Below are positions 1 through 64,000 of a stretch of DNA of 64,000 bases, piece after piece. Both the position numbers and the translations under genes were made by a program. The notes below the pieces were generated by a model that was not told the DNA's origin, made no database searches, and saw only the letters and a list, made by a program, of their open reading frames with translations. The stretch is taken from NCBI GenBank assembly GCA_965223435.1, contig CBDCWQ010000023.1, positions 930,607 to 994,606 of the forward strand, in the 5' to 3' direction. Within the stretch, counting starts at the first letter, position 1, and each line of letters opens with the position of its first letter. The DNA comes from Myxococcota bacterium. Lineage in GTDB: Bacteria > Myxococcota > Kuafuiibacteriia > Kuafuiibacteriales > Kuafuiibacteriaceae.

Positions 1-1821
1 GTCGTTGCCATCGTATCCTATTTTTTGGGAAGATCGATTCTTGTCGAGCCTCATCCAAAGGCCGGTGACGATGGAACTCATGGCCATGCGACTGGCTCCG
101 CAGTTAAAATCTGGACCTGTGCGATGCACCCCCAGATCCGGCGAGGCGATCCAGGGGTGTGTCCCATCTGTGCCATGGATTTGGTCCCCGTTCGCGCTGG
201 CGCGGAAGACAGGCCTGCGTCACCCGAGCGCGTGGCGCTCTCCGAGCGGGCCAAGGTGCGGGCTCGTATCCAAACAACTCCGGTGCGGCGCCTCACCGGT
301 GGGGCGATTGAACGACGATTGCTTGGTCGAGTCGACTACGACGAAACGACGCTCCGCACGGTCACTGCCTGGGTGGGCGGACGGATCGACCGTTTACGCG
401 TGCGCGTGACCGGTGAGCGGGTATCTTCCGGACAGAAAATCGCCACCTTGTACAGTCCAGAGGTTTATAGCGCCCACCAGGACTTGATCTCTGCGAGGCA
501 GCAGCTTCAGCAGCTTTTTGCCGCTGCTACAACGGATGCACAGCGTGCCGCCCGAGTTGCGTTTGGGGCAGCACGAGATCGACTGCGACTTCTCGGCGTT
601 CCGGAACGAGAATTGAAATCGATGGAACAAAAGAAGCGCCCGTCCGAACAAGTCGTGATTCGGACGCCGTTTGGCGGAACAGTCATCGAACGGCTTGCCA
701 CCGAAGGCAACTATGTCCAGACGGGGGCGGGCCTGTACCGCATTGCGGATCTTTCACAGCTTTGGGTACAGCTGGATGCGTACGAAAGCGATCTTCCATT
801 TTTGGGCATTGGCCAGAGGGTCACGCTGACCGTCGAAGCGCTTCCAGAGGAGCAGTTCCCCGGGCGCATCACCTTCGTGGACCCCGTCGTCAATCAACGG
901 ACCCGGACAACTCGGGTCCGCATCGAAGTGAAGAATCGCCAACGACGTCTGAGGCCCGGAATGTTCGCGGAGGCCACCGTTCAGGGGGCATCACCAAGCG
1001 ATGCACCTGACCGATTGGTCATTCCCCGAAGCGCGCCGCTGTTCACTGGCCGTCGCTCGGTGGTTTACGTTGAGGTTCCAGGCGCGAAGCGACCCACCTA
1101 CGACGCGCGTGTGGTTCGGCTTGGAACGAGAATGGGCGATGCCTATCCAGTGGTTGCTGGTCTTTCAGAGGGTGAACGGGTCGTTACCCATGGCGCGTTT
1201 GCGCTCGATGCAGACCTTCAAATCCAGGGCGGTTCGTCCATGATGACGATGCCCGACGATCGCCAAGTCGGATCCTACGGTCGAGTCGTTCAAGTGTCCG
1301 ATGAACAGCAAGCACACTTGGCCCAGGTCGTTGAGCGGTACCTCGCCATGCACGAGGCCTTTGCTGGTGACAGGCTTAAGGACGCCAAGAAGGCGAACGC
1401 CGCGCTGGTGAAGAGCCTCGCGAAAGTTGTCGGCAATTCAGGCTCCGCCTTTCAGGGCGCATGGGCACCCATTGCCCGTCATTTGGGGACTCATGCGATG
1501 CACATCAAACATGCAAAAGGACTCGCCGAGGCGCGGGTGGGCTTTCGCGAGCTCTCCCGTCAAGTGGCCACGGTGCTCAGGGTCTTTGGCAACCCCACCA
1601 AAGATGTTTTGCGCCTGGCGTTCTGTCCGATGGCGTTGAACAATGAGGGTGCGGAGTGGGTTCAGCGTTCGGATCACATTCAAAACCCATACTTTGGAGC
1701 GTCGATGCACAGCTGTGGTGCCATTCATAGCACCGTGGAATACGGGACATACCTTCCGGAAAAACCGGAAGCATCAAAGAAGTCACGCCGCGCGACACGT
1801 GTACGAGGACACCAGCATTGA
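1..1821 (+). CDS. cusB: CusB-like RND efflux periplasmic adaptor, 5' partial. N-terminal CxxC metal-binding module and C-terminal DUF3347-like helical domain.
   Basis: Frame is open from base 1, so the gene runs off the window; the ORF tool starts at a TTG at 25. The motif 'CAMHPQIRRGDPGVCPICAMDL' matches the HMBD of CusB/SilB. Membrane-fusion-protein barrel/hairpin pattern follows. The stop overlaps the cusA start. Confidence 0.8.
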   Translation, partial: VVAIVSYFLGRSILVEPHPKAGDDGTHGHATGSAVKIWTCAMHPQIRRGDPGVCPICAMDLVPVRAGAEDRPASPERVALSERAKVRARIQTTPVRRLTGGAIERRLLGRVDYDETTLRTVTAWVGGRIDRLRVRVTGERVSSGQKIATLYSPEVYSAHQDLISARQQLQQLFAAATTDAQRAARVAFGAARDRLRLLGVPERELKSMEQKKRPSEQVVIRTPFGGTVIERLATEGNYVQTGAGLYRIADLSQLWVQLDAYESDLPFLGIGQRVTLTVEALPEEQFPGRITFVDPVVNQRTRTTRVRIEVKNRQRRLRPGMFAEATVQGASPSDAPDRLVIPRSAPLFTGRRSVVYVEVPGAKRPTYDARVVRLGTRMGDAYPVVAGLSEGERVVTHGAFALDADLQIQGGSSMMTMPDDRQVGSYGRVVQVSDEQQAHLAQVVERYLAMHEAFAGDRLKDAKKANAALVKSLAKVVGNSGSAFQGAWAPIARHLGTHAMHIKHAKGLAEARVGFRELSRQVATVLRVFGNPTKDVLRLAFCPMALNNEGAEWVQRSDHIQNPYFGASMHSCGAIHSTVEYGTYLPEKPEASKKSRRATRVRGHQH

Positions 1822-4800
1822 GCCCCAACGAAGCACCTCAAGAACCGCGCGTGCTTTCCTTTGGGTGGGAGCGGTTCATCATATTTTTTGTAGAAAACAA
1901 GCTCGTGGTATTCGTTGTCATTGGTTTGCTCTTGGGGGCGGGCCTTTACGTTTTGCCGTTTGACTGGGACCTTGGCATTCCTCAGGACAATGTGCCTGTC
2001 GATGCCCTTCCGGACATGGGTGAGACTCAGCAGATCGTTTTTACCGAATGGCCCGGCCGCTCCCCGCGGGATGTCGAGGACCAGTTAAGCTATCCCCTCA
2101 CCGCAGCCCTGCTGGGAATTCCGGGTGTCCGAACGGTCCGGAGCTCGTCGATGTTCGGGTTTTCTACGATCTACCTCATCTTTGAAGATGGCATTGACTT
2201 CTATTGGTCGCGCTCACGAGTGCTTGAAAAGCTTGCCTCCTTGCCGGCAGGTACTTTGCCGGATGGCACATCGCCGGCGCTTGGTCCCGATGCCACCGCC
2301 CTCGGACAAGTCTTTTGGTACACCCTGGATGGCCTCGATACCGACGGCAATCTTGTCGGGGGCTGGGACCTCCATGAACTTCGCAGCATTCAGGATTGGA
2401 CGGTCCGGTATGCGCTTCAGGCGGTGCCTGGCGTATCTGAAGTCGCATCCGTAGGTGGATATGTTCGAGAGTATCAGGTGGACGTAGATCCGGAAGCGAT
2501 GGTGGCCCACCAGGTCAGTCTCGATCACGTCGTGCACGCGGTGCGCAGCTCCAATCTCGATGTGGGCGCCCGAACTCTTGAGATCAACAGCGCTGAATAC
2601 CTCGTGCGCGGCCTTGGATTCATCGAAAATGTAAAAGACCTCGAAGAGACGGTCATCACTACGCGGGAGCATATACCGATTCGCGTTCGCGACATCGCCC
2701 GAGTGACACTGGGCCCCGCCGGGCGAAGGGGGGCCCTCGACGACGCTGGTGCACAGGCTGTGGGGGGCGTTGTGGTGGTGCGTTATGGCGACAATCCCAT
2801 GGCGGTCATCGAGCGCATCAAGTCGAAAATCAAGACAATCGCGCCCGGGCTGCCGCGACGAACGCTGAAGAACGGAACCGTCAGCCAGGTCTCCATTGTG
2901 CCCTTTTACGACCGCACGACCCTGATCAGGGAAACACTCGGTACCCTGTCCGCCGCTTTGCTGCAGCAGATCTTGGTGACGATCATCGTGGTGCTTATCA
3001 TGCTTCGAAATCTGAGGAGTTCCCTTTTGATCTCTGGGGTTCTTCCACTGGCCGTGTTGGCGGCGTTTGTGGCGATGAAATGGACCGGGGTTGACGCCAA
3101 CATCATGGCGCTGGCCGGAATCGCAATCGCCATCGGCACCATGGTAGACATGGCGATTGTCTTCACCGAGAACATTGTCGAACACTTGCGAAAAGCGCCA
3201 AATGACGCGGACCGAGGTCGCATTGCGGCGCATGCGGCGGCTGAAGTCGCGCCGGCCGTTTTCACGTCGGTCTTGACCACGGTGGCAAGTTTTTTGCCTG
3301 TGTTTGCGCTTACGGCAGGCGAGGGGAAGCTTTTTACCCCACTGGCGGTCACGAAGTCCTTCGCAATGCTTGGGGCACTCCTCATCTCCTTTGTGGCTCT
3401 TCCCCCGTTTGCCCATATTCTTTTTGGCCGCGTGCCGAATCCTCCGCCCGAGATCAACAAGGGCCTTTCAAAGAAGATCCTCCGCTCGGTGATGCGTCTT
3501 GTCCATGTGCACCATTGGGTCCTCATCGGGCTTGGCATGTTTCTTACTCAATGGACCGCGTTCGGCCTCCTTGCGGTGATGTTCGGTGTGTTTCGCCTCG
3601 CCGAGCCACTGCTCAACGCGAAACATCGATGTTGGCTCAGCGGGGCCGAAAATGGGGTTGCCGTCGTCATGGTCATTTGGCTTCTGACCCGCGATTGGAT
3701 GCCGCTTGGGATGGATCGAAACCAGTTCATCAACTTCATCTTTGTGGCGGGAAGCATCGCTGGACTATTGAGTCTGTTTGTTCTCTTTCAGAGGATATAT
3801 GGGCCCATCTTGGTTTGGGGTCTCCGGCACAAGGTGTGGGCTCTGACTCCTCCCCTGTTGGCTCTGACCTTTGGCTTGACCGCTTGGCTCAGTTTTGACC
3901 GCGTATTCGGATGGCTGCCGCAAATCATCCGAACTTGGGCGCCTGTGGCCATGGCTGCGCAGGCGTTCCCGGGATTCGGTCGGGAGTTCATGCCCCCGTT
4001 TGACGAAGGTTCCTTCCTCTATATGCCGACCACCATGCCGCATGCATCCTTAGGGCAGGCCCTGGATATGCTCTCGGATCTCGACGCAGCCATCGAAGCC
4101 ATTCCCGAGGTGGAACGGGCGGTGGGGAAACTTGGGCGCGCAGAGAGCCCACTCGACCCCGCGCCCATTTCTATGTTTGAAACCATGATCACCTACAAAC
4201 CGGAGTACCGGATCAACGAGCAAGGCGAGCGTATCCGGCAGTGGAGACCGCATGTCAGGTCACCTGACGATATCTGGGACGAGATCGTAGGCGCTGCCGC
4301 GGCGCCGGGATTGACCGCCGCGCCTATGCTTATGCCGATCAATGCCCGCATCGTGATGCTCCAAAGCGGGATGCGGGCCCCGATGGGTATCAAAGTATAC
4401 GGCCCGAGCCTGAAAACCATTGAGGCTTTCGGTCTCCAGCTCGAAGAACTTCTCAAAGAGGTGCCCTCAGTTCGTGCCGAGACCGTCTTTGCGGATCGGG
4501 TTGTGGGGAAACCGTATCTAGAGATCGATATCGACCGAGAGGCCATTGGCCGTTATGGTCTCACGATCCGCCGGGTTCAAGATGTCATCCAAGTCGCGGT
4601 CGGTGGCCGGATACTCACCCGAACGGTGGAGGGTCGTGAACGCTACCCGGTTCGAGTGAGGTATATGCGCGAAGAAAGAGACAGCGTTGAAGCGCTTCGT
4701 CGTGTGTTTGTTCCCACGCCAGGTGGTGAGCAAATCCCCCTCGAACAGCTGGCTCAGTTCCGATATGTACGGGGTCCGCAAATCATCAAATCGGAAGACA

Positions 4801-5567
4801 CGCTCCTGATGAGCTATGTCCTATTCGATCGAAAGCCAGAGGTGGCCGAGGTTGAAGCCGTTGAGGAGGCACGCGCCTATCTGAACAAAGCCATCAAACG
4901 CGGACGGTTGGAAGTACCCGCGGGCGTAAGTTACAAGTTCTCGGGCAGTTACGAAAACCAAGTCCGAAGTGAAAACAAACTGTTGATTTTGGTTCCTTTG
5001 GCTTTATCCCTGGTCTTCTTGTTTCTTTATCTGCAGTTCCGGCGGGTGTCGACGACCCTGATCATCTACTCCGGGGTGGCCATCTCGGTGGCTGGCGGCT
5101 TTTCCTTCATGTGGCTTTACGGGCGCCCCTGGTTTTTGGGCTTCGAGCTCTTCGGCGTCGACGTGCGGAGGTTGTTCCAGGTGGGCACCGTCAATCTTTC
5201 GGTCGCAGTTTGGGTTGGTTTCATCGCCCTTTTGGGCATCGCTACCGATGTGGGCGTTGTGATGGCGACTTACCTCGCCCAGCGATTTCGCGCCCGGCCG
5301 CCTCGGACCATTGAGGAGGTTCACAGATGGGTGCTCGAAGCGGGGCAACGCCGGGTTCGTCCTTGTCTTATGACGACCGCAACAACCGCACTCGCTTTGC
5401 TCCCTATCATCACTTCACAGGGTCGAGGCTCAGACATGATGATGCCCATGGCTCTCCCCTCGATCGGAGGAATGGGAACGATTCTCCTTACGATGTTTAC
5501 AGTGCCCATTCTGTTCGCTTGGGTAGAAGAGTCTAGACTGCGCAACAAGGGGCAGAACCCGGCATGA
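1818..5567 (+). CDS. cusA: CusA/CzcA-family heavy-metal efflux RND permease (1249 aa).
   Basis: Length, 12-TM architecture and the typical HME-RND N-terminus. Overlaps cusB by 4 bp (ATGA-type coupling). Confidence 0.9.
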   Translation: MSPNEAPQEPRVLSFGWERFIIFFVENKLVVFVVIGLLLGAGLYVLPFDWDLGIPQDNVPVDALPDMGETQQIVFTEWPGRSPRDVEDQLSYPLTAALLGIPGVRTVRSSSMFGFSTIYLIFEDGIDFYWSRSRVLEKLASLPAGTLPDGTSPALGPDATALGQVFWYTLDGLDTDGNLVGGWDLHELRSIQDWTVRYALQAVPGVSEVASVGGYVREYQVDVDPEAMVAHQVSLDHVVHAVRSSNLDVGARTLEINSAEYLVRGLGFIENVKDLEETVITTREHIPIRVRDIARVTLGPAGRRGALDDAGAQAVGGVVVVRYGDNPMAVIERIKSKIKTIAPGLPRRTLKNGTVSQVSIVPFYDRTTLIRETLGTLSAALLQQILVTIIVVLIMLRNLRSSLLISGVLPLAVLAAFVAMKWTGVDANIMALAGIAIAIGTMVDMAIVFTENIVEHLRKAPNDADRGRIAAHAAAEVAPAVFTSVLTTVASFLPVFALTAGEGKLFTPLAVTKSFAMLGALLISFVALPPFAHILFGRVPNPPPEINKGLSKKILRSVMRLVHVHHWVLIGLGMFLTQWTAFGLLAVMFGVFRLAEPLLNAKHRCWLSGAENGVAVVMVIWLLTRDWMPLGMDRNQFINFIFVAGSIAGLLSLFVLFQRIYGPILVWGLRHKVWALTPPLLALTFGLTAWLSFDRVFGWLPQIIRTWAPVAMAAQAFPGFGREFMPPFDEGSFLYMPTTMPHASLGQALDMLSDLDAAIEAIPEVERAVGKLGRAESPLDPAPISMFETMITYKPEYRINEQGERIRQWRPHVRSPDDIWDEIVGAAAAPGLTAAPMLMPINARIVMLQSGMRAPMGIKVYGPSLKTIEAFGLQLEELLKEVPSVRAETVFADRVVGKPYLEIDIDREAIGRYGLTIRRVQDVIQVAVGGRILTRTVEGRERYPVRVRYMREERDSVEALRRVFVPTPGGEQIPLEQLAQFRYVRGPQIIKSEDTLLMSYVLFDRKPEVAEVEAVEEARAYLNKAIKRGRLEVPAGVSYKFSGSYENQVRSENKLLILVPLALSLVFLFLYLQFRRVSTTLIIYSGVAISVAGGFSFMWLYGRPWFLGFELFGVDVRRLFQVGTVNLSVAVWVGFIALLGIATDVGVVMATYLAQRFRARPPRTIEEVHRWVLEAGQRRVRPCLMTTATTALALLPIITSQGRGSDMMMPMALPSIGGMGTILLTMFTVPILFAWVEESRLRNKGQNPA

Positions 5568-6076
5568 CACTCTCAGGATTTTCGGATAGGGGAAAGGAGA
5601 TGATGCTGAGTCCCAGGATGCTTCGATGGCTGCTGAATTGGTATCCGCCTTACATCGGTGCAGGCGTCAAGGTTACCCACATTTCGGATGACTGGCGACG
5701 CCTCGATGTCCGAATGTCCCTTCGTTTTTACAACCGGAATGTGGTGGGCACCCACTTTGGTGGGAGTCTTTACTCCATGGTTGATCCGCACGTGATGCTG
5801 TTGCTCATACAATGTCTTGGGAAGGGCTACGTCGTGTGGGACAGCTGGGCAGCCATAGAGTTCCTCAAGCCCGGGCGCGGCACTGTCAAGGCAAGCTTCG
5901 AGATTACCGATGCGATGCTGGACGAGATTCGCCACCATACCCAAGGAGGCGACAAGTATTTCCCAGAACTTGAGGTTTCGATCTTGGATTCCGTGGGGGA
6001 CGTGGTCGCACGGGTCAGCAAGCGAATTTACGTCCGCCGCAAGCGAGATCGCCCGAACTCCGGCACCGGTTCTTAA
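5564..6076 (+). CDS. Hot-dog/thioesterase-fold protein (DUF4442/YiiD_C-like), 4-bp overlap with the cusA stop.
   Basis: 170 aa. Motif block 'VVGTHFGGSLYSMVDPHVMLLL' resembles the PaaI-like fold. The family assignment is a recollection, not a search result. Confidence 0.45.
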   Translation: MTLSGFSDRGKEMMLSPRMLRWLLNWYPPYIGAGVKVTHISDDWRRLDVRMSLRFYNRNVVGTHFGGSLYSMVDPHVMLLLIQCLGKGYVVWDSWAAIEFLKPGRGTVKASFEITDAMLDEIRHHTQGGDKYFPELEVSILDSVGDVVARVSKRIYVRRKRDRPNSGTGS

Positions 6077-6441
6077 AAGCCCCTGGCGCCTTTGGATCGC
6101 CGCCTGGCGAGCACGCGTCATCCTCCCCCAGTTGCAGCATGGCACCAATACCATCGAGAAACTGTTGCCGCGGCACGCCGGTCATCATGTCCACGAGCGT
6201 TTCGGCATCGACCCCGACTGGGTTGTGGATCGGCGTGTCCGATGTGGCACATTCGAAGACCCTCTCTGCGACAAATCTGAGGATCTTGCCGGGTGCCGTG
6301 AGGGTTTACGGTCTGACGAATCCATCGCATCCGACGACCTTGAAAAAGTAATAAACATTCAGCGTCCGGGTTCCGCAGAGATTGAGTATCTTCTTCCGCG
6401 GGACCCAATACGGCCCATCCATCGCCGTCACCCACCTCTGA

Positions 6442-8952
6442 TTAAAAGTTATAGAAATGGATGCTCCCATCCTTCAAGTTGAGGCCCACTTCGCTACGAG
6501 AACCGCCATAGGCGACCGTTCCGGTCGACCATCGCGGGCTTCCTACAAATTCTGGGGTACTCCAAATTCCTCCTCGATATCGCGAAAGATAGACATCACC
6601 GTACACCAGATTGATGGTATCCACAGGCTTGAAGAGGATCTGAATTTCATCGGGTAGTACGATGAGACCATTTAAACCTTTTACCCGCTCGGTGTATTGC
6701 TCAAAGACGATAAACCGCTTGGATCTATCCAAATCGATCTCGACGATACTGACATACGCCCCTTTGATAAATGGTGAGGTAGAGAAAATCTGGTCGTACT
6801 CATTTTGATATGCGAGTAAAAGTGTATTTCTATGGGGATCGGGAACCGCAACAAGTGCCGGAGCTTCTCCCTCGGGCCCTAAATCTCCATCTGTATCTTG
6901 AGAAATAAATTGGCTGTCGATCCAGTCAAGCTGAAGCCCATCTGATGTTTCAGTAAGATGTAGCGCCCAAATTGTGCTGAAACTGTCGGCCTTACTAAAA
7001 CACCAAATGCTATCATCGGTTGGATGTTGCGCCAACGTTAAACGATGGAGTGAATTGGGCAAATAATCTATTTGTATTGGTGAAAGTTCCTGCCAGTTTC
7101 CCTGTGGACTGCGGTACACAATAAATAGTTCTGCAAAACGATCATCCAAAGTTCCATTGTATTCATGATGGCGATACCACGTAGCAACAAGTCCGCCACT
7201 CTTTAGCTTGATCATGGAGCTTGCTACGCTTCGATCATCACCGAAAAATTTCTCAGAAGCGAGCGCCGCGGTTGTCGGAAAGGGGTCGCCGCTTAGCTGG
7301 TATCTTCGCGCAACCGCGGGCGCCCCGTCGATCGAGGAAAAAAAGCCGCCGTTGCTAGAAAAGACCCAGAGTGTATTGCGCGAAGCCAGAATATACTGCG
7401 CATTGAATATCATATCATCATCCAAACCTGGCAGGTAGATACGAGACTCATGACCTTGCCCATCTTTCATGTATAGCCATTTCTTTGTTGTCGTTGATTC
7501 AACGTAGATAAGAGCGGTCACGTCTTCATACTCAGCCATACGCCCCTTGGCCTTAATGCTGCTTATCGGACCAAGCCGACCAAAGCTAGTCACGAGGATG
7601 TCGTTGGGATGGGTGTTGATATCAACCCATGTCGACACCGGTTCCGAGGTGCTGCGGTTGCCCTCAGCGTCCTGGGCTACCGCTGTCCATGTATGTGCAC
7701 CGTTGTCGCCCGCATTGAAGTTCCAGGCGTATTCATGGGGTGCCGAAGCATCTGTATGAAGCAGGACGCCGTCCAAATAGAAGGCCACCGAACGCACCCC
7801 TACGTTGTCTGTGGCCGAGGCCTCAACGGTCACGCTTCCTGACTCGGCGTAGGTGACCCCGCTGGACGGATTCACGATCGTCACCGTGGGGGAAGTCGTA
7901 TCTCGATTTTCGACGGCCACAGTGACGGATACGGGCTCGGAGCTTTGGCGATTCCCCGCCGCATCTTGGGCAATCGCCGTATAGATATAGGTCCCGTTGT
8001 CCTTTTCATCCACCGCCCACGAAAACTCGTAGGGCGCACTCAGATCTGTGAACACCAGCGATGAACCTCGGAAGAATTCTACGTGGGTTACATTCCTATC
8101 GTCCTCTGCCGCGGCTAAAAACACCACAGTTTGCGCTTGGCTGTAGACCGTATCCATGGCGGGGCTGACCAGTCTGACCGACGGGGGAATCGTGTCCACA
8201 GGTTCGGGTGGCGGTATCGATAGCTCGACGATCACGACTTCCGACGAGCTTCGGTTGCCCGAGGTGTCGGTGGCTTCTGCCCGAAGGCGGTGGGCGCCAT
8301 TGTCATTGATATCGAATGTCCAGTCATAGGAAAATGGGGCCTCGATATCGGTAAATACGGGCACCTCGTCTAAAAAGAACACCACCGCATCTATACCGAT
8401 GTCGTCGGTAGCGGAAGCCGTTATTTGCACGGTGTCTTCGATCCCAAACGTCGTACCACTCAGGGGACCCGTGATGGCAACGATAGGGGGCGTGACATCG
8501 GGGGGAGCAACCACCTCAGCTTCACAGGTTGTCAACAAAGATTCGTTGTTGCGTTGGACGTACATCAAGTTGAAGGTCGCTGGCCCCAAACTTGTTACGA
8601 CCTGTGGACTGGAGGCGATCAGGCGACCGCTTCGATCCGCCATTGTTGTCCAAGAAAAGGTCTGATCGACGGCCTTTGCATCGATTCGGACATCTAGTGA
8701 TCTACCGAGCTCAGTGGCCTGTAACGAAAAGGCCTCGCCTGAGACGATCGGATTTGGTGTTATCGAGCACTTGGCTTTGGTCCTTTTTAAGGTATCGATT
8801 TGTGTGCTGTCCCCGACAAGATTGGAGCCGACTTGGCTGTCCCCAGTACACGCAAAGAAAGCAATAGAGCTCAAAACCGACCAGACGCCGATTGTGTTTC
8901 TGGTGACGCAGCCAAATACCATATTCACCCCTTTAGGGTTGGTCACTCGCAA
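6442..8952 (-). CDS. Large lipoprotein with about four tandem bacterial Ig-like repeats (~90 aa each) and a ~350-aa C-terminal domain of unknown type. Likely true start is the internal Met at 8922 ('MVFGCVTRNTIGVWSVLSSIAFFAC', a lipobox signal).
   Basis: The repeat pattern D..G...V.F.......TD...P..Y.W.......NG.H...A.A.D..GN..S recurs four times. Signal peptide with a 'FFAC' lipobox. The DNA looks less GC-rich than the neighbouring genes. Confidence 0.7.
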   Translation of the reverse strand: MRVTNPKGVNMVFGCVTRNTIGVWSVLSSIAFFACTGDSQVGSNLVGDSTQIDTLKRTKAKCSITPNPIVSGEAFSLQATELGRSLDVRIDAKAVDQTFSWTTMADRSGRLIASSPQVVTSLGPATFNLMYVQRNNESLLTTCEAEVVAPPDVTPPIVAITGPLSGTTFGIEDTVQITASATDDIGIDAVVFFLDEVPVFTDIEAPFSYDWTFDINDNGAHRLRAEATDTSGNRSSSEVVIVELSIPPPEPVDTIPPSVRLVSPAMDTVYSQAQTVVFLAAAEDDRNVTHVEFFRGSSLVFTDLSAPYEFSWAVDEKDNGTYIYTAIAQDAAGNRQSSEPVSVTVAVENRDTTSPTVTIVNPSSGVTYAESGSVTVEASATDNVGVRSVAFYLDGVLLHTDASAPHEYAWNFNAGDNGAHTWTAVAQDAEGNRSTSEPVSTWVDINTHPNDILVTSFGRLGPISSIKAKGRMAEYEDVTALIYVESTTTKKWLYMKDGQGHESRIYLPGLDDDMIFNAQYILASRNTLWVFSSNGGFFSSIDGAPAVARRYQLSGDPFPTTAALASEKFFGDDRSVASSMIKLKSGGLVATWYRHHEYNGTLDDRFAELFIVYRSPQGNWQELSPIQIDYLPNSLHRLTLAQHPTDDSIWCFSKADSFSTIWALHLTETSDGLQLDWIDSQFISQDTDGDLGPEGEAPALVAVPDPHRNTLLLAYQNEYDQIFSTSPFIKGAYVSIVEIDLDRSKRFIVFEQYTERVKGLNGLIVLPDEIQILFKPVDTINLVYGDVYLSRYRGGIWSTPEFVGSPRWSTGTVAYGGSRSEVGLNLKDGSIHFYNF

Positions 8953-8963
8953 ATATTATTCCA
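8949..8963 (-). promoter_or_regulatory. Weak sigma-54 promoter candidate on the minus strand (TGGAAT-N5-TTGC) in front of the Ig-like lipoprotein gene.
   Basis: The GG and GC dinucleotides sit at the exact -24/-12 spacing, with two core mismatches. A GGGG Shine-Dalgarno lies 6-9 nt before the 8922 ATG. Confidence 0.25.
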
Positions 8964-9047
8964 GTTGTGGCTACCCAATGCGTGAACGAAGGTTTCGTTG
9001 CTCCATAATGAGATTGTCAATCATTTCAACTAGATCACGATGGAGCT

Positions 9048-9750
9048 CTAGCTCGATCCGCAACGGATTTGCTTTTGACCCACACTATATGCATGAGGAG
9101 TCGAGACTCCACCTGTGCACTCTCCTACGCACCGAGATCTGAAAGCACGTTCAAAAAGGGGCTCTTGTGTCGAGTGCTCCCGAACGTAGTTCAAATACAA
9201 ATGCATTTGTCCCGCATCAGCGTGTGTGAATTTACCCAGCTCTAAGTCGATGGCCACCATGCATCGAAGGCGCCGGTGGAGAAGAGGAGGTCTACCCGAA
9301 ACCATTGGTCTCCAACCCGTAGGCGTTTTTGGCGGCCGACGAAAGTAAAGTCGCCGCCCAGTTTCGAGCAAGAAACTTTCGAGGTGAAGAATGAGCGCTT
9401 CCTCAAGATCCGTTTCAGAATATTCGTGTTTGAGGTTAAGAAAGTCTTCTCTACATCCAAATGAATGCGCGTCACGGAAACCGAAAAGTCATAGCGGACC
9501 CGAGGCTCACTCAAGGTCTGGACAACCGTCTCATCGACCAGATTTTCGAGAAGATGGGCGGGCAGATGGAGCGCTTCCTCTGCGGGCGACACGAAGCTGC
9601 TGTTCATCAGCGTCTCGGTCGAAGATTGGAGGGCCGGCGATTCTTCTCCATCGCCGCGTTCTAAATGCTCGACAAGCAGCTCGACACTTGCCGCTGATTT
9701 AGCCTTGGCCTCTTCGGAAAGCTCAATTTCTTCTACTGGGACGTCCATGG
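9048..9750 (-). pseudogene. YhcG-like (DUF1016, PDDEXK nuclease) 3' fragment, frameshifted. Paralogous to the intact copy at 58563-59840.
   Basis: 'GGDFTFVGRQKRLRVGDQWFRVDLLF' and 'LELGKFTHADAGQMHLYLNYVREH' occur in two different frames. About 80% nucleotide identity to 58800-58930. Confidence 0.55.
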
Positions 9751-10583
9751 AAACCTCTTGCGGTCGTTCTGACGACGTAGCCACCTTGGCTAGCTTTTTC
9801 TCTATTTTCTCGGCTTTGGTCTCATGTCTGTGCTGCAAGTCTGTGTACCGAGCGGCCAAGGCACGACTTCGATCTCGTTGCTGTAAGAGTCGTTCGCGCG
9901 GCTCGGAGAACACGCATTTCGAAGAGGAGACCAAACCTTGGAGAGGGTCACCACTCTTACGCTTTTCACTCGATGGGATGATGCCCAGCGCTCGACCGAG
10001 CTCCCGAGTATAGGTGCGATATTTCTGGGACGACCCTTGCCCCGACGGTATCCTTAGGCCAAAGATATCCGACGGGCACCGGCATGCGTAGCTCACCACG
10101 TTGTGCTTTCGCCTGAGCTGCGTCCAGAAGCCGACGCCTCAATACCGTTAGCTCGAACTCACTCATTGTACCCTTAAGTCCGAGAAGCAGTCGGTCATTG
10201 GGCATCTTCGGATCGTAGATGCCATCGGTGTCAATAACACGCGCGTCAACAAGAGCACACAACTCCACGAGATGATGCCAGTCGCGCCCATTGCGAGCCA
10301 AACGCGAGGCCTCAAGACAGAATACGGCACCGACTACACCTTCGCAGATCTGGCCAACCAAACTCCGAAAACCTGGACGTTCCACGGTGCCACTCGCCGT
10401 GACGCCGAGGTCGTCATCAATGATAGCAACGTCTTTGAAGCCATAGCTCTTGGCTAGGTCTGAAAGCTCATACTGCCGGCGCTGGCTTTCAAGGTTCTCA
10501 GTCACCTGCATACCGGTTGACTGTCTTACATATACAATCGCTCGACGTTGAATGACACTACCAGGAATCTCACAAGGCCTCAT
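9750..10583 (-). pseudogene. Large serine recombinase, frameshifted at about 10000 and truncated. Catalytic domain is intact; the recombinase-domain start continues in a second frame.
   Basis: N-terminus 'AIVYVRQSTGMQ' is the catalytic Ser motif. 'ISHLYSGARS' then 'YRTYTRELGRALGIIPS' (the IARELN..GIPTP motif) appears in the overlapping frame of ORF 9242-10099. Confidence 0.6.
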
Positions 10584-11014
10584 CGCGCTCCCCCTCTTCG
10601 CCTTCGTCGGCGAGACTGAACCCGGTCGCCTTGAGCAAAAGTTGAGCCAGGAGCTCGACCGCTGTTGTGCGCCACTTGGGATCTAGAGTCGAGAGATGGA
10701 TCGGGCTCTGAAACAGTCGAAGCTGTGCTACCAGTTTCGGCTTGCGGGCTTGATTCGGCATTGGCGTCCTCCTTGAGACGACTCTTGCCTACTGTCGAAG
10801 ACTGATCGAGCTCTACTTCTGCGAGGATTCTCTTTAGTTCCTCCATCGCGCAAACGGACACCCGGGGCGGCCCGAGCTTCATATGACTACATGCCCCCGA
10901 ATCGAACATCCAAGCGGGTATAGCTGCGCCAGAATCGTTCGATAGGAAACAGATGTACACTCGTTCTGCTCCGCGCGCCTCTTCATAAGCGACATCAACT
11001 TTCTTGCCAAACAA
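10580..11014 (-). CDS. Hypothetical protein translationally coupled (ATGA overlap) to the serine recombinase gene. Its N-terminus may have been removed by the IS66 fragment.
   Basis: ATGA overlap at 10580-10583. Low-complexity C-terminal half. No recognisable domain. Confidence 0.3.
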   Translation of the reverse strand: MFGKKVDVAYEEARGAERVYICFLSNDSGAAIPAWMFDSGACSHMKLGPPRVSVCAMEELKRILAEVELDQSSTVGKSRLKEDANAESSPQAETGSTASTVSEPDPSLDSRSQVAHNSGRAPGSTFAQGDRVQSRRRRRRGGAR

Positions 11015-11075
11015 CGGATGCCATGGATACGCAATACGAGCGCTAAATTCGGCATGGGCAGAATGAGCTTGGGCT

Positions 11076-11398
11076 TGCTTCCGGAAGAAAGTCCTGGCTC
11101 TTTGCTGGCTCCAGGGGAGGCGCCGAGCGATTCGCCGACGTCCTTTCGGTTGTCTCCACCGCCGACGCAGCAGGCGTCGATTGTGGAAAGTACCTTCCTA
11201 GCATCATCGCCAACATCGACACTTGGCCGAACCGGGAGCTCGATCAGCTCTTGCCAGCCAACTGGCAAACCGCGCTCGAAGATTTCCTTCGCGAGAATAA
11301 CATTCAGCACTCCACACCTGCTGTACATTGAGCGCAGACCTCAACGTTACACCATGAAGCGGGCCGGGCTAGACGCCCCAAAAAGAACAGTTACGTTA
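11076..11398 (+). mobile_element. Solo 3' fragment (~320 bp) of an IS66-family element, covering the last ~85 codons of tnpC plus the right terminal IR.
   Basis: Near-identical to 55430-55752 of the complete IS66 in this window. The IR 'cgccccaaaaagaacagttacgtta' is present. The antisense ORF 10879-11328 shares its N-terminus with antisense ORF 54573-55682. Confidence 0.8.
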
Positions 11399-11414
11399 AA
11401 AGGGTGTGGGCTTA

Positions 11415-11449
11415 GGGAGCTGTGGCTGTTGGTAGCAGCCACAGCTCCC
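11415..11449. repeat. Perfect 14-bp inverted repeat with a 7-nt loop (GGGAGCTGTGGCTG-ttggtag-CAGCCACAGCTCCC), immediately outside the IS66 IR.
   Basis: Read directly from the sequence. Followed by 'gccctttgtt'. Could be a terminator or a protein-binding palindrome. Confidence 0.6.
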
Positions 11450-11460
11450 GCCCTTTGTTA

Positions 11461-11562
11461 ATTGCAGTAAGTATACCCAAAAGTACCAATATTGTAGATA
11501 CTTATATCAATGAAAACATGTGGTTGTACCTATGATATATGTACTTATGGTAAGATCTGGCT
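11461..11562. promoter_or_regulatory. ~100-bp AT-rich island with repeated GTAC...TACTTAT half-sites, directly upstream of the Cro-like gene. Putative operator/promoter.
   Basis: 'gtaccaatattgtagatacttatatcaatg' and 'gtacctatgatatatgtacttatggtaag'. The composition is sharply different from the surrounding DNA. Confidence 0.4.
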
Positions 11563-11817
11563 ATGGTCCGGAAGATCTCGGGAACCTATAACAGTCGTGC
11601 TCGTCAGCATCTGATCCGGCACATCGAACGATATTGGCCGTCCCAAGCAGAATTTGCCCGCACCGCCGGTGTGAAGATTCAGCATCTCAATCAGATCGCG
11701 AAGGGAGCCCTGCGGCCCGGCCTTAAGTACGCGGTGGAGATTGAGCGCGTGTCAGCCGACAAAGGCGATCCGATTCTTCCCCGCGAGTGGATGGATGAGA
11801 GCGGAGGTACTTCTTGA
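11563..11817 (+). CDS. Cro/YdaS-like HTH transcriptional regulator (84 aa).
   Basis: 'EFARTAGVKIQHLNQIAKG' is an HTH of the YdaS/Cro class. Isolated in a mobile-element debris field. Confidence 0.55.
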   Translation: MVRKISGTYNSRARQHLIRHIERYWPSQAEFARTAGVKIQHLNQIAKGALRPGLKYAVEIERVSADKGDPILPREWMDESGGTS

Positions 11818-11835
11818 GGTTCGAGATCAGCACCC

Positions 11836-13623
11836 TTAGGCAGTGGTGTGGACCAGGCTAATAAATTTTTCCCCCGGGGCTAAAGGGGGACCGTCTGGTG
11901 AGAGGACTCGTACAGCGCCATCAGATGGTGACCACGCCACTAGCGGAATGGCTCCGTTGTCGTAAGTTTCCTGGAAGGCCTCGTAAGTAAACTGCTCAGT
12001 AATTGTTGTCACCTTGAACTCACCATTCTTCAGCAAGGCGTCTGTAAGTTCTTCATGCGTATGGCCTGAGGCAAAGTACCGGGCACGAAGATGGATTGGA
12101 TACCGGTGCGTGTCATCTTCCATCGATGGGGTTAGCTGATAGACTTCATGGCCGAAGACGTCCTGAAAATGGAGCCCGCAAAGTGCATTGGCTTCATCGT
12201 TGGGAAGAAGGGCGATCATGCGGCCGAGGCCGTCATAGTCGAGGCGACTCATGGCATGTTCAGAGAGTGCATGGGCATGTTGTGCATCGAGTCCGGCCAT
12301 CCGCGCTTTGGTGACTTGTCCACGGTCAGAATCAACCAAAACAACAGGTACGCCTTCTTGTTTGAGGCACTGCGCAAAGGCTCGGGCTAGGCGGTCTGCC
12401 CCCACGATGAGAAAACCCGCTGGGTTTTGGTCTCCGAGGCGAAGGATTCGAGCCAAGGGCGCCGCGCTTAGTCCATATACGGCGACCGTCGACACAATGA
12501 CGAGGAAGGTCACCGGCATGATCTGGCCGGCGCCCTGAAAGCCTTCCTCCGTGAGACGAATACCAAAGACGGAAGAAACCGCCGCAGCGACAATGCCTCG
12601 GGGGGCAAGCCAAGCAAGAAAAACACGTTCCTTCCAAGAAAGTGAGGTGCCGATAGTGGACAAATACGTCGCGAGAGGGCGAACAACCAAAATGAGCGCC
12701 AGAATAAAGGCGACTACGCCCAGGGGGATTTGAGAAAAAGAGGTCAGCTCAATTCTCGCCGCCAAGAGGACAAAAAGGACAGATATGATCGCAACCGTGA
12801 TGTGTTCGGCAAACTCAACGATGGGCCGTACGTCAACGGAGCGCTGGGATGCGAGCGCAATACCCATGATCGTGACGGAAAAAAGACCCGATTCCGACTG
12901 AATGTGGTTCGATGCAGTGAAGACCACAAGGGCCAGAGTGATGGTGCTGCTATTGGTTAAAAAAGCGGGGAGCCACCGTTTCTTCAGGAGCATCTGAATG
13001 AGAAACGCACCTCCGATCCCGAGGAGCAAAGCAACCGCTGCGGTTTTGATGATACCAGTGACAACAACCCAAAACGCACCCTCAACACTGGGAACACGAA
13101 CCGCTTGAAAGACCAAGATGGCTAAAACTGCGCCCACCGGATCGTTGAGGATCCCTTCGAGTTTAATGAGCGATCCAAGTGTTGCCTTTGGCTTAACGTG
13201 ACGAAGAAGAGGTCCGATGACGGTGGGGCCCGTCACCACCAAGATTGCACCGAGTAGGAGTGCCATCGGCCAAGAGAAATCCAAGAAGTGGTGCGCGGCA
13301 GCAGCGCTCAGTGCCCACGTCACCAGGAGTCCGATGGTCACCAGCCTACGGACGGGCTGTGCCACCAGACGAATCTCCGAAAGGGGTGCGCCAAGGCCCC
13401 CCTCAAATAGAACGATCGCGGCCGCTATGGATACGATGGGCAAGGTTGCAGGACCGAGAAGTGCCCCTGGATCCACCAGGTTTGTGACAGGGCCGGCGAC
13501 AAAACCGACCGAGAGCAGCATCAATATAGAGGGAAATCTTAGGCGCCAAGCGATCCACTGCGAAATCGCTCCGAGCGCCAAGACAGTCACTAAGCCAACG
13601 ATAAGATGCTCGTTCACAGGATT
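11836..13623 (-). CDS. CPA1-family Na+/H+ antiporter (NhaP-type) with a C-terminal cytoplasmic regulatory domain. Start probably the GTG at 13623; the ORF tool extends to 13710.
   Basis: ~12 TM helices followed by a ~200-aa soluble domain. The N-terminal extension 'MLGVPAPHSKRRCFFRQTPCRL' looks non-coding. Confidence 0.8.
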   Translation of the reverse strand, partial: NPVNEHLIVGLVTVLALGAISQWIAWRLRFPSILMLLSVGFVAGPVTNLVDPGALLGPATLPIVSIAAAIVLFEGGLGAPLSEIRLVAQPVRRLVTIGLLVTWALSAAAAHHFLDFSWPMALLLGAILVVTGPTVIGPLLRHVKPKATLGSLIKLEGILNDPVGAVLAILVFQAVRVPSVEGAFWVVVTGIIKTAAVALLLGIGGAFLIQMLLKKRWLPAFLTNSSTITLALVVFTASNHIQSESGLFSVTIMGIALASQRSVDVRPIVEFAEHITVAIISVLFVLLAARIELTSFSQIPLGVVAFILALILVVRPLATYLSTIGTSLSWKERVFLAWLAPRGIVAAAVSSVFGIRLTEEGFQGAGQIMPVTFLVIVSTVAVYGLSAAPLARILRLGDQNPAGFLIVGADRLARAFAQCLKQEGVPVVLVDSDRGQVTKARMAGLDAQHAHALSEHAMSRLDYDGLGRMIALLPNDEANALCGLHFQDVFGHEVYQLTPSMEDDTHRYPIHLRARYFASGHTHEELTDALLKNGEFKVTTITEQFTYEAFQETYDNGAIPLVAWSPSDGAVRVLSPDGPPLAPGEKFISLVHTTA

Positions 13624-13643
13624 CACCGAACAGGAGAAAATGC

Positions 13644-14648
13644 CTAGGCGGCAAGGAGTTTGTCGAAAGAAGCACCTTCTTTTCGAATGAGGCGCCGGTA
13701 CGCCCAACAAATTTTTCTAAGGCGCTCGGGATGAGCAGCAAGTCGTTCCACTTCAGCCCAACGGGCCCACTCGCGTGCGATGCTCCACGTTGGGTCGTCT
13801 ACCTCGCAGTTCGGTAGCCGATAGTGAAAAGCGGGGCGGGCGCTGACGAGCTCGGGTTCTTGTACCTTAGATTCTACCGCCTCTTTATCTCGTTCGGCGA
13901 GAATGGGAAGCAGGTCCAAAGCTCGATTTCGCGTTGGATTCATTGAGACGTAGTCCGCGAGAAATTCATCGAACGAGGGCGAGTATTGCGGATCGAGGAT
14001 GCGTTCTCGGTACGTCTTCGGAAACGGCTCGATGTACGATCCGATCCGGCGCGATAGGTCAGGATCGATATCCTTGATGAGCCAATCCCACAGGAGAACA
14101 AATGCTCTGGTGTAGGCGAGCAAAGTCACCGTTTTCAAGTCTGGGGCCTCCACATTGAGGTGAAGTCCAAACGCATAAAATGGTGAGGCGCCGGTCCCTT
14201 TCGCGCCTGCGTTCACGAGTTTTCTACGTAGAATCTCTAGCTCGGGCAAATCGTTCAATTGAATCGGTGGGGCTGTGATCTCACACGGAACCACCGCTTC
14301 CGCGAAAAACTCAGCGCCGTCAGTGAGTAGATTCGCTAGCTTTGAGTCTTTGACATCCAATCCCAGACGGTCAAAAAACGAAAGATGTTTCTCCTTTTTG
14401 AGAAACTGAGCGTCAAAGGAAACGACGAAGACTCCCCTTCGCGTATCTTGGATTTCGATCTCAAACGCAGATTTTTTGGCAATTTTGCCCCCGAACTGTT
14501 GGCAGACAAGCTTAGCCACGCACTCGATGTCCAGGCCGGAGAATTCGAGCTCAACGCCAATCCGACGAGGCTGTCCAGACTGAGTAAGCAACCGAAGAGG
14601 TCGTACGAAGGCAGAGGGGCTCGGGATACGATAACTTGAATTCCGCAT
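13644..14648 (-). CDS. Putative glutamine-synthetase-like amidoligase (Amidoligase_2-like), first gene of an operon with the NhaP antiporter.
   Basis: 'RIGVELEFSG' (E-x-E metal motif) and 'FGLHLNVEAPD'. Size ~300 aa. The assignment is from memory of the family. Confidence 0.5.
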   Translation of the reverse strand: MRNSSYRIPSPSAFVRPLRLLTQSGQPRRIGVELEFSGLDIECVAKLVCQQFGGKIAKKSAFEIEIQDTRRGVFVVSFDAQFLKKEKHLSFFDRLGLDVKDSKLANLLTDGAEFFAEAVVPCEITAPPIQLNDLPELEILRRKLVNAGAKGTGASPFYAFGLHLNVEAPDLKTVTLLAYTRAFVLLWDWLIKDIDPDLSRRIGSYIEPFPKTYRERILDPQYSPSFDEFLADYVSMNPTRNRALDLLPILAERDKEAVESKVQEPELVSARPAFHYRLPNCEVDDPTWSIAREWARWAEVERLAAHPERLRKICWAYRRLIRKEGASFDKLLAA

Positions 14649-14662
14649 TGGTCAGATAGGAT

Positions 14663-14678
14663 TGCAAGTCCTGTTCCA
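14663..14678 (-). promoter_or_regulatory. Sigma-54 promoter candidate, minus strand: TGGAAC-aggac-TTGCA.
   Basis: One core mismatch with exact spacing. ~10-50 nt upstream of the amidoligase start, depending on which start is chosen. Confidence 0.5.
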
Positions 14679-14766
14679 GGATTTGGATGGTGAAAGCCCA
14701 GGTTTTCATGTGGCGCGCATGCCACACTGAGGCAATTTGCCCCGTCCTTGAGGAAGCTTACCGTCG

Positions 14767-15456
14767 CTACTCGCCGCCGACCTTTTCCATAAAGTGATTC
14801 ATGTTGTCGGCCTCGCCGACGAGCATCAGTGTATCGCCCTCGTTGATTCGATACTCAAGGTCAGGGATTCTCAGTCGGGGGCGAACCCCGGAAGCCACTG
14901 GGCTGCTCCCGCTTCGAAAACCGAGGACCATGATCCCGAAGCGTTCGAAAATCTTGGCCTCTTGAAGGGATTTACCCATCAAAGGGCCCGATGCGGCCCA
15001 GGGGATGACGCGGTAGTTTTGGGCAAACTCAATGAGGTCCTCCGAAATGGGTGCGAACAACTCATTGGCTACTCTTCGTCCCATTTCGGCCTCAACCTCT
15101 AGGGTTCGTGTCGCGCCGACTGTCTTGAGGATATCTGCTTGCCTTGGCGTCGCGGCCCGAACAACGATCTGCGAAATACCGAGTTCTTTGAGCGTCGCGA
15201 CGGTAAGGACCGAGGCTTCCAGGCTTTCCCCGTAAGTCACGATGGCAGCATCGATCTTTTCAATACCGAGATTTTCAAGGACTTCCTTTTGTGCACTGTC
15301 GCCCACGAAGGCGGCGCTAGACCGTGACTTTATCTCCTCGATTGTTTTCTCATTGGCATCCAATACCATCACATCGACGCCCGACTCCCAAAGAGCTTCC
15401 GCCAAGGCGCGGCCGAGGCGCCCGAGTCCGACGACCAAGATTTTCTTGTTCTCCAT
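14767..15456 (-). CDS. trkA: TrkA/KtrA potassium-uptake regulatory subunit (RCK N and C domains).
   Basis: 'KILVVGLGRLGRALAEAL' is a Rossmann motif, followed by a TrkA-C domain. Start taken at the internal Met 'MENKK'. Confidence 0.85.
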   Translation of the reverse strand: MENKKILVVGLGRLGRALAEALWESGVDVMVLDANEKTIEEIKSRSSAAFVGDSAQKEVLENLGIEKIDAAIVTYGESLEASVLTVATLKELGISQIVVRAATPRQADILKTVGATRTLEVEAEMGRRVANELFAPISEDLIEFAQNYRVIPWAASGPLMGKSLQEAKIFERFGIMVLGFRSGSSPVASGVRPRLRIPDLEYRINEGDTLMLVGEADNMNHFMEKVGGE

Positions 15457-15464
15457 GGTGTACC

Positions 15465-17276
15465 TTACCCGATTAAGACATCTTCTTTTGGAAACTGGCA
15501 AGGTGAAGGCTCGCGGCTATGCATGAGTGCCAAAGCAAAGGCCAGGGGACCTACCCGGCCGACCAACATGGTCAAGGTCACCAAGAGCTTTCCCGCCACC
15601 GAAAGCTCTTGGGTGAGGCCCGTGGACAGCCCTACAGTGGCGAAGGCACTAAAGGCTTCGAAAGAGATTGCCATGGAAGGTGCATCTTCGGTCACCAGAA
15701 GACAAAACATGACCGCAGAGACGACCAGGACGCTGGTGAAAAATACTCCCAACACACGTTTCACCAGGCGTGTCGACAGTTTTCTACCTAACAGGTGGGG
15801 GTCTTTGCTGTTCGCGGCTTCTGCCCGAAACGTTGCGAATAAGATAGCCAACGACGTGGTTTTGATACCACCACCGGTTGAACCTGGAGATGCTCCCACA
15901 AACATCACCAAACAAATGAACATGAGGGCAGGTGCGCCGACTTGTGAAAAATCAACCGTATTGAATCCAGCAGTGCGCGCCGTGATAGATTGAAAGAGTC
16001 CTCCAAGAATTCTCTCGAAAAACGTGCGTTCTTTGAGCGCGTTGTTCCATTCCAGTGCACCGAAGACTGCTGCGGTGACAAGCGTTAAACAAAGAGAAGT
16101 CCAAAGGACAACACGGGTATTAAGGCTTAGGCGGTCGGGTCTTTGTCCTCGTACTTTTTGCCAGAGTCTCTGGCCCAGTTCATCTAGGACAGGAAACCCC
16201 AGTCCTCCTGCTACGATCAACAGCATCAAAGCGAAGTTGATACCCCAGTGGTTGAAGTAGGGCTCCATCCCGCTTTCGAGAATAGAAAACCCGGCGTTGC
16301 AGAATGCGCTCACGGCATGGAACAACGCTTGCCAGAAGGGCTCCCATACGGCGGCTGCCCCATCAGAATCCATGCGAAAGAAGGCGTACAGAATCGCTGT
16401 GCCGATGCTCTCGAAGAGCAGGGTGTAAGCGATGGCCCCAAGGACGATACGTTTAAGTTGAGCCGCTGAGGACGCATCGACTGCCTGGGCGAGCACGGCT
16501 TGAGACCGAAAGCGCAATCGATTGCCCGCAATGAATACAAGGACGGACGACAAGGTCATGATCCCGAGGCCCCCGACTTGGATCAAGACCAAAATGATCG
16601 TTTGACCAAAAGGCGTATATGTTTCGGCCACGTTGTGAACCACGAGTCCGGTGACACAAACCGCGCTGACCGCCGTGAACAAGCTATCAATAAACGAAGC
16701 GCTGTTCTGTCCCCGGACTGCTTGGGGCAGAGCCAGGAGTAGCGCACCGATAATGCCCAAAAGCCCAAAGGCCATCGTCGCGAGGCGCTGAGGCTTTTCC
16801 GACCAATCGATGAGGACCTCTTTGGCTCCCATCGTTTTCGTAAGCAGACCGATGGCCACGGAGACCAGGAGGGCGGCGGTGTAGATGCGATGGGTGCCGA
16901 CCCACTCTGAAGTGGGTGGATTGGACTGAATGACCACAAGCCACTTTTGAACAAGGCTCAAGAGGAGCACCCCGGCACTTGCGATCCGAACCAACAGTAC
17001 GAACCCGCGGCTCTTCTGAAGCAGCCTAGAACTTGTCTCGGTGCGATCTCGCCTGAATAGGCCGATGATGAATGGAATCGCGAGCGTAGACTCGAGGAGT
17101 GTGAGTCCCAACGAAACGTACGCACGTACCCCGAGCAAGTAGTCCATGGTGAGGATGATGGCGGCCCCCACCATGCTCTGGATCCCTGCTCGGGTTGTTC
17201 CGGATCCGGTGGCGGTTGCCCCATCCTCGACGTTCATGTGCTCAAGTTCTGGGACATATGCGTTTGCCACGACCAC
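15465..17276 (-). CDS. trkH: TrkH/KtrB-family K+ transporter membrane subunit.
   Basis: Multi-pass membrane protein with the repeated M1PM2 architecture and GLG-type selectivity motifs. Adjacent to trkA. Confidence 0.85.
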   Translation of the reverse strand: MVVANAYVPELEHMNVEDGATATGSGTTRAGIQSMVGAAIILTMDYLLGVRAYVSLGLTLLESTLAIPFIIGLFRRDRTETSSRLLQKSRGFVLLVRIASAGVLLLSLVQKWLVVIQSNPPTSEWVGTHRIYTAALLVSVAIGLLTKTMGAKEVLIDWSEKPQRLATMAFGLLGIIGALLLALPQAVRGQNSASFIDSLFTAVSAVCVTGLVVHNVAETYTPFGQTIILVLIQVGGLGIMTLSSVLVFIAGNRLRFRSQAVLAQAVDASSAAQLKRIVLGAIAYTLLFESIGTAILYAFFRMDSDGAAAVWEPFWQALFHAVSAFCNAGFSILESGMEPYFNHWGINFALMLLIVAGGLGFPVLDELGQRLWQKVRGQRPDRLSLNTRVVLWTSLCLTLVTAAVFGALEWNNALKERTFFERILGGLFQSITARTAGFNTVDFSQVGAPALMFICLVMFVGASPGSTGGGIKTTSLAILFATFRAEAANSKDPHLLGRKLSTRLVKRVLGVFFTSVLVVSAVMFCLLVTEDAPSMAISFEAFSAFATVGLSTGLTQELSVAGKLLVTLTMLVGRVGPLAFALALMHSREPSPCQFPKEDVLIG

Positions 17277-17307
17277 CGGAACTGCGCGTACCTAGGTCGG
17301 TTGCTGG

Positions 17308-17601
17308 TCAAGAGTTTTTCAGACGCAGATACCCGCCCTTCAAGTCGGCCGCGATTTTCTTGGCCGTGGACTCTAGAACTTCTGAAGCTTGGGCTGACTT
17401 CTTTCCGAGCTCCTCGAGGGTGGACTCGAGCTTAAGCCATTGCGGCTCCAATTTTTCTAGGGCTTCTTTCTTCCCCAGATGGGCTTGGACCTTCAGTTCG
17501 TCCCGGGTGCGTCGCAGCTCCTCCAGGTCTCTCTTAAACTCCTCTTTCAGGTTTGTCATAAACGAATGCTCCTTTCGCAGGAACATACCAGCAACTTTCA
17601 T
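17308..17601 (-). CDS. Small coiled-coil hypothetical protein.
   Basis: 97 aa, K/E-rich heptads. Lies between nhaA and trkH. Confidence 0.4.
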   Translation of the reverse strand: MKVAGMFLRKEHSFMTNLKEEFKRDLEELRRTRDELKVQAHLGKKEALEKLEPQWLKLESTLEELGKKSAQASEVLESTAKKIAADLKGGYLRLKNS

Positions 17602-18954
17602 GCCAACGATTTCGAAGACGCGGGACCGCAGTATCTCAGCCAGATGAAGCCCAAGGTTCCTGACGCCAGCGACCCTAGAAGAATCCCTAATTTGGCCTGA
17701 TCGAGACGGGCAGCAGTAGGGAAAGCAAGGCCGGCGATAAACAGAGACATTGTAAACCCGATCCCCGCCAGCCAGCTTGTTCCCAGGACGTGGCGGAAGG
17801 AAACCCCATTCGGTAGTTCAGCGACGCCGATTCTGACTGCGAACCATGAACAAAGGGTGATGCCGACCGGTTTTCCGACAAAGAGCCCAAGGGCGATGCC
17901 CAAGCTTTCCGCCGATGTCCACACCGAGGTCAGGTCTTCAGGGAGGGTGACCCCCGCGTTGGCGAGGGCAAACAGGGGAAGCACACAATATGTCGCCACC
18001 GGCGCGAGGCTATGCTCCAGACGCTGTAAGGGCGCGCTGGCGAGCGCGATGGTGTTCGCAATGCTCTCCAACACCTGCTGTTGTTCCTTGGAGTTCAAAG
18101 CGTGATCTTCTGGGAGTCCAGCCGCATGAAGATCGGCCAAGTGTGCTTGCATGTTTTCGTTAAACTCGCTCCCATCGAGACGGGTTCGGGCCGGTATCAC
18201 GAATGACACCAACAGCGCGGCAATCGTGGCGTGCACGCCAGACTGGAGGAAGGCGAGCCACATCAACAGACCGATGATCAAGTAGATGAGGGGCGAGCGA
18301 ACGCGCAGTCGATTCGCGACGACGCACGCACTGAATATGAGGCCTCCCGCGCCAAGGCTCGCGAGGGCGAGATGGTCCGTGTAAAATAGTGCAATGACCA
18401 ACACCGCGCCAATGTCGTCAACGATTGCGAGTGCGCTCAAGAAGACCTTGAGTCCAACGGGGACATGGTGCCTCACAAGCGCGAGTATCCCGAGGGCAAA
18501 AGCGATATCGGTCGCCATCGGAATGCCCCAGCCGACGACGGTGGCTTCCCCACGATTGAGAAGATAGTAGATGGCGGCAGGTACGGCCATCCCGCCCACG
18601 GCGGCGACGGCTGGAAGGGTTGCCTGTCTTAGCGTTGAGAGTTCACCCACCAGCAGCTCACGTTTGATTTCGAGGCCGACTAGAAAGAAGAAGATCCCCA
18701 TGAGACCGTCATTGACCCAGTGAAGAGATGATTTTCCGAGGTGCCATGGCCCAATGGCAATAGAAATTTCGGTGTGAAGAAGCGCGTGGTACCGCGCGTG
18801 CCACGGCGTATTCGCAAACACGAGTGCCAAGAGGGCTGCCCCCAAGAGCAAGAAGGCACCGGCCAGGGGATGTGCCAGGAACGCCTGGACGGGTTGCACA
18901 AGGCGATCAATGGGACGATCCTGGAGGACGGTCGGTGTTTCATCGCCTCGCACC
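17598..18954 (-). CDS. nhaA: NhaA Na+/H+ antiporter. Start chosen at the internal Met; the ORF runs to 19010.
   Basis: 'GLMGIFFFLVGLEIKRELLVGELS' is the NhaA signature region. ~12 TM helices. Confidence 0.85.
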
Positions 18955-19168
18955 ATGAAAACTGGGGGACGATCCGTGGAACTCACTCTTCTTGCTTGCG
19001 TTTTTTTCACCCTCGAAACAAGTCCTAATAGCCCAGCACTTTTCGCTGTGGCGTATTGTCACGATTGGGACGTTCAGCCTCGCACACGCCGTGGCGTTCA
19101 GACGCGGAAGGGGTTCTTTCTACATCGCGCGGGATAAACCGGAAGCGGTCGTGTTGCATGTATCATGG

Positions 19169-19184
19169 TGGCACGAAGGTTGCT
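19169..19184 (+). promoter_or_regulatory. Exact-consensus sigma-54 promoter TGGCAC-gaagg-TTGCT on the plus strand with no plus-strand gene downstream. It would transcribe antisense to the LTXXQ and USP genes.
   Basis: Perfect 10/10 core match. The chance expectation of an exact core match is about 0.1 per 64 kb on both strands. Confidence 0.5.
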
Positions 19185-19369
19185 TCGGCATGGCGCAAGG
19201 ACTCAAGGAAGTCCCCTGGGTTCCAATGGAGTGGTGACTCTCCGCGGGGTGGTAGATAATCGAAAGGCAAAGAAGACCGCAGAACAACTCGCGGGGGCGC
19301 GATCGCAGTGGAAAACAACCTAAAGCTTCGCCAACTACCCTCGGCTGTCAACTAAGAACACAAGGCTTG

Positions 19370-19807
19370 CTAGAACTTGAGGTTCCAGGTCTTCTTGGCT
19401 AGCGCCTCAGCCTCATCGTACAGGTTCTCGAACGACTCGATTTGGTTCTCCAGCTGTTCTCGAGTGTCCACAAATGCTGTTGCGCCAGTCTGCTGGAGCA
19501 GGGCGAGGTTTCGGTTGGCCTTCTTTTTCACCTGGCTGATTCGTCTCTTGACCGTGGTGAAGCAGTTGTCATGACGATGTTCTGTCTGTTTCTTGAGAAG
19601 CGCCCACCTTTCCTCAACCGCCTCCAGCCGCAATCGGAGAATTTCCGCCGCGTTTCGTTGTCTAAGTGTCAGCGGTGCGACCGGTTCGATGCGAGGTTTT
19701 CCGACCGTTGGGGCTTCTGCGACAAAGGCATTTTGGGCGTTTTGACCCGGGCATCCCAAGGTTGTGCCTGCAATGGCGCTCGAAACGACGTAGACATGCA
19801 ATCTCAT
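19370..19807 (-). CDS. Secreted LTXXQ-motif (Spy/CpxP/ZraP-like) periplasmic protein, tentative.
   Basis: Signal peptide 'MRLHVYVVSSAIAGTTLG', an 'LTLRQ' motif, helical. Confidence 0.4.
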   Translation of the reverse strand: MRLHVYVVSSAIAGTTLGCPGQNAQNAFVAEAPTVGKPRIEPVAPLTLRQRNAAEILRLRLEAVEERWALLKKQTEHRHDNCFTTVKRRISQVKKKANRNLALLQQTGATAFVDTREQLENQIESFENLYDEAEALAKKTWNLKF

Positions 19808-19856
19808 CGTCCAGTGAGGGTGCACATTCCATACCACGTCAATTGAAGACAAGGAT

Positions 19857-20324
19857 CTAGATCCGAACACTCAGTACGGGGCATTCGGAACCGCGTATGA
19901 CTTGCCTATCGATGCTGTCATCCTGTTTCCAACGGGGCATTTGATTCCCTCCCATCACAATGAGGTCGTAGTCCTTCGAACGGGCCATGATTAGGGGTGC
20001 AGGTATGCCCGGTTCGAGCAGGAGGCGGATCGGACATAGAGGCCTGGACATCAATTGGCTTACGAACACGGCGGTGGTCCCGCTATTTCCTTTCTCTTCG
20101 CGCTTTTGGTTTGCGCCGGTCGAGGCAAAAACACGTGGTGTCCAGATGTGAAGGATATCGACGCCGGCGTTCAAGAGGTATGCAAGGTGGAGTGCAGTTT
20201 CTATCGCCCCATATCCTTCGTTCAAAAGATCAACTGGGACCAGTATTTTTTGGATGACTCTCAATACTCCGCGTTCCGGTTTGGTACAGCGTTTGTCGCT
20301 ATGTTGTCCACGCACAGCCCCCAC
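19857..20324 (-). CDS. Universal stress protein domain. Probably the C-terminal half of a tandem-USP gene split by a frameshift.
   Basis: 'ILVPVDLL' and 'YDLIVMGGN' are USP motifs. Overlaps the upstream USP ORF by 26 bp in another frame. Confidence 0.7.
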   Translation of the reverse strand: MGAVRGQHSDKRCTKPERGVLRVIQKILVPVDLLNEGYGAIETALHLAYLLNAGVDILHIWTPRVFASTGANQKREEKGNSGTTAVFVSQLMSRPLCPIRLLLEPGIPAPLIMARSKDYDLIVMGGNQMPRWKQDDSIDRQVIRGSECPVLSVRI

Positions 20325-20796
20325 TCAATGGGAAAAATGGGGGTGAATAACTCGCCTCTTTTGATCTGTTCTCGGATGTGGGAGCAAGCTCTTCGGGTAC
20401 AACAAAGATGGGACAGTGCGCTTCGTCTAACAGCGAGTCGACGGTACTCTTCTTGAAAATCTTGGACCACGCCCCGCGACTGTGGAGGCCGACAAAAATC
20501 ATATCGTAGACGCGGGAATGATGGACGAGAACCTGAGTGGGATCCCCAGATGTAGCTTCTGCCGCGATGCGGAGTCCTTCCGGAACCTGGCATTCTTTGA
20601 TCATCCGCTCGATCAGCAGACGATCTTGGGCGATAGGGCCGTGATCGTTTGGTGGTCGATGGCCCTCGTCATCTCTGTGCGGTCGAATATGGAGGACGCG
20701 AAGGTCCGCGTCGGTCTTGGTGGCGAAGTGAATGGCGTACTCTAGGGCCGCAGATGAAGCGGGTGTAAAGTCCACTGCGGCCAATAGTTTGGTCAT
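20299..20796 (-). CDS. Universal stress protein domain, N-terminal half of a possible tandem-USP gene. Start at the internal 'MTKLLAAVDF'.
   Basis: 'LLAAVDFTPASSAAL' and 'CPIFVVP'. Confidence 0.75.
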   Translation of the reverse strand: MTKLLAAVDFTPASSAALEYAIHFATKTDADLRVLHIRPHRDDEGHRPPNDHGPIAQDRLLIERMIKECQVPEGLRIAAEATSGDPTQVLVHHSRVYDMIFVGLHSRGAWSKIFKKSTVDSLLDEAHCPIFVVPEELAPTSENRSKEASYSPPFFPLSGGCAWTT

Positions 20797-20837
20797 ACGT
20801 TTTGAACGTTTCTTCAGCACCTAGTATCCCAAGCAGA

Positions 20838-20852
20838 GCAAGTCTTGTGCCA
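20838..20852 (-). promoter_or_regulatory. Exact-consensus sigma-54 promoter, minus strand: TGGCAC-aagac-TTGC. Immediately upstream of the USP gene.
   Basis: Perfect core match. ~30 nt upstream of the MTKLL start. Confidence 0.6.
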
Positions 20853-21012
20853 TGATGTTCGACGCATATGCGAGCAAGACAGGTGACGTTCTGGCTGCTC
20901 GGACCTGTTGGTATTCGCCACAGTCGTGACAATGTGCCCCATCCGGTTCGACGATCGGGTGGTCGGCTTTGTGCCGCTAGAATGGTATAGATTGTGCTGT
21001 CCGAATGGCGTG

Positions 21013-21510
21013 ATGCCATCCAAGATAGAGACGTTCGACAATCTGGTCAGGAAATTCGAAACCGCCATGTTGGTCACGATTGCGGCGCAGGATCTTCCTC
21101 GAGCCCGTCCGATGAACATTGTGAGGTATGAAGAAGGCGGTGTGTTCTATTTTCTTTCGGCGGACCGAGCTCCGAAGATGTCGGAGCTCAAAAGAGATGC
21201 ACGGTCTGCTCTGGTGCTTCAGAGCGCGACCCGGTTCATCTCGGTATCCGGGTATTCTCGGGAGCTTGAAGGAAAAGACATGGATGCGCTGGCGAGAGAG
21301 TTTGAGAATGAGGGTATTTCCTGTGATGCGATCACAGACGTTGCAAGTAAAAGGGTTTCTCTGGTCCGCTTTGATGCGGAGCAGGCTGAATACTGGGATC
21401 TATCTATCAAGGAGGGGCTCAAGCACGGGTGGGATCGGATCGCAGCGGTGATCAAGGTGGAGCCCCTCCCAAAAGTGCGTCCCTCAGCCCAAGCAAAGGT
21501 TGAGCTCTAG
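21013..21510 (+). CDS. Pyridoxamine-5'-phosphate-oxidase-like FMN-binding protein (general stress protein 26 type).
   Basis: 'AMLVTIAAQDLPRARPMNIV...GVFYFLS' is a split-barrel pattern. Start at the internal Met. Confidence 0.7.
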   Translation: MPSKIETFDNLVRKFETAMLVTIAAQDLPRARPMNIVRYEEGGVFYFLSADRAPKMSELKRDARSALVLQSATRFISVSGYSRELEGKDMDALAREFENEGISCDAITDVASKRVSLVRFDAEQAEYWDLSIKEGLKHGWDRIAAVIKVEPLPKVRPSAQAKVEL

Positions 21511-21551
21511 CCTCGCGAAAATCCAATTTCGGAAAGTAAGGTTCATGAGCC

Positions 21552-22664
21552 GTGACCCATGGCCTCCCTATGTGCCATGACACTGCCATGCCAGAGGCGG
21601 CCGAACTCAGTGGGACTCTGCTTCGAGCGATCTGCGAGGGGGCCCGAGGCATGGGCATCGATGTGGATGGGATGCTCGCGAGGGTAGGGCTTTACGAGGC
21701 GGAGCTGGATGACCCCGATCTTGTGGTTCCAGTGGCCGTGGAATCTCGGCTTTGGCAGGCGTTTCTCGCGGGCGCTGGACACGTGGTGGGTCTTGGGGTT
21801 CGGGCTGCCGAAGCCTTAGACCGAGGTGCCTTTCGAGAGCTCGAGTATGTGGTGCGAACCAGTGAAAATCTCGGGTCGGGCTTATCGAAGCTGGTGGCCT
21901 TCGATCGTCTGCTCCATGGTGTGGATACCTTCTGTTTCGAGGTGGACAGTGAAACCGCTCAGGTTGAGTATCTCCATCCGCACGGTGATGACACTCATGA
22001 GGCCTATGCGGCAAGCGAATTTGCATTGGCCGTTCTGGTTGCGCTGGGGCGTGACGCAACCGGTGTCGATTGGAAACCCGAAAGGGTATGGTTTAGGGGG
22101 CCTGCGCCTCTGGCCGAAAAAACGGAGCCGCTCGATAAATTCTTTCGGGTCCCGGTTTCGTTCGGAAAATCTACGACGGCGCTTTTCCTCGACCGCTCGC
22201 TCCTCGGGACTCCAATGGCGGACGCCGATCCCGAGTTGACGCAGGTTCTAGAGCATTGCCTTCAGAAAAGGATATCAGAACATAGCCCAACACGGCCGCT
22301 CAGTGAGGCCGTTGAGTCGGCCATCGTACAGCTGTTGCCATACGACACTTTGAGCATCGACACTGTTGCCCGTCGATTCGATCTCAAGGCCCGGACACTC
22401 CAAGAACGACTCAAAAAGGATGGGACCTCTTACCAAGAGATCCTGGATCGGACCCGAGAAACGCTCGCGAAGTCATACCTCGAGAACGGTCGAAGTGTTG
22501 CCGCTATTGCCTTTTTGTTGAGCTACGCTGACGTACGGGCCTTTCGCCGAGCGTTTAGGCGTTGGGCCAATTGTTCTCCGCAGGAGTACAAGAAGCGCCT
22601 CAAGGAAGAAAAGGGGACATCTGGCTCAGGGTGCAGCGCAAATAACCCTCTTCCCCGACGCTGA
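21552..22664 (+). CDS. AraC-family transcriptional regulator.
   Basis: C-terminal HTH 'LLSYADVRAFRRAFRRWANCSPQEYKK'. Confidence 0.8.
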   Translation: MTHGLPMCHDTAMPEAAELSGTLLRAICEGARGMGIDVDGMLARVGLYEAELDDPDLVVPVAVESRLWQAFLAGAGHVVGLGVRAAEALDRGAFRELEYVVRTSENLGSGLSKLVAFDRLLHGVDTFCFEVDSETAQVEYLHPHGDDTHEAYAASEFALAVLVALGRDATGVDWKPERVWFRGPAPLAEKTEPLDKFFRVPVSFGKSTTALFLDRSLLGTPMADADPELTQVLEHCLQKRISEHSPTRPLSEAVESAIVQLLPYDTLSIDTVARRFDLKARTLQERLKKDGTSYQEILDRTRETLAKSYLENGRSVAAIAFLLSYADVRAFRRAFRRWANCSPQEYKKRLKEEKGTSGSGCSANNPLPRR

Positions 22665-22688
22665 TCCGTATGCTCACCATCGGTTGCG

Positions 22689-23486
22689 ATGCTGAAACGC
22701 CCACACGCTACAGTTTCCGATCCGTTGACAGACGAAGCATCTTTGTTGCTCTCAGCCGTGGGCCATGACCTGAGAAGTCCGCTCACCACGATTCGTATTG
22801 GCCTAGACATCTTGCGGGATAGTAAGGGCCTGTCCAACGAGGAGAAGAAGCTACTACGGCGCATGAAGAAGGCCATTGAACGTTCAGAGCGATTGACGGG
22901 AGATCTTTTCGAATGGGCTCAGGTGCGATTCGACGTCCAGCCGGTGAAGCGAGAGCCTTGCGACTTATTTTCGATTTTCCAAGACATCGTTTCGGACATG
23001 CAGATGCGGTATCCCTCCACCGAGCTTCGCGTTTTTTCCAGCGGGTCTACAATTGGAGAATGGGATCCTCACCGCGTTGCCCAGATCGCCGAAAACCTTC
23101 TGTTGAACGCGCTTCAGCACGGTGTGTTAGATACTCCGATCGTCGTAGCGATTGACGGAGATGTTGACTTGATTGAAGTCACTGTCCACAACGAGGGCAG
23201 CCCGATCGGAGATACGATTGACGCCGTTCTTTTCGAACCTATGCAACGAGGCACTGACGCAGTGGCCGGCAGTGGCTTGGGGCTGGGGCTGTTCATTGTT
23301 CGGCAGCTGGTCTTTGCGCATGGCGGACAAATCCATGTCTCTTCGACTCAGGAGGGTGGCACATCGTTTACGATTCGACTTCCCCGTTTTTGCCGGTCTT
23401 CATCCCGTCGCGCATCAAGTCCCTTGGTGGCGAATCCCCGCAAAAAGCCACAGAGGTCGACTCGCTCAAGCAGGCGCCCTCCGTGA
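22689..23486 (+). CDS. Sensor-less histidine kinase core (HisKA plus HATPase_c).
   Basis: H-box 'LSAVGHDLRSPL'. G-boxes 'GSGLGLGLFIVRQLVFAHGG'. Confidence 0.8.
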   Translation: MLKRPHATVSDPLTDEASLLLSAVGHDLRSPLTTIRIGLDILRDSKGLSNEEKKLLRRMKKAIERSERLTGDLFEWAQVRFDVQPVKREPCDLFSIFQDIVSDMQMRYPSTELRVFSSGSTIGEWDPHRVAQIAENLLLNALQHGVLDTPIVVAIDGDVDLIEVTVHNEGSPIGDTIDAVLFEPMQRGTDAVAGSGLGLGLFIVRQLVFAHGGQIHVSSTQEGGTSFTIRLPRFCRSSSRRASSPLVANPRKKPQRSTRSSRRPP

Positions 23487-23786
23487 TGTCTTTCTCTTTG
23501 TTTTGGACACCTTCTTTGAGCGTGGTACTTGGGCCAGAGCACTTCCCGCTGCCCGCCTCGCTTGGGGCCGGGTGTTTTTCCGGCTCAAGGCCCGGGCGGC
23601 CGCCGTGGCGGTTCTCTTTGTTGTTTTGCTGTTGCCGCGAACCTGTCGCAGTGCACTGGCTGCGGCGCTCTTTCCCGCCGGTGTGGTCTTTGGGTTCTGA
23701 AGGGCTCTTCCTGCCGCAGACGCTGTCTTTTTTTGGGTTGTTCTCGTTTTTTTTTGTTCTGTCATCTTGGGATAACTGTTCAGCAA
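23466..23786 (-). CDS. Small highly basic Ala/Lys/Arg/Thr-rich protein with histone-H1-like repeats (AA[GA]RAL...KTT). Possible nucleoid-associated protein.
   Basis: Three to four repeats: 'AAGRALQNPKTT', 'AASALRQVRGNSKTTKRTA', 'AAARALSRKN', 'AAGSALAQVPRSKK'. Lys codons give a local AT-rich patch. No clear Shine-Dalgarno. Confidence 0.35.
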   Translation of the reverse strand: MLNSYPKMTEQKKTRTTQKKTASAAGRALQNPKTTPAGKSAAASALRQVRGNSKTTKRTATAAARALSRKNTRPQARRAAGSALAQVPRSKKVSKTKRKTSRRAPA

Positions 23787-24004
23787 ATTTCATGCCACCC
23801 GCTCGTGGGACGGGAATATTCGGCTTCGAGAACCGGAATACGTCTGTCGTGGATCGGCGCGGTGGGAGGCAAGATGCCTCAACTGAGACAGCCTGACACG
23901 ACGCGGATCTTTTCAGCTGGGAAGTGGGCGTGGGTAGGGCCCATACGGTTGGCAGTACGGATTGGCTCACTTCTTGCTGGAGCGTATACGGTAAGGAGTA
24001 AAGA

Positions 24005-24394
24005 ATGAAACGGCTTTGTATCGTTCATGTGGGTCTCTTTGTCTTCGGGTTGGCCTCTGTTGGCTGCCAGAGCAACGAGGTAGCCGAGGCACAAAAAAAA
24101 GAGCAAGAACCTAGTCACAGCGCTACGCAGGAACAGAGGCTTGATGAGTTGGAGAACCAATGGATACGGGTGAAGGCGGGCATTCAGGGCAAGGCGGGAC
24201 TCGAGCAGGATCTCATCGTGCTGCGAGACGAGATTGAGGAAGAGATAGACTCGGTGAAGCGAGAACTTAAGAAGATGAAAGAGTCGGCCGCCACCAAGGG
24301 GCAAGAAGCAAGAAAAGCCGTCACAAGTCAGTTGGACATTTCGTTGAAAAAACTCGAAGCATCAATCGCAAAAATGCGAGAAAAACTGGGCTAG
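24005..24394 (+). CDS. Coiled-coil lipoprotein (129 aa).
   Basis: Signal peptide with lipobox 'LASVGC'. K/E-rich helical remainder. Confidence 0.55.
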   Translation: MKRLCIVHVGLFVFGLASVGCQSNEVAEAQKKEQEPSHSATQEQRLDELENQWIRVKAGIQGKAGLEQDLIVLRDEIEEEIDSVKRELKKMKESAATKGQEARKAVTSQLDISLKKLEASIAKMREKLG

Positions 24395-24403
24395 GAGGTA
24401 CAC

Positions 24404-24598
24404 ATGGTACACGCAAGCATGACCCGTGATCGGCCAGCCGGAGATCTATTTCGGGTCGTATTGTCTATTCTATTGCCGCCCCTAGGCGTGGCTTTGGAGG
24501 TTGGTCTAACGAGACACTTCTGGTTGAACCTGCTTTTGACACTTCTGGGGTACATTCCTGGGCTCGTGCACGCCGTCTGGATTATTGCGCGTCGCTAG
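24404..24598 (+). CDS. YqaE/Pmp3-family (UPF0057) small membrane proteolipid.
   Basis: 'ILLPPLGVALEVG...FWLNLLLTLLGYIPGLVHAVWII' is the family signature. An AGGAGG Shine-Dalgarno lies upstream. Confidence 0.75.
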   Translation: MVHASMTRDRPAGDLFRVVLSILLPPLGVALEVGLTRHFWLNLLLTLLGYIPGLVHAVWIIARR

Positions 24599-24802
24599 CT
24601 TAACCTCAGCTTAGCGGGTGCGCCCGACAAGTCCCCCCCTGGCGGACCCCTTGCAGCGACTGGGAGCGAAGTCGCAACACTTTCGGCGAACCTTTGTTAC
24701 GAAAGCACTGGCAGCAGGTCGAGGCATAGTCAGTGGGTGCGAAATGCTGCGGTTGGGGCATTTTCCCCCTTTGTCGGCCCAAACATTCAGGCTTTCGCGA
24801 GC

Positions 24803-24818
24803 TGGAACAGACATTGCA
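24803..24818 (+). promoter_or_regulatory. Sigma-54 promoter candidate TGGAAC-agaca-TTGCA.
   Basis: One mismatch with exact spacing. ~35 nt upstream of the PRC-barrel ATG, with an AAAGGAGAG Shine-Dalgarno in between. Confidence 0.55.
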
Positions 24819-24854
24819 GTTCGTGAGGGCATAGACAGAAAAAGGAGAGACCCC

Positions 24855-25586
24855 ATGCTAAGAAGCTTAGACGAGATCCATAACTACGGGCTTGAGGCAA
24901 CTGATGGCCAGATCGGTCGGTGTAGTGATTTCCTGTTCAGCGAGGACGACTGGACTGTGCGGTACATGGTCGCTGACACGGAGCGGTGGCTTCCAGGCCG
25001 AAGGGTCTTGATCGCACCCATCGCGTTTCAGACCCCCCAAGAACGCACCAAACAGTTTCCGCTTTCACTGACGAAGAGTCAGATCGAGAGCAGTCCTCCG
25101 TTGGCTAGCAACGCCACGATTTCTCGCAAGTATGAAGAAGAGTACTTTGCTCACTACGGATGGTCCGTCTATTGGACAAAATCTCCTGGAATCCAGGTGG
25201 CCAAAGAGAAACTAAACGAGCGCGGACCATCTGCGAAATACCGAGATTCTCAGCTTCGTTCAGTCAGGGAAGTCAAGGGCTACGAAATTTCTGCGACCGA
25301 TGGTGATTTTGGGCGAGTGAAAGATTTTATCGTAGACCACGAAGACTGGAAGATCCGCTTTGTGGTGGTGGACACCCGAAGATGGTTGCCCGGTGGGGAC
25401 GAAGTGTTGCTTTCGCCCGAATGGATTTCTGGCGTTCGTTGGGCGCCGCGACAAATCACTGTGGATGTCACGAAAGATCTTGTGAAGGATAGCCCCAAAT
25501 TCGATCCTTCGACCCCCGTCAATCGAGAGTATGAGATACGGTTATATGACTACTATGGTCGGCCGAAGTATTGGGAGGCGTTCTAA
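24855..25586 (+). CDS. Protein with two PRC-barrel domains.
   Basis: Two repeats of '...ATDG.IG...DF......W.VRY.V.DT.RWLPG..VL..P'. Confidence 0.75.
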   Translation: MLRSLDEIHNYGLEATDGQIGRCSDFLFSEDDWTVRYMVADTERWLPGRRVLIAPIAFQTPQERTKQFPLSLTKSQIESSPPLASNATISRKYEEEYFAHYGWSVYWTKSPGIQVAKEKLNERGPSAKYRDSQLRSVREVKGYEISATDGDFGRVKDFIVDHEDWKIRFVVVDTRRWLPGGDEVLLSPEWISGVRWAPRQITVDVTKDLVKDSPKFDPSTPVNREYEIRLYDYYGRPKYWEAF

Positions 25587-25599
25587 ATAGAAACGCAGA

Positions 25600-25680
25600 A
25601 GTCGGGATCCAGGCCCTATGCGGTATTGGACCCTGCGGTGCCGGCGCACGTACTTCCGTGTACGCTCCCTTAGCTCCGCG
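25600..25680 (-). mobile_element. ~60-80 bp remnant of the 3' end of an IS5/IS1182-like transposase gene.
   Basis: Aligns with 40338-40395 (about 40/44 nt). Its translation 'AYTEVRAPAPQGPIPHRA' parallels 'VYAEVREPAPQGPEPLRRMA' in the larger fragment. Confidence 0.5.
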
Positions 25681-25874
25681 GATGCGGCTTTGCCTAGCAC
25701 CTGGCTTCGAACTTGTGCGTTCCTGTTTAATATCGTCCCCGGGATGTTTGACCGAGCAATCGTGCGTTTCCTTCGGTGTCGGTTTACGTGGCGATTTTCA
25801 ACGCAAACTTAATTGACTGGGGCGAATTGCCTCATGATGCGTGTTTGGTCTCTAAGAAACCTTAGCGAAAAATT

Positions 25875-25890
25875 TGGCATTGCTTGTGCA
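25875..25890 (+). promoter_or_regulatory. Sigma-54 promoter candidate TGGCAT-tgctt-GTGCA.
   Basis: Two core mismatches. The GG and GC dinucleotides are conserved with exact spacing. ~85 nt upstream of the ferritin-like start. Confidence 0.4.
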
Positions 25891-25973
25891 TTCTGAATGC
25901 CGCCATGGAACCACTACAAATTGACTTTGCAAGCGTAAGAGACAGTGCCCGAGCACAGGTCCTTGATGGGGCG

Positions 25974-26456
25974 ATGACCGGGGCGTACCGTGGTGATCGA
26001 AAAAAGGTTGTCGAAGTCCTCAATTCAGTCCTGGCCAACGAACTGGTTTGTGCGCTTCGCTACAAGAACCACTACTATCTGGTCCAAGGGATTGAAGGTC
26101 AGACGGTGGCGGAAGAGCTGCTCGAACATGCCAAGGAAGAAATGGCGCATGCAGATGCCGTGGCCCTTCGAATTCGGCAGCTAGGTGGAGATCCTGAGAT
26201 GGATCCCGCGGTGATTGCCGATCGTTCACATTGCGAGTTCAAGGCCCCAAAGAACTGGAGGGAGATCATCCGCGAAAACGTGATCGCGGAGCGAATTGCC
26301 GTTCAGACCTATTCACAGATTGTACGCTGGCTGGGGAACAAGGATCCTACTTCCCGTAGGCTGATGGAACGTTTGCTAGAAAAGGAAGAGGAGCATGCAG
26401 ACGAGCTCGCCGATCTTCTGGCCCGTTTGCCAAAGCAGGATGATCATTCAAAGTAA
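25974..26456 (+). CDS. Bacterioferritin/ferritin-like four-helix-bundle protein (~160 aa).
   Basis: N-terminus 'MTGAYRGDRKKVVEVLNSVLANELV' parallels Bfr 'MKGDKKVIEHLNKLLGNEL'. 'EEMAHAD' sites follow. Start chosen at the internal Met. Confidence 0.75.
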   Translation: MTGAYRGDRKKVVEVLNSVLANELVCALRYKNHYYLVQGIEGQTVAEELLEHAKEEMAHADAVALRIRQLGGDPEMDPAVIADRSHCEFKAPKNWREIIRENVIAERIAVQTYSQIVRWLGNKDPTSRRLMERLLEKEEEHADELADLLARLPKQDDHSK

Positions 26457-26567
26457 ATACGTTCGCTTGTGAAAGGTCGGCCAGGATTTGCATAGAGGAG
26501 CCTGAGGGATAAGAAATTGGCTGGCCAAGCGCCTAGACCCGCGGACTGCCTGGGACCAATACGGCAT

Positions 26568-26735
26568 TCAGGTTTTAGATTGAATGACGCCTGCAACAAG
26601 GCTTACTGCTGCGAGTACAATAAACCCAAAAAACAAGATTTTGGCTATTCCTGCAGCGCTGGCTGCGATGCCGCCAAACCCAAATACAGCAGCGATCAAC
26701 GCAATGACGAAAAAGGTAAGAGCCCATTGAAGCAT
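26568..26735 (-). CDS. DUF1328 (UPF0391, YtjA-like) small membrane protein.
   Basis: '[36 protein letters not shown]' is the family signature. Confidence 0.7.
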
Positions 26736-26920
26736 TGTTTGTCTCCTTCTGTTCGCGATAAGAGAAACGCCGAACCCGATCGAAACCTGCATGATTCATA
26801 CCGACTCAGCCCTCGGTCGGATCCGTATTGCCGTGAGGAAGAATGACACGGCCGTGACATTTAGCCTCCTCATTGAGTTGAGGCCTCCGAAGAATCTTCC
26901 TCTAAGGTCCAAACGGTTAT

Positions 26921-26936
26921 TGGCGCGGTGTTTGCA
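26921..26936 (+). promoter_or_regulatory. Sigma-54 promoter candidate TGGCGC-ggtgt-TTGCA.
   Basis: One mismatch. ~48 nt upstream of the YflT-like ATG, which has an AAGGAG Shine-Dalgarno. Confidence 0.55.
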
Positions 26937-26983
26937 GAACACAAGAAGCGCGGACGTTTAGTTCCATGACATAAGGAGAAGCA

Positions 26984-27505
26984 ATGACAAAACAAACTAT
27001 CGTTTTCGGAGCCTTTAAAACGCCAGAGGGTGCACATCGAGCCTCGGATCGGCTGGTTAGCAGTGGTTTCAATTTCAACACAATCAGCATATTACTGTCA
27101 GATCGGGCGAAAGAAAATTTCGCAGCGATGCAGGACAATACCAAAGGGCCTGAGGGGGCGGCCGTGGGGGGGGCGACGGGAGCAACCATCGGCGCCCTTG
27201 TGTCCGGACTTAGCGCGGTCGCTGCAGTGACGATACCCGGCGTTGGTTTACTTGCGGCAGGTCCTCTCGTGGCAGCATTGGCCGGAGGCGGTGCGGGTGC
27301 GGCTACCGGGGGTCTTGTTGGAGGATTGATTGGTCTAGGCATATCCGAGCATGAAGCCAAACTCGCCCAAGATGTGCTCGACAAAGATGGGATTGTCATG
27401 GCGGTTCAAACCAACAAAGAAAAGGCGGATCAGGCGAGAAAAGTATTACGAGAGGCCGGATCGATCGAAGTCGAGTCAGTAGCTGGCCATGCTGCGCGAG
27501 TGTAG
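26984..27505 (+). CDS. General-stress-protein-17M/YflT-like protein with a glycine-zipper segment.
   Basis: N-terminal 'IVFGAFKTPEGAHRASDRL'. Central 'GAAVGGATGATIGALVSG' glycine zipper. Confidence 0.6.
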   Translation: MTKQTIVFGAFKTPEGAHRASDRLVSSGFNFNTISILLSDRAKENFAAMQDNTKGPEGAAVGGATGATIGALVSGLSAVAAVTIPGVGLLAAGPLVAALAGGGAGAATGGLVGGLIGLGISEHEAKLAQDVLDKDGIVMAVQTNKEKADQARKVLREAGSIEVESVAGHAARV

Positions 27506-27635
27506 CGACTGGGTGCGCTCTGCCTCTGCTCTTACGAGGAGGCACATCCCAGCGATCGTCGAACTCATCGAGCGCCATTTGGGCCGCCTACTCGTCCGTG
27601 GCTGTGCCGGCAGTGAAAGTCTGACACTCTCCTGC

Positions 27636-28805
27636 CTATGCGTGCGCCCGTAAACCCCTGCCCACAAATTCCATGATGCGGCGCCCTGTGGAGCGTCGGT
27701 GCCAAGACTGCCGGGTGATAAGCTCGCTTTTCGCAATGTCCTTCTCAAAATGGTGGCGAAGCTGGTTGAGGATCTTATGGTCGACGACCGCCAAGCTGAT
27801 CTCATCGTCCTGTCGCATTGAGCGCTGATTAAAGTTTGCCGATCCAATGATCGCCATGACGTTATCTATAGTGATCACTTTGGCATGCATCATTGTAGGA
27901 CCGTAGCGCCAAAGCTTGACACCAGCCGAAAGAAGGGGGGCTATGGTGCTGTCTCCGATTGCTTTGGCCACTCGCGAATCTGCGCACTGCGCGGAAGGCG
28001 TAAGGATTTGAACATCAACACCGCGTGCAGCAGTATCACGGAGTAGCGTTACCATCGTCTCATCTGGAACGAAGTATGCTGTCGTGATCCGCAGGGTCTT
28101 TTGGGCCATCAACACAGCGGCTCTTTGCAGTGAGGCGATATCCGTATACCCGTAAGAGGAAGTGGTTCGAACTACCTGTATCCAGCTCTTACCGGAACAT
28201 CTCAAGGGCATTGATTCGTTGCTGGCGTCCCACAGGCGCCCTCCCTCGATCCAGTTACCAACAAACGCTGCCCGAAGACCATCCACAGCCGGTCCTTCAA
28301 TGCGAAAGTGGGTATCTCGCCACTCAGATTGATTTCGGGCATCACCCTCCCATTCCTTTGCGATACCAACCCCACCGGTAAATCCTACTCTGTTGTCACA
28401 CACCAGAACTTTGCGATGGGTTCGACGCATATTTTTCCACCAGCGCCACGTGAGCGGTCGGAACCAGCTAACTTCAACCCCGGCTGCCGTCATGGATTCA
28501 ACCAGGCGAGAATCCATACTTCGTGCCCCATAGGCGTCAAGAAGAACTTTCACCCGGATGCCCGCTTTGGCTTTCATCTGAAGGGTGGAAGCAAAACAAT
28601 CGGCGATCGCTCCTCGCCAATAAACAAATGTCAAAAACTCGATCGAAGATTCTGCCTCGTTGATGGCCTGCAACATGGCCGGAAAGATCTCTACCCCATT
28701 TTTAAGAACGGAAATGTGGTTTCCTCCGGTAAATGGAACCCCGAGTAGGTTCTCGAGGTTCTGGATCAGAGTCGGATTGGGTCTACAGATGAGTTCCGGC
28801 TTCAT
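27636..28805 (-). CDS. Phospholipase D-family cardiolipin synthase (two HKD motifs, ClsB-like, no TM segment).
   Basis: 'HAKVITIDNVMAIIGSANFNQRS' HKD motif plus an upstream second HKD. Confidence 0.8.
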   Translation of the reverse strand: MKPELICRPNPTLIQNLENLLGVPFTGGNHISVLKNGVEIFPAMLQAINEAESSIEFLTFVYWRGAIADCFASTLQMKAKAGIRVKVLLDAYGARSMDSRLVESMTAAGVEVSWFRPLTWRWWKNMRRTHRKVLVCDNRVGFTGGVGIAKEWEGDARNQSEWRDTHFRIEGPAVDGLRAAFVGNWIEGGRLWDASNESMPLRCSGKSWIQVVRTTSSYGYTDIASLQRAAVLMAQKTLRITTAYFVPDETMVTLLRDTAARGVDVQILTPSAQCADSRVAKAIGDSTIAPLLSAGVKLWRYGPTMMHAKVITIDNVMAIIGSANFNQRSMRQDDEISLAVVDHKILNQLRHHFEKDIAKSELITRQSWHRRSTGRRIMEFVGRGLRAHA

Positions 28806-29679
28806 TCTTTGAAATGACGATTTCTACGCGGCGATTATTGGCCCGACCCTCTGGCGTGTCGTTTGAGGCGATTGGGTTGCTCTCACCTTTTCCTTCAAAG
28901 CGGAGCCGATTCGCATCCAGGCCCTGCCGGATAAGAAAATCGTAGACGGATTCCGCTCTTTCCCTGGAGAGTTTTTCATTCAAACTTGAAGAACCTCTTG
29001 AGTCTGTGTAGCCCTCGACAACAAAATGAGCGTTGTTGGCTTGGTCCTTTAGAGCGCGGGCAACCTGGGTCAACCTATTCTCAGCGATGGGAAGCAAGTC
29101 ACTTTTTCCCGTCCTAAAGAATACTCCGCCCGTCAACGAAATGACCGTTCGTTGGGTTTCCATTTTCACTTTTGCGACCTCCTTAAGACTTTTCAGGGCA
29201 TCTTGAGCTCGGAGCTCGGCATCGACTTGAGCTGATCGGGCCTCTTGAAGCTGTTCTTTTGTGTTCTGATGCGCAGCCTTGACTTGGCTGAGTTTTTCTT
29301 CGAGGTGCCTTTGGGTCTGAGCCTGTTCCTTGATGAATTGGCTTTCCAGCTTTTCCGTTTCGCGATCCAGTCCAATTTGAAAGGCCTCCGCTTGGGCCAG
29401 TTCAAATCTACGCTGCGCCATATACGCGAAATGCTTTTCATCTCGAGATTGGGGGGCTTCCGCATGGGCAGACTCGGCCTTCGACAGCGAACGCTGCGCT
29501 TCCAACACCTTGTCCGGTGCCAGTTCCTGCGCTCGACTTTGGTTGATGACTCGGTCACGAATCTGACGTGCTTCGGTCAGCTCCGACGAAGGGGGTGTCG
29601 TCGCGCACCCTAAGCCTAGATTCACCATGGTCATCGACAGTATCGATGGTAAGGTGAGATGCTTCAATCGGATATTCAT
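28783..29679 (-). CDS. OmpA-family lipoprotein with a coiled-coil linker.
   Basis: C-terminal 'FVVEGYTDSRGSSSLNEKLSRERAESV...NRRVEI'. Lipobox 'LGLGCAT'. Start at the internal Met. Confidence 0.8.
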   Translation of the reverse strand: MNIRLKHLTLPSILSMTMVNLGLGCATTPPSSELTEARQIRDRVINQSRAQELAPDKVLEAQRSLSKAESAHAEAPQSRDEKHFAYMAQRRFELAQAEAFQIGLDRETEKLESQFIKEQAQTQRHLEEKLSQVKAAHQNTKEQLQEARSAQVDAELRAQDALKSLKEVAKVKMETQRTVISLTGGVFFRTGKSDLLPIAENRLTQVARALKDQANNAHFVVEGYTDSRGSSSLNEKLSRERAESVYDFLIRQGLDANRLRFEGKGESNPIASNDTPEGRANNRRVEIVISKNEAGTHL

Positions 29680-29728
29680 GTGCATAGTTGACTCTCCTAA
29701 TATCTGCCGATCCGAAGGGGTCAGCAAT

Positions 29729-30088
29729 CTAGTTTGCGTTTTTTTCTATTCGGTCAAATCGCTCTTTCATGCGATCAGACGCCTCCTTGGATTTTTGGGT
29801 TCTGACGATCTGGAGCGCTAACTCTGCGTCCATTCGCGCCCGTTCCATGGCTTGAGAGGCTTCCTTGGTCTTCGCCGAATCCATTAAGGCCTGGGCATGA
29901 TCGAGCTGATCCCGGGCCAGTTTGACATGGAGCTTGGCATTGGGATACGCGTCCAGATCCGCCTGCTCTGCTGCTTGGATACTTGACTTGACTTCTACAA
30001 GTTCATCGGGGGCAATCGCCCTGGTTGAGGCGCAAGCTGTAAAGCCCGTTACACCCAAAATAACGAACATCGATTGTATTTTCACCAC
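29729..30088 (-). CDS. Small helical lipoprotein (DUF4398-like) preceding the OmpA gene.
   Basis: Lipobox 'FTACAS'. A 1-bp gap separates it from the ompA-like start. Confidence 0.5.
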   Translation of the reverse strand: MVKIQSMFVILGVTGFTACASTRAIAPDELVEVKSSIQAAEQADLDAYPNAKLHVKLARDQLDHAQALMDSAKTKEASQAMERARMDAELALQIVRTQKSKEASDRMKERFDRIEKNAN

Positions 30089-30139
30089 GAGGACCCTTTC
30101 TACCGCCGATGCGGTTGCTCAAACTACAACAAGGGAGGT

Positions 30140-30155
30140 CTGCACGCATCGTGCC
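30140..30155 (-). promoter_or_regulatory. Sigma-54 promoter candidate, minus strand: TGGCAC-gatgc-GTGCA. Drives the lipoprotein, OmpA and cardiolipin-synthase operon.
   Basis: One mismatch. ~40 nt upstream of the 30088 start. Confidence 0.5.
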
Positions 30156-30519
30156 AAGTCGTTGTGTTATGAGAAGAGTGGTCCCGTGGCCTTGGGTGAT
30201 ACCAATATCTTGTTGTACTGGGGCAATTGAGAATCGAGTGAGGCAATTTGTCCCGTTCTAAAACAAAAGTATGATGGAGAGGAAATAGACTGCAGACGCG
30301 CTTTTTGGGCCGACCTATTCGGTTTCGTACCGATTGGGTTTTGAGGCGCCGCGCGTCATCAGGAAGTTTGAATGGCTCCAAGTGCTTGTGATGGGGCAAA
30401 TTGCCTCGGAGACCGTTTTATCGCTCGGTATGTCCCAAAAAATGACTTGAACCACATCGTGGTTACCGCATATTGGCGGGCTTGCGGGTGCGTTGCTCAC
30501 CCAAGGAGTAGATTCCGAC

Positions 30520-31419
30520 ATGGAGATCAAAGCGATGCTCGACAAACTGACCGACAAGCTCACCTCGTGGGCCGAAACAGTGATGGTGATGCTGCCGAAC
30601 CTTGCGATCGCTATCTTGATCGTTGTTGTCTTCTGGCTGCTTTCCAAGCTTGCGCACAAGCTTACTCTAAAAGCCCTCACTCGATTGCACACCAATCGAG
30701 CGGCACGTGGACTGCTAGCCACATTTGTCAGGCTACTCATCCTGGCGGCCGGTCTTGTGATCGCGCTCGGAGTCATGAATCTGGACAAGGCTCTTGCCTC
30801 TATCTTGGCGGGTGCCGGCATCGTGGGTTTAGCACTTGGTTTTGCGTTTCAAGATATGGCAGCAAACCTCATCTCTGGCGTTGGCTTGGCCGTCAACCGG
30901 GAGTGGCCATTCAAGATTGGTGATGTGGTGGAAACCAACGGAGTCTTCGGCACCGTCAAGAATATTCAACTGCGGACGTCCGTCATTGAAACGCCGGGGG
31001 GGAAGACGGTTATCCTCCCCAACCGTCAGATCTACCAAGAGAAGGTCGTGAACTATTCGATGGGGAGAAAACACCGCGTGGAGGTTGAATGTGGCGTGTC
31101 CTATGGCGATGATCTCGAAAAAGTACGTAAGGTGGTTACCGACACTCTGTCCAAGATAACGGAGAGAGACTCTACCCGGGACATCGAGGTTTTCTTTAAG
31201 GCTTTCGGAGACAGCTCCATCAACTTTGTAGCGAGGTTCTGGATCGAGTTTTCAAGACCCGTCGACGAATTGGCTGCGATGAACCAAGCCATTTTGGGGA
31301 TCAAGAAGGCCTTCGATGAGGCTGACATCATGATTCCCTTCCCTATCCGTACGGTCGATTTTGGCATTCGGGGTGGCGAGAAACTTGAAGATGTTCTGAG
31401 AAAAACGAGCGGTGCGTAG
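30520..31419 (+). CDS. MscS-family mechanosensitive channel.
   Basis: 'GDVVETNGVFGTVKNIQLRTSVIETPGGKTVILPN'. AAGGAG Shine-Dalgarno 13 nt upstream of the ATG at 30520. Confidence 0.8.
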   Translation: MEIKAMLDKLTDKLTSWAETVMVMLPNLAIAILIVVVFWLLSKLAHKLTLKALTRLHTNRAARGLLATFVRLLILAAGLVIALGVMNLDKALASILAGAGIVGLALGFAFQDMAANLISGVGLAVNREWPFKIGDVVETNGVFGTVKNIQLRTSVIETPGGKTVILPNRQIYQEKVVNYSMGRKHRVEVECGVSYGDDLEKVRKVVTDTLSKITERDSTRDIEVFFKAFGDSSINFVARFWIEFSRPVDELAAMNQAILGIKKAFDEADIMIPFPIRTVDFGIRGGEKLEDVLRKTSGA

Positions 31420-31543
31420 GATGTCTTTTGACTTGATCGTCACACTTTAGTTGTGGTGCTCAGCGTTCGCGCTGGACTGACAAGGACGCGTATTTACGCA
31501 AAACCCTTGTCGGCTGGTCAATTGCAGGGGTATAGGGAAACAG

Positions 31544-32905
31544 ATGGACAGGCCGAAGGGAAAGGTTCTTGTCATCGACGATGACATCGATCTCGCGGAC
31601 ACGCTAAAAATGGGCCTCAAGGGTCGAGGCTATCAAGTTCATACGTTGAACTCCGGCAATGAAGTGGTCACCAAACTTGAATCCGACGATTTTGATGTGG
31701 TCCTCACCGACCTCCAGATGGAAGGTCTCGATGGACTGGGTGTGGCCCGCTATGTGGTGGAGAACCGGGATATCCCGGTGATGATCATGACCGGCCAAGG
31801 AGACATGGACAAGGCCATCGAAGCGATCCGAGCCGGGGTTTACGACTTTCTCCCCAAGCCCGTTGCCCTCGATGTTGTAACCATCGCGCTCGATCGAGCG
31901 ATTCAGCACAAGCGGCTCGGAACTGAGCTTCGACGTTTGAGTGAACAACTCTCGAGTACCCAGACGGCGCTCGACATGATCGGTGAGAGTGGTCCCATCG
32001 AGCAGCTTCGAGATTTGGTGAAGAGAGTTGCTGGTGCTGAGGTTTCCGTGCTGGTGACGGGGGAGAGCGGAACGGGTAAGGAATTGGTCGCACGGGCCCT
32101 CCACAAGGAATCAGGAAAAAAAGGACGCTTCGTCGCTGTGAATTGTGCGGCGCTTCCCGAGACACTTCTAGAAAGTGAACTCTTTGGACACAAGAAGGGG
32201 GCCTTCACGGATGCCCGTACCGAGAAGAAGGGGCTTTTTCTTGAAGCCAATGACGGGACCCTGTTCTTGGATGAGATCGGCGACATGCCCATCGGCATGC
32301 AGGTCAAGCTGCTCCGAGCCCTTCAAGAATCCAAGATACGTCCGGTGGGAGGCACCGAGGAAGTCCACTTCTCGAGCCAGGTCATAGCGGCCACGCATCG
32401 TGATCTAGAGGAAGCGATCGAGGTCGGGGATTTTCGCGAGGACCTCTACTACAGGATCAATGTGGTTCGAATCCCCGTGCCTCCTCTTCGAACGAGGGGC
32501 AACGATATACTCATTTTAGCTCAGCATTTTATCGAAAGAGCCAGGGAAAAGTCCAATCGCCTCGTCAAGGAAATCTCAGAGCCAGCGGCCCACCGGCTTC
32601 TCGCATACGATTGGCCCGGTAATGTGCGCGAGCTGGAAAACTGTATGGAGCGTGCGGTGGCGTTGGCTCGCTTTGACAGGATCACAGCGGAAGATCTTCC
32701 TGAAAAGATCCAGAACTATGATGTGAGTCGGGCGCCGAATGCGATTCTCGCGCCAGAGCTCCTCTCTATGGAGGCACTCGAACGGCGCCACATCCAGAGC
32801 GTTCTCAAAGCTACAGATGGAAACAAGACCCGGGCCGCAGAAATACTGGGCTTCGACCGACGGACCCTCTACCGAAAGATGGAGCGCTTTGGCATGGAGC
32901 TCTAA
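31544..32905 (+). CDS. Sigma-54-dependent response regulator (NtrC family): REC, AAA+ sigma-54 activator and Fis-type HTH domains.
   Basis: 'GESGTGKE' Walker A. The GAFTGA-region motif. C-terminal 'RTLYRKMERFG'. Confidence 0.9.
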   Translation: MDRPKGKVLVIDDDIDLADTLKMGLKGRGYQVHTLNSGNEVVTKLESDDFDVVLTDLQMEGLDGLGVARYVVENRDIPVMIMTGQGDMDKAIEAIRAGVYDFLPKPVALDVVTIALDRAIQHKRLGTELRRLSEQLSSTQTALDMIGESGPIEQLRDLVKRVAGAEVSVLVTGESGTGKELVARALHKESGKKGRFVAVNCAALPETLLESELFGHKKGAFTDARTEKKGLFLEANDGTLFLDEIGDMPIGMQVKLLRALQESKIRPVGGTEEVHFSSQVIAATHRDLEEAIEVGDFREDLYYRINVVRIPVPPLRTRGNDILILAQHFIERAREKSNRLVKEISEPAAHRLLAYDWPGNVRELENCMERAVALARFDRITAEDLPEKIQNYDVSRAPNAILAPELLSMEALERRHIQSVLKATDGNKTRAAEILGFDRRTLYRKMERFGMEL

Positions 32906-33019
32906 ATTGCTTCATCCAGCCTGCCGTACCCATGTCGGTGGCCTTTGGCCGCCATGAGAAGTTGGCGTTTGTGTTTCTCAACCCACAAGACCTGTTCTAG
33001 TATTTCTTAATCCGTGTCA

Positions 33020-34222
33020 TCAGTTCGTCCTGGAGTTCGTAGATTGAGCGGCCGACTGAGGCAAGCGCACGGTGAATGTTGAACCCTTTCCAACCTCGCT
33101 CTTGACGCTTAGGGCGCCGCCCATTCGTGCCACGAGCTCTCGAGAAATTGAAAGTCCCAGGCCAGCGCCCCGCTTGGTACGTCGGGGTTCCCGAAAGTAG
33201 GCGTCAAAAATATGCGTGAGATTTTCTTTGGAAATACCCGGTCCATTGTCCGCCACCGAGATATGAACCCACTTTCCCTCCTCATCGGTCGCACAGATTG
33301 TGACTGTCCCTGAGGCGGGTGTGTATTTCGCGGCGTTTCCGACGAGATTGACCAAAACTTGCCTCATGCGCGCCGCGTCTGCGAACACCTCCAACGAATC
33401 CGGGATTTCAGCGAGAATGGTGTGGCCTTTGGCCATGACTTCTCCCTTCACCAAAGTGAGCGAATCGTCGACCAATTTTCCGACTGATATGACTTGCAGG
33501 GACAGCTGCGTCCGGCCCGATGAAAGCGCTGCCATATCAAGGACATTGTTCATAAGCGTGCCGAGATGACGGGCGCTCAGTCTAATTTTTCTAAGCGCTG
33601 AACGCTGTCCTTCGGATAGAGAGCCAAACTCGCCGCCCTCGAGCATATCAAGGCACCACTGAATGGTTTGAAGTGGGGTCCTTGCGTCGTGCGAAACCGT
33701 GGCAAGCGCCTTCTCTTTGCGCTTGGCGAGCAAGTCCTTCGTCTCGGCCAGTTCTTCGGCTTCCTCCCACGCTTCTTCAAGCTGGACGCTGTCCAAAGCG
33801 AGCGCCACTTGATCTGAGAGCGCCGATAGCAGCCACTCCTCAGCCGAGGTGATATCTTCCTTCAGCTCGACCAGCAAAAGGATCCCGAGCTCCTCCCCTC
33901 GCGCGACGAGCGGGACTGCAAAACGATCTTGCCCCTTGTTGACCTGCACCAAGAGATCGGTGGTTGTCGCGCAGGAGTGTCTTTCGGCTTCTTTGAGAAA
34001 CCTGTCTGCATTGCCTGAGTGATCCGCTAGACCGAGCTCGCCTTCTTCACTGACGAGAACGACGGCCACGTCCACGCCGGGAAAAATCCCACGGGCGGCC
34101 TGGATGGCGACACGAAAAACGTCCGATCGTTTTGTTGCGTAGCTCAACGCCCGACCGGCTTCGGTCATGGCTCGAAGCACGCCCGGACGCAGCTCAATCT
34201 TCGGGCGGCTGCGATCATTCAT
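33020..34222 (-). CDS. Cytoplasmic GAF-domain sensor histidine kinase. Convergent partner of the NtrC-family regulator.
   Basis: GAF region, then H-box 'VSHDARTPL', then HATPase_c 'GAGLGLSISREL'. Confidence 0.85.
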   Translation of the reverse strand: MNDRSRPKIELRPGVLRAMTEAGRALSYATKRSDVFRVAIQAARGIFPGVDVAVVLVSEEGELGLADHSGNADRFLKEAERHSCATTTDLLVQVNKGQDRFAVPLVARGEELGILLLVELKEDITSAEEWLLSALSDQVALALDSVQLEEAWEEAEELAETKDLLAKRKEKALATVSHDARTPLQTIQWCLDMLEGGEFGSLSEGQRSALRKIRLSARHLGTLMNNVLDMAALSSGRTQLSLQVISVGKLVDDSLTLVKGEVMAKGHTILAEIPDSLEVFADAARMRQVLVNLVGNAAKYTPASGTVTICATDEEGKWVHISVADNGPGISKENLTHIFDAYFREPRRTKRGAGLGLSISRELVARMGGALSVKSEVGKGSTFTVRLPQSAAQSTNSRTN

Positions 34223-34345
34223 CTGGGGCCCCCGTCGAGGCGATGTGCCCCAGTACGCAAGATGGCCCCAGGGTTAACACGTATTTGTTTGTACCTGGTC
34301 GAGCCCATCTCCGTTCCTGGCCTTGATTCATCGAGCGAAGCTCCT

Positions 34346-34361
34346 TGGCACGGTTGCTGCA
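34346..34361 (+). promoter_or_regulatory. Sigma-54 promoter candidate TGGCAC-ggttg-CTGCA.
   Basis: One mismatch. The predicted TSS (~34372) coincides with the ATG at 34374 of the first gene of the downstream operon. Confidence 0.55.
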
Positions 34362-34373
34362 ATAACTCAATGC

Positions 34374-34706
34374 ATGATGATGAACCAAGCACGGAAAAAG
34401 AAACGGAAAAGCGATCGGGCCCGATCCGCCACACCACCACGCGTGGACTTGGCGCTTGTCACCGAACAGCTTCGCGAGTCCACCCAAGAACCCCCGCACG
34501 GTTACCTCAACGGCAAGACGCAGTTTCGGGAAGAAGTCGTGAAGTGCCTCGGGTGTTCGGAGATGTCCGCAGAGGCTCTGGTGGACACGCTAGAGTCAAG
34601 AGGCTTCTTAAAGTTCAACGCTTCTCCCAACCAAGTCCCCATGGGGGTTGGATCATGGAGCATCGCTCCGCCATCCCTCGGCGCGTCACCGCGAGGTATC
34701 CTATGA
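34374..34706 (+). CDS. Hypothetical small protein (~110 aa) with a basic N-terminus (KKKRK). Stop overlaps the next gene's start (ATGA).
   Basis: Coding-like middle 'LNGKTQFREEVVKCLGCSEMSAEALVDTLESRGFLKF'. ATGA coupling to the BON gene. Would be leaderless relative to the predicted TSS. Confidence 0.35.
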   Translation: MMMNQARKKKRKSDRARSATPPRVDLALVTEQLRESTQEPPHGYLNGKTQFREEVVKCLGCSEMSAEALVDTLESRGFLKFNASPNQVPMGVGSWSIAPPSLGASPRGIL

Positions 34707-35827
34707 GAACGATGGCCAGACGAGCAAGACGGATGATATTTCCCAAGTTTAGGGGGGCGCGGAAGGCTTTAGAAGCTTCGCGTCGCCCGAAAATGCTTCG
34801 CGCTTCGCACAATCTTGTTGAGTTCGCCACCGGGGGACCGAGCAAGGCGGTTGACTCGCTCCTCTCGAATCTTCCGATCGAGCGAAGACGCGCGGAGAGT
34901 GAGCGTACCGTCGCCGAGTGCGTGGATGACGGCACAATTGGCATTGTTCTGATCTGTGGACAACCCAATATGCATATCGAGTCTGCGCTTCGGAGGCTGA
35001 CGTATCGTTACATACCCCGGTGGGTGGTTGTCTCCGGCATTGTGGACAGGGATACCGCCCTTCGTCTGTACCGCGCCGGGGCGACCACGGTATTTTCTTG
35101 GCCCCGTGACGGTTTGGTATTCCAAAAGGTCATGGGCGAACACCTATGGCCCTCGGGCACGCCAGTCCCCGAGAATAGCAACCAGGCCATTGGTGACGCA
35201 GTGCGGGCACGGATTCAACTGTTGTCGTTCGATACTTCCTCTATCCAGATCGACTGTAGGGACGGAAACGTTTTCCTTTCAGGCACAATCGCGAAAAAGC
35301 AGTACTCCGACAGCGTAGCCTCTCAGGCATGTCAAGTCTCGGGCGTTCGCCGCGTACATACGTCAGCGCTCCTCGTGACAGAGAAAGTGCGCACAGATGA
35401 GTGCGTTCACAGAGACGTCCAGCACCATCTGGAACAATCCGCCTCGGTTGATGCAGCTACGCTGTCCATGTCGGTTAGGCGTGGATGTGTCACCCTCGCG
35501 GGCACGTTGCGCGGCGCGGATGAGCTGAAGCGTGTCCTTTCGCTCGTCAGTAAAATAGAGGGTGTTCGGTCCATCGCCAACATGACCACAGTGTCTCCAA
35601 GACAGAAAGTTGTGGATAAGAGAATTGCCACTCGGCTTCAAAAAGCGTTGTCGGACCGTTTCCCTCGTTCGGAACTGAATATCTCGGTGTTCGGAGGCTG
35701 TGCGGTCGTGGACGGCCTCGCTCCAAAGTCGAACATCAAGCGAAGAATCGAACGTTTCGTCGGTTCGATCGGATCGTTTCAGCATGTTGTGAACCGAGTC
35801 GAGGTCGCCAGCGGCGTAAGTGCGTAG
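34703..35827 (+). CDS. Protein with an N-terminal uncharacterised (REC-like?) domain and three BON domains (OsmY-like). The ORF tool's 147-aa N-terminal extension (from 34262) was rejected.
   Basis: Three repeats of the type 'VFLSGTIAKKQYSDSVASQACQVSGVRRV'. The upstream extension is Arg-rich and low complexity. Confidence 0.7.
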   Translation: MRTMARRARRMIFPKFRGARKALEASRRPKMLRASHNLVEFATGGPSKAVDSLLSNLPIERRRAESERTVAECVDDGTIGIVLICGQPNMHIESALRRLTYRYIPRWVVVSGIVDRDTALRLYRAGATTVFSWPRDGLVFQKVMGEHLWPSGTPVPENSNQAIGDAVRARIQLLSFDTSSIQIDCRDGNVFLSGTIAKKQYSDSVASQACQVSGVRRVHTSALLVTEKVRTDECVHRDVQHHLEQSASVDAATLSMSVRRGCVTLAGTLRGADELKRVLSLVSKIEGVRSIANMTTVSPRQKVVDKRIATRLQKALSDRFPRSELNISVFGGCAVVDGLAPKSNIKRRIERFVGSIGSFQHVVNRVEVASGVSA

Positions 35828-35836
35828 AAAACCTAT

Positions 35837-36961
35837 ATGGAAAAGACAAACTTCAAACTTATTAAGGCGCTAACCGAGCATTGTGCATTTCCTGCGGTGT
35901 CGGTGTACATGACCCCTGCTCCGCCCGGAGAAGACTCGAAGAGCAGCCAGATCGTGCTAAAGAATCTGCTTCGAGACGTCGACCAGGGATTGGGCGCATT
36001 GGATGCAAGGCGCAAGCAAGAAATACTTCGCCCTCTCACAGCGGTTGCTGAAGGAACAACGACTTTTCCTAGAGACAAACGCGGTCGGGCCTGGTTTTGT
36101 GGACCGGGTATATTCAAGTACTTCACTGGCCCGGCTCCTTTTGAATCCCTGGCTGTCGTGGGACATCGGTTTCACTTGAAACCGCTCGTGCCTTTCTTCG
36201 CCGAAGAGCCAACATTCTATCTGTTGGCGCTTAGTCAGGCTGACGTGCAGCTTTTCGAAGGAACACGTTTTTCGCTTACCCCTGTTCCCCTGGACGCAGA
36301 CGTTCCCACCACGATGGAGAGCCCCTACGATCCTGAACAAAGTCTGCAATACCACTCCAGTAAAGCAAGTGGGGCTCAACCAATTTATCATGGGCACGGC
36401 GGTGGAAAGGACGATACGAAACCGAAAATCTTACAGTTCTTTTCCCAGGTGTCCAAGGGAGTAAGAAAACAGATCTCATCTCGCGCTCCGCTGGTGCTCG
36501 CGGGGGTGGAGTTTTTGCTCCCCCTGTATCGCCAAGCCGCCCAAGATGTGTGCATCGTCGATCGCGAGATTGTCGGGCACCCAAGCTCCCGGAACCTGGA
36601 TGCACTTCACAAAGAGGCACTGAGGTGTGCAAAGCCCGTGCTTTTTGCTGAAAGAGAGTTGGCGCTCGGCCGATTCAAGGAACAACAATCTCAGAACCTA
36701 GGGACGACACGGATCGACGAAATCGTACCCGCCGCGGTGGAGGGGCGCGTGGATACGCTCTTCGTTTCACCAGGTGCGCGTTGTTGGGGGCGCTATGATC
36801 CGACACGCCGTAGTATTCGATTGGATAAGGCGCATACGGCCGAAAATGAAGACCTATACGATCTTGCGGCCGTTCAGACTCATTTGAATGGCGGCAAAGT
36901 TTGGGTCGTGCCCCAAGAGGAGTTGGGTGCGGATGTTGCCGCGCTTTATCGCTACGCATGA
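35837..36961 (+). CDS. eRF1/Pelota-like (baeRF-type) protein.
   Basis: C-terminal 'GGKVWVVPQEELGADVAALYRYA' resembles the eRF1 domain 3 / Dom34 ending (...GGIAAILRY). A Gly-rich 'YHGHGGGKDD' loop is present. The family call is from memory. Confidence 0.5.
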   Translation: MEKTNFKLIKALTEHCAFPAVSVYMTPAPPGEDSKSSQIVLKNLLRDVDQGLGALDARRKQEILRPLTAVAEGTTTFPRDKRGRAWFCGPGIFKYFTGPAPFESLAVVGHRFHLKPLVPFFAEEPTFYLLALSQADVQLFEGTRFSLTPVPLDADVPTTMESPYDPEQSLQYHSSKASGAQPIYHGHGGGKDDTKPKILQFFSQVSKGVRKQISSRAPLVLAGVEFLLPLYRQAAQDVCIVDREIVGHPSSRNLDALHKEALRCAKPVLFAERELALGRFKEQQSQNLGTTRIDEIVPAAVEGRVDTLFVSPGARCWGRYDPTRRSIRLDKAHTAENEDLYDLAAVQTHLNGGKVWVVPQEELGADVAALYRYA

Positions 36962-37359
36962 GTATCCTACCGCCAATACAGACACCCTACGAAACACCCG
37001 GCGACGGCGGTCCGGAGGTGGAACCTCCGCCGGATCGACCGATACAGCCTCCTCAGGATCCGCCGCTTCAGCCTCCTCAAGAGCCGCCCATTGAACCCCC
37101 AGGGAAATTGCCCGAACCCGCGCGCCCTCCGCAAGATCCTCCGGCACCGATCAAGCCGCCCACCGAGCCCCCAGAGCCGCTTGAGCCGCCGGGCGAAAGG
37201 CCGCCCATCGAAAGCGTGACTCCGTCTTCTAGAGACTCTGCCCACCGGCCTGGCCTCACCAGAGAATCGACGAGAGACCGGAGGGACTGTGCGGTGCGCC
37301 CGATTTCGACGCCAGGGTGGGCTTTTCTCCCCAGCATTCGGGTGCCGGACCCGAGCTGA
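36958..37359 (+). CDS. Proline-rich repeat protein (PPQDPP/PPQEPP/PPEPLEPP), ATGA-coupled to the baeRF-like gene.
   Basis: The start ATG at 36958 overlaps the TGA at 36959-36961. No signal peptide. Confidence 0.4.
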   Translation: MSILPPIQTPYETPGDGGPEVEPPPDRPIQPPQDPPLQPPQEPPIEPPGKLPEPARPPQDPPAPIKPPTEPPEPLEPPGERPPIESVTPSSRDSAHRPGLTRESTRDRRDCAVRPISTPGWAFLPSIRVPDPS

Positions 37360-37459
37360 CCCAGCGCCCGCCATGGATCACCCGATAGAGATTCCTTTCC
37401 CCGACGGGGCCTATCTATTTCTCGCCGGGTTTCCATGAAGCGAGGCAGGCTGGCGGAGT

Positions 37460-37815
37460 GTGCGGAAGATTCTAGTCCCCGTCGATATCTCGGGGGGCGC
37501 AAGGGCAGTCATTCGAACCTCTCTCTTTTCGATATCGCGAAGCAAAAGGCGAGTCGCGGCCTGTCGGAATACCTTGAAACCGAGACCTCTGATTGGGGCA
37601 GCACTCGTTCTGTATTCAGGGTCGAGTTTGGCTTTCCGTCCGGGGTGATTGCCATGACCGCGGCTGAGGGCAAATTCGATCTTGTCGTGATGGGCGCCCG
37701 CGGTTCCGGAGAATTTGATGCGCTTCGGCTGGGCCGTACCGCCGAGACGGTGTCCTGTCTTGACGGCCCGAGACCCCACCCACCGTTCGCGCGTTCGATT
37801 GAAGGGGCGCGATGA
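37460..37815 (+). pseudogene. Universal stress protein gene remnant, frameshifted.
   Basis: 'MRKILVPVDISGGARAV' in one frame and 'FDLVVMGARGSGEFDALRLGRTAETV' in another. Confidence 0.5.
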
Positions 37816-37849
37816 AACTGGTGGGAGTCGTTTGGTTTTGCTCCTGGGA

Positions 37850-38110
37850 TTGGCGCGTAGTGCCTGCTTACGTTCGATTTCGTGGTTATTGAACAAGATG
37901 TGCAGGCTGTATTCGCCGGATGGAACCGGTATCATATGGTCACCGCCGGGCAAGGGGCATCCTTTTGAGCTATCTACTACAAAAGGCTCCGCGAGCGCGT
38001 CACATTCCGGCGCGTCTTTTCCCTGTGAGGGCAGACGATCTAAATTGCGTACGCACCATGGCGTTGGTCATCCAATCGGGCGGCTGGCATCTTGTAATGC
38101 CAGCCGCCCG
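37850..38110 (-). pseudogene. Decayed tandem duplicate of the adjacent CarbopepD_reg-like gene.
   Basis: 'VVDSSKGCPLPGGDHMIPVPSGEYSLHILFNNHEIERKQ' parallels 'VLAYTDQQCVAAADTFPGGEYMIPVPPGVYNLRVLLDNHEIGNKR' of ORF 38124-38498. The remainder of the ORF is an Arg-rich antisense artefact. Confidence 0.4.
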
Positions 38111-38123
38111 ATGGATCCCATGG

Positions 38124-38498
38124 TCAACCATGATTCACGGGCTGGTTCGACCTACTGGCAATCGATGGGGCGGGAAGTTCCCAGGTCCTAAGATTGTGCT
38201 GCCAAGATCCGGCCTCAACTTGTACCCGCTTGTTTCCTATTTCGTGGTTGTCGAGCAAGACCCGCAGGTTGTACACGCCGGGTGGAACCGGGATCATATA
38301 CTCGCCGCCGGGGAACGTATCCGCCGCAGCGACGCACTGCTGATCTGTGTATGCGAGCACTGTTGCCGGTTGGCCCAACGGTTCCCCGTGCGGGCCAATA
38401 ACGCGTCCACCAATCTCACTCGTCGTTTGTCCAAAGACGGGCGAGGAGAAAGCTTGGACGATCAAAAAACTGAGTGTCAAGATAAAGCTTTTCATCAC
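38124..38498 (-). CDS. Small secreted protein with a carboxypeptidase-regulatory-like (CarbopepD_reg) beta-sandwich domain.
   Basis: Signal peptide 'MMKSFILTLSFLIVQAFSSPVFG'. 'GRVIGPHGEPLGQPATVLAY...YNLRV'. Confidence 0.6.
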   Translation of the reverse strand: MMKSFILTLSFLIVQAFSSPVFGQTTSEIGGRVIGPHGEPLGQPATVLAYTDQQCVAAADTFPGGEYMIPVPPGVYNLRVLLDNHEIGNKRVQVEAGSWQHNLRTWELPAPSIASRSNQPVNHG

Positions 38499-38523
38499 TA
38501 CCTCCTCCTTTGGTTATTCATTC

Positions 38524-39084
38524 TTAGTCGAGCGCCGGGATATCTACATAGTGCGCTTCCCACAGGAAGTCACTTTCTGCCTGGGACACGGACTGAACAT
38601 CATCGAGAATACTTCGCACTTGTGATTTGACGCTCTGTGGGACTTCGACTCCTGCTCTTAGCACGTGAAGCACCTGGTCGACTCGCCGGAGAATTTGGCG
38701 CCTTTGATAGCGAAGCCGCTCGAGTTGGTCGGAATATTCGGGAAACTCATCCAGAAACTCACGATAGAGCGGGCCAGACTCCACACTCCGAAAGTGGCGT
38801 CTGATGTCATCTTTCAGGGAACGAAGCGCCTCACGTAGCCTGGAGCATTCATGACGTCGAGCCTCCGGGTCGTCTCTTGATTCCAACGAGCGTAAGATCT
38901 CGTTCACTCGAGACCCGCAACGTTTCCAATCCTCGCCGACCCGCAGTCCTTCGAGACGAAGATCGAGACCTCCGCCCGGTGCGAGATCCTCTGCAGGCGC
39001 AAATGTACTCAGACCCTGAATCGAGTACTCGCCATCCCCCCACATCCAATTCTCGTCCCATGCATTTGATAGCTGCTTTCGCAT
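38524..39084 (-). CDS. Hypothetical protein, possibly hemerythrin-like. Downstream of two hsp20 genes.
   Basis: H/E-containing helical motifs ('RRHFRSVESGPLYREFL', 'WEAHYVDI'). Weak call. Confidence 0.45.
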   Translation of the reverse strand: MRKQLSNAWDENWMWGDGEYSIQGLSTFAPAEDLAPGGGLDLRLEGLRVGEDWKRCGSRVNEILRSLESRDDPEARRHECSRLREALRSLKDDIRRHFRSVESGPLYREFLDEFPEYSDQLERLRYQRRQILRRVDQVLHVLRAGVEVPQSVKSQVRSILDDVQSVSQAESDFLWEAHYVDIPALD

Positions 39085-39133
39085 GATGTTTCTCTCCATT
39101 TGGATCTTTTCAAGTAGATGTTCTACTCCTTGC

Positions 39134-39538
39134 CTACCAGCTTGCTTGAATCAGGATTTGTTTCGGTTTCGCCGATTCGAGCTTGGGCATGTGGACCTCG
39201 AGGAGTCCGTTTTTCAGTTCCGCGGTGATACCGTCGATATTCACATCTCTCCCCAGCTCAAATGTCCGCCGATAGTCAATGGCTCTCGGCTCATACGTAT
39301 CAGCGGGGCGCCGGGCTTCGATCCTAAGTTGGCCATCAGCATACTGCACGTCGACATCTTCTTTGCTCACGCCAGGGATGTTGGCCAGGACAAGATAATC
39401 ATCCGGGCTCTCGAACACATCGGTCGGGGCGCTGGCCCAGCACCGTGCAGACTCCAATCTTGCCAACGCACCCTCCGAGTGCTGACCGTTCGATTTCTCC
39501 AGTGCGTTTTCTTCTTTGGTTAAGATTTCAGTACCCAT
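39134..39538 (-). CDS. Hsp20/alpha-crystallin small heat-shock protein.
   Basis: 'YLVLANIPGVSKEDVDVQYADGQLRI...NGLLEVHMPK'. Confidence 0.85.
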   Translation of the reverse strand: MGTEILTKEENALEKSNGQHSEGALARLESARCWASAPTDVFESPDDYLVLANIPGVSKEDVDVQYADGQLRIEARRPADTYEPRAIDYRRTFELGRDVNIDGITAELKNGLLEVHMPKLESAKPKQILIQASW

Positions 39539-39568
39539 TCTGGTTCCTCCTTATTGCGGTACTCCCGT

Positions 39569-40024
39569 CTACGCGGCTTTCACATCAATTTTTCGCGGTT
39601 CGGCTTCTGGCCTCTTAGGAATTTGAAGCGTCAGCACGCCATTCTTTATCTCGGCGTCGATGTGTTCGGGATCGAGATCTTTGGCCACGGAGAACGTCTT
39701 TGAGAATTTCATAGGGGGCCTTTCTGATAGGCGTTTTTCGTAGCCCTCAGGAGCCTCCATGTGCTTCTCTCCGGTTACCGTCATCTTGTTTCCGGTCACT
39801 TCAATTTGGATGTCCTTTTCCGAAAGGCCGGGAACATCGGCTTTCAGTGCAACGCCAGAATCAGTTGGATAAGATGAAAACTTCGGCCCGGGTTCGGTGT
39901 GCAGCCCCCCCCAGTTGTGCAAGGGTGCATCGAACGGTAGGAGCTCCCGCTTGAGCCAAGGGTTTGGCAATGTCCAATCGACAGAGCCAAACAAAGGGTT
40001 GTTAAAAAATCGGTGCATCATCAT
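39569..40024 (-). CDS. Hsp20/alpha-crystallin small heat-shock protein.
   Basis: 'ALKADVPGLSEKDIQIEVTGNKMTV...NGVLTLQIPK'. Confidence 0.85.
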   Translation of the reverse strand: MMMHRFFNNPLFGSVDWTLPNPWLKRELLPFDAPLHNWGGLHTEPGPKFSSYPTDSGVALKADVPGLSEKDIQIEVTGNKMTVTGEKHMEAPEGYEKRLSERPPMKFSKTFSVAKDLDPEHIDAEIKNGVLTLQIPKRPEAEPRKIDVKAA

Positions 40025-40337
40025 TTCTGTGCCTCCTTATTTTTTTCGGGTAAGAGGCGCTCGGTGCGAGCCCGAGAGTAATGGCGGGGCGGGTCGGATG
40101 TGCCCGGTCCCAAGCGGGACAGCGGCGGCACAAGTTTTACCCGACAGAGCCCGAGCACTTAGGCGCGCGAACTTCTCTTGGCGGCTCGCCGATCCGGGGA
40201 TTTCCCGATCGAGCGACCACACCGAGCGCAACTCATACTTCCTATTTGTGACCGTAGAAACGGTTTTTGGGGCGTCAAGCGGGGCCACGTTTTTTTTCAG
40301 CACCGGATGTGGGTGCTCAGACCACCTAGGAATCGCC

Positions 40338-40903
40338 TCATGCCATTCTTCGCAATGGCTCTGGACCCTGGGGTGCCGGCTCACGTACTTCCGCGTACAC
40401 TCCCATGAGAAGGTTCGAAGCGATAATTGATGCGTGGATGTATGCCTCAAACGACCGTAGGGTTCGCCCAGTGCATCGATACAGACCAAAGACTCTTTTG
40501 AGAAATGAGATGGTGCCTTCTATGCCTGCGCGAAAATGCCGAAGTGCCCTGTAGACTTTCGGGCTACTCACGAGGTCCGACAAGCTGAGGTCACAGAGCT
40601 TACTTGAAAGCAACATCTCGGATGTCCAGCGATTTCATTTGATGATGATGTCTGTGTGCGGTTCAAGAACGGACACAATCTTTCCTTGTTCGGTACTGTC
40701 TCGCCTTTGAGTACTCGACGACGAGCTTGCTGGATAACACGCTCTGTGGGGGTTCCGTACCGTCGCAGCTTTTCCATGAGGGTGAACGTTGATTTGTCTG
40801 GTTTGTCCAGACCCTCTGGGCGCCCCCAAGCCTGGGCTGCAGATTGTGCTGTTTTCTCAGTGATTGCGATCAAGTCTGGGTATGGGAGGATGCGGTTCTC
40901 CAT
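40338..40903 (-). mobile_element. C-terminal fragment of an IS4/IS5-superfamily (IS1182/IS5-like) transposase gene, with multiple frameshifts.
   Basis: 'IVSVLEPHTDIIIK' and 'GIEGTISFLKRVFGLYRCTGRTLRSFEAYIHASIIASNLL' lie in different frames. Confidence 0.65.
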
Positions 40904-41078
40904 TCCCTTCGCATTCTGGATCTTGATGAACGCCGTTTTCCGCGACGATTATGGTTGGTAAACTGAACATTGACAATTGTCTTTGCTTGCTCGAGTAGCC
41001 GAGTAAGAACGCGAACGCAGCAGGAGTCAGCATAGGAGATGGTCATGGCAAAGCCCCATCCTGACATTCGGAGAAAAA

Positions 41079-41440
41079 ATGCGTGTCTTCGAGCATGCCA
41101 GCCGTGATAACGTGTCGAAATCATGCCGGTATTTTGGCATATCCCGCGAGACATTCTATTGCTGGAGACGTCTTTTCCGAGAAAAGGGGCCGCAGGGACT
41201 CATTAACAGCAAGCCCTGCCCTCAGAACCCCGCGCTCCGACTGCCTGCGGAGGTCGAAAAAAGTACTCCATGTCCGAAAGACCTATCACCTCGGGCCGCG
41301 CAGAATCGTTTGGTATCTGAGCCGATACCATGGGGTCAAAATCTCAGAGCGTGCGCCGGAACCGCAATCTCCCAATCTCACACCGAGGCAACCTGTATTG
41401 ACTCAAGAGTGCACTGCCCTATACTGGCTACAAGATTGAA
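41079..41440 (+). mobile_element. N-terminal fragment of an IS481-family transposase/integrase gene, frameshifted and truncated.
   Basis: 'GISRETFYCWRRLFREKGPQGL' HTH, then 'LHVRKTYHLGPRRIVWYLSRYHGVKIS' in another frame. Confidence 0.55.
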
Positions 41441-41471
41441 ATCATATAGCCTTTCGGTTTCGGGGCGGGCT

Positions 41472-42965
41472 CTAGTTTAGTACCAAGAATAGAGAGTGAC
41501 CCTGTCGATGAACGCGCAGGAGCACCGATTCCTTCACTTGCTTGTAAAGTTTTCGAAAATCCTCCATCGACCCGACCTTCTTTCGGTTGACCTCCAAGAC
41601 GACGTCGCCTGGCTTTAGACCGGCCCGCGCTGCACGACTACCTTGGGCCACGTTGCTGACAACGACACCCTTTCGGATCCGGCCAGAAATCTCGAAACGT
41701 TGGCGTAATGCCTCGGTCAACGTTGCGATTGACGCGCCTCCGAGGGGGCCCTTGTCCTTGTCGATGGTCGTGCCTTCATCTGGGTCTCTTGTCTTTTCTT
41801 CTAGCTTTACAGTATATTTTTCGACCTCCCCGTCGCGGAGAACCTCAAGTATGGCCTCGTTGTTGGCACCAACGCTCGCGATAATGTTTCGGAGTCTTGA
41901 GGAGCTGTTCACCTTCTCTTGGTTCACGCCCAAAATCACATCTTGGGCCCGAATCCCGGCTTTTTCCGCAGGACCATCCTTAACTACGTCGGACACGAGC
42001 ACCCCCTGGGCTTCTTTGATCTTGAGGGCTTTGGCCAGTTGAGGAGTTAGATCTTGAATCATGACTCCGAGGAAGCCGCGCACCACCTTCCCGCTCTTTA
42101 CAAGGCTGCCCATGATCGACCTGACCATGTTGGAGGGGATCGCAAAGCCGATGCCTTGGTAGCCTCCACTTCGACTCAGGATCGCAGTATTGATTCCGAC
42201 AAGCTCACCCTTCAGGTTTAAGAGCGCACCCCCAGAGTTTCCCGGGTTGATGGCGGCGTCAGTCTGGATGAAATCCTCGTAGTCGACAATGCCCACATTG
42301 GCTCGACCCTTGGCCGAGACGATGCCCATCGTGACCGTTTGTCCCACGCCGAATGGGTTTCCGATGGCGACCACCACCTCACCGAGTCGAAGGTCATCGG
42401 AGTTTCCAAAGGGGATGGTCTTCAGATCATCGGGCGCATCTTTGAGACGAAGAACAGCCACATCGCTGGGCGGGTCCGTGCCCACAACCTCGGCTTTAAA
42501 CTCTCGTTTGTCAGACAGCGTGACTTGAATCTCTTCTGCCTTGGCCACCACGTGGTTGTTGGTCAGGATGATGCCATCATCTCCAACAATAACCCCGGAT
42601 CCCAGACTTCGCTCAAGCCGCTCCCGTGGCTGGCCCTTGAACTGGAATCCCCTAAAGTCTTCAAAAAAGCGTTTCAAGAAGGGATCATTGAAGAAAGGAG
42701 ATCCAAACGGTGTGTTTTGGGTTCGCACCGTCTTGGTGGATGAGATGTTGACGACGCTGGGGATCGCACGCTCGGAAACGTCCGCAATGGAAGCTGGGTC
42801 TTGCGCCAAAAAGCCCGGAGAAGGGTCTGGAGCCGCGGCCCTCGTATCCGACTTGTCGTGGTCCTTGTCGCACGGGCAGTTGTTTCCACCCGCGGAAGCA
42901 CAGGTAACGGATGAAATCACAGCCATCAGCAATAGACCGTTCAGAACTGTTTTCCGGTATTTCAC
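41472..42965 (-). CDS. degP: DegP/DegQ (HtrA-family) periplasmic serine protease with two PDZ domains.
   Basis: 'GNSGGALLNLKGELVGINTAI' catalytic-Ser region. Signal peptide. Two PDZ-length C-terminal modules. Confidence 0.9.
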   Translation of the reverse strand: MKYRKTVLNGLLLMAVISSVTCASAGGNNCPCDKDHDKSDTRAAAPDPSPGFLAQDPASIADVSERAIPSVVNISSTKTVRTQNTPFGSPFFNDPFLKRFFEDFRGFQFKGQPRERLERSLGSGVIVGDDGIILTNNHVVAKAEEIQVTLSDKREFKAEVVGTDPPSDVAVLRLKDAPDDLKTIPFGNSDDLRLGEVVVAIGNPFGVGQTVTMGIVSAKGRANVGIVDYEDFIQTDAAINPGNSGGALLNLKGELVGINTAILSRSGGYQGIGFAIPSNMVRSIMGSLVKSGKVVRGFLGVMIQDLTPQLAKALKIKEAQGVLVSDVVKDGPAEKAGIRAQDVILGVNQEKVNSSSRLRNIIASVGANNEAILEVLRDGEVEKYTVKLEEKTRDPDEGTTIDKDKGPLGGASIATLTEALRQRFEISGRIRKGVVVSNVAQGSRAARAGLKPGDVVLEVNRKKVGSMEDFRKLYKQVKESVLLRVHRQGHSLFLVLN

Positions 42966-43022
42966 TTTGGTTATCTCCTCACATCAAGTTTCAATATGTC
43001 GGGCAGCGGTGTGTGGCCTTTG

Positions 43023-43568
43023 TCAGGTAGCCTCACCCGTTTCTCCTTCGGATTCGCTTCGTTGGTCGTTGTGTTTTGAGTCGGCGTCAGATGTCGTCGG
43101 TTTGAGTCGAGGTTCGAGCTCACTCCGAGGGCGAACCCACGCATACGTCTCATCGTCCTGTGCTGTCGATGGTACGCCATCGAATGGTTCCCTTATCGGT
43201 CTCGTGCCTGAGGGTGCCAGTTCAATGCGAGGTCCTCGTAGGATTGCCACAGATGGCATGACTTCGAACCATGGCGCTAAAAAGCGCTCCTGCCAGTGCA
43301 GAGGCCTCTGGTCCTTCTCTTGAGCCGGGATGACTTGCATGTTTACCAGCAGATCTTTCAGTTGCCGCGAAGCCCGACAGAGCTTCGGCAAAAGGTGCGG
43401 TCGGCTGGGTACACACTCTGCGTGGGTGACAACGTTCGACTGCATCTGGCTCATGCTGGATGGGAGTAGTCGCAAAGGATGCGCAATCGCTGTTGGGGCC
43501 ATTCCAAGAAAAACGCCAAGGGCGGCCACTGAGGCCACCACAATGCTTTGAGTATTAATTCGACCCAT
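43023..43568 (-). CDS. Hypothetical secreted protein, co-transcribed upstream of degP.
   Basis: Signal peptide 'MGRINTQSIVVASVAALGVFLGMAPTAIA'. An AAGGAGG Shine-Dalgarno 8 nt upstream of the chosen ATG. Confidence 0.5.
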   Translation of the reverse strand: MGRINTQSIVVASVAALGVFLGMAPTAIAHPLRLLPSSMSQMQSNVVTHAECVPSRPHLLPKLCRASRQLKDLLVNMQVIPAQEKDQRPLHWQERFLAPWFEVMPSVAILRGPRIELAPSGTRPIREPFDGVPSTAQDDETYAWVRPRSELEPRLKPTTSDADSKHNDQRSESEGETGEAT

Positions 43569-43669
43569 GGTGCTCGTCCTCCTTTCTCTCGGGGTCGGCG
43601 CGTTGCGCGTATGGGCCTCGCCTTGTGCGTCGCCCATACGCGCAACGCGTGTGTCTTTGCCTGTGTGTC

Positions 43670-44218
43670 TTACTGGCTGCTTCGGATAGGGACCTTTTTG
43701 GCAGCCCGAGCCGTCGCTGTCTTAGGCAATCGGATACTGAGCACACCCTTTTTAAAGGTGGCTTCCGCCCGCTCAGTGTCGACCTCGACCGGCAATGGGA
43801 TGGTCCTCTCAAACGAACCGTAGGATCTCTCCGTTCGGTAGTACCCGTCTTCTTCAGAGGTCTCCTCGACCTTCTTTTCTCCACATATCGAAAGCGAATC
43901 ATCGTGGACAGTCAGATGAATATCCTTCTCCTCCATGCCGGGGAGCTCAGCCGTGACACGCAGGTGCTTTTTCTCATCCGCGATGTCGATAGTGGGCGCA
44001 AAGGAAGCGGGGCTAAAGTCTCCATACCAGCTACCAAAGTCACTGAGGCTGCGGGTCCAGTTGTTTCCAAAGGGATCTGCGAAGAACAGATCGAACATTC
44101 GGTCCATCTCGCTCCTCATTTGAACGAGCGGATGCTGCCCCGAACTCGTGGTGGTCGGTTTGGACACCGTGCCTTTGCGGTCTCGTTTGAAGGGAATCAG
44201 GTTTTTGAGGCTCTTCAT
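43670..44218 (-). CDS. Hsp20/alpha-crystallin small heat-shock protein.
   Basis: 'LRVTAELPGMEEKDIHLTVHDDSLSICGEK...GVLSIRLPK'. Confidence 0.8.
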   Translation of the reverse strand: MKSLKNLIPFKRDRKGTVSKPTTTSSGQHPLVQMRSEMDRMFDLFFADPFGNNWTRSLSDFGSWYGDFSPASFAPTIDIADEKKHLRVTAELPGMEEKDIHLTVHDDSLSICGEKKVEETSEEDGYYRTERSYGSFERTIPLPVEVDTERAEATFKKGVLSIRLPKTATARAAKKVPIRSSQ

Positions 44219-44382
44219 GTCTATACTCCTTTAGCGGCGAGGCGGTAGCCGAAGGGTACTGCGTGCATGAGGCGTACGTGCAGCACCACCAAGCGCATGG
44301 CCCGGGCTCGCCGACGTCAATCTCTGTTTGCTAACCAACCTAATCACGGAACCAGGACGGTCAAGCACAAGGAAAAAAATCG

Positions 44383-44511
44383 TTAAGCCGCCTGCGTTGC
44401 TTTGACGCTGTCGGACGCTTTGTTGTGCACAAAAAGTACCGCCAGGATGGCCGTAAGGGCCAGGAGCCAGTAAAGCGGAGCTGGGCCCCAAAGTTTTTGA
44501 GGTGTGCGCAT
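44383..44511 (-). CDS. Unlisted 42-aa single-TM small protein 'MRTPQKLWGPAPLYWLLALTAILAVLFVHNKASDSVKATQAA'.
   Basis: A GGAGG Shine-Dalgarno lies 7 nt upstream of the ATG. Hydrophobic core helix. Sits upstream of the hsp20, hypothetical and degP genes. Confidence 0.4.
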   Translation of the reverse strand: MRTPQKLWGPAPLYWLLALTAILAVLFVHNKASDSVKATQAA

Positions 44512-44878
44512 GGTGTGTCCTCCCTTCTCGCGCGGGTTTCATGTGGGACATAGCCACAAAAAAAAGACGGTCAAGGATCACCACCACTTGACGGTATTGC
44601 CACGGCGACTATCACGAAAATAGGCACAGATTGGGTCTAGGGAGGGCCCCCAGGCTCAAGGGATGTCACCCAATCAGCGGGGTGCGCGGGTTGGTGCTCG
44701 GGCCACCGGCATAGAGCGCAAACCGGGCACCCTCGTGGTCGTCCTCAGTAACATCGAGATGGGCGCAGGAGGGGTGACCGACGACCGACCCGCCACGGAT
44801 TTTATCGCGCGCCGACTGGTCGACTACCGGGTCGCTCGACCTCCGCCCACGTGTGGGGCACCGGTCGAGCTTGAACCC

Positions 44879-46090
44879 TCAGTCTATCACGACGAGGCCT
44901 AGGGGAACCGATCGGCGCCTACCATTGCGGACAACCGTTACGTGAGCTCGGGTCCCTGGTTCTCGCCCGTCCAAGGCGTTGTATAGGTCGTCGTAGTTGA
45001 CAATTTCCTTGGCATCAATGCGGACAATGACGTCACCCACGAACGTTCCACGTCGTGTCCGTTTCAGTCCGCGAAGTCCAGCTTTGTGAGCAGGGCCACC
45101 ACGGACGACGGAACCAATAATAACACCCCGAATACCCGCTCGCCTGGCAAGTGCATCCGAAATGATCTCGATTCCAAACCCTACGCGTCTCGGCTTTCCG
45201 TAGGTGATGATCTGAGGAACGACACGGCGCAACGTTTGTGCGGGTACAGCGAATCCAATACCCGCCGACTGGCCAACCTTTGTGAAGATCATAGTATTCA
45301 TGCCAATGAGCCGGCCCCGCCGATCCAAAAGCGGACCACCTGAGTTTCCTGGGTTGATGGAGGCGTCCGTCTGGATCATGTTGGGGATGGTTACGCCCCC
45401 ATAGCCTCTTACTTCTCGATCCAGGGCGCTCACAACGCCTACCGTGAGTGTGTGGTCCAGACCAAACGGGTTACCGATCGCGATCGCAGTTTGGCCAACC
45501 GCGAGCTTCACCTTCTGGGGAGCCAAGACGATCGGGACCAATGGATTTGTCGCCTTCCCTGGCTTGATCTTGAGCACTGCAATGTCCTTGTTGGGATCGC
45601 CACCGACGAATCGTGCTGGGTAGTCCGACCCATCGACCAACGTAACGACCAAAGACGTGCCCGAAGCAATCACGTGAAAGTTGGTCACGATATGGCCCTT
45701 TTTGTCCCAGACAAAGCCAGACCCAGTCCCTGCCTCCACCTCAGATTGCGCCATGGTCCAGAAATCTCGGACCAGCTTCTTCTGGGTAACGAAAACGGTT
45801 GCGGGCGCCATACTTTGAAAGACCCGGATATTGTTTGACTCGTAGTCTTCCGCCGACAACCGGGCCGCCGGTGTCAAGCTCCCGGGAACTTCGGCAACGG
45901 CAAGACGGGGCATTATTCCCACCCACAACGTCCAGACTCCTATAGCTGTTTGGAAGCTTCTCTCGCACACAGTCGCTCGACTTAAACCAGCCGAAAGCGT
46001 TTTGAAAGCTGAAAGCAGTCTCTGTCCTGCTTCTGTCCTACGAACGTGCGACAGGCGCTGTTGTAGCCCTCGTCTGGTCTGGGGACACAA
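44879..46090 (-). CDS. HtrA-family serine protease with one PDZ domain (DegS/HhoB-like).
   Basis: 'GNSGGPLLDRRGRLIGMNTMIF' and a single PDZ. Confidence 0.8.
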   Translation of the reverse strand: MCPQTRRGLQQRLSHVRRTEAGQRLLSAFKTLSAGLSRATVCERSFQTAIGVWTLWVGIMPRLAVAEVPGSLTPAARLSAEDYESNNIRVFQSMAPATVFVTQKKLVRDFWTMAQSEVEAGTGSGFVWDKKGHIVTNFHVIASGTSLVVTLVDGSDYPARFVGGDPNKDIAVLKIKPGKATNPLVPIVLAPQKVKLAVGQTAIAIGNPFGLDHTLTVGVVSALDREVRGYGGVTIPNMIQTDASINPGNSGGPLLDRRGRLIGMNTMIFTKVGQSAGIGFAVPAQTLRRVVPQIITYGKPRRVGFGIEIISDALARRAGIRGVIIGSVVRGGPAHKAGLRGLKRTRRGTFVGDVIVRIDAKEIVNYDDLYNALDGREPGTRAHVTVVRNGRRRSVPLGLVVID

Positions 46091-46239
46091 CGAGAATCAC
46101 CCCACAAGGGAATGAAGACGCAGTCGCCGGGAGCATCGCGCAGCGAATTCCGGGTAAATCTCGGTGTTCGGTTGACGGGGCAGCCCCAGTAGACTTTGGT
46201 ACCAGACGTAATGGTCGTCTGTGCAGACAGGGGCGTGAA

Positions 46240-46938
46240 ATGTTGAACATTCGAAAAAGCAACGAGCGAGGGGTGGGTGAGCATGGTTGGCTGAGCTCGC
46301 GACACACCTTTTCATTCGCGGACTACTACGACCCACAGTTCAACGGCTACCGAGATCTTCGGGTCATCAACGAAGACCGAGTGGCCCCGGGGCAAGGGTT
46401 TGGAACTCACGGTCACCGTGACATGGAGATCTTGTCCTATGTCTTGTCCGGGGCTCTTGAGCACACAGACAGCATGGGAAACGGCTCAGTCATCGTCCCA
46501 GGTGACGTACAGCGGATGTCGGCTGGAACCGGGGTGCGCCACAGTGAATACAACCACAGCAAGATTGACCCCGTTCACTTTCTGCAGATTTGGATTCAAC
46601 CCAACGAGCGCAACCTGCCCCCGAGTTACGAGCAGAAAAGTTTCTCGGACGAAGACAAACACGGACGGTTCTGCCTGATCGCCTCAAGAGATGGTCGCGA
46701 TGGATCGGTAACCCTCCATCAAGACGTCAATGTCTCGGCGGCGGTGCTCGACGCGAACGGTTCTGTTTCCTATGACAGACCGAAAGGACGCTACCTATGG
46801 TTGCAAATCCTTAAGGGAAAAGTCGACGTCAATGGCCATGCGCTTTCGAGCGGCGACGGACTCTCAACGAACGACGTTGAGGTTATCTGGGTCCGCGGTC
46901 TCGAGCGTGCCGAAGCGTTGCTCTTCGACCTGGACTGA
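46240..46938 (+). CDS. Pirin-family cupin protein (YhhW-like).
   Basis: 'HTFSFADYYDP', 'HGHRDMEILSYVLSGALEHTDSMGN'. Confidence 0.85.
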   Translation: MLNIRKSNERGVGEHGWLSSRHTFSFADYYDPQFNGYRDLRVINEDRVAPGQGFGTHGHRDMEILSYVLSGALEHTDSMGNGSVIVPGDVQRMSAGTGVRHSEYNHSKIDPVHFLQIWIQPNERNLPPSYEQKSFSDEDKHGRFCLIASRDGRDGSVTLHQDVNVSAAVLDANGSVSYDRPKGRYLWLQILKGKVDVNGHALSSGDGLSTNDVEVIWVRGLERAEALLFDLD

Positions 46939-47039
46939 GCGTGCCTCCCGTGCGTCCGGGTTGGTCACCCGTTTCGCGGTTTGGTGGGTATCAAGGACCA
47001 ACGTACCGCGGTGCGGCTCGAGTGGCGTGTGACGCAAGA

Positions 47040-47794
47040 GGTGTGACTCGACGCCGGCGGTCGAGACTATCATCGAGGGCCGCGCCCGCGACATCGACGG
47101 TTTCAATGTCAGACGCGTTCTGCCTTCTAGCGCACGTCGTCTCGTTGGCCCGTTCATCTTCTTCGATCATATGGGGCCGGCGGCGCTCCCCCCTGAACGG
47201 GGCATGGAGGTGCGTCCACATGCGCATATCAACCTTGCGACCGTGACTTATCTGTTTGAGGGGAAACCGTGCACCGTGACAGCGTCGGCTCTCACCAGCC
47301 CACACGTCCGGGTGCGAACAATTGGATGACGGCCGGCCGAGGCATCGTGCATTCGGAGCGGACGAGTGTGGAGGAGCGCGCGCGGGCGCCTCATTTACAC
47401 GGTATTCAGCTGTGGGTGGGCCTTGCCCAAAGAGCACGAGGAGACCGAGCCGGAGTTCCATCATCATCCCGCCGAGACGTTGCCCGATCTCGAGCGTGGC
47501 GGTGTTCACCTGCGTGTTCTCGCGGGCTCCGCCTTAGGAATGACCTCGCCGGTGCGTACGTTCTCGCCGCTCTTCTATTTGGAAGCGGTGATGTCTACGG
47601 GCTCGAAGGTGGATATGCCGACCGAACAGGACGACCGTGCGGCGTACGTTGTGTCGGGACGTGCCCACATCGGCCCTGAGGTTGCGGACGCGGGGCGCAT
47701 GTTGGTGTTTTGTGCTGACCGGCCAGCCTCGATCGAGGCTGTGACCGACCATCTATTCAAGAAAATTGCCGTTGCAGGTCATTGCGTCGCTTAG
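47040..47794 (+). pseudogene. Second pirin-family gene, interrupted by at least two frameshifts.
   Basis: '[18 protein letters not shown]', '[19 protein letters not shown]' and the C-terminal cupin lie in three different frames. Confidence 0.55.
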
Positions 47795-48329
47795 GTGGCA
47801 AATGACTCCCAGGAACCATAGCTGCGTGGCCATAGAGGCCGAGTCCTCTCACCGGGTATCGAAGATGATTGTTTGGTGCCGGCGGTGGCGTATAGGGCGC
47901 GCTGATGCCGAGGCCTGTCATACGAAAGGTCTTACGGTTCCGCTTTGCTTTAATCGATTCTCGCCCCTCCAACTGTGCGGCGCGAAGGGTTGTGTCCGCT
48001 CCGGCGCAAGGGTCGCAACCTAGATCGTCTGCGCGGCTATTGTTCGAATGCCCTGCGCCATCCTGGTACCAGGATGTCATCCGTGATGCTCGCCATCCAT
48101 CCGCGGCAGCTTCCTCAGGTTAGTCGCCCGGTCGTATGATATTCCAAGCTTCAGGTACGTGTGCCCGCGTACAGTGACGCGTCTCCGGACTTTGTCGTGG
48201 AGCTCAAGACGTATGCTCCGCCAAAGTAGCCCCGGGTGGCCGTGCAGGCCGCGCCGCCGTTTGGCGTTTTGGCTCGAAACCACAACGACCATGGCATGAC
48301 CGGGCGTTACCTCGAAGGAAAGCAGGGGA

Positions 48330-48562
48330 CAGGTATATGTCTTCTGAGAATCTCTTGCCTTACGCATTGCTGCTTTGTCGAAGTAGTTGGCCACCGCGAC
48401 CTCCGCTCCCGGCAGTTTAGGCACTCGATTTGGATCCCGAACGATCAGCCGGGTGGGAATATTCAGGTTAGCGAGCTTGCGGGCGACGCTTCCGCCCAGG
48501 TTTCCGGTGGCGCCGGTGATTGCGATGGGTACTTTGATCGTGAGGTCTCCCTTAGAAAACAA
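48330..48562 (-). pseudogene. NmrA/SDR-like NAD(P)-binding protein, N-terminal fragment only.
   Basis: 'IAITGATGNLGGSVARKLANLNIPTRLIVRDP' then loss of similarity. Confidence 0.45.
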
Positions 48563-48641
48563 AAGTTACGCGAATACAACGCTGCGCATCGACAACGAGC
48601 CCATGTCAAAACCTTCGATGGGAAAACGTGCCGTGTCGCCA

Positions 48642-49127
48642 TCATCGGTTGCGCCGTACACATAGCCACCAATGGTCGGGCGTGGGATGGGACCTTTTTC
48701 CGTCATCGGTGTCGGGCCACATTGAAAGGAGACGTAGCTCATCACGTTGCTCAAGGGCGTTCTTAGTCTCTTTATCAAAGCGCTGGGCCCACGACGGAGA
48801 TTCAACGATAGTTCCCCGGTGTACACGCCCCAAAGCGTCCTGGAGGTTATGTGCGACGTTGCCACTGCCCAAGATCAAGGCCCCCTCCTCGCGGAGCGCA
48901 CCCAGTGACCGGGCGAGGGTCAAATGCCCCTTGGCATCGAGTCCTCGGTCGATGCTGAGTTGGACCACCGGGATGTTGGCCTCAGGGTACATCCAGCGAA
49001 GTACACTCCATGTGCCGTGATCGAGGCCCCACTCGGTATCGACCGATGCCCGTTCCCGGCCGAGCAACTGAGTCACCTGCTTGGCAAGCTCTGGCCGGCC
49101 CGGAGCCGGGTAGCTGATCTCGTACAA
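48642..49127 (-). pseudogene. Class III extradiol (DOPA-4,5-dioxygenase/YgiD-like) dioxygenase lacking its N-terminal third.
   Basis: 'YPEANIPVVQLSID...ILGSGNVAHNL'. No in-frame N-terminal region upstream. Confidence 0.5.
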
Positions 49128-49369
49128 CGCCGAGGAAATCCAACGAAGTCATGGATGGTCGCCGGATTTGAGATGCCGGTCAGATAGGGTCCCATCGTTA
49201 GTGGCAGTGGGATGCGCTGCGGATCGAGTTGACGCATGTTGACATGCAGTCACACTCGCGAACGCCAACAGCAGCATGACACGACTCAACGTCCTGTTCC
49301 TACCTGTCGAGCCGTACGACGATCTTGTGTGCTTTAGGCCATTCGTTTTCTCGCTTTGCATTTTACCCC

Positions 49370-49750
49370 CTAAAACATTGTGTTGGTATTGGCGGATCGT
49401 TCGGGAACAATCTGGAGTACATCCCAGTGTTCGATGATCTTGCCGTGCTTATCGAATCGAAAAATGTCGATGCCGGCATAGTCCTGATCACCGGGCCACT
49501 CTTGGTAGCAGTGCAGTACAACGTATTCACCTTCTGCGATGGCTCGCTTGAAAGTCACACGCTTGCCTGGATATTCCCTAGCCATCCGTTCGAAATATGC
49601 GATAAAGGCCTCCTTGCCGTCAGCGACCTCCGGGTTGTGTTGAATGTACGCCTCTCCTACGAAGCGCTCGACTGCTTCGGCGGGCTTTGACTGGTTGAAC
49701 ATCAAGTCATAGAAGGCCTTAGCGTTTTTCTTGTTCTGTTCCGCGGACAT
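49370..49750 (-). CDS. SnoaL-like/NTF2-fold protein.
   Basis: 126 aa. '[30 protein letters not shown]' is typical of the ketosteroid-isomerase-like fold. Confidence 0.6.
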
Positions 49751-50384
49751 ACAGCTGGATCCTTTCTCTCATATTCCTAGCCTGCGAGTCGAATTTCACA
49801 AATCTCAAAGTGATAATTCGCAGTTGAGAATTACTAAATTTGGTCCTAGATCGCTTGATATGAAGTCTGAGGGAGCCGCGTCGGATGCTCGCAATCCATT
49901 AAGGGGAATCAACCTCAGCCACCTGCCAGTCCTAGATGCCTTGCTCCGACATCGCAGCGCCTCGGAAGCGGCCACTGAGTTGGGTGTTACGCCATCGGCC
50001 ATAAATTCTTTCACGATGGCGCCCGAAATCGTTGCGGCCACCGACGCGGTCTTGACGTTACCAACCCGACTCGCGCGCGCCGTTGCGGCGGTTCCGGTCT
50101 ACGCGTGCTCGAACCTCCCCTACCTTATCCAAGTTTCTCTGTCGACGTTTCTTGGAACCGAGGACGCGAGGACGAAGCGCTCAGGTGGATCCGCGCGCAA
50201 CTTCACTCCACCGCGGCGAAGGCCTTCGGCCGGTCGTGATCGCCATTGTTCAGGCGGAGGCCGGAACTGCAGCTCCATTCTCATTGCGTCAATTCGCAGC
50301 GAAGCTTTCATTGAGAAAAACGCAGTCAACCCGATCCTAAGCGATCGAAATGATCGAACTTTTCGATTTCGAGGCGGGCCCTAA
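49731..50384 (+). pseudogene. LysR-family regulator remnant: the HTH is fused to a short C-terminal piece, with an internal deletion.
   Basis: 'INLSHLPVLDALLRHRSASEAATELGVTPSAINS' is a LysR HTH. Divergent from the SnoaL-like gene. Confidence 0.4.
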
Positions 50385-50585
50385 CTAAAGCAGGTCATGT
50401 GTAATATCATTTCTGTTAGCGCCCGAGGTTGTTGATGCCCTGAGCAAGTCCCGCGGTCGCGCTATTCGGTGGATCTCAAGTGAACGGTGTACTGAGTGCC
50501 GTCACTAAACTTGGCGTAGTGCTTGAGTCGTCATAGGGTCTTCCCGCAGGAGGTGGCGGGTAGGCGCTGACACACCAACCCGCCG

Positions 50586-50990
50586 GTGCTCCGCAAAGAA
50601 TTGATCGAAAAAATACGAAGCTCCTTAGGGATGGTTCATGCGCCGATGGAGATCAAGCAGTGGCAGCAAAATTTTCCAACGGTGGAGATTGCGCGCCCGT
50701 GTCGCTGTCCCCGCTGCCAGACGGGATCTCGGCGTCCAGGTTTCAGGGCCATGGGGGCGTTCAACGGGACGTCTGGGGCCCTTCGGAGGTTGGAGCTGTC
50801 CCGGAGATTGTCTCGGTGCGTCTTCGACGGTTTCGGTGCCTGGCTTGCTATGCGGTCATTCGCGTGGGCCCTCGAGGCTTGTTTGCGCATCGTCGATACA
50901 GCGCAGGGGCCATCGGACTGGCCCTGGCCCTTTGGGCGGTATTCAAAGTAAAGACCCACAAAGCGCGCACGGCCGTCAGTCCTTGAAGGG
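50586..50990 (+). pseudogene. Zn-ribbon gene of the decayed transposition-module copy, frameshifted.
   Basis: 'CRCPRCQ' and 'RRFRCLACYAVIRVGPRGL...IGLALALWAV' lie in two frames. Paralogous to 60298-60714. Confidence 0.45.
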
Positions 50991-51279
50991 AAGTCGCGGT
51001 CGAAACGAAGTATCGCTGGCCATCCCTCATCCGCTGGGCACGGGTTGCCACTCAGGGACATTTTTGGCCCCTCTTACGACGGGCATCTGAGGCCACGGTC
51101 CTTCGTGAAGCAACCGCAGGCGCTGTTCGCACTGTCGTAGCAGCGCTTCCGGAGTCATCGCTAGGTCCGTTGACGATGCGACAAGTATTTGCAGCCGCTC
51201 AAACAGAAGCGAGGACCTCATAGCGGGTACACAACAGCCATAGCCCCCCCCACCGTCTGCGATCGTAGTCAAGGAACGG

Positions 51280-52566
51280 ATGCAGGGGGACCTTCATTTC
51301 TTTGACGGGCTGCATGACTACGGCCCTAAAAGAAAGGAAGGAAGTATGTCCCCATCGTTGAAACCCAAAGACCACGCCGAAGCCGTGGCGCTCTTCCGTG
51401 CCCAGGTTATTGGTCCACTGACCGCTCGGTCGCTCTCACACGGTGATCTGGCCGAGGAGCTTCGCCATCTCGGCAAGAGACGGTTCTGTCCACCTTGGTT
51501 ATCCCATAGCCGCACCTATTCGGTGACGACATTGGAGCGCTGGTACTACGACTACAGAAAACTCGGATTCGAAGGACTTCGACCGCGTCCCCGTTCCGAC
51601 CGCGGTTACGCTCGAGCCTTGACTCAAAAGCAGCGCGATCTGATCTTACAGATTGCCCAGGAACGACCCGAGGTAAGTGTCACCGTGCTCGTCCGCACAC
51701 TTGTCGCAGACGGCCGGCTCAACAAGGGCGAGGTCTCTGAAAACGACCGTTCGCCGTTTACTGGCGGACCATGGCCTTGACCGCCAAATGCGGCGTCAAC
51801 GCATCAAGGGACAAAGGCGACGCTGGCAGGCGGCTTTGCCTGATAACCTTTGGCACGCCGATGTTTGCCATGGTATGTCGCTCAAGAATCACGGTCGAAC
51901 GACCCCATTGCGTGTCCATGCGATTCTCGATGACGCATCTCACTTTATCGTGGCTATTCGAGCCTTCTCGTCCGAGCGTGAGGTTGACATGCTTGAGCTC
52001 CTCGTTCAGGCACTTCGCCGTGCCGGGCCGCCGCAAACGTTGTACTTGGACAACGGCTCAACATACCGAGGTGAGGCTCTTTCCCTAGCCTGCGTACGCA
52101 TGGGTATTCGTGTGGTCCACGCGTCGATCAGCATTATCATGGGGCACCCCACGCGGGTTTGGTGGGCCGATGCCCGGCTGATGTTTATGCCACGGACGGC
52201 TTACCGCGTGACCCCATCACAGATGAGGACCTGCGTCGTGCACTTACGGTTCGGAACTCGCGACGAGTCCGACGCGACGGCACACTCTCGGTCGGCGGGC
52301 TCGACTGGGAGCTTGAGGCTGGATATCTCGCTGGGAAAATCGTAACCGTCGCACGGACACTATTCGAGCCACAGGTGCCGCCCTGGGTTGAGGTGGGTGA
52401 TAGACGATACATTGTCAAACCAGTCGATCCCATCGCCAACGCGATGCGGCCAAGAAGGAAAACGAAGAACCGACCAAGGGGGGTCGATGCCATTCCCTTT
52501 GACCCTGCGGGCGCGCTCCTTGATCGCATGCTTCACCGAGACCTCACGAAAGGAGGTGAGCAATGA
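51280..52566 (+). pseudogene. Mu/TniA-type DDE (rve) transposase with at least two frameshifts. Paralog of 61033-62367.
   Basis: The N-terminus, the 'LWHADVCH...LDNGSTYRGE' core and the C-terminus are in three frames. About 45% amino-acid identity to the intact copy. Confidence 0.65.
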
Positions 52567-53040
52567 ACCGTCCGCTGTGGCCTTCACATTTCGGATTAAA
52601 AACACCGCCCTTTGCGAAAGACCTCCTGGACAGCCAGCTGTGGCTGCCCTCCGCCCGAACAGCCGTCGTCGACGATATCGTACAGGCCGTTCGGGAACGG
52701 GAGCATGTCTTACTCGTAGGAGAACCCGGTGTGGGAAAGACGTGCTCCCTCAGAGCGGCAAGACATCGTCTTCCCGAGGCTGGATTTCGTCTCACGTATT
52801 GTCACAACGCAACCCTGGGCCGCCGCGACTTTTACCGGCAGCTCTGCCTCGCCCTCGGACTTGCTCCCAAGGCCACCGCTGCCTCGGTTTTCTACGCCAT
52901 CAACACCCATGTCGAGGATTTGGGGCGAGAGCGTATGCATCCGGTCTTCCTCATCGACGAAGCCCATTTCCCAAAATCGTCGATCGTGAGCTTCTGGGAC
53001 ACGTGCTCGAGGCCGACGCAAGACCCCAGCTCTCCTAGCC
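52563..53040 (+). pseudogene. TniB/ExeA-like AAA+ ATPase, frameshifted and truncated ~200 bp before the IS66 insertion.
   Basis: 'LLVGEPGVGKTCSL', 'FLIDEAHF', then a frame change. Confidence 0.6.
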
Positions 53041-53259
53041 CACTCACGAAATCTAACTCGGAATAGCTCTCCAGGCTGCCGCCTGTTACACCTCGATCAG
53101 CTTGACCGCAAAGCCACTGCTCACCTTGAGCGGTAACACCATTGAAGAAGAAAGTTACCGGCTGCATGAGGTCACCTTAAGCGCCAAGAGCAGAAGGCAG
53201 AAGCGTCGAAAGGCCGGGGCCGCTGCGCGTAAGATGTCGTCGTAACGTAACTGTTCTTT

Positions 53260-53622
53260 TTGGGGCGCCTAGGCGAGCGTGATCGCATACAGCATGCTCG
53301 GTACATGAGCGAATCCTACTTCACAAAGGCGGATGGCAAGGCGCTTGTTTCTGAATGGCGGAGAAGCGAATTGAGCAAGGGAGAGTTTTGTCGAGTTCGA
53401 GGTGTGTCGAAACCGAAGCTGGTGTACTGGACGAACCAGGTTGGGGTCTCGCCGAGCTTCATTGAAGTCACAGCACCATCCCGTAACAAGAGGAGAGAAT
53501 CTGACAGCCTCGGTTTTGAGGAATCCGTCGAGGTCTTGATTGGAGATGCCTTCGTTCGCTTTCCGAGTCAGCCGGGGGTTGTGGGGGAGATCCTTGATAT
53601 ACTTATGGGTGGCGACCGTTGA
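53260..53622 (+). CDS. IS66 TnpA-like (Orf1) HTH protein.
   Basis: 120 aa. First gene of the IS66 triplet. Confidence 0.7.
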   Translation: MGRLGERDRIQHARYMSESYFTKADGKALVSEWRRSELSKGEFCRVRGVSKPKLVYWTNQVGVSPSFIEVTAPSRNKRRESDSLGFEESVEVLIGDAFVRFPSQPGVVGEILDILMGGDR

Positions 53623-53987
53623 TTCCTTCCGGTACTCGGGTCTTTTTCGCAGTCGAGCCGGTTGATCTTCGTCGTTCTTTCGACGGATTGGCAGCAACTG
53701 CGCTTCAAGACTTAAAGATTGATCCGCGCCACGGAGGCCTGTTTGTGTTCCTTAACAAGCGATGCAACCAAGTGCGCGTGCTCTTTCGTGATCCGCACGG
53801 CTGGTGCATTCTTGCGAAGCGACTCGACCGAGGACGATTTCGTCGTCCCCGGTTCGAAGATGGTCGGTTCTGTTGGGAAATGGACACGAAATCTATGCTT
53901 CGTTTTTTAGATGACATCGACCTTTCGTCGATGAAACGAGGACGGAGAACACAAACATCGCCGACGCTGAAGCTTTTGGAAACTTAG
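53619..53987 (+). CDS. IS66 TnpB (Orf2).
   Basis: 'IPSGTRVFFAVEPVDLRRSFDGLAA...VFLNKRCNQVRVLFRDPHGWCILAKRL' is the IS66 Orf2 signature. Confidence 0.8.
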   Translation: MIPSGTRVFFAVEPVDLRRSFDGLAATALQDLKIDPRHGGLFVFLNKRCNQVRVLFRDPHGWCILAKRLDRGRFRRPRFEDGRFCWEMDTKSMLRFLDDIDLSSMKRGRRTQTSPTLKLLET

Positions 53988-54119
53988 CGTTTTCTGCTTG
54001 CCTCGTAAGCTTTGAGCTTGTAACTCCAATTCATCTCGAAGACGCGTATCAAGAAGGCGACTACCGAGCTGGTCAACTTCACGGACCTCATCGAAGTCCT
54101 TTCGAACAAGGGCGGCGAA

Positions 54120-55685
54120 ATGCCCTCAAAAGAGGCGCTTGCGGCCGTTCTTCAGACCGCTCAGAAGGTCATCGAAGATCAGGCTGTCGAGATCCACCAT
54201 CTACAAAGGCAGTTGTTCGGACGGCGCTCGGAGAAGGTACTTCTGGGCCAGCAGAGTCTCTTTGTCGACACGCTCGAAGCTGTAGCCTTGCGAACGCCGG
54301 AGCCTGAGCCAGAAGAAGAAGATACGCCCGGGCCAAAGAAACGAAAAAGGAAGAAGCGGCGCGCCCCGCTCAAGCCCACACGCACCGAGAAGATCTGTGT
54401 TGCTGACGAAGACCGGCCCTGGCCTCAATGCGGTGAGCCTCGGTGCACCATCGGTCACAACCGGAGTCTCGTTGTCGAGTACACGCCACCGAAGTTTGAG
54501 GTTATCGAATACTTGCGTGAAACCATCGCGTGCAGGCTGTGCGAAGGTGAAGTGAAAAAAGCTCCAGCACCCTCAACCCATGCCCGGGACGGCGCTTGGC
54601 CGGGACCAAAGCTTCTCGCTGCTCTGATAACGAACAAGACGGTGGATGGGCTTCCACTTCGTCGTACGCAGAAGGTTTTCAGACGCACCGGGGGCAATTT
54701 CGCAATCTCCACGCTCAGCCGCTGGGAAAGCTTTGGGCACGAAATCCTTAAGCCGCTCTGTCATCGTATCACCGAGCTCGTCCGCAAGTCCGACATGATT
54801 AACCTCGATGATACATCTATTCGCGTCCGAGACCGAGACGTCGAGGGCGGCGTGGTGAATGGGAAGATGTGGGTATTCGTAGGGCGGTACTTCGATCCCG
54901 GAGGCGACCTTTCGAAGACTTTGACCTATGTGGCTTACCAATACGCGCCCACGTGGGAGGCAGAGCACCCCGAGAAGTGGCTTCGTGACTCCAAAGCAGT
55001 GCTTCAGGGTGATGCGTATCGGGGCTACGAACGGATCGCCGACGCGAACAGGGGTGATAAGGTTGGACGACTGCTCGCGGGATGCTGTATGCACGCACGT
55101 CGACCGTTCGTTCAAGCACTCGAATTCGGAGATACCGCGGCGCGTCCTTTTGTCGATGCGTTCCAGCGTATCTATCGAATCGAAGCACAGTGCAAAGAAC
55201 ATGCTTTGCTTGCCCCTCAGCGACTTGAGCGACGGCGCACCCAGAGTCTCCCCATTATGGAGGAAATCCTCGAGCACGCTGAGGCACTCAAGCCTATGCC
55301 TCTGCTCAAGCCCATGAAGCAAGGGGTGACCTACTTCACCAATCAGTGGGATAAGCTCAGACTTCCCTTTGCGATAGACGGCCGCCTCGAGATTGATAAC
55401 GGGGAGGCGGAACGGCGACTCCGCCGCATTGCTTCCGGAAGAAAGTCCTGGCTCTTTGCTGGCTCCAGGGGAGGCGCCGAGCGATTCGCCGATGTCCTTT
55501 CGGTTGTCTCCACCGCCGACGCGGCAGGCGTCGATTGTGGAAAGTACCTTCCTAGCATCATCGCCAACATCGACACTTGGCCGAACCGGGAGCTCGATCA
55601 GCTCTTGCCAGCCAACTGGCAAACCGCGCTCGAAGATTTCCTTCGCGAGAATAACATTCAGAACTCCACACCTGCTGTACATTGA
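54120..55685 (+). CDS. IS66-family transposase TnpC.
   Basis: 521 aa. Leucine zipper, CxxC zinc motif, IS66 DDE core. Confidence 0.85.
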   Translation: MPSKEALAAVLQTAQKVIEDQAVEIHHLQRQLFGRRSEKVLLGQQSLFVDTLEAVALRTPEPEPEEEDTPGPKKRKRKKRRAPLKPTRTEKICVADEDRPWPQCGEPRCTIGHNRSLVVEYTPPKFEVIEYLRETIACRLCEGEVKKAPAPSTHARDGAWPGPKLLAALITNKTVDGLPLRRTQKVFRRTGGNFAISTLSRWESFGHEILKPLCHRITELVRKSDMINLDDTSIRVRDRDVEGGVVNGKMWVFVGRYFDPGGDLSKTLTYVAYQYAPTWEAEHPEKWLRDSKAVLQGDAYRGYERIADANRGDKVGRLLAGCCMHARRPFVQALEFGDTAARPFVDAFQRIYRIEAQCKEHALLAPQRLERRRTQSLPIMEEILEHAEALKPMPLLKPMKQGVTYFTNQWDKLRLPFAIDGRLEIDNGEAERRLRRIASGRKSWLFAGSRGGAERFADVLSVVSTADAAGVDCGKYLPSIIANIDTWPNRELDQLLPANWQTALEDFLRENNIQNSTPAVH

Positions 55686-55864
55686 GCGCAGACCTCAACG
55701 TTACACCATGAAGCGGGCCCGGCTAGACGCCCCAAAAAGAACAGTTACATTCATGGAGTCTGCGGGCTGGTTCCGATCAGGGATGAGTTGCGTTCGGGCG
55801 TACCGGTGCCTCGGGCGCTGTGCCTCGGGCGCCGGAATACGGGGAATCAAGAGGGCGTGCGCAT

Positions 55865-57103
55865 TCAAGATGTGTCCACCTTTTCCGGGGCTCGCAACAA
55901 GAGCTCGGCCAATTCGATCGGTGATAGAGGCCGGAGACAGTGCATGCGGCCCCCCGCGCAGGCCGGACAGGCCATGACGTCGATTCCGGTCTGATTGAAA
56001 AATCGCTCCCACCATGGAGTGGTTGCCTCGGGCGCCGTCTCGCTCTTCGGTCGTGAGGATGTATCAGATTTGTCGTTGATCAAGCGGAATGCTGCCTGAA
56101 GCTTGGTGTTTACGTTGCTCGAAGCACAGATTCCATAGTGCCTGATTCGGACGAAGCCATGGGGCAAGACGTGCAGAAGAAATCGGCGCAGAAACTCGAC
56201 GGCGTCGAGCGTCATGCGCTTCTTTTTACAGCCATCGGTGTAGTCTTTGAACCGAAAATCGACCTTACCATCACCGACGTGGAGGATGCGGTGATTTGAG
56301 ATCGCAATGCGATGGGTATAATTCCCGAGATAGCGAAAAACCTGCTCCGCACCACCAAAGGGCGGTTTAGCGTAGACGATCCAGTCCTCGGCATAGAGGT
56401 TATTTTTGAGGGCGCGCCACGTGGTTTTGTCCGCAAGCTCGGCGGTGCTTCCTCCGAATTTCAGCTCGCCGCCCTTGTAGGCCCGTTCCAGTGCAGCTAA
56501 AAACTTTCCTCGGAAGAGTCGTCCGAGCACTTTGACGGGCAAAAGGTATTTCTCTTGGGCTGAGATCCAGCGTGTTCCGTCGGGGGACAGTCCGCCTCCG
56601 GTGACCACGCAGTGCACATGGGGATGAAAAAGAAGGTTCTGGCCCCAGGTGTGGAGGACCATCGTGAAGCCGAGCTGGGCGCCGAGATGCTTCTTGTCTT
56701 GAGCGATGGTCTGCAAGGTCTCTGACGCGGCGGCAAAAAGAATGTTGAAGAGGACCTTTTTGTTTCTGAGCGCGACCGGATTGAGCGCGTCTGGGATCGT
56801 AAAGACAACATGGAAATAGGGGACGGGAAGAAGCCGCTCGAGTCGCTGGGTGAGCCATTCGGCCCGCGCGGTATTTTGACACTTCGGGCAGTGCCTATCC
56901 CGGCAAGAGTTGTACGAGATACGCTGATGTTCGCAGGTGTCACACGCCTGCAAATGGCTGCCCAAAGCGGCCGTGTGACATTCCCCGATATGTTTCAACA
57001 CCGCTTCTTGGGCCGCCGAGGGGCGGTGCGCACGACGGTATTCCTCGCCGTGCGCACGCACCACGTCCGCGACCTCGAAACGAGGCCGGCTCTGTGAGGC
57101 CAT
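55865..57103 (-). CDS. IS91-family (HUH, Y2) transposase.
   Basis: N-terminal Zn-binding 'CDTCEHQRISYNSCRDRHCPKCQ'. 'HTWGQNLLFHPHVHCVVTGGG'. 'RYLGNYTHRIAISNHRI'. Confidence 0.85.
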   Translation of the reverse strand: MASQSRPRFEVADVVRAHGEEYRRAHRPSAAQEAVLKHIGECHTAALGSHLQACDTCEHQRISYNSCRDRHCPKCQNTARAEWLTQRLERLLPVPYFHVVFTIPDALNPVALRNKKVLFNILFAAASETLQTIAQDKKHLGAQLGFTMVLHTWGQNLLFHPHVHCVVTGGGLSPDGTRWISAQEKYLLPVKVLGRLFRGKFLAALERAYKGGELKFGGSTAELADKTTWRALKNNLYAEDWIVYAKPPFGGAEQVFRYLGNYTHRIAISNHRILHVGDGKVDFRFKDYTDGCKKKRMTLDAVEFLRRFLLHVLPHGFVRIRHYGICASSNVNTKLQAAFRLINDKSDTSSRPKSETAPEATTPWWERFFNQTGIDVMACPACAGGRMHCLRPLSPIELAELLLRAPEKVDTS

Positions 57104-57118
57104 CGATGACGACCCGTG

Positions 57119-58042
57119 TCAGCCGAGCTTCTTGCCCGCTTCAGTCCCCAGAAGGTCGAGCGGGCTTTTCACCCGGCCGATGTGTTCTAAGCTCACGTGA
57201 GTGTAGACTTGGGTGGCCCGGAGCGAGCTGTGACCCAGCAAAGCCTGGATGACAGCGATGTCTACACCGCTCTCTAAAAGATGCGTGGCAAAGCAATGAC
57301 GAAGGACATGCGGCGTCACCTTCTTTTGGATACCGGCTGAGGCGACGGCAAGGTGGAAGACTTGCCGGGCTGTCGTGGCAGAAATGTGCCCTGCCGCGCT
57401 CCGGCCGGGAAAGAGCCAGCTTTTCGGACGGTGTTCCCGAAAGTAGTCGCGAAGAACAACAAGAAAGCGTTGGGAAAGGACTGTGTAACGATCCTTTTGG
57501 CCCTTACCCGCGCGGACATGGATGAGCATTCGCTTGGAATCGATGTCCTCGGGCCGCAGTTGACAGGCTTCGGTAATCAGAAGTCCCGCCGCGTACAGAC
57601 TCATAAGCATCGCGTGATATTTTGGGCGGGTCACCGCATTCAGGAGACGCTGCACCTCGGTGCCGTTGAGGACAGAAGGTAGCTTTATCTTCTTTTTCTG
57701 GGTGGGAAGATGCTCGACCTCAATCGGTCTCTTGAGCGTTTTGGTGTACAGGAAGATAAGGGCGGCTCGTACCTGCCGGTAGGTCTCCCGCGAGCATTTT
57801 TTCTCATCGACCATGTACAGCAGGTACTGGCGGATTTCATCCTCACCCATTTGTGCGGGCGATCGCATATGATATTTGGCGAAAAGTTTCGCGTAAAGTA
57901 AGTAGATCTTCTGGGTCCAGGGGCTGTACCCTCCGAGCCGGAGATCGGTATGCATTCGTTCTCTAAGTTTTCCCATGATGTCCTCCTTGGGTGGGTTGTT
58001 TTGTGGTGACTCAACCGTCCAAGGGGGACGTCTCTTTTTCAA
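57119..58042 (-). CDS. Tyrosine recombinase (XerC/D-like phage integrase), adjacent to and co-oriented with the IS91-family transposase. Alternative start at 57979.
   Basis: 'HVLRHCFATHLLESGVDIAVIQALLGHSSLRATQVYTHV' is the catalytic R-H-R-Y region. Confidence 0.85.
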   Translation of the reverse strand: MKKRRPPWTVESPQNNPPKEDIMGKLRERMHTDLRLGGYSPWTQKIYLLYAKLFAKYHMRSPAQMGEDEIRQYLLYMVDEKKCSRETYRQVRAALIFLYTKTLKRPIEVEHLPTQKKKIKLPSVLNGTEVQRLLNAVTRPKYHAMLMSLYAAGLLITEACQLRPEDIDSKRMLIHVRAGKGQKDRYTVLSQRFLVVLRDYFREHRPKSWLFPGRSAAGHISATTARQVFHLAVASAGIQKKVTPHVLRHCFATHLLESGVDIAVIQALLGHSSLRATQVYTHVSLEHIGRVKSPLDLLGTEAGKKLG

Positions 58043-58102
58043 GCCTTGCGCGTTGACAAAGAGCTGTGGTTTCTTTGAACAGGCTACAATCGGGTACTTG
58101 GC

Positions 58103-58324
58103 ATGGAACCACCGCGCATTTTTTGTGGTTTCAACGGATTGATCGACGATGATATCTATGGATTGAGTTGCGTCGGCACGACGAGAGATCTCGAGCGGCT
58201 GGGGTTACAGCTTCAAGCCGGGATGCAGGTCGTGCTCTACGATTACGACGCTTTCGATTCTGGCCAGCCAGCCTGGATCTTGGCTGACGCTGTCGTCATA
58301 GAGAAAGATACGTGGGCCTTGTAG
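58103..58324 (+). CDS. Hypothetical 73-aa protein, followed by a hairpin terminator.
   Basis: Coding-like composition. No recognised domain. Confidence 0.35.
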   Translation: MEPPRIFCGFNGLIDDDIYGLSCVGTTRDLERLGLQLQAGMQVVLYDYDAFDSGQPAWILADAVVIEKDTWAL

Positions 58325-58395
58325 CGAAAGTCGATCCCAAGTCATTCAGGTGGGAGCCGCGTAAAGAGGAAAAATAAGTTCTAGCAGGAGAAGCT

Positions 58396-58419
58396 ACCGC
58401 GCGAAGCGCGGTTTCGTTC
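58396..58419 (+). terminator. Rho-independent-terminator-like hairpin ACCGCGC-gaa-GCGCGGT followed by TTCGTTC.
   Basis: Perfect 7-bp GC stem plus a U-rich tail, downstream of the 58103-58324 ORF. Confidence 0.5.
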
Positions 58420-58562
58420 AACGCCGGGAAACGCCACGAAACGGGTCGAGGCGCTCGGTTAGCTGTTTTTCCCTTTGTCGGGTCCGACCACGTTCGCAAA
58501 GCTGACTGAACCCTGTTCGCATAGGACTCGCCGTAGCTATCGGCTGTGATCTCTTTGTCTAT

Positions 58563-59840
58563 CTATTTCGGCTTCCTTCGGCTAACGGGTCGTTTCGATT
58601 TCTTGACGGCGCGCTTGCGTTTGGAGTTGGCCGGGCTCGGCGAGGGTTCGAACGACGGGGGTGTGAGCGCTTTCTTTCTTTCGACCCTCTCTCTAGTTCG
58701 TTCCAGTTCGGTGACCAACACAGCCTCATCGGGAAGCGTAGTCTTGTATTCCGTCGCGAGGACCTTGTTGGGAAGTCCTTCAAGGGCGTAGCGCGCTACC
58801 GCTGCGTTCTTCTTGGCGCATAGAATGAGACCGACGGGAGGATTTTCGTCTGGCAATGTCCAGTGCTCCCGCGCGTAGTTCAAGTACAAGTGCATCTGTC
58901 CCGCGTCCGCATGAGTGAGCTTTCCTAGCTTTAAGTCGATAATGATCACGCAGCGGAGCCGTCGGTGGTAAAAAAGAAGGTCCACACGAAACCACTGGTC
59001 GCCGATCCGTAGACGTTTCTGGCGGCCGATGAAAGCGAACTCGCCCCCAAGTTCGAGCAGGAAGCTTTCGAGGTGGAGGATGAGCGCCTCTTCGAGATCC
59101 GTTTCGGAGTACTCGTCCTTGAGGTCAAGGAACTCCAATAGTAGGGGATCCTTCACCTGCTCTTCGGGTGCCATGTGGTCTTCGGGCTTGCGTTTCTGAC
59201 CCTTGGTGAGCATGGCGGCTTTGTTCTTCGATAACAAGGTACGCTCGTAAAACTGAGAATTGATTTGGCGGTCGAGCTGTCGGATCGTCCAACCACCCCG
59301 CAACGCCTCCGCCTGATAAAAATCGCGTGCCTTCGGGTTGTCGACGGCCAGAAGACGGACGTAGGCCGACCAGGGCAGCGGAAAAAGAGCCAATAATAAT
59401 CCCGCCGATCCCGGAGATTGTGCAGACAGTGTCTGCACTTTTCGTTTGTGTCGACCGGCCACGGATTGTGCAGGCGGCGTCTGCACTATTTCCTGGTAGG
59501 CCAAGTAGAAGGCTCGCATCTGGAACAGGTTGCGCCGACCGAAGCCTCGACCAAAGCGTTCCACCAGGTCCGTCGATAGACGCTCAACCAGCGCCTGCCC
59601 GTAGGCCGCCCGCGATTTCCCACCTTGTTCATACTCAACAATGCGCCGGCCGACTTGCCAGTAGGCAGCGGTCATCACGGCGTTGACCGATCGTGCTGCG
59701 GCCTGGCGGGCCTCGTTGAGGAGTGATACGACTTCAGAAAGCACCTTATCGTACCCAGGGGGGTGACGTACCTTTGCGGTCTTTTTCTTGCGCGCTACTT
59801 TTTTGCGTGGTGGATCCTTTCTCTTCGTGGAGCGTTTCAT
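58563..59840 (-). CDS. YhcG-like DUF1016 protein (PDDEXK nuclease C-terminus), intact copy.
   Basis: 'AYWQVGRRIVEYEQ' N-terminal domain. 'IIIDLKLGKLTHADAGQMHLYLNYAREHW' nuclease core. Confidence 0.75.
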   Translation of the reverse strand: MKRSTKRKDPPRKKVARKKKTAKVRHPPGYDKVLSEVVSLLNEARQAAARSVNAVMTAAYWQVGRRIVEYEQGGKSRAAYGQALVERLSTDLVERFGRGFGRRNLFQMRAFYLAYQEIVQTPPAQSVAGRHKRKVQTLSAQSPGSAGLLLALFPLPWSAYVRLLAVDNPKARDFYQAEALRGGWTIRQLDRQINSQFYERTLLSKNKAAMLTKGQKRKPEDHMAPEEQVKDPLLLEFLDLKDEYSETDLEEALILHLESFLLELGGEFAFIGRQKRLRIGDQWFRVDLLFYHRRLRCVIIIDLKLGKLTHADAGQMHLYLNYAREHWTLPDENPPVGLILCAKKNAAVARYALEGLPNKVLATEYKTTLPDEAVLVTELERTRERVERKKALTPPSFEPSPSPANSKRKRAVKKSKRPVSRRKPK

Positions 59841-60297
59841 TAGACGGCCAGCTTCCCGAGAAAGCTCGTTATCATGTCTACCTCCCTTAAGCTTCTCTTT
59901 CTGTGCGGCATATGCGCAATCTCACCGCTCCGCTATACGCCGGGGGGCTTCCGGCCAAGAGAGTGCCATCGCTGGCGTTGTTTGCGGCAATGGCCAACGA
60001 CAACCAGCAAGTCGTACAAGATTTCTCGGACTCACCCTCACAGTTTATCGATCTATCACCTGGACATCCTGCGGATCCCTGGGTCTGGTACGTGTTAGCG
60101 AGCAGGCTTGATGAGGGCCCCGCGGCCCATTTCGATCCAGTAGTTTGAGGGTCAGGCCCTCCGGGCCCATCAGAGATGGGTTTTCTTGCAGATCCAGCTA
60201 TCTGAGGTAGTCCACACCGCCGAGGAGGGGAGCCGCCTGAGAGAAAAGGGCGACGAGGAGCCGAGATTTCGCCGTCCGGCTCCTCGTCTGTGCTCCG

Positions 60298-60714
60298 GTG
60301 GTTTTGCCGAAACGAAGCACGTCGAGAATCGTCCGAGTCTGTCTGAATATCAAGTATTGGATCGAAGGTCCGCCGAGGGTCGAGGAGGTCCGTCCCTCGC
60401 ATTGTCCGGGATGCCAAAGGCCCGGGGCGCCGCTGGGGGAAAATCTCCGGCTCGTCGGGCATGGCATTCGGTGCCGAGAGCTCCGAGGTGTGCTTTGCGC
60501 CGATGAGCCGCCCGTCCTTCGTCTTCTCTTTGTGCGTCGGTTTCTGTGCCGGGACTGTGGCGCGGTGTGCACGGTCGTGCCGCAGGAGGTCGCACCCGGT
60601 CGGCTCTATTCCATCGCTACGATCGCGCTCGCCCTGGTGCTGTTCGGCGTCCAGGGCGTCCCGGCGGAAGAAATTTTCTCCCGTCTAAGCCCCATCGCAA
60701 GGCAGGGGGTTTGA
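60298..60714 (+). CDS. Zn-ribbon protein (zf-ISL3-like CxxC...HG...RRFxCxxCG), first gene of the transposition module. GTG start.
   Basis: 'HCPGCQRPG...VGHGIRCREL...RRFLCRDCGAVCTV'. Conserved in the decayed copy. Confidence 0.5.
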   Translation: MVLPKRSTSRIVRVCLNIKYWIEGPPRVEEVRPSHCPGCQRPGAPLGENLRLVGHGIRCRELRGVLCADEPPVLRLLFVRRFLCRDCGAVCTVVPQEVAPGRLYSIATIALALVLFGVQGVPAEEIFSRLSPIARQGV

Positions 60715-61032
60715 TCACCGAAGATGGCGCGTTCTGGACCGCTGGGTCCGCTCGATTCGCCAGGCAAAGCTTTTCTCTAAGATGACCTTGGCCTTCTCGG
60801 AAGCCCCCCCCTCCGTCCGTGCCGCCGCCGCGGGCTTTGCCCAAAAACTCGGTGCGCTCTCGAGACGGATCCGAGGCCCCCTGGAAGAGACGGTTGTCGA
60901 CGGCGCGATGATGGCCATCTGAGCCTGAGCAAGGAGGACGACAAGCCCACCTACGAGGTCCACTCCCGCCCCCCAGCCATTCAAGGCATGACCGTCCGTG
61001 CAGTGACTGCGCTGCAGAAAGGATGAAACGCA

Positions 61033-62367
61033 ATGGATGACCTTTTACCCAAAGACCACCGGGAGGCGGTGGCCCACTTCCGGGCGGGTCTGATCGGCCC
61101 GCTCGTTCACCGTGATTTGACTCGGGGGGAGCTTCGCGCGGAGCTCCGCGCACTCAGTCAGAAGCGGTTTCGACCACCGGGGGCCAAGGCCACGCGACGA
61201 TACGGTGTAAGCACCTTGGAGCGCTGGGTGTATGCCTACAAGCGGGACGGATTCTGTGCACTTATGCCCGCCCCGCGTCAGGACCGGGGTCGAGGTCGTG
61301 ACCTCAGCGATGAGCTCAAGACCTTGCTCCTAGATATCCGGCGGACCCACCGTTCGGCCTCGGCCCCATTGATCGTGAAGACCCTCGAGGAAATCGGCGT
61401 CCTCGAGCGAGGGCAGGTGACGTCTACCACGGTACGGCGTCTCTTTTGCGAGCACAACCTGCCTCGCCTCTCGAAAAAGAAGCCGGTCCCGAAGAGCCAT
61501 CGTCTGCGGTGGCAGGCGGAGCACCCGAATGGGCTCTGGCAGGGGGACGTTTGTCACCTCGCTCCGATCGAGGTCGGGGGCCAGCGTCTTCCGGTCCGGG
61601 TGCATGCGCTGATCGACGATTGCTCTCGGTACATCGTCGCGATCGAAGCGCACCACCAGGAGCGGGAGGTCGACATGCTGGGGTTGCTGGTGCGGGCCCT
61701 CCGCCGACACGGCGCTCCGGACGCACTCTATCTCGACAACGGGAGCACCTACCGGGGGGAGACCCTCGAGGTGGCGTGTCGAAGGCTAGAGGTTTCTCTT
61801 TTCCATCCCCCGCCTCGCTCGCCGGAGTCCCGCGGAAAAATCGAACGCTTCTTCCGCTCCCTACGCGAGGGCTGTACGGACTTTCTTGGGCCCATCGCCT
61901 CGCTTCATGACATCAATGTGAGGCTCTTTGCCTTTGTGGATGAGCACTATCACCAACGGCCGCACGCGGGTCTCTTTGGCCGCACACCGGCCAGCGTCTT
62001 TCGGGCCGCAAAGACGCGCGCCCTCTCGGAGGAAAGGTTGCGGGAAGCGCTCACTGTACGCGTCAGAAGACGCGTACGTCGGGACAGCACCCTATCCATC
62101 GAGGGCAAGGAATTCCAAGTGGACCAGCATTTCCTCGCGGGAAAAGTCGTCCACGTCGCCTACGCCATGGTCGATGACCCCATCCAGCCTTGGGTTGAGC
62201 ACCAAGACCGCACCTTTGCACTCGAAGCCATCGACCCGGTCAAAAATGGAAAACGAAGAAGGGCCCGCATCGAGGAGACGGCAAACAAAAAGGAGCTCTC
62301 CTTCGATCCGAACGGCGCCTTGCTTAACCGAGCCCGACGAAACATCCGAAAGGAGACCCGCGAATGA
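61033..62367 (+). CDS. Mu/TniA/TnsB-type DDE (rve) transposase.
   Basis: N-terminal HTH, 'LWQGDVCHLAP...ALIDDCSRYIVA...LYLDNGSTYRGE...ESRGKIERFF' DDE core, Mu-transposase-like C-terminus. Confidence 0.8.
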   Translation: MDDLLPKDHREAVAHFRAGLIGPLVHRDLTRGELRAELRALSQKRFRPPGAKATRRYGVSTLERWVYAYKRDGFCALMPAPRQDRGRGRDLSDELKTLLLDIRRTHRSASAPLIVKTLEEIGVLERGQVTSTTVRRLFCEHNLPRLSKKKPVPKSHRLRWQAEHPNGLWQGDVCHLAPIEVGGQRLPVRVHALIDDCSRYIVAIEAHHQEREVDMLGLLVRALRRHGAPDALYLDNGSTYRGETLEVACRRLEVSLFHPPPRSPESRGKIERFFRSLREGCTDFLGPIASLHDINVRLFAFVDEHYHQRPHAGLFGRTPASVFRAAKTRALSEERLREALTVRVRRRVRRDSTLSIEGKEFQVDQHFLAGKVVHVAYAMVDDPIQPWVEHQDRTFALEAIDPVKNGKRRRARIEETANKKELSFDPNGALLNRARRNIRKETRE

Positions 62368-63170
62368 GACCCACCGAGCTTCGCCACTTTGGCTTCAAAA
62401 CCACTCCTTTTTCCAAGGAGATTTCCGATCAAAACCTCTGGCTGCCTCCGTCCAAGGCCGTCCTTGTGGACGACCTCTGTCAGGCCCTTACGGCCAAAGA
62501 ATCCGTCCTCCTCGTCGGAGACCCCGGCGTCGGAAAAACCTGCGTCCTCAGGGCCCTCCGGCATTGGTTGGGGCAGGGAGGATTTCGGCTCACCTACTGC
62601 TCCAACGTGACGCTCGGCCGGCGGGATTTCTATCGCCAGCTGTGTCATGCGCTGGGGCTTTTGCCCAAAGCATCCGCCGCGGCCGTCTTTGCCGCGGTGG
62701 CCAGTAACGTCGAGGAACTCACCAAGGAGAAAGTGTATCCGGTATTCTTACTTGATGAGGCGCACTTGATGCATCAGGACGTCTTGGACCATCTCCACAT
62801 TCTGATGAATTTCGACTGGGACAGTCGAGCGCTCCTTTCTCTCCTGCTTGTGGGGCTGCCCGAGCTGGACGACCGACTCCGACTGAGAAGGAATCGTTCG
62901 CTCTATAGCCGTCTCAGGCATCGCTTCTTCATCGAGGCCCTCACACCGGAAGATACCACCACCTATTTGCAAAAGCGTTTGGCCGTCGCGGGCGTCACGC
63001 GAGAGGTCTTCACCTCCGATGCGATCGCCATGATTCATGAGGCGGCGCTCGGAAGCCTGCGTGACATCGATCGCATCGCGGCCCGGGCGATCAAGGTCGC
63101 CGCGCAGAAGAAAAGTAAGCTGGTGGAGCGCCATCATCTGATCGACCTCCACGAGGAGGAGACATCATGA
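62364..63170 (+). CDS. TniB/ExeA-like AAA+ ATPase transposition partner, 4-bp overlap with the transposase.
   Basis: 'VLLVGDPGVGKTCVL' Walker A. 'VFLLDEAHLM' Walker B. Confidence 0.8.
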   Translation: MRPTELRHFGFKTTPFSKEISDQNLWLPPSKAVLVDDLCQALTAKESVLLVGDPGVGKTCVLRALRHWLGQGGFRLTYCSNVTLGRRDFYRQLCHALGLLPKASAAAVFAAVASNVEELTKEKVYPVFLLDEAHLMHQDVLDHLHILMNFDWDSRALLSLLLVGLPELDDRLRLRRNRSLYSRLRHRFFIEALTPEDTTTYLQKRLAVAGVTREVFTSDAIAMIHEAALGSLRDIDRIAARAIKVAAQKKSKLVERHHLIDLHEEETS

Positions 63171-63370
63171 CACCACCGAAAAAGAACGCGCTGAGCATTC
63201 CTCTGCCACCGTTTACCCCGGACGAAGCCCTCCGCCTCGTCCATTTCCTCGAGAACGCGGTCGCGGCCATCTGGAAGGCGCATGGACCGAAGATGTCCGA
63301 GCTTCTCCTTGATCGCTTCTGCGAACGCCAGGCAGACAATTCAGACCAAGAGCAGGCATACGAACGCTAA
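63167..63370 (+). CDS. Small hypothetical protein (67 aa), ATGA-coupled to the ATPase gene.
   Basis: Overlapping start and stop. No domain recognised. Confidence 0.4.
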   Translation: MTPPKKNALSIPLPPFTPDEALRLVHFLENAVAAIWKAHGPKMSELLLDRFCERQADNSDQEQAYER

Positions 63371-63454
63371 GTCCATCATCCACCGGTTTCCCCTAGGCGC
63401 CTCCGTGATGGGCATCGGAAAGCTGGATCGCTGCCCCATCATATAGACGGAGCG

Positions 63455-63796
63455 GTAACAGTCGATGACGACGAACCGACGCGAATCGCAGCGACTCAAT
63501 TTCTCGAAGACGAAGGCTATCGGGTGTCGGTCGCGCAGAACGGTGAGGAGGGCCTTGCCAAATTTCAGGCGAGCACTCCGCACCTGGTTATTACGGACAT
63601 CCAGATGCCCCGCATGAACGGCTGTGATCTGCTTGAAAATATACGACAAACTTCGCCTTCGATGCCCGTTATTCTCATCACGGCCCACGCCACAATCGAC
63701 GCTCGGCGAGAGGCGGAAAGGCTTCAGGCGAACGGCTTTGTGAACAAGCCGATCGACCTCGATGATCTTTTAGAAACGGTCCAACGTTTGCTCTGA
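63455..63796 (+). CDS. CheY-like receiver-domain protein. No canonical start codon precedes 'VTVDDDEP'; the 5' end may be disrupted by the adjacent transposon.
   Basis: 'VTVDDDEPTRIAATQFLEDEGYRVSVAQNGEEGLAKF...HLVITDIQMPRMNG...ILITAH'. The open frame extends back to 63371 without an ATG, GTG or TTG start. Confidence 0.7.
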   Translation, partial: VTVDDDEPTRIAATQFLEDEGYRVSVAQNGEEGLAKFQASTPHLVITDIQMPRMNGCDLLENIRQTSPSMPVILITAHATIDARREAERLQANGFVNKPIDLDDLLETVQRLL

Positions 63797-63861
63797 GGTT
63801 CATCTCCACCGGCCCAAGCCTTGATCTCGGCCATACAGTCGTGGTGCTACCAGAGTCTGCT

Positions 63862-64000
63862 ATGTCGAATTCAAGCCCTGATGCCGCCAAAGTAGAGCTC
63901 CTCGGTCGCATTGCTCCTGATGTCGCGCATGACTTCGGCAATATTCTCATGGGGGCCAAAAGCTGTGTAAGCATGGCACTCAAGGACCTTCCGGAGGACA
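63862..64000 (+). CDS. Histidine kinase, 5' portion only. The window ends inside the gene.
   Basis: 'GRIAPDVAHDFGNILMGAK' H-box close to the N-terminus. Downstream of the REC gene. Confidence 0.5.
   Translation, partial: MSNSSPDAAKVELLGRIAPDVAHDFGNILMGAKSCVSMALKDLPED

Follow-up and report, generated by a model that had tools for sequence, protein, structure and literature searches.

Since 2008, Amidoligase_2 has been known as a predicted enzyme to which no substrate is assigned. Iyer, Burroughs and Aravind (2008, PMC2588565) described its "second family" as proteins of the same size as the one reported here, with a glutamine synthetase (GS)-like fold and the GhExE/HxN motifs. In that paper, the superfamily is marked by GhExE (Ex[EH]) in the first core strand and by [HD]x[NH] in the fourth, and a glutathione-like gamma-glutamyl peptide was predicted to be formed by the second family (PMC2588565). 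Both a GAT-like thiol peptidase and an Aig2 cyclotransferase are reported there as neighbours of the family, the cyclotransferase replacing the hydrolase in firmicutes (PMC2588565). The Peptidase_C26 (C26) partner discussed below has been in print since 2008. Full-text literature searches for "Amidoligase_2" and "PF12224" returned phage-genome papers only. The enzyme of a Klebsiella fimbria paper proved to be of the ATP-grasp type and does not belong to this family.

Several other systems resemble this family in part. In AtdA1/AtdA2 and NpaA1/NpaA2, an ATP-dependent GS-fold ligase adjoins a triad hydrolase that cleaves its product, like the amidoligase and its C26 partner, and the hydrolase of NpaA1/NpaA2 is dispensable (PMC11335346). 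The AtdA1/NpaA1-type ligases, however, are true type-I GS homologues, about 450 aa long and assembled into large oligomers, whereas the amidoligase reported here has 334 aa and no catabolic oxygenase or oxidase genes nearby. PuuA/PuuD is likewise a pair of a GS-like gamma-glutamyl-amine synthetase and a GAT-like hydrolase. The YbdK/GCS2 carboxylate-amine ligases are similar in size and core fold, but they belong to a different Pfam family and showed no sequence-level match to our protein. The NAGGN pathway (Ngg/AsnO) embodies the same general idea of an osmotically induced ATP-dependent amide ligase, although its enzymes are of other families (GNAT/ATP-grasp and class-II amidotransferase).

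Here we describe an Amidoligase_2 gene that has no hydrolase partner and stands ahead of a cation antiporter in an island of stress genes, an arrangement that is unusual and almost unseen in other bacteria. Our preferred reading, held tentatively at a probability of about 0.45, is that this ligase without C26 forms a sigma-54-driven two-gene unit with the NhaP-type antiporter, expressed from a nearly leaderless mRNA within the stress island.

Gene organization of the locus

The locus lies in a 64,000-nt stretch of DNA (hereafter the window), and all coordinates are positions within it. On the minus strand, the genes are arranged in the order nhaA, a small ORF, trkH, a short trkA, Amidoligase_2, and lastly a CPA1 antiporter of NhaP type that carries an RCK domain. 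The original prediction of a minus-strand run of trkH-trkA followed by amidoligase-nhaP was correct in gene order, strand and families, according to the ORF list and the Pfam and NCBIfam searches.

The first gene of the run, nhaA (17598..19010, minus strand), encodes a Na+/H+ antiporter (Pfam Na_H_antiport_1, 2.5e-143; TIGR00773, 427 bits, cut-off 254). A sigma-54-type site, TGGCATGAAAGTTGCT (17590..17605, minus strand), lies 5′ of the small ORF and trkH, with an ATG 30 nt downstream that is preceded by AAGGAG. Counted from this ATG with its Shine-Dalgarno sequence, the small ORF (orf83; 17308..17559, minus strand) has 83 aa. It had no Pfam match and belongs to no family, with a weak homologue in one genome of the same bacterial family (L101, 6.8e-9). 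The trkH-family gene (15465..17276, minus strand; 603 aa as listed) encodes the membrane subunit of a K+ transporter (Pfam TrkH, 6.6e-60). The family match begins at about residue 180, and the TIGR00933 score of 320.5 bits is slightly below the cut-off of 331.15. The adjoining gene (14767..15501, minus strand) encodes a short TrkA/KtrA-like RCK subunit with one TrkA_N and one TrkA_C domain (Pfam, 1.4e-24 and 8e-10). The two genes together provide the TrkH-family and RCK subunits of a Trk/Ktr K+ uptake system.

The spacer between trkA and the amidoligase gene contains a palindrome, TGTGGC-N6-GCCACA (14709..14726, strandless), that has no other exact copy in the window and is possibly a regulator site or a hairpin. 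As a shared activator site it was rejected, with four matches in the window at up to two mismatches against 2.6 expected and no further good copies. On the other side of the run, a resolvase gene and a nuclease-like gene are found about 1.3–2.6 kb beyond the antiporter. A defence or phage reading of the locus was dropped, the PADLOC and PHROGs searches having given no match.

Family, fold and conserved residues of the amidoligase

The amidoligase gene (13644..14648, minus strand) encodes a protein of 334 aa that matched the Amidoligase_2 (PF12224) HMM at 2.2e-62 (211.6 bits, cut-off 22) over profile positions 2–243 of 245; no unrelated family was assigned. A sequence search of solved chains gave nothing significant (best E 0.096), and a Foldseek search of the AF2 model (pLDDT 89, pTM 0.87) against the PDB gave weak rows with a best E of 0.026, the top row being the YbdK structure 1r8g. 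In the VIA structural search of the model, the best 19 rows all belonged to the GS superfamily (Z 11.9–7.2; next fold 5.5), namely GS, GmaS, 1-naphthylamine GS, GCL, YbdK, PafA or Dop, with rmsd of 4.2–5.2 over 195–233 aligned residues. NpaA1 (8wwu, Z 11.5) and GmaS (9qur, Z 11.0) were among the best matches, and YbdK/GCS2 (1tt4) scored Z 10.0.

In the translation, the superfamily motifs appear as GVELEF (E33-x-E35) and HLNVE (H163-E167), with GVELE corresponding to GhExE and HLN to [HD]x[NH]. In the model, G31-V-E33-L-E35 lies on strand 29–37 and H163-L-N165 on strand 162–167. E33, E35 and N165 are invariant across 81 sequences, as are D79 and E123, both present in our protein. All 31 invariant columns of a 58-sequence alignment are retained, and among 73 highly conserved columns the protein deviates at five (family median 3, maximum 9). 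The window gene is therefore an intact Amidoligase_2 member of the GS/GCL fold, and the GS-fold ligase with E-x-E and HLNVE motifs that had been proposed from the translation is confirmed. One substitution stands out. At residue 77, an acidic position on an active-site strand two residues from D79, 78 of the 81 sequences have E, two have Y, and ours alone has S. This E77S change could reduce or alter the activity of the enzyme.

The presence of PafA and Dop among the structural matches (Z 7.7–8.1) brings to mind a protein or peptide ligase, which would tag a protein with an amino acid or peptide, as PafA or RimK do; TrkA or the antiporter's RCK domain would be examples of a target. The recurrent link of the family with membrane proteins (see below) is in line with this. 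However, PafA is a poorer match than GS, GmaS and GCL, and no conserved small tag-like ORF accompanies the family, as the account of its neighbourhoods in Iyer et al. also indicates (PMC2588565). We regard a protein ligase as very improbable.

Absence of the C26 hydrolase partner

A Peptidase_C26 hydrolase adjoins the amidoligase at 75 of the 80 relatives' loci and in all seven genomes of the same bacterial family that carry the module. The start and stop codons commonly overlap in this two-gene form, and 27 of 30 longer homologues are fusions of an N-terminal amidoligase and a C-terminal C26. At the window locus, neither a C26 nor an Aig2 gene is adjacent, and a six-frame search of the 64-kb window detected no C26 match. 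The one strong C26 of the genome, at 152 bits compared with 272–358 in true partners, is encoded on a different contig in unrelated surroundings. The C26 partner was lost from, or never present in, this genome. The absence of this near-universal partner was overlooked in the original prediction.

The architecture of these pairs raises the question of whether the ligase is the synthetase half of an amidotransferase. In such a case, the C26 of relatives would be a glutaminase that delivers ammonia, the ligase would amidate a carboxylate, and the window ligase would use free ammonia. N-to-C fusions and overlapping start and stop codons, both frequent here, are typical of GATase-synthetase enzymes, and the partner has a fully conserved Cys-His-Glu triad. 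However, Peptidase_C26 fits the partner far better (1e-40 to 1e-50) than class-I GATase does (1e-12 to 1e-16). Moreover, one C26-less locus (L058) has instead, 6 nt upstream of the amidoligase, an AIG2-like gamma-glutamyl cyclotransferase, which is incapable of supplying ammonia, and the same replacement is described for firmicutes (PMC2588565). The GS-like/GAT-like pairs covered in PMC11335346 are also ligase-hydrolase pairs. An amidotransferase half is thus unlikely. A complex prediction for the amidoligase-C26 pair of a relative (A3 + A4) gave a score of 0.00, which is uninformative either way.

Probable promoter and translation start

The amidoligase gene had been proposed to possess its own sigma-54 promoter. 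Such a site, TGGAACAGGACTTGCA (14663..14678, minus strand), is present, with the ATG at 14648 following 14 nt later. It reads TGGAAC-N5-TTGCA, one mismatch from the TGGCAC-N5-TTGCW consensus; its GG and GC elements are in place at the proper spacing, it is oriented towards the gene, and rpoN was found in the genome. Genome-wide, there are 50 copies of TGGCAC-N5-TTGCW, compared with 8 and 5 in spacing controls; for TGGAAC-N5-TTGCW the count is 12, with 4 in the N4 control and 3 in the N6 control. In the window, the loose pattern TGG-N8-TTGCW occurs 13 times, compared with 4.2 ± 1.9 in shuffled sequences. A further site in the island, TGGAACAG-N3-TTGCA, precedes a gene with a Shine-Dalgarno sequence.

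The amidoligase gene lacks a Shine-Dalgarno sequence. From the promoter-to-ATG offset of 14 nt, its mRNA would be nearly leaderless, which would explain this lack. The geometry recurs across the genome: an ATG is located 12–14 nt past TTGCW at 20 of 104 sigma-54-type sites, compared with 0 of 77 spacing controls, and many of these 20 ATGs open ORFs of several hundred aa. In this genome, sigma-54 promoters whose mRNA would begin a few bases 5′ of the ATG thus form a class of considerable size. This class strengthens the case for the amidoligase promoter, which is probably real on sequence grounds. A literature search found no title or abstract on leaderless sigma-54 transcripts, which is not proof of their absence from the literature. 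The class may be of more importance than the amidoligase locus itself.

The antiporter and the proposed two-gene unit

The gene downstream of the amidoligase (11836..13626, minus strand) encodes a CPA1 cation/proton antiporter of the NhaP type, the C-terminal part of which is an RCK (TrkA_N) domain (Pfam Na_H_Exchanger, 3.2e-34, 118.8 bits; TrkA_N, 6.5e-11). It shares the Na_H_Exchanger domain with the NhaP-type antiporters MjNhaP1, PaNhaP and NhaP2/CvrA, and its best solved relatives are MjNhaP1 (4czb, 1.8e-19) and PaNhaP (4cz8, 8e-11). The predicted CPA1 antiporter is thereby confirmed as NhaP-type. The sequence contains ILNDPVG, whose N-D pair we take to be a mark of CPA1. In contrast to the NhaP-type antiporters named above, the protein has a TrkA_N RCK domain, and it scores far below the NCBIfam equivalog cut-offs for NhaP2/CvrA K+/H+ antiporters (NF003715/6/4: 139, 139 and 88 bits against 309, 355 and 471).

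As listed (11836–13710), the antiporter ORF overlaps the amidoligase by 67 nt. The start codon is likely GTG 13626 or GTG 13617, respectively 17 or 26 nt past the amidoligase stop, and the latter has GGTGA 5 nt upstream. With this gap of 17–26 nt on the same strand and no convincing terminator at the junction, the two genes are likely co-transcribed, as the proposed operon implied.

Conservation of the gene pair

The pairing of an amidoligase with a cation antiporter had been called non-standard, and it is indeed rare. A CPA gene lies within 7 kb of the amidoligase in one of 87 loci (1 of 80 in relatives, 0 of 7 in genomes of the same bacterial family), so the adjacency, for which conservation was the proposed check, is not conserved. 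Conversely, none of the 16 other loci of antiporter homologues in the phylum has an adjacent Amidoligase_2. The window locus differs from those of the second family in the lack of a GAT-like peptidase or Aig2, in having trkA upstream and the NhaP-type antiporter downstream, and in E77S. Since the pairing is not conserved, it may be a lineage-specific accident. A metagenome scan for close relatives of the amidoligase found one weak locus only (36% over 57 residues) and therefore provided no closer gene context.

The amidoligase could then be a passenger, inserted by rearrangement or transfer in the gap separating trkA from the antiporter gene, with its C26 lost, without a functional tie to ion transport, and perhaps weakly active or decaying. 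Besides the missing adjacency at 86 of 87 amidoligase loci and 16 of 16 antiporter loci, the module has a patchy, polyphyletic distribution even in the bacterial family, where 7 of 19 genomes carry it at 37–45% identity. In a quick tree search, the window protein sits on a long, unplaced branch (1.25, median 0.44); its E77S is unique, and the resolvase and nuclease-like genes are close by. Against this, the frame is intact with 31 of 31 invariant residues kept, the number of deviations is within the family range, the promoter-to-ATG geometry fits the genome-wide class, the spacing to the antiporter is tight, and relatives show independent links to transport. The GC3 of the gene, 0.56, is also near that of its neighbours (0.57–0.65); composition gave no clear signal of recent transfer. 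We consider the passenger explanation somewhat unlikely.

Possible function of the unit

In the preferred reading, the amidoligase gene would head a two-gene unit that it shares with the RCK-gated NhaP-type antiporter. Transcription would begin at the unit's own sigma-54-type promoter and yield a nearly leaderless mRNA; the unit would belong to a sigma-54 stress island, in which orf83-trkH-trkA lie directly upstream of it. With ATP, the enzyme would most likely convert a carboxylate into an acyl phosphate that reacts with an amine to give a gamma-glutamyl-type amide; the carboxylate would probably be the gamma-carboxyl group of glutamate. The C26 hydrolases beside or fused to the relatives speak for gamma-glutamyl chemistry, as do the AIG2-like cyclotransferase of L058, the two kinds of neighbour in Iyer et al. 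(PMC2588565) and the GS-like/GAT-like pairs (PMC11335346). The unit may be induced by stress and may serve ion or osmotic balance. The original prediction also considered synthesis of a compatible solute, which the gene context suggests as a possible role; Pfam and NCBIfam searches gave no match to a known osmolyte enzyme.

A more specific and decidedly speculative extension, which we think improbable, is that the stress-induced pair balances charge. The ligase would convert glutamate, the counter-ion of Trk-imported K+, to a neutral gamma-glutamyl amide, and the co-expressed antiporter would export a cation. Amidoligase_2 modules with or without C26 would then broadly be gamma-glutamyl cycles coupled to membrane transport in salt- or alkali-adapted bacteria. 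If the ion-balance link is true, an enzymatic step would be added to the K+-glutamate phase of osmoadaptation; if false, the locus is an ordinary lineage-specific reshuffle. A partner-less copy beside an antiporter and a stress promoter offers salt, K+ or pH stress as conditions, and a one-enzyme system, for a product search.

The loci of relatives provide weak hints of a transport link. DedA/VTT genes are neighbours in 12 of 80 loci, and fusions occur with DedA in two cases and with SulP in one. A DedA neighbour and a hydrophobic insert within the C26 partner occur in alternation. Many relatives bear halophile or alkaliphile names, from which we presume their habitats, a guess made without a control. 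One relative has a BON-amidoligase-C26-x-CPA-CPA locus, and the closest homologue of the window antiporter is encoded in a RimK-AstE-CPA-GGT run.

Gene order and antiporter identity

The window belongs to a genome of about 10 Mb in 23 contigs. ORF calling revealed six consecutive minus-strand ORFs in its 11.8-19.0 kb part: nhaA (17598-19010), a small ORF without a family (17308-17559, 83 aa from an ATG with AAGGAG) directly ahead of trkH (15465-17276), a short trkA with one TrkA_N and one TrkA_C domain (14767-15501), the Amidoligase_2 gene (13644-14648, 334 aa), and an antiporter gene with Na_H_Exchanger and TrkA_N domains (11836-13710 as listed). All the families were assigned by Pfam, and those of NhaA and TrkH also by NCBIfam. 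The order, strand and families of the trkH-trkA and amidoligase-nhaP runs in the original prediction are thereby confirmed. For the antiporter, GTG 13626 or 13617 is the probable start codon, 17 or 26 nt past the amidoligase stop, and no convincing terminator was found in the interval between the two genes. Among solved structures the antiporter is nearest to the NhaP proteins from M. jannaschii and P. abyssi, and the CPA1/NhaP label given to it earlier is therefore fair. It scores well under the NCBIfam cut-offs for K+/H+ antiporters.

The surroundings at 19-34 kb encode Usp, Pmp3, Dps-like, PLD, OmpA and MscS proteins, together with an activator of the NtrC type (31544-32905) and the kinase belonging to it. 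The small ORF has a weak homologue in one genome of the same bacterial family. In the TrkH ORF as listed (15465-17276, minus strand), about 180 residues precede the family match, which is either an N-terminal extension or the result of a start codon set too far upstream. Beyond the antiporter lie a resolvase gene (9966-10583), a YhcG-like nuclease fragment (9242-10099) and a hairpin with a perfect 16-bp stem (11415-11449); the region 9242-11449 possibly marks the border of a mobile element.

Family and fold of the amidoligase

The assignment of the protein to the glutamine synthetase (GS)-like amidoligases is correct, as the HMM match (Pfam E-value 2.2e-62), structural matches and motifs agree. 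A search of solved structures by sequence yielded no match. With 58 relatives as input, AlphaFold2 produced a confident model (pLDDT 89, pTM 0.87). Foldseek returned only weak rows for it, and a structure search against all representative chains returned one superfamily in its top 19 matches (Z 11.9 to 7.2): glutamine synthetases, gamma-glutamylmethylamide synthetase, the 1-naphthylamine-glutamylating GS, glutamate-cysteine ligases, YbdK, PafA and Dop. The highest-scoring other fold was arginine kinase (Z 5.5). The two motifs read originally, GVELEF and HLNVE, were found in the translation, and the superfamily motifs GhExE (strand 1) and [HD]x[NH] (strand 4), as given by Iyer, Burroughs and Aravind (2008, PMC2588565), are both present.

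The amidoligase retains all the 31 invariant columns of the 58-sequence alignment and differs from its family in 5 of the 73 highly conserved columns (family median 3, maximum 9). At position 77, 78 of 81 sequences have Glu and two have Tyr; Ser occurs in the window protein only. S77 occupies a sheet strand, with the invariant D79 two residues away, and could, judging from the alignment, be a mark of changed or lost activity.

A known module without its usual partner

The closest proteins in a collection of 5.8 billion showed 41-48% identity to the amidoligase. A scan for relatives, with one genome per species, confirmed at least 585 loci, 80 of which were examined by approximate ORF calling, followed by clustering and a cluster-derived profile. 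Peptidase_C26 was the immediate same-strand downstream neighbour in 75 of the 80 (two of them cut by contig ends), with Pfam E-values of 1e-40 to 1e-50 for the neighbouring proteins. One further locus had just 207 nt of downstream room, and four (L001, L010, L015 and L058) lacked C26 despite at least 3.9 kb of downstream sequence. At L058 (6554-7999, plus strand, Aliidiomarina halalkaliphila), a gene for an AIG2-like gamma-glutamyl cyclotransferase lies 6 nt upstream of the C26-less amidoligase, an order like the firmicute arrangement described in PMC2588565. Among longer homologues, 27 of 30 were fusions of an N-terminal amidoligase and a C-terminal C26 (three checked by Pfam). The amidoligase-C26 module is thus already known, though uncharacterised: in the same paper the neighbourhood of an amidoligase with a GAT-like or Aig2 partner is in print and predicted to make glutathione-like peptides.

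The same-family genomes carry an amidoligase homologue in seven of 19 cases (37-45% identity), with C26 adjoining in all seven. No C26 was found in any frame of the window, the genome of which has one Amidoligase_2 gene. Its one good C26 sits on another contig, surrounded by a tetrapyrrole methylase, a response regulator and unassigned ORFs, and scored 152 bits with the partner profile versus 272-358 for true partners. In a quick tree of 88 rows, with none dropped and long ORF calls cut back to the final 340-345 residues, the window amidoligase was on a long, unplaced branch, the same-family genomes were scattered, and the partner-less state appeared at least four separate times.

The antiporter pairing is not conserved

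Searched with the window's proteins as queries, an antiporter homologue was found within 7 kb of the amidoligase in one of the 80 examined loci (L059), and a TrkA homologue also in one, about 5 kb off and on the opposite strand. A broader CPA profile uncovered nothing further in these 80 and the seven same-family loci, and the fetched flanks of the latter contained no Trk, NhaA or CPA genes. Conversely, no Amidoligase_2 was found near antiporter homologues at 16 other loci in the phylum (six at 35-41% identity to the window's antiporter; a further set at 32-39%). The adjacency therefore failed the conservation check, and the remark that the pairing is not a standard one held. The pairing is a one-genome arrangement, with no same-genus genome among those compared. 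These counts speak for the alternative that the amidoligase is a passenger gene with no link to ion transport, which we consider rather unlikely; the short gap to the antiporter and the transport links of relatives speak against it.

Several weak hints of a transport link were found in the family. Behind C26, 12 of the 80 loci encode a small DedA/VTT membrane protein. Among longer homologue proteins from metagenomes and NCBI (P0149-P0151), a DedA/VTT domain precedes the amidoligase in two fused homologues (clusters), and a single metagenome protein of 1077 aa is an amidoligase-SulP-STAS-cNMP fusion. Of 79 parsed C26 partners (L001-L080 and the same-family loci L097-L103), 51 have a hydrophobic insert, about 35 aa long, that separates the GGxD motif from the CRG motif, and a DedA neighbour accompanies 10 of 28 insert-less forms versus 1 of 51 insert-bearing forms; this alternation suggests that the module may be membrane-associated. 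At L059 the order is BON protein, amidoligase, C26, small ORF, antiporter homologue (3e-113) and a second CPA. L117 (5088-10663, plus strand), in the same-family genome G014, holds the nearest homologue of the window's antiporter (41% identity) in a one-strand run of RimK ATP-grasp ligase, AstE/AspA-like deacylase, antiporter and gamma-glutamyltranspeptidase. RimK is a glutamate ligase non-homologous to the amidoligase and stands beside the same antiporter subfamily. A run of this type was not seen at the other 15 of the 16 antiporter loci. Many of the listed amidoligase relatives bear halophilic, soda-lake or marine taxon names, and presumably live in such habitats, judged from these names with no control set.

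A candidate sigma-54 promoter

The sequence TGGAACAGGACTTGCA at 14678-14663 (minus strand) lies inside the 118-nt spacer after trkA, and rpoN was found in the genome. TGGCAC-N5-TTGCW occurs 50 times genome-wide, and the controls with N4 and N6 spacing occur 8 and 5 times; for the TGGAAC variant the counts are 12 versus 4 and 3. The amidoligase ATG is only 14 nt past the site and has no Shine-Dalgarno sequence. For TGG[CA]A[CT]-N5-TTGCW there are 104 sites, 71 of them followed within 120 nt by an ORF that begins with ATG and encodes 80 aa or more. In 20 of these 71 the ATG is 12-14 nt past TTGCW, often opening ORFs several hundred residues long; at the 77 sites spaced by N4, N6 or N7, no ATG falls at 12-14. 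The sigma-54 GC element lies at -12/-13, so that transcripts from such sites would carry about 2-4 untranslated bases, and the spacing class suggests nearly leaderless sigma-54 transcripts, a subject on which no paper was found among the literature titles and abstracts listed. The amidoligase site, with its offset of 14, falls in this class, which supports both the promoter and ATG 14648, the start also favoured by the alignment of relatives. The original prediction of a separate sigma-54 promoter for the amidoligase is thus better supported than before by the spacing controls and the promoter-ATG class, as far as sequence can indicate.

Sites of the spacing class in the window are at 14663-14678, 23782-23797 and 20837-20852, all on the minus strand. 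The island contains another TGGAACAG-N3-TTGCA site, ahead of a PRC-barrel gene with a normal Shine-Dalgarno sequence. A sigma-54-type site, TGGCATGAAAGTTGCT, overlaps the nhaA end, with the ATG of the 83-aa ORF 30 nt on (17308-17605, minus strand).

Possible function

In all characterised members of the superfamily, ATP activates a carboxylate, nearly always the gamma-carboxylate of glutamate, which is then joined to ammonia or an amine (PMC2588565). The partner types in relatives, C26 and cyclotransferase, are cleavers of gamma-glutamyl amides. Based on this chemistry and these partners, we tentatively propose, with a probability of about 0.45, that the amidoligase is a hydrolase-less gamma-glutamyl-amine (or -peptide) ligase made together with the RCK-gated NhaP antiporter. 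It would join the gamma-carboxylate of glutamate to some amine or form a gamma-glutamyl-peptide, acting here without a C26 hydrolase, and the sigma-54 promoter would drive both genes under stress. Of the systems worked out so far, amidoligase-C26 is most like the GS-like/GAT-like pairs that act in aniline and 1-naphthylamine degradation, in which, according to PMC11335346, the hydrolase keeps down the level of the gamma-glutamyl intermediate and is dispensable. The amidoligase could instead be the synthetase half of an amidotransferase that depends on glutamine or ammonia, a reading that we find improbable. A protein-tagging ligase, for which the structural matches to PafA and Dop speak, seems very improbable. 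What is new is the partner-less, antiporter-linked and putatively sigma-54-driven copy, the module itself being known. By inference only, its product may serve osmotic or charge balance; the earlier compatible-solute reading is unproven.

In five of the 80 examined loci (L011, L016, L019, L045 and L060), the amidoligase-C26 pair has an aldehyde dehydrogenase gene no more than three genes away, a neighbourhood which we take to be reminiscent of the Puu gamma-glutamylation pathway.

Follow-up and report, generated by a model that had tools for sequence, protein, structure and literature searches.

Within the window, the whole 64-kb stretch of DNA that was analysed, the region of ~14.6-37 kb is best read as a dense sigma-54 regulon, to which we assign a probability of about 0.7 from the sequence and in which 13 or 14 promoters of the -24/-12 type would control about a dozen short units under one two-component/bEBP system in response to osmotic or general stress. 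The first-pass annotation had proposed such a stress regulon around an NtrC-family activator on the strength of eight promoters, and the proposal is supported in silico by a shared dyad, six extra promoters and orthologous loci. Sigma-54-type sites were present at all eight named promoters, on the correct strand and to within 1-2 nt, while the six added here precede the TrkH/TrkA, lipoprotein, PNPOx-AraC-kinase, basic small protein, lipoprotein-Pmp3 and DUF1328 units. The sequence itself gives the motifs with their placement, orientation and enrichment, as well as the domain make-up of the proteins and the recurrence in homologous loci.

Enrichment and placement of sigma-54-type sites

Exact matches to TGGCAC-N5-TTGC numbered two in the window against 0.19 expected, and with one mismatch allowed the number rose to 16 against 4.5 expected, counts that were reached in 0 of 100 shuffles in both cases; 12 of the 16 matches lie within 14.6-34.4 kb. 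The earlier count of two exact matches stands with a chance expectation of 0.19 in place of ~0.1, although only one of the two is ahead of a gene (20837-20852, minus strand, Usp) and the other has no gene behind it (19169-19184, plus strand). The statement that all one-mismatch hits were gene-proximal and correctly oriented did not hold, since the sites at 3283(+), 10026(+), 16318(+), 23357(+) and 59954(-) are intragenic or antisense, which for matches with at most one mismatch is about the chance number.

A sigma-54 PWM, approximate and modelled on the published consensus, of which both pattern searches are independent, gave 17 strong sites in the window at 13 bits or more against 2.1 expected (shuffle maximum 6, n=100) and 10 sites at 15 bits or more against 0.54 expected. 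Fourteen of the strong sites cluster in 14-35 kb, and 13 fall in the non-coding DNA that makes up 13.8% of the window (binomial p = 9e-9), a figure to be read with the re-assignment of several gene starts by use of promoter positions, some of them revised with the sigma-54 sites in view. Each non-coding strong site, one orphan excepted, faces a start codon 12-52 nt away, and leaderless mRNAs are apparent at six of the predicted promoters. Three strong sites were intragenic or antisense, in agreement with the chance expectation of ~2. Sigma-70-type promoter matches were not enriched in the island (6 versus 8.7 expected), and rpoN is absent from the 64-kb window.

Predicted promoters and transcription units of the island

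The promoter TGGAACAGGACTTGCA (14663-14678, minus strand, PWM 15.6) precedes an operon (11836-14648, minus strand) of an Amidoligase_2 gene (13644-14648) and an NhaP-type Na+/H+ exchanger that carries a TrkA_N domain (11836 to ~13650). The mRNA of the operon looks leaderless, its ATG at 14648 coming 14 nt past the motif, and an enhancer-like dyad TGAGGCAATTTGCCCCG (14728-14744) has its centre 58 nt ahead of the -24 element. The promoter TGGCATGAAAGTTGCT (17590-17605, minus strand, PWM 17.5) overlaps the stop codon of the NhaA Na+/H+ antiporter gene (17598-19010, minus strand), ahead of which no sigma-54 site was found, and is followed by a Shine-Dalgarno sequence, AAAGGAG, and the start codon (ATG 17559). 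This unit (14767-17559, minus strand) comprises an 83-aa coiled-coil ORF (17308-17559) and TrkH (15465-17276) and TrkA (14767-15501), which together form a K+ uptake system. An outlying, weaker site TGGAATAATATTTGCG (8948-8963, minus strand, PWM 13.6) precedes a Big_7 Ig-domain protein (ATG 8922), whose membership of the regulon is uncertain because no dyad was found there. The orphan, exact consensus TGGCACGAAGGTTGCT (19169-19184, plus strand) has no ORF downstream, points antisense into the lipoprotein/Usp operon and is a candidate source of an sRNA or antisense RNA; the dyad TGTGGCGTATTGTCACG (19047-19063) is centred 114 nt upstream of it and scored 17.9 with a PWM untrained on this site.

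Next comes a 145-aa predicted coiled-coil lipoprotein (19370-19807, minus strand), weakly similar to a sigma-54-driven ORF of the homologous locus L081 and preceded by the weaker promoter TGGTATGGAATGTGCA (19821-19836, minus strand, PWM 13.1), 13 nt before the ATG at 19807, so that its mRNA looks leaderless. Two universal stress protein genes in tandem (19857-20796, minus strand) lie behind the exact consensus TGGCACAAGACTTGCT (20837-20852, minus strand, PWM 18.3), which is divergent from the PNPOx promoter TGGTATAGATTGTGCT (20983-20998, plus strand, PWM 12.3). The dyad CGTGACAATGTGCCCCA (20925-20941) is situated between them, 81 nt (Usp) and 50 nt (PNPOx) from the -24 elements, and scored 13.6 though outside the training set of that PWM. 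The PNPOx mRNA looks leaderless, its ATG at 21013 being 14 nt past the motif, and genes for a PNPOx-like general-stress-type protein, an AraC-family regulator (Arabinose_bd + HTH_18) and a sensor-less histidine kinase (22689-23486) probably form one operon (21013-23486, plus strand).

The top score in the window belonged to TGGCATGAAATTTGCT (23782-23797, minus strand, PWM 19.0), 16 nt past which begins the ATG at 23765 of a basic Ala/Lys-rich protein of 99 aa (23466-23765, minus strand), missed by longest-ORF calling and 53% identical to a sigma-54-driven ORF adjoining the bEBP orthologue in L081. The dyad GGAGGCAAGATGCCTCA (23865-23881) separates this promoter from the divergent TGGCTCACTTCTTGCT (23963-23978, plus strand, PWM 14.2), which is followed by AAGGAG and the ATG at 24005 of a unit (24005-24598, plus strand) encoding a 129-aa coiled-coil lipoprotein and a Pmp3/YqaE stress proteolipid (24404-24598). 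The dyad TGGGGCATTTTCCCCCT (24754-24770) is centred 41 nt upstream of the promoter TGGAACAGACATTGCA (24803-24818, plus strand, PWM 15.4) of a PRC-barrel domain protein gene (24855-25586, plus strand; ATG 24855 after AAGGAG). For the ferritin-like, Dps-like protein (25905-26456, plus strand) a dyad TGGGGCGAATTGCCTCA (25818-25834), with a weaker second one at 25787-25803, accompanies the promoter TGGCATTGCTTGTGCA (25875-25890, plus strand, PWM 13.5), and with the ATG at 25905 only 14 nt past the motif the mRNA looks leaderless. A 55-aa DUF1328/YtjA-type membrane protein (26568-26735, minus strand) has a weak sigma-54-like site CGGTATGAATCATGCA (26788-26803), and a weak dyad CGTGACATTTAGCCTCC (26853-26869, score 10.2) lies halfway between this site and the promoter TGGCGCGGTGTTTGCA (26921-26936, plus strand, PWM 15.4), which is followed by AAGGAG and the ATG at 26984 of a YflT/DUF1269-like glycine-zipper protein (26984-27505, plus strand; Pfam matches under threshold).

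Envelope genes encoding a DUF4398 lipoprotein, a DUF4398-OmpA protein and a PLD-type cardiolipin synthase are arranged as one operon (27636-30088, minus strand) behind TGGCACGATGCGTGCA (30141-30156, minus strand, PWM 16.0). The dyad TGAGGCAATTTGTCCCG (30239-30255) is centred 91 nt upstream of its -24 element, and a further dyad TGGGGCAAATTGCCTCG (30392-30408) is either a distal second site of the OmpA operon or associated with the adjoining MscS mechanosensitive channel (30520-31419, plus strand) and bEBP genes; no convincing sigma-54 site was found ahead of the MscS gene. The only bEBP gene in the 64-kb window (31544-32905, plus strand) encodes the full set of sigma-54-activator domains, namely a receiver, a sigma-54 AAA+ domain (Walker A GESGTGK, loop GAFTDA) and HTH_8. 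Neither a sigma-54 promoter of its own nor an adjoining dyad was found, in which many orthologues differ.

Convergent with it is the gene for a soluble histidine kinase with a GAF-like N-terminus, HisKA and HATPase (33020-34222, minus strand). The earlier GAF call falls under the Pfam threshold in the protein itself and is backed by full-length homologues, the closest of which occur in RR-KaiC-kinase operons of other phyla and are not bEBP-adjacent; we infer its partnership with the bEBP from adjacency only. The dyad CGAGGCGATGTGCCCCA (34236-34252) precedes the start codon of the kinase gene by 14 nt, and its centre is 102 nt ahead of the -24 element of TGGCACGGTTGCTGCA (34346-34361, plus strand, PWM 15.6). 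This BON-operon promoter was correctly placed in the first-pass annotation, while the N-terminal third of the BON ORF is probably non-coding and a 110-aa ORF (34374-34706) is found there instead. With the ATG at 34374 12 nt past the motif the mRNA looks leaderless, and the operon (34374-36961, plus strand) continues with a BON-domain protein from ~34703 (ATGA overlap) and a baeRF-family protein (35837-36961).

A shared dyad and the extent of the proposed regulon

A 17-bp dyad, TGrGGCAA-N-TTGCCyCA, accompanies nine to eleven of the island's sigma-54 promoters; its centre lies 41-114 nt ahead of the -24 element, at about -65 to -140 relative to the expected start, and in three divergent pairs a central dyad is common to both members. 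Five matches were found with at most two mismatches against 0.07 expected and seven with at most three against 1.0 expected, all of them upstream of sigma-54 sites, an enrichment that is partly circular because the sites scored were those from which the consensus had been built; the dyads at 20925 and 19047 were outside the training set and yet were recovered beside promoters.

Four promoter-like sites (TrkH 17590, lipoprotein 19821, Ig 8948 and recombinase 10634) returned no dyad, nor was a second shared motif found. It is a serious, if somewhat less than even, possibility that the promoters are real but answer to at least two bEBPs, with the local one controlling the dyad-bearing subset only and TrkAH, the 19370 lipoprotein and the Ig protein under activators elsewhere on the 2-Mb contig. 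Myxococcota genomes carry dozens of bEBPs each (PMC12316311) and K+ uptake in D. vulgaris has its own bEBP (PMC4641369). The occurrence of a single bEBP gene in the window and the interleaving of dyad-less promoters with dyad-bearing ones and functionally related genes argue against this division, and distant sites can also serve bEBPs.

The island combines ion homeostasis (TrkAH, NhaP-type exchanger), envelope (DUF4398/OmpA, cardiolipin synthase, BON, Pmp3, DUF1328, lipoproteins) and protective genes (two Usp, ferritin/Dps-like, PNPOx-like, PRC-barrel, YflT-like, basic small protein, baeRF). The label of general stress fits in part, as osmotic, ionic and envelope stress genes weigh as much. 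The Usp, Dps/ferritin-like, PNPOx-like, baeRF and basic DNA/RNA-binding-like proteins would be typical cargo of a programme of dormancy or development (differentiation into cysts or spores or in stationary phase), with the same cis-architecture answering to starvation or developmental signals, much as the Nla-type bEBPs do in Myxococcus; in M. xanthus it is sigma-54 bEBPs that drive the development induced by starvation (PMC9765219) and a USP is tied to low oxygen through NmpR (PMC11841059). The strong osmotic and ionic flavour of the genes (TrkAH, two nearby Na+/H+ antiporters, MscS, cardiolipin synthase, an OsmY-like BON protein and Pmp3) and a dyad that differs from the Nla28, NmpR and PexR sites make such a programme unlikely.

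Homologous loci and comparison with known systems

Sigma-54 promoters recur ahead of the same kinds of stress gene in homologous Myxococcota loci with bEBPs 50-60% identical, including ferritin, Asp23 and basic small protein genes (L081), a PNPOx gene (L082), DUF1328 genes (L007 and L010), a BON lipoprotein gene (L006) and a DUF2383 gene (L085). The bEBP of L083 is adjoined by DUF4398-OmpA, DUF1328 and an AraC orthologue, ahead of which no strong sigma-54 site was found. Orthology across loci was found for the AraC, OmpA, PNPOx, basic-protein and DUF1328 genes. The closest relatives are only ~60% identical and none nearer was found, which makes fine-scale phylogenetic footprinting impossible. 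Related dyads, yGTGGCA-N3-TGCCrCr, lie within 300 nt of bEBP orthologue genes for 16 of 117 matches against 4.0 expected (p = 3e-6), even at loci without an AraC gene.

In the main reading this bEBP would bind the dyad, which could otherwise be the operator of another regulator (an unlinked repressor, for example, or the protein of the AraC family), with the bEBP using other, unrecognised sites. The conservation of the AraC orthologue beside the bEBP in L083 and the operator-typical position of the dyad next to the kinase start codon would fit this. AraC-family sites are usually direct repeats, which counts against the dyad as an AraC operator, and the related dyads track bEBP orthologues where AraC is missing. 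The symmetry, 17-bp length, 41-114 nt spacing and sharing by divergent pairs follow the classic layout of bEBP enhancers, as for NmpR (PMC11841059), and render the operator reading improbable. Chance or composition, for which the three clearly intragenic or antisense strong matches might speak, is a very unlikely source of the motif matches given the shuffles, the strong non-coding and orientation bias, the co-occurrence of an independent dyad and the recurrence in other genomes.

In the favoured sigma-54 regulon, for which we infer the inducing signal and the actual sigma-54 dependence, a stress signal would activate the soluble GAF-type kinase (33020-34222), perhaps joined by the sensor-less kinase (22689-23486), and lead to phosphorylation of the receiver domain of the bEBP (31544-32905). 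Its oligomers would then assemble on the dyads and the AAA+ domain with its GAFTDA loop would remodel closed E-sigma54 complexes, so that all the units are turned on jointly, while the AraC-type regulator and kinase inside a target operon may extend the response or feed back on it. This suggests that an uncultured Myxococcota-like bacterium relies on sigma-54, and not on a dedicated stress sigma factor, for its programme against general or osmotic stress. The earlier view of such control as unusual is to be tempered, since Myxococcota precedents exist in PexR, with a sigma-54/bEBP peroxide-stress regulon (PMC12754779), and NmpR, with a sigma-54/bEBP low-oxygen regulon that includes a USP gene (PMC11841059), and the island would therefore be a variant of, and not the first, sigma-54 stress regulon in this phylum.

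Sigma-54-type promoters and gene content of the stress cluster

Two exact matches to TGGCAC-N5-TTGC were found in the window (0.19 expected) together with sixteen matches of at most one mismatch (4.5 expected), counts that none of 100 shuffles reached in either case, and the motif enrichment claimed in the first-pass annotation was therefore real. All eight promoters named there were present, and twelve of the sixteen sites were located within 14.6-34.4 kb. The accompanying statement that every one-mismatch hit lay close to a gene was wrong, as five were intragenic or antisense. A sigma-54 weight matrix of 16 positions, which follows the published consensus only approximately, gave seventeen sites of at least 13 bits (2.1 expected; maximum of 6 in 100 shuffles), fourteen of them within 14-35 kb, and ten sites of at least 15 bits (0.54 expected). 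Under the revised gene model the non-coding 13.8% of the window contained thirteen of the seventeen strong sites (p = 9e-9), and a fourteenth overlapped the last codons of nhaA only. Strong sites at 3283+, 16318+ and 28065+ were clearly intragenic or antisense, about the number predicted by chance.

All fifteen aligned sites featured GG-N10-GC followed by TGC[A/T], the conserved dinucleotides being exactly 10 nt apart as in TGGCAC-N5-TTGCW, and two were exact to the 10-base core. The sites occurred above chance, upstream of genes and oriented towards them. Judged from their sequence the island promoters are of the sigma-54 (-24/-12) type, with rpoN dependence and a transcription start some 11-13 nt past the GC element predicted. 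Matches to sigma-70-type promoters numbered 6 in the island, where 8.7 were expected, and thus showed no enrichment; domain annotation revealed no sigma factor gene within it, and rpoN was not among the genes of the 64-kb window.

Six further units with correctly oriented sigma-54 sites were identified beyond the original eight. These were a small ORF followed by trkH and trkA (17590, minus strand, 17.5 bits), a lipoprotein (19821, minus), a unit of PNPOx, AraC and kinase genes (20983, plus), a basic protein (23782, minus; at 19.0 bits the top score of the window), a lipoprotein with Pmp3 (23963, plus) and, behind a weak site, DUF1328 (26788, minus). No convincing sigma-54 promoter was found upstream of the MscS gene or the bEBP gene.

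Pfam and NCBIfam bore out the gene annotations of the first reading. Identified were amidoligase_2, transport genes (CPA1 exchanger, TrkA, TrkH, NhaA and MscS), protective genes (two Usp, PNPOx-like, PRC-barrel and ferritin/Dps-like), regulators (an AraC-family protein, a sensor-less histidine kinase, a receiver/AAA+/HTH_8 activator and a HisKA/HATPase kinase), and envelope and other genes (PLD-type cardiolipin synthase, DUF4398-OmpA, DUF4398, BON and baeRF). Several gene calls were corrected by reading downstream of the promoter motifs, giving a Pmp3/YqaE proteolipid (24404-24598, E = 1.5e-21), a DUF1328/YtjA protein of 55 aa (26568-26735, minus), a coiled-coil ORF of 83 aa ahead of trkH, and a basic Ala/Lys-rich protein of 99 aa (23466-23765, minus) that replaces a spurious plus-strand ORF. 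The BON gene kept its BON protein, with a revised start at about 34703, and lost its arginine-rich N-terminus to a 110-aa ORF (34374-34706) that it overlaps by ATGA. Scans of the window for tRNA genes and Rfam families gave no match, and its GC content was 55.8%.

Six window promoters had an ATG 12-16 nt past the 16-nt motif, at the expected start site, namely those of amidoligase (14648), lipoprotein 19370 (19807), PNPOx (21013), the basic protein (23765), ferritin (25905) and orf34374 (34374). At such offsets a Shine-Dalgarno sequence does not fit. When the window was pooled with 87 related loci, ATGs that open an ORF behind a strong sigma-54 site peaked at an offset of 12 (8 cases, against about one per other offset), with eighteen cases at offsets 12-16, and leaderless-looking sigma-54 promoters also occurred in the related loci L001, L002, L004, L006, L081 and L082. 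This spacing suggests that leaderless sigma-54 transcripts may be made in these organisms; no paper describing such transcripts was found.

The cluster is located in a region rich in mobile elements, with GC content flat at 52-60% and no compositional signature. A full IS66 transposase gene (54120-55685) and, 44 kb to the left, a 300-nt IS66 fragment (11075-11374; 99% identical to 55429-55728, in direct orientation) bracket the stress cluster plus a block of ORFs without assigned function. Mobility genes were densely packed at 49.7-63.2 kb, with two rve integrases (51677-52345 and 61033-62367), the second of which has an AAA_22 ATPase gene behind it, together with an IS91-type Y2 transposase (55865-57103), a tyrosine integrase (57119-58042) and a YhcG/DUF1016 nuclease (58563-59840). 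A serine recombinase gene (9242-10583, minus) was broken into one ORF for a resolvase N-terminal domain and a second, remnant ORF, and is probably a pseudogene. A sigma-54-like site (10634-10649, minus, 15.3 bits) with a GGGGGAG Shine-Dalgarno sequence precedes its ATG by 50 nt and, lacking the enhancer-like dyad of the cluster, may be a chance match.

A metal-efflux operon (25-5567, plus) occupies the window's left edge. It encodes a CusB-like membrane-fusion protein that carries a heavy-metal-binding domain and, behind it, a 1249-aa RND pump, and the strong sigma-54-like match at 3283 lies inside it. To the right of baeRF, ORFs at 36967-37374, 37411-37953, 37920-38630, 39083-39523 and 39897-40430 had no Pfam match (36967-40900), and a weak dyad-like match was located among them at 37099-37115. 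Two DegP/DegQ-type proteases (41472-42965 and 44879-46090, minus) lay within 5 kb, and the same contig encodes a third paralogue that shares 79% identity with the first. No sigma-54 site was located in front of the DegP/DegQ-type genes.

The activator, its neighbouring kinase and related loci

The activator gene (31544-32905, plus) encodes 453 aa with a receiver, a Walker A motif GESGTGK (residue 173), a GAFTDA loop (residue 219), an AAA lid and HTH_8 (Pfam Response_reg 1.4e-23, Sigma54_activat 1.1e-67, AAA_lid_14 7.8e-26, HTH_8 7.7e-15), the full domain and motif set of an NtrC-family response-regulator bEBP. Of the 120 top hits, which include the query's own database entry, 119 had GAFTDA rather than GAFTGA. 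GAFTDA is listed among the loop variants compatible with activity (PMC4641369), and as a common feature it marks a coherent, mostly Myxococcota, orthologue group. The closest solved structure was an Aquifex NtrC-family protein (4l4u, full-length alignment, E = 1.5e-94), and alignments over the AAA+ domain were obtained with ZraR (E = 1e-81), where the C-terminal DNA-binding region was also spanned, and PspF (E = 5e-52). NCBIfam scores were below the curated cut-offs for NtrC (410 against 558.6), AtoC (409 against 714), PEP_resp_reg of the PEP-CTERM response regulators (408 against 502.6), ZraR (385 against 760) and GlrR (380 against 763), as well as for LuxO and NtrX. Since it falls under every named equivalog cut-off tested, the activator is an unnamed member of the NtrC family.

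The convergent histidine kinase (33020-34222, minus) is soluble and is separated from the activator gene by 115 bp. It had been described as a GAF kinase; its N-terminus was under the Pfam GAF threshold, and the whole protein could be aligned with GAF-domain kinases. Its closest full-length homologues (P0128 and P0132; locus L087 and two JGI contigs) are encoded in response regulator-KaiC-kinase operons of other phyla, and bEBP orthologues adjoin differing kinases. The pairing of kinase and activator is therefore putative and based on adjacency. The KaiC-like proteins there are of the double-ATPase type, and a SusD gene was found nearby on one contig.

Many activator orthologues featured a sigma-54 promoter before their own gene (L001 9911, L006 9910, L082 9933). 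In L002-L005 this promoter was about 95 nt upstream of the bEBP gene, and L002-L005 and L082 also had a dyad there. Such promoters would imply positive autoregulation of the orthologues. Unlike them, the bEBP gene of the window has neither a sigma-54 promoter of its own nor a dyad.

A search of genome contigs with the bEBP gave homologues of at most 54% identity, none of them syntenic, and beyond the window's own proteins the next best homologues of activator, kinase and DegQ were at most 60% identical. Named homologues of bEBP and DegQ were mostly from Myxococcota or 'Deltaproteobacteria'. The source is accordingly a deeply branching, uncultured and probably Myxococcota-like bacterium that lacks close relatives in the collections, and a Planctomycetota origin, which was also considered, is less likely on these names. 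Fine phylogenetic footprinting was impossible because there is no syntenic close relative. The loci around activators of 50-60% identity nevertheless repeated the theme of sigma-54 promoters and stress genes. In L081 a kinase, two Asp23 genes, PspC, a bEBP and ferritin were accompanied by four sigma-54 promoters in front of genes, one of them before a homologue of the basic small protein (53% identical). In L082 two bEBPs and a short kinase were found together with baeRF and a PNPOx gene that had a sigma-54 promoter. L083 included DUF4398-OmpA (40% identical), DUF4398, DUF1328, a bEBP and an orthologue of the AraC regulator (41% over 347 aa). DUF1328 with a sigma-54 promoter adjoined the bEBP in L007 and L010. 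L006 featured a cardiolipin synthase homologue, with hemerythrin-like and BON-lipoprotein genes behind sigma-54 promoters, and L085 (Pendulispora) had KGG, DUF2383 and YtxH genes.

An enhancer-like dyad and the regulon model

Alignment of the 260 nt upstream of each promoter exposed a 17-bp palindrome, TGrGGCAA-N-TTGCCyCA. Five matches with at most two mismatches (0.07 expected) and seven with at most three (1.0 expected) were found, a statistic that is partly circular as the consensus was derived from the sites scored, and all seven were upstream of sigma-54 sites. The recovery of untrained sites and the cross-genome result are not circular. A matrix built from the seven picked up one more site, at 20925, in the gap separating the divergent promoters of Usp and PNPOx, and a matrix to which sites from related loci were added recovered a strong untrained site at 19047 and weaker ones at 25787 and 26853, the last midway between the DUF1328 and 26984 promoters. 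The dyad was present at nine to eleven promoter regions, its centre 41-114 nt ahead of the -24 element as measured from that element's 5' end, with one distal second dyad at 244 nt upstream, and in three divergent pairs one central dyad was common to both promoters. Enhancers of bEBPs are typically dyad-symmetric sites, roughly 80-150 bp upstream of the start and common to the promoters of a regulon, and by analogy with NmpR (PMC11841059) the dyads are in this textbook arrangement.

The strong site at 19047 is centred 114 nt upstream of an orphan promoter (19169-19184, plus). This promoter is the second of the two exact consensus matches and has no gene behind it; with no ORF downstream, it is followed by 175 nt of DNA free of genes and then, antisense, by the 3' end of the lipoprotein/Usp operon. 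It is a candidate source of a sigma-54-dependent sRNA or antisense RNA. The 180 nt downstream gave no Rfam match and folded no more stably than shuffled sequences (z = +1.0), and these results gave no support to an sRNA.

The most economical model is a single two-component/bEBP regulon. The kinase or kinases would phosphorylate the activator, which would assemble on the dyads and open the closed complexes that sigma-54 holoenzyme forms on about a dozen promoters. The AraC regulator and the kinase (22689-23486) encoded inside one target operon suggest that a second regulatory tier or feedback may exist.

Under one rival reading several bEBPs share the cluster, under another the dyad belongs to a different regulator, and a further one takes the cluster as a dormancy programme. 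The dyad was absent at four promoter-like sites (17590, 19821, 8948 and 10634), and an alternative motif shared by the four dyad-less promoters was sought and none was found. The window's strict dyad had no match in L081-L083, and the relaxed, GC-rich pattern was not in excess in the high-GC loci (117 matches against 150 expected), its enrichment being one of position beside bEBP genes only. Dyads akin to those of the window were found beside orthologue bEBP genes (for example CGTGGCAAATTGCCACG, CGTGGCATTTTGCCTCG and TGTGGCGAAATGCGTCA), with sixteen of the 117 relaxed matches at most 300 nt from bEBP gene ends (4.0 expected, p = 3e-6), and several were 50-75 nt upstream of a sigma-54 site. Indirectly, this enrichment supports the predicted binding of the activator to the dyad.

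The cargo comprises K+ uptake, Na+/H+ exchange, cardiolipin synthesis and OmpA/BON/Pmp3/DUF1328 envelope proteins on the ion and membrane side, and Usp, ferritin/Dps-like, PNPOx-like, PRC-barrel and YflT-like proteins on the protective side, and its emphasis is on osmotic, ionic and envelope stress. Hallmark genes of general stress regulons were present (Dps/ferritin, Usp, BON/OsmY, PRC-barrel, MscS, YflT, PNPOx-like, DUF1328 and Pmp3), and control by a sigma-70-family factor (RpoS, SigB, EcfG), also a hallmark of such regulons, was not found. Its gene content resembles that of general stress regulons in other phyla, and induction by several unrelated stresses, with resistance to them, is predicted. 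Among the rival readings, chance as the origin of the cluster is the only one essentially excluded.

The regulon model can be extended to the Myxococcota clade with GAFTDA-type bEBPs, which would run general or osmotic stress through sigma-54 and a two-component bEBP as a fourth architecture beside RpoS, SigB and EcfG, with many leaderless mRNAs and, from the orphan promoter with its own dyad, an RNA, non-coding or antisense, that runs against the Usp operon. We regard this extension as tentative and give it a probability of roughly 0.3. The number of sigma-54 activators in Myxococcota is known to be unusually high, and the locus, with one activator, one predicted 17-bp enhancer and about a dozen promoters, is a compact case for testing. 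Confirmation would indicate that one and the same protective gene set has been assembled convergently under a mechanistically different switch, the ATP-driven activator of sigma-54, would give a widespread group of bEBP orthologues a function, and would provide a natural set of seemingly leaderless sigma-54 promoters for studying start-site precision and leaderless translation.

Comparison with known systems

The NmpRSTU system of M. xanthus resembles the predicted regulon in several respects: its host belongs to the Myxococcota, histidine kinases act on NmpR, a response-regulator bEBP of the NtrC-like type, the dyad enhancers are no more than about 100 bp from the sigma-54 promoters, and several operons are controlled, one universal stress protein gene among them (PMC11841059). 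Its site is GCGCA-N5-TGCGC, whereas the window dyad has a GCA-N3-TGC core, and its regulon relates to oxygen use (cbb3 oxidase, CBS proteins) rather than to ion, envelope and protective proteins (PMC11841059). The window has roughly twice as many promoters, packed in one 20-kb cluster. PexR, a sigma-54/bEBP stress response with interrupted palindromic enhancers that is conserved across Myxococcota, demonstrates that non-canonical stress wiring through sigma-54 occurs in the phylum (PMC12754779). PexR is, however, a one-component GAF-AAA+-HTH sensor of H2O2 with two or three targets (ahpC, katB) and the site CACCG-N6-CGGTG (PMC12754779), whereas the window has a receiver-domain bEBP and a broad target set. 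Nla28 of M. xanthus is similar in its large bEBP regulon of tens of sigma-54 promoters, its link to stress and starvation and its regulatory gene targets, and unlike the window in its tandem half-sites CT[C/G]CG[C/G]AG and its scattered, developmental targets (PMC9765219). The best homologues of the window bEBP were from Polyangia-type genomes and not Myxococcus, which gave no support to orthology. The published binding sites of Nla28, NmpR and PexR all differ from the window dyad, which speaks against membership in these regulons.

The general stress regulons under sigma-B in Bacillus, RpoS in Gammaproteobacteria and EcfG in Alphaproteobacteria are strikingly parallel to the window in gene content, the parallel genes including Dps/ferritin-like, PRC-barrel, MscS, OsmY/BON, YflT, the PNPOx-like 'general stress protein 26', YtjA/DUF1328, Pmp3/YqaE and Usp. 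The EcfG regulon contains ferritin-like, MscS and PRC-barrel genes (PMC6599016). These three systems operate through a switch of sigma-70-family factors by partner switching or proteolysis, whereas an ATP-dependent bEBP acting on the sigma-54 holoenzyme is predicted for the window.

Psp, Zra, Nor and Rtc are among the well-known stress responses in which sigma-54 works with a dedicated activator. PspF/psp and ZraSR of Enterobacteria are likewise sigma-54-dependent envelope-stress responses with dedicated AAA+ activators; unlike the window, each controls one or two operons. DVU3305 of Desulfovibrio vulgaris, likewise a response-regulator bEBP of a two-component system, is similar by annotation, having been labelled 'general stress response, transmembrane transport' in a survey of the sigma-54 regulome, and its predicted targets are two adjacent operons only (PMC4641369). 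Usp and MscS were enriched among predicted sigma-54 targets of Planctomycetia in a 2025 survey. Targeted literature searches found no description of a sigma-54 regulon with the composition of that in the window. The system was therefore rated as a familiar NtrC-type bEBP and sigma-54 mechanism that would run a general-stress-like gene set, one controlled by RpoS, SigB or EcfG in other bacteria.

Follow-up and report, generated by a model that had tools for sequence, protein, structure and literature searches.

Balon was described in 2024 as a ribosome hibernation factor of Psychrobacter urativorans. It takes up the A site and thereby inactivates ribosomes; the HP motif of its N domain, for which the text gives no residue numbers, contacts the decoding centre, and in stress operons Balon genes are commonly found beside OsmY, OsmC, Hsp20 and RaiA (PMC10901736). 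Little is known about the control of expression or the partners of this recent and widespread factor. Three further groups of described systems are pertinent here: the E. coli proteins OsmY, DolP (YraP) and Kbp, which have repeated BON domains and are associated with osmotic or general stress; the winged-helix domains of MarR, LexA, Fur and DEP, with three helices and a two-strand wing; and control by NtrC-family two-component systems and sigma-54, with a REC-AAA+-HTH activator, a partner kinase and a -24/-12 promoter in the divergent intergenic region.

With the locus analysed here, the Balon family gains a divergent member that plausibly has a sensor, an activator and a promoter of its own, along with two co-located proteins; the understanding of the family itself stays unchanged. 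In our judgement, it is quite probably a stress-induced ribosome-hibernation operon under sigma-54 control. Because a Balon homologue, a BON gene and a winged-helix gene lie behind a probable sigma-54 promoter, the locus can be regarded as one more stress operon of a kind already known. The window, that is, the whole stretch of 64,000 nucleotides that was analysed, contains the following features.

31544 to 32905, plus strand: NtrC-type sigma-54 activator with REC, AAA+ (Sigma54_activat) and HTH_8 domains
33020 to 34222, minus strand: soluble GAF-HisKA-HATPase sensor histidine kinase, divergent from the operon
34346 to 34361, plus strand: candidate sigma-54-type -24/-12 promoter TGGCACGGTTGCTGCA, with one mismatch to TGGCAC-N5-TTGCW
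34374 to 34706, plus strand: ORF1, 110 aa, with a winged-helix-like domain after a disordered basic tail; uncurated small-protein family
34703 to 35827, plus strand: ORF2, an N-terminal region of roughly 150 aa without assignment, then three BON domains
35837 to 36961, plus strand: ORF3, 374 aa, Balon-family (baeRF_family3) homologue with three aeRF1-like domains
36389 to 36415, plus strand: HGHGGGKDD loop of ORF3 (residues 185-193), without glutamine, directly before the M-domain helix
36958 to 37359, plus strand: ORF4, open frame rich in proline (42 of 133 residues), of doubtful status as a gene
37460 to 37815, plus strand: universal stress protein gene, interrupted by two or more frameshifts, of which the first lies at the G6 run 37492-37497
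39134 to 39538 and 39569 to 40024, minus strand: two Hsp20 small heat-shock genes (Pfam HSP20, 6.9e-15 and 2.6e-20)

The four open reading frames postulated in the original prediction were all recovered, with their coordinates, in a check of the open reading frames of the window, and the short gaps and overlaps said to chain them were borne out at all three junctions. The TGA of ORF1 (34704-34706) overlaps the in-frame ATG of ORF2 at 34703, a gap of 9 nt separates the end of ORF2 (35827) from the start of ORF3 (35837), and ORF3 and ORF4 overlap in an ATGA (36958-36961). The start of ORF2 is ambiguous between 34703 and 34733, the public gene call (P0124, 364 aa) starting at the latter and not at the ATGA overlap. 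No terminator-like site was detected on the plus strand between the four open reading frames, and no RNA family was found in the window with Rfam. Lying on one strand with junctions that overlap or span 9 nt, ORF1, ORF2 and ORF3 form a tightly packed unit that is probably transcribed as a whole from the sigma-54-type site.

The best-scoring family for ORF3 was Pfam baeRF_family3 (PF18845), with 117.5 bits at a cut-off of 31.5, and the same family scored best for P. urativorans Balon (105.7 bits, obtained with a Balon sequence reconstructed from the PDB alignment). Balon in the PDB (8rd8_B) aligns over the full length (ORF3 residues 9-367 to residues 5-361, E 3.1e-10), with an identity of about 21%. 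The AlphaFold (AF2) model of ORF3, with a pLDDT of 83 and low values over residues 163-191, has ribosome-bound Balon, Msmeg1130 and Rv2629 as its top Foldseek matches (TM 0.62-0.68; E 2.7e-22 and TM 0.66 for Balon, TM 0.66-0.68 for Msmeg1130), while aRF1, eRF1 and Pelota reached a TM of 0.49 or less. The NCBIfam model NF052287 ('ribosome hibernation factor') matches residues 10-373 with 84.9 bits, far under its equivalog cut-off of 330 bits, and for this reason ORF3 is classed, as judged by profile scores, as a relative in the Balon family rather than an equivalog. The earlier assignment of the 374-aa protein to the bacterial eRF1/Pelota type (baeRF) was thus confirmed by Pfam, PDB alignment and Foldseek, the fold being the predicted one and not an unrelated one. 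The accompanying description of the family as largely uncharacterised is outdated, because Balon belongs to the same Pfam family and is matched in sequence and in fold.

The likeness to Balon extends to details. Like Balon, ORF3 lacks GGQ and NIKS, neither string being found by motif search, and two strands are predicted in its C domain, at residues 317-321 and 326-329, with W317 and G318 invariant. In Balon, the beta-hairpin insert of the C domain is the EF-Tu contact, and ORF3 is predicted to carry a Balon-like insert of this kind. Unlike Balon, in addition to the low identity and the sub-equivalog score, ORF3 contains the HGHGxGxDD loop, and its clade has no HP at the N-domain loop aligned with 'EHP' of Balon. 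In the alignment with 8rd8_B, this 'EHP' pairs with 'PGE' of ORF3, so that ORF3 may lack the published HP motif.

The candidate promoter TGGCACGGTTGCTGCA has its single mismatch in the -12 element, CTGC for TTGC, and canonical spacing of GG and GC. Sigma-54-type sites are enriched about six-fold in the window (11 versus 1.78 expected, a number reached in none of 100 shuffles), and the background rate of the window predicts about 0.002 sites by chance on the plus strand of the 151-nt intergenic stretch. The adjacent activator matches Pfam Sigma54_activat (E 1.1e-67), Response_reg (1.4e-23) and HTH_8 (7.7e-15), and the kinase, which has no hydrophobic segment, matches HATPase_c (1e-30), HisKA (1.3e-11) and GAF_2 (4.3e-05). 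The one-mismatch site, the enrichment and the neighbouring activator make the predicted sigma-54 promoter next to an NtrC-type activator credible. The arrangement has the components of NtrC-family control mentioned above and departs from it in four respects: the activator has GAFTDA at residue 219 in place of the canonical GAFTGA, the -12 element is CTGC, there is almost no 5' leader, and no upstream activator site was found. Between the end of the site and the first ATG of ORF1 there are only 12 nt, which would give a transcript with little or no leader. This near-absent leader contrasts with most of the other sigma-54-type sites of the window, which are located 27-53 nt ahead of small stress genes. 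No 9-mer is common to the region upstream of this promoter and the other sigma-54 promoter regions of the window, and thus no activator binding site can be named; the region 34050-34400 shows weak inverted and direct repeats. An RpoN box was not found within the window.

The following mechanism is proposed. The GAF histidine kinase and the NtrC-type activator probably switch on the promoter, from which ORF1, ORF2 and ORF3 would be expressed as one unit. By homology, ORF3 would enter the ribosomal A site and contact the decoding and peptidyl-transferase centres, and, because the GGQ glutamine and NIKS are absent, it would do so without releasing the peptide. Probably acting together with EF-Tu-GDP, it would preserve ribosomes in an inactive, protected state until better conditions return, and the BON and winged-helix proteins may be lineage-specific passengers or helpers that would cooperate with it. 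It should be noted that several observations count against the hibernation-operon model: on the side of transcription, CTGC at -12, the nearly missing leader, GAFTDA and the absence of rpoN from the window; on the side of the proteins and genes, the low identity to Balon, the score far under the NCBIfam equivalog cut-off, the possible loss of HP, the extra loop, the lack of a detected HPF/RaiA gene and the unconserved gene set.

The extra loop raises the question whether ORF3 might be a ribosome-rescue or release factor, Dom34-like or catalytic, with HGHGxGxDD working at the peptidyl-transferase centre. Its location directly before the M-domain helix suggests that it occupies the position of the GGQ loop of eRF1, it has hardly changed among 23 relatives with identities of only 33-42%, the closest ORF3 relative found being at 42% (H185, G186, G188, G190 and D192 are fully or almost fully conserved), it has no counterpart in P. 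urativorans Balon, and rescue roles have been considered for baeRF-1 families by Burroughs and Aravind (PMC6514570). However, the loop contains no glutamine, the Pfam family is that of Balon, the top structural matches are hibernation complexes, and the gene context is one of stress and dormancy, not of RNA repair, so that a rescue or release role of ORF3 appears quite unlikely. As baeRF-1 families are also laterally transferred and linked to biological conflicts (PMC6514570), the quartet might also be imagined to act in conflict or phage defence by attacking ribosomes or tRNA. Such a role of the quartet is highly improbable: the PADLOC scan was empty for all four proteins, on which ground a defence system was rejected, the operon has no nuclease, toxin or mobile-element gene, and the surrounding genes are classical ones for abiotic stress. 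The conflict half of the stress-or-conflict interpretation offered originally has thus found no support in PADLOC.

Two further alternatives leave the nature of ORF3 untouched and concern the operon. TGGCACGGTTGCTGCA might not be a working promoter, with another promoter type driving the genes and the two-component system regulating something else; the -12 mismatch, the 12 nt to the ATG of ORF1, the GAFTDA activator and the missing common upstream motif would all fit. We nevertheless hold this to be somewhat unlikely in view of the low chance expectation for the site, the lack of any sigma-70-type site on the plus strand between 33900 and 38600, and the sigma-54-type sites upstream of Balon homologues elsewhere. 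It is also possible, though we do not favour it, that the genes are merely adjacent and that ORF1 and ORF2 are unrelated to ribosome hibernation. Among 83 loci with the closest Balon relatives, an ORF1-family gene occurs in one, a BON gene in two and the full set in none, and no Balon gene was seen on the contigs found for three other ORF1-family proteins (L084/L085, L086, L087/L088), several of these contigs being shorter than 2.5 kb. The tight junctions argue against mere adjacency, as do an ORF1-family gene about 300 nt downstream of the Balon homologue in one locus (L022), a BON gene 1.4 kb from Balon in another (L054) and the status of OsmY as a common Balon neighbour (PMC10901736). Of the two outcomes by which the original prediction was to be judged, the predicted fold of ORF3 therefore holds, whereas conservation of the quartet in related genomes is absent from all 83 loci. 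The claim that the arrangement is undescribed does not stand either, since it is known in kind, OsmY, OsmC, Hsp20 and RaiA having already been listed beside Balon (PMC10901736).

Returning to the hibernation operon under sigma-54 control, sites with at most one mismatch were found upstream of six Balon homologues (L008, L010, L014, L019, L024 and L045) versus 0.86 expected, and a seventh locus (L063) has a two-mismatch site beside a divergent NtrC-type gene. The homologues with such upstream sites belong to Thermoanaerobaculia and, in one case, to Chloroflexaceae. As far as sequence matches can indicate, this recurrence may be counted as one modest new point, and the locus together with the sites at Balon homologues of other phyla provides a testable lead on the trigger of hibernation. 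A more far-reaching interpretation, namely that a sigma-54/NtrC switch of Balon hibernation is recurrent and unreported, that the BON and winged-helix proteins are new partners and that HGHGxGxDD marks a subclass of Balon proteins divergent at the peptidyl-transferase centre, is unlikely.

The three BON domains predicted for ORF2 were confirmed by Pfam (94 bits over three stretches) and are located at about 35198-35371, 35411-35596 and 35609-35806. In contrast, the proposed REC-like N-terminus is unsupported: the Response_reg profile gave no match even at E<=10, and the only similarity is a weak pairwise one of 33 residues (E 0.009) with the beta4-alpha4-beta5 segment in the receiver of the adjacent NtrC-type activator. 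ORF2 resembles OsmY, DolP and Kbp in its repeated BON domains and its association with stress. It differs from them in having three BON domains after the unassigned N-terminus, in NCBIfam scores far under the cut-offs of the OsmY, Kbp/LysM and DolP models (35.2 versus 174 bits for OsmY), and in its cytoplasmic location, deduced from the absence of a signal peptide and a lipobox (KD maximum of 0.21 in the first 50 aa, compared with 2.89 for MscS). The PDB gave a weak match to YraP/DolP, and a word-indexed protein search at E<1e-5 returned only ORF2 itself. One might guess at a role in ion, osmolyte or membrane-linked protection.

ORF1 is a real gene, its frame having a positive codon-usage score and an exhaustive HMMER search having revealed 182 representative relatives at E<1e-3; a word-indexed protein search found none. 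The predicted topology of three helices and a beta wing is that of a winged-helix fold, as in the MarR, LexA, Fur and DEP domains, but unlike these, ORF1 matches no curated sequence family, is very small and has a Lys/Arg-rich tail. Nucleic-acid binding would be a guess at its role. ORF4, put forward as the fourth gene, is probably not a gene: the coding score across it is positive in no frame, ORF4, looked up in four start variants, is missing from the public gene calls for the contig, as are the two antisense open reading frames tested, it has no match in Pfam, NCBIfam or PADLOC, and no relatives occur among the 83 Balon loci. It holds a 24-nt repeat in 2.3 copies.

The operon is surrounded by stress genes (three Hsp20 genes, USP, MscS and NhaA), and these surroundings fit the published pattern for Balon genes (PMC10901736). 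ORF3 and Balon are thus both located among stress genes that include Hsp20 and a BON protein, and the locus differs from that of Balon in its probable sigma-54 control and in that a search of the window for HPF/RaiA genes was negative, a weak test, as the queries were approximate E. coli sequences. In the broken universal stress protein gene downstream of ORF4, Pfam Usp covers the middle part only (34 bits), and MRKILVPVDISGG at the N-terminus and the CPVL motif at the C-terminus are located in another frame.

The four open reading frames of the original prediction are present in the sequence at the coordinates claimed for them, behind a candidate sigma-54 site, and no terminator-like site was found between them on the plus strand.

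31544-32905: gene for an NtrC-type activator (REC, Sigma54_activat and HTH_8 in Pfam), directly upstream
34346-34361: candidate sigma-54 site, TGGCACGGTTGCTGCA
34374-34706, plus strand: ORF1, small protein
34703-35827, plus strand: ORF2, long open frame, BON protein
35837-36961, plus strand: ORF3, Balon-family protein
36958-37359, plus strand: ORF4, probably not a gene

The TGA stop of ORF1 overlaps an in-frame ATG at 34703, ORF2 and ORF3 are separated by 9 nt, and ORF3 and ORF4 meet in an ATGA overlap. ATGA coupling of ORF1 and ORF2 is possible but not certain, because the public gene call for the contig places the ORF2 start at 34733.

Sequence and modelled structure identify ORF3 as a member of the family of the ribosome hibernation factor Balon. 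Its best Pfam match is baeRF_family3 (117.5 bits), followed by weaker matches to baeRF families 7, 6, 11 and 8, and its sole NCBIfam match is NF052287, "AOC03_06830 family ribosome hibernation factor" (residues 10-373; 84.9 bits, under the equivalog cut-off of 330). A PDB sequence search returned one protein only, chain B of 8rd8/8rdv/8rdw (8rd8: ORF3 residues 9-367, E 3.1e-10), which is Psychrobacter urativorans Balon under a misleading deposition name. The Balon sequence reconstructed from the PDB alignment had baeRF_family3 as its top family (105.7 bits), and since both proteins score best to it, ORF3 and the characterised Balon fall into a common Pfam family. An AlphaFold model of ORF3 (alignment of 23 relatives; pLDDT 83) matched Balon (E 2.7e-22, TM 0.66), Msmeg1130 (TM 0.66-0.68) and Rv2629 (TM 0.62) in Foldseek, all with structures solved on ribosomes, and aRF1, eRF1 and Pelota scored lower (TM at most 0.49). 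The eRF1/Pelota-like fold had thus been recognized correctly. According to the alignment and the model, the C domain contains a two-strand insert with invariant W317 and G318; in Balon this insert is tied to EF-Tu binding (PMC10901736). A motif check found neither GGQ nor NIKS in ORF3.

The view that the family is largely uncharacterised is outdated, as its function has been known since 2024. The baeRF-1 families were delineated earlier by Burroughs and Aravind (PMC6514570), with a predicted role in shutting down translation. Helena-Bueno et al. (PMC10901736) have shown that Balon, which is devoid of NIKS and GGQ, associates with EF-Tu-GDP and occupies the A site of ribosomes, both vacant and translating, contacting both active centres. 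They reported Balon genes from about 1,572 representative bacteria, where these typically belong to stress operons and lie beside RaiA, Hsp20, OsmC, OsmY, HdeD, RtcB and others (PMC10901736).

ORF3 nevertheless differs from Balon. Identity is about 21%. An ORF3 loop, PGE, aligns with the EHP of the Balon N domain, and the HP motif, to which the paper assigns no residue numbers, may be absent. In addition, the ORF3 clade has a HGHGxGxDD loop without counterpart in Balon, nearly invariant although the members are only 33-42% identical to ORF3. It lies directly before the next M-domain helix, a location presumed to correspond to that of the GGQ loop in eRF1. Its disorder in the ORF3 model recalls the lasso loop of Balon, which is ordered only when P-site tRNA is present (PMC10901736). 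This conserved loop is a modest remaining lead.

The three BON domains proposed for ORF2 were recovered by Pfam (94 bits in total), whereas its PDB matches were weak and the NCBIfam models for Kbp/LysM, OsmY and DolP all remained far under their cut-offs. No hydrophobic N-terminus was found in the first 50 residues (Kyte-Doolittle maximum 0.21, versus 2.89 for an MscS control), so that ORF2, unlike OsmY, should be cytoplasmic. The REC-like N-terminal region did not hold up: the first 150 or so residues had no Pfam match even at E<=10 and none in the PDB, and a 33-residue resemblance to beta4-alpha4-beta5 of the neighbouring NtrC receiver (pairwise E 0.009) is too weak for a receiver domain.

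ORF1 is a real gene. Among the six frames, that of ORF1 alone scores positive for codon usage, and an HMMER search run exhaustively over 1.8 billion representative proteins found 182 relatives at E<1e-3, nearly all of 80-130 aa among the matches listed, with the common core DLAxL...GYxxGKTxxR...CSxxxAExLVDTLExRGF...W. No Pfam, NCBIfam or PADLOC model covering this family was found, and the uncurated winged-helix family is a further modest lead.

Sigma-54/NtrC control of ORF1 to ORF3 is probable. The site at 34346-34361 fits TGGCAC-N5-TTGCW with one mismatch; given the window background rate, chance would place about 0.002 such sites on the plus strand of the 151-nt intergenic stretch. The window holds 11 (1.78 expected; 11 reached in no shuffle), and the site type is credible in this organism because most of the others lie 27-53 nt ahead of small open reading frames.

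Small open reading frames behind sigma-54-type sites
20820, minus strand: USP
24005, plus strand: lipoprotein
24855, plus strand: PRC-barrel protein
26984, plus strand: Gly-rich 173-aa protein
30088, minus strand: DUF4398 lipoprotein

The original prediction was right that a good promoter candidate and an activator adjoin the operon. No sigma-70-type site was found ahead of the ORFs. One caveat is the distance of 12 nt between the end of the site and the ORF1 ATG, which would leave the mRNA with almost no leader or none. Further caveats are that the -12 element is CTGC, that the activator has GAFTDA at residue 219 where GAFTGA is canonical for the loop in contact with sigma-54, and that no upstream activator motif common to this and the other sigma-54 promoters of the window was found. 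A soluble GAF histidine kinase gene lies directly upstream, divergent from ORF1. Within its first codons, at 34138-34218, lies a pair of 31-nt direct repeats that are 50 nt apart and 71% identical. Located about 130-210 nt ahead of the -24 element, the pair is a speculative candidate for an activator binding site. Positions 14000-44300 form a stress-gene island with many -24/-12 sites, NhaA, MscS and three Hsp20 genes.

The quartet is lineage-specific. The nearest ORF3 relative among 5.8 billion proteins is 42% identical, and the quartet was found in none of 80 loci from species-representative genomes and three metagenome contigs. An ORF1-family gene occurred at one locus (L022), about 300 nt downstream of the Balon homologue among USP genes, and BON genes at two, 1.4 kb (L054) and 8 kb (L061) from the Balon gene. 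Conversely, no Balon gene was found on the contigs of three other ORF1-family members (L084/L085, L086, L087/L088), several of these contigs being short. The pairing of ORF3 with BON and Hsp20 genes matches the published Balon pattern (PMC10901736), and in kind the arrangement had been described already. The original prediction was largely correct. In the literature searched, no paper joining Balon with sigma-54 control or the term "BON domain" was found. A second recurrent osmotic-stress pairing is seen in four cyanobacterial loci (L031, L051, L057, L067; about 11000-12500), where an MscS-type gene begins right where the Balon homologue stops. Near P0002, the closest relative of ORF3, lie MscS and a Na+/H+ exchanger (L001) or an ABC-transporter permease (L002, L003).

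Upstream regions of Balon homologues contain six sigma-54-type sites at no more than one mismatch (0.86 expected), five of them CGGCACG-N4-TTGCT in Thermoanaerobaculia genomes, related loci that are not independent events. At a Chloroflexaceae locus (L063) a site has two mismatches and a divergent NtrC-type gene abuts the Balon gene. Sites in these Thermoanaerobaculia and Chloroflexaceae MAGs lie roughly 75-150 nt upstream of the homologues (L008 9852, L010 9868, L014 9851, L019 5997, L024 9910, L058 2702, L063 9926). The third modest lead is the probable control by sigma-54 and an NtrC-type activator, for which other phyla give hints of recurrence.

The Pro-rich ORF4, proposed as the fourth gene, is probably not one. 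No frame of 36958-37359 has a positive coding score, four start variants and two antisense ORFs are absent from public gene calls that do include the flanking ORF3 and USP fragment, and no family match was found in Pfam (relaxed threshold included), NCBIfam or PADLOC. Only the synonymous variation of Pro codons in a 24-nt repeat (2.3 copies) hints at constraint on the protein. The DNA right after it looks decayed. The USP gene at 37460-37815 is split over two frames, first shifting at a G6 run (37492-37497), with its C-terminal CPVL motif out of frame again, and is either a pseudogene or a local assembly error; 37900-38500 (minus strand) looks like a decayed multi-repeat gene, with two carboxypeptidase-regulatory-like repeats, GGEYMIPVPPGVYNL and GGDHMIPVPSGEYSL, in different frames. 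Between this region and the Hsp20 pair lies a 191-aa ORF (38524-39099, minus strand) with a weak hemerythrin-like (HHE) match of 21.8 bits, below cut-off.
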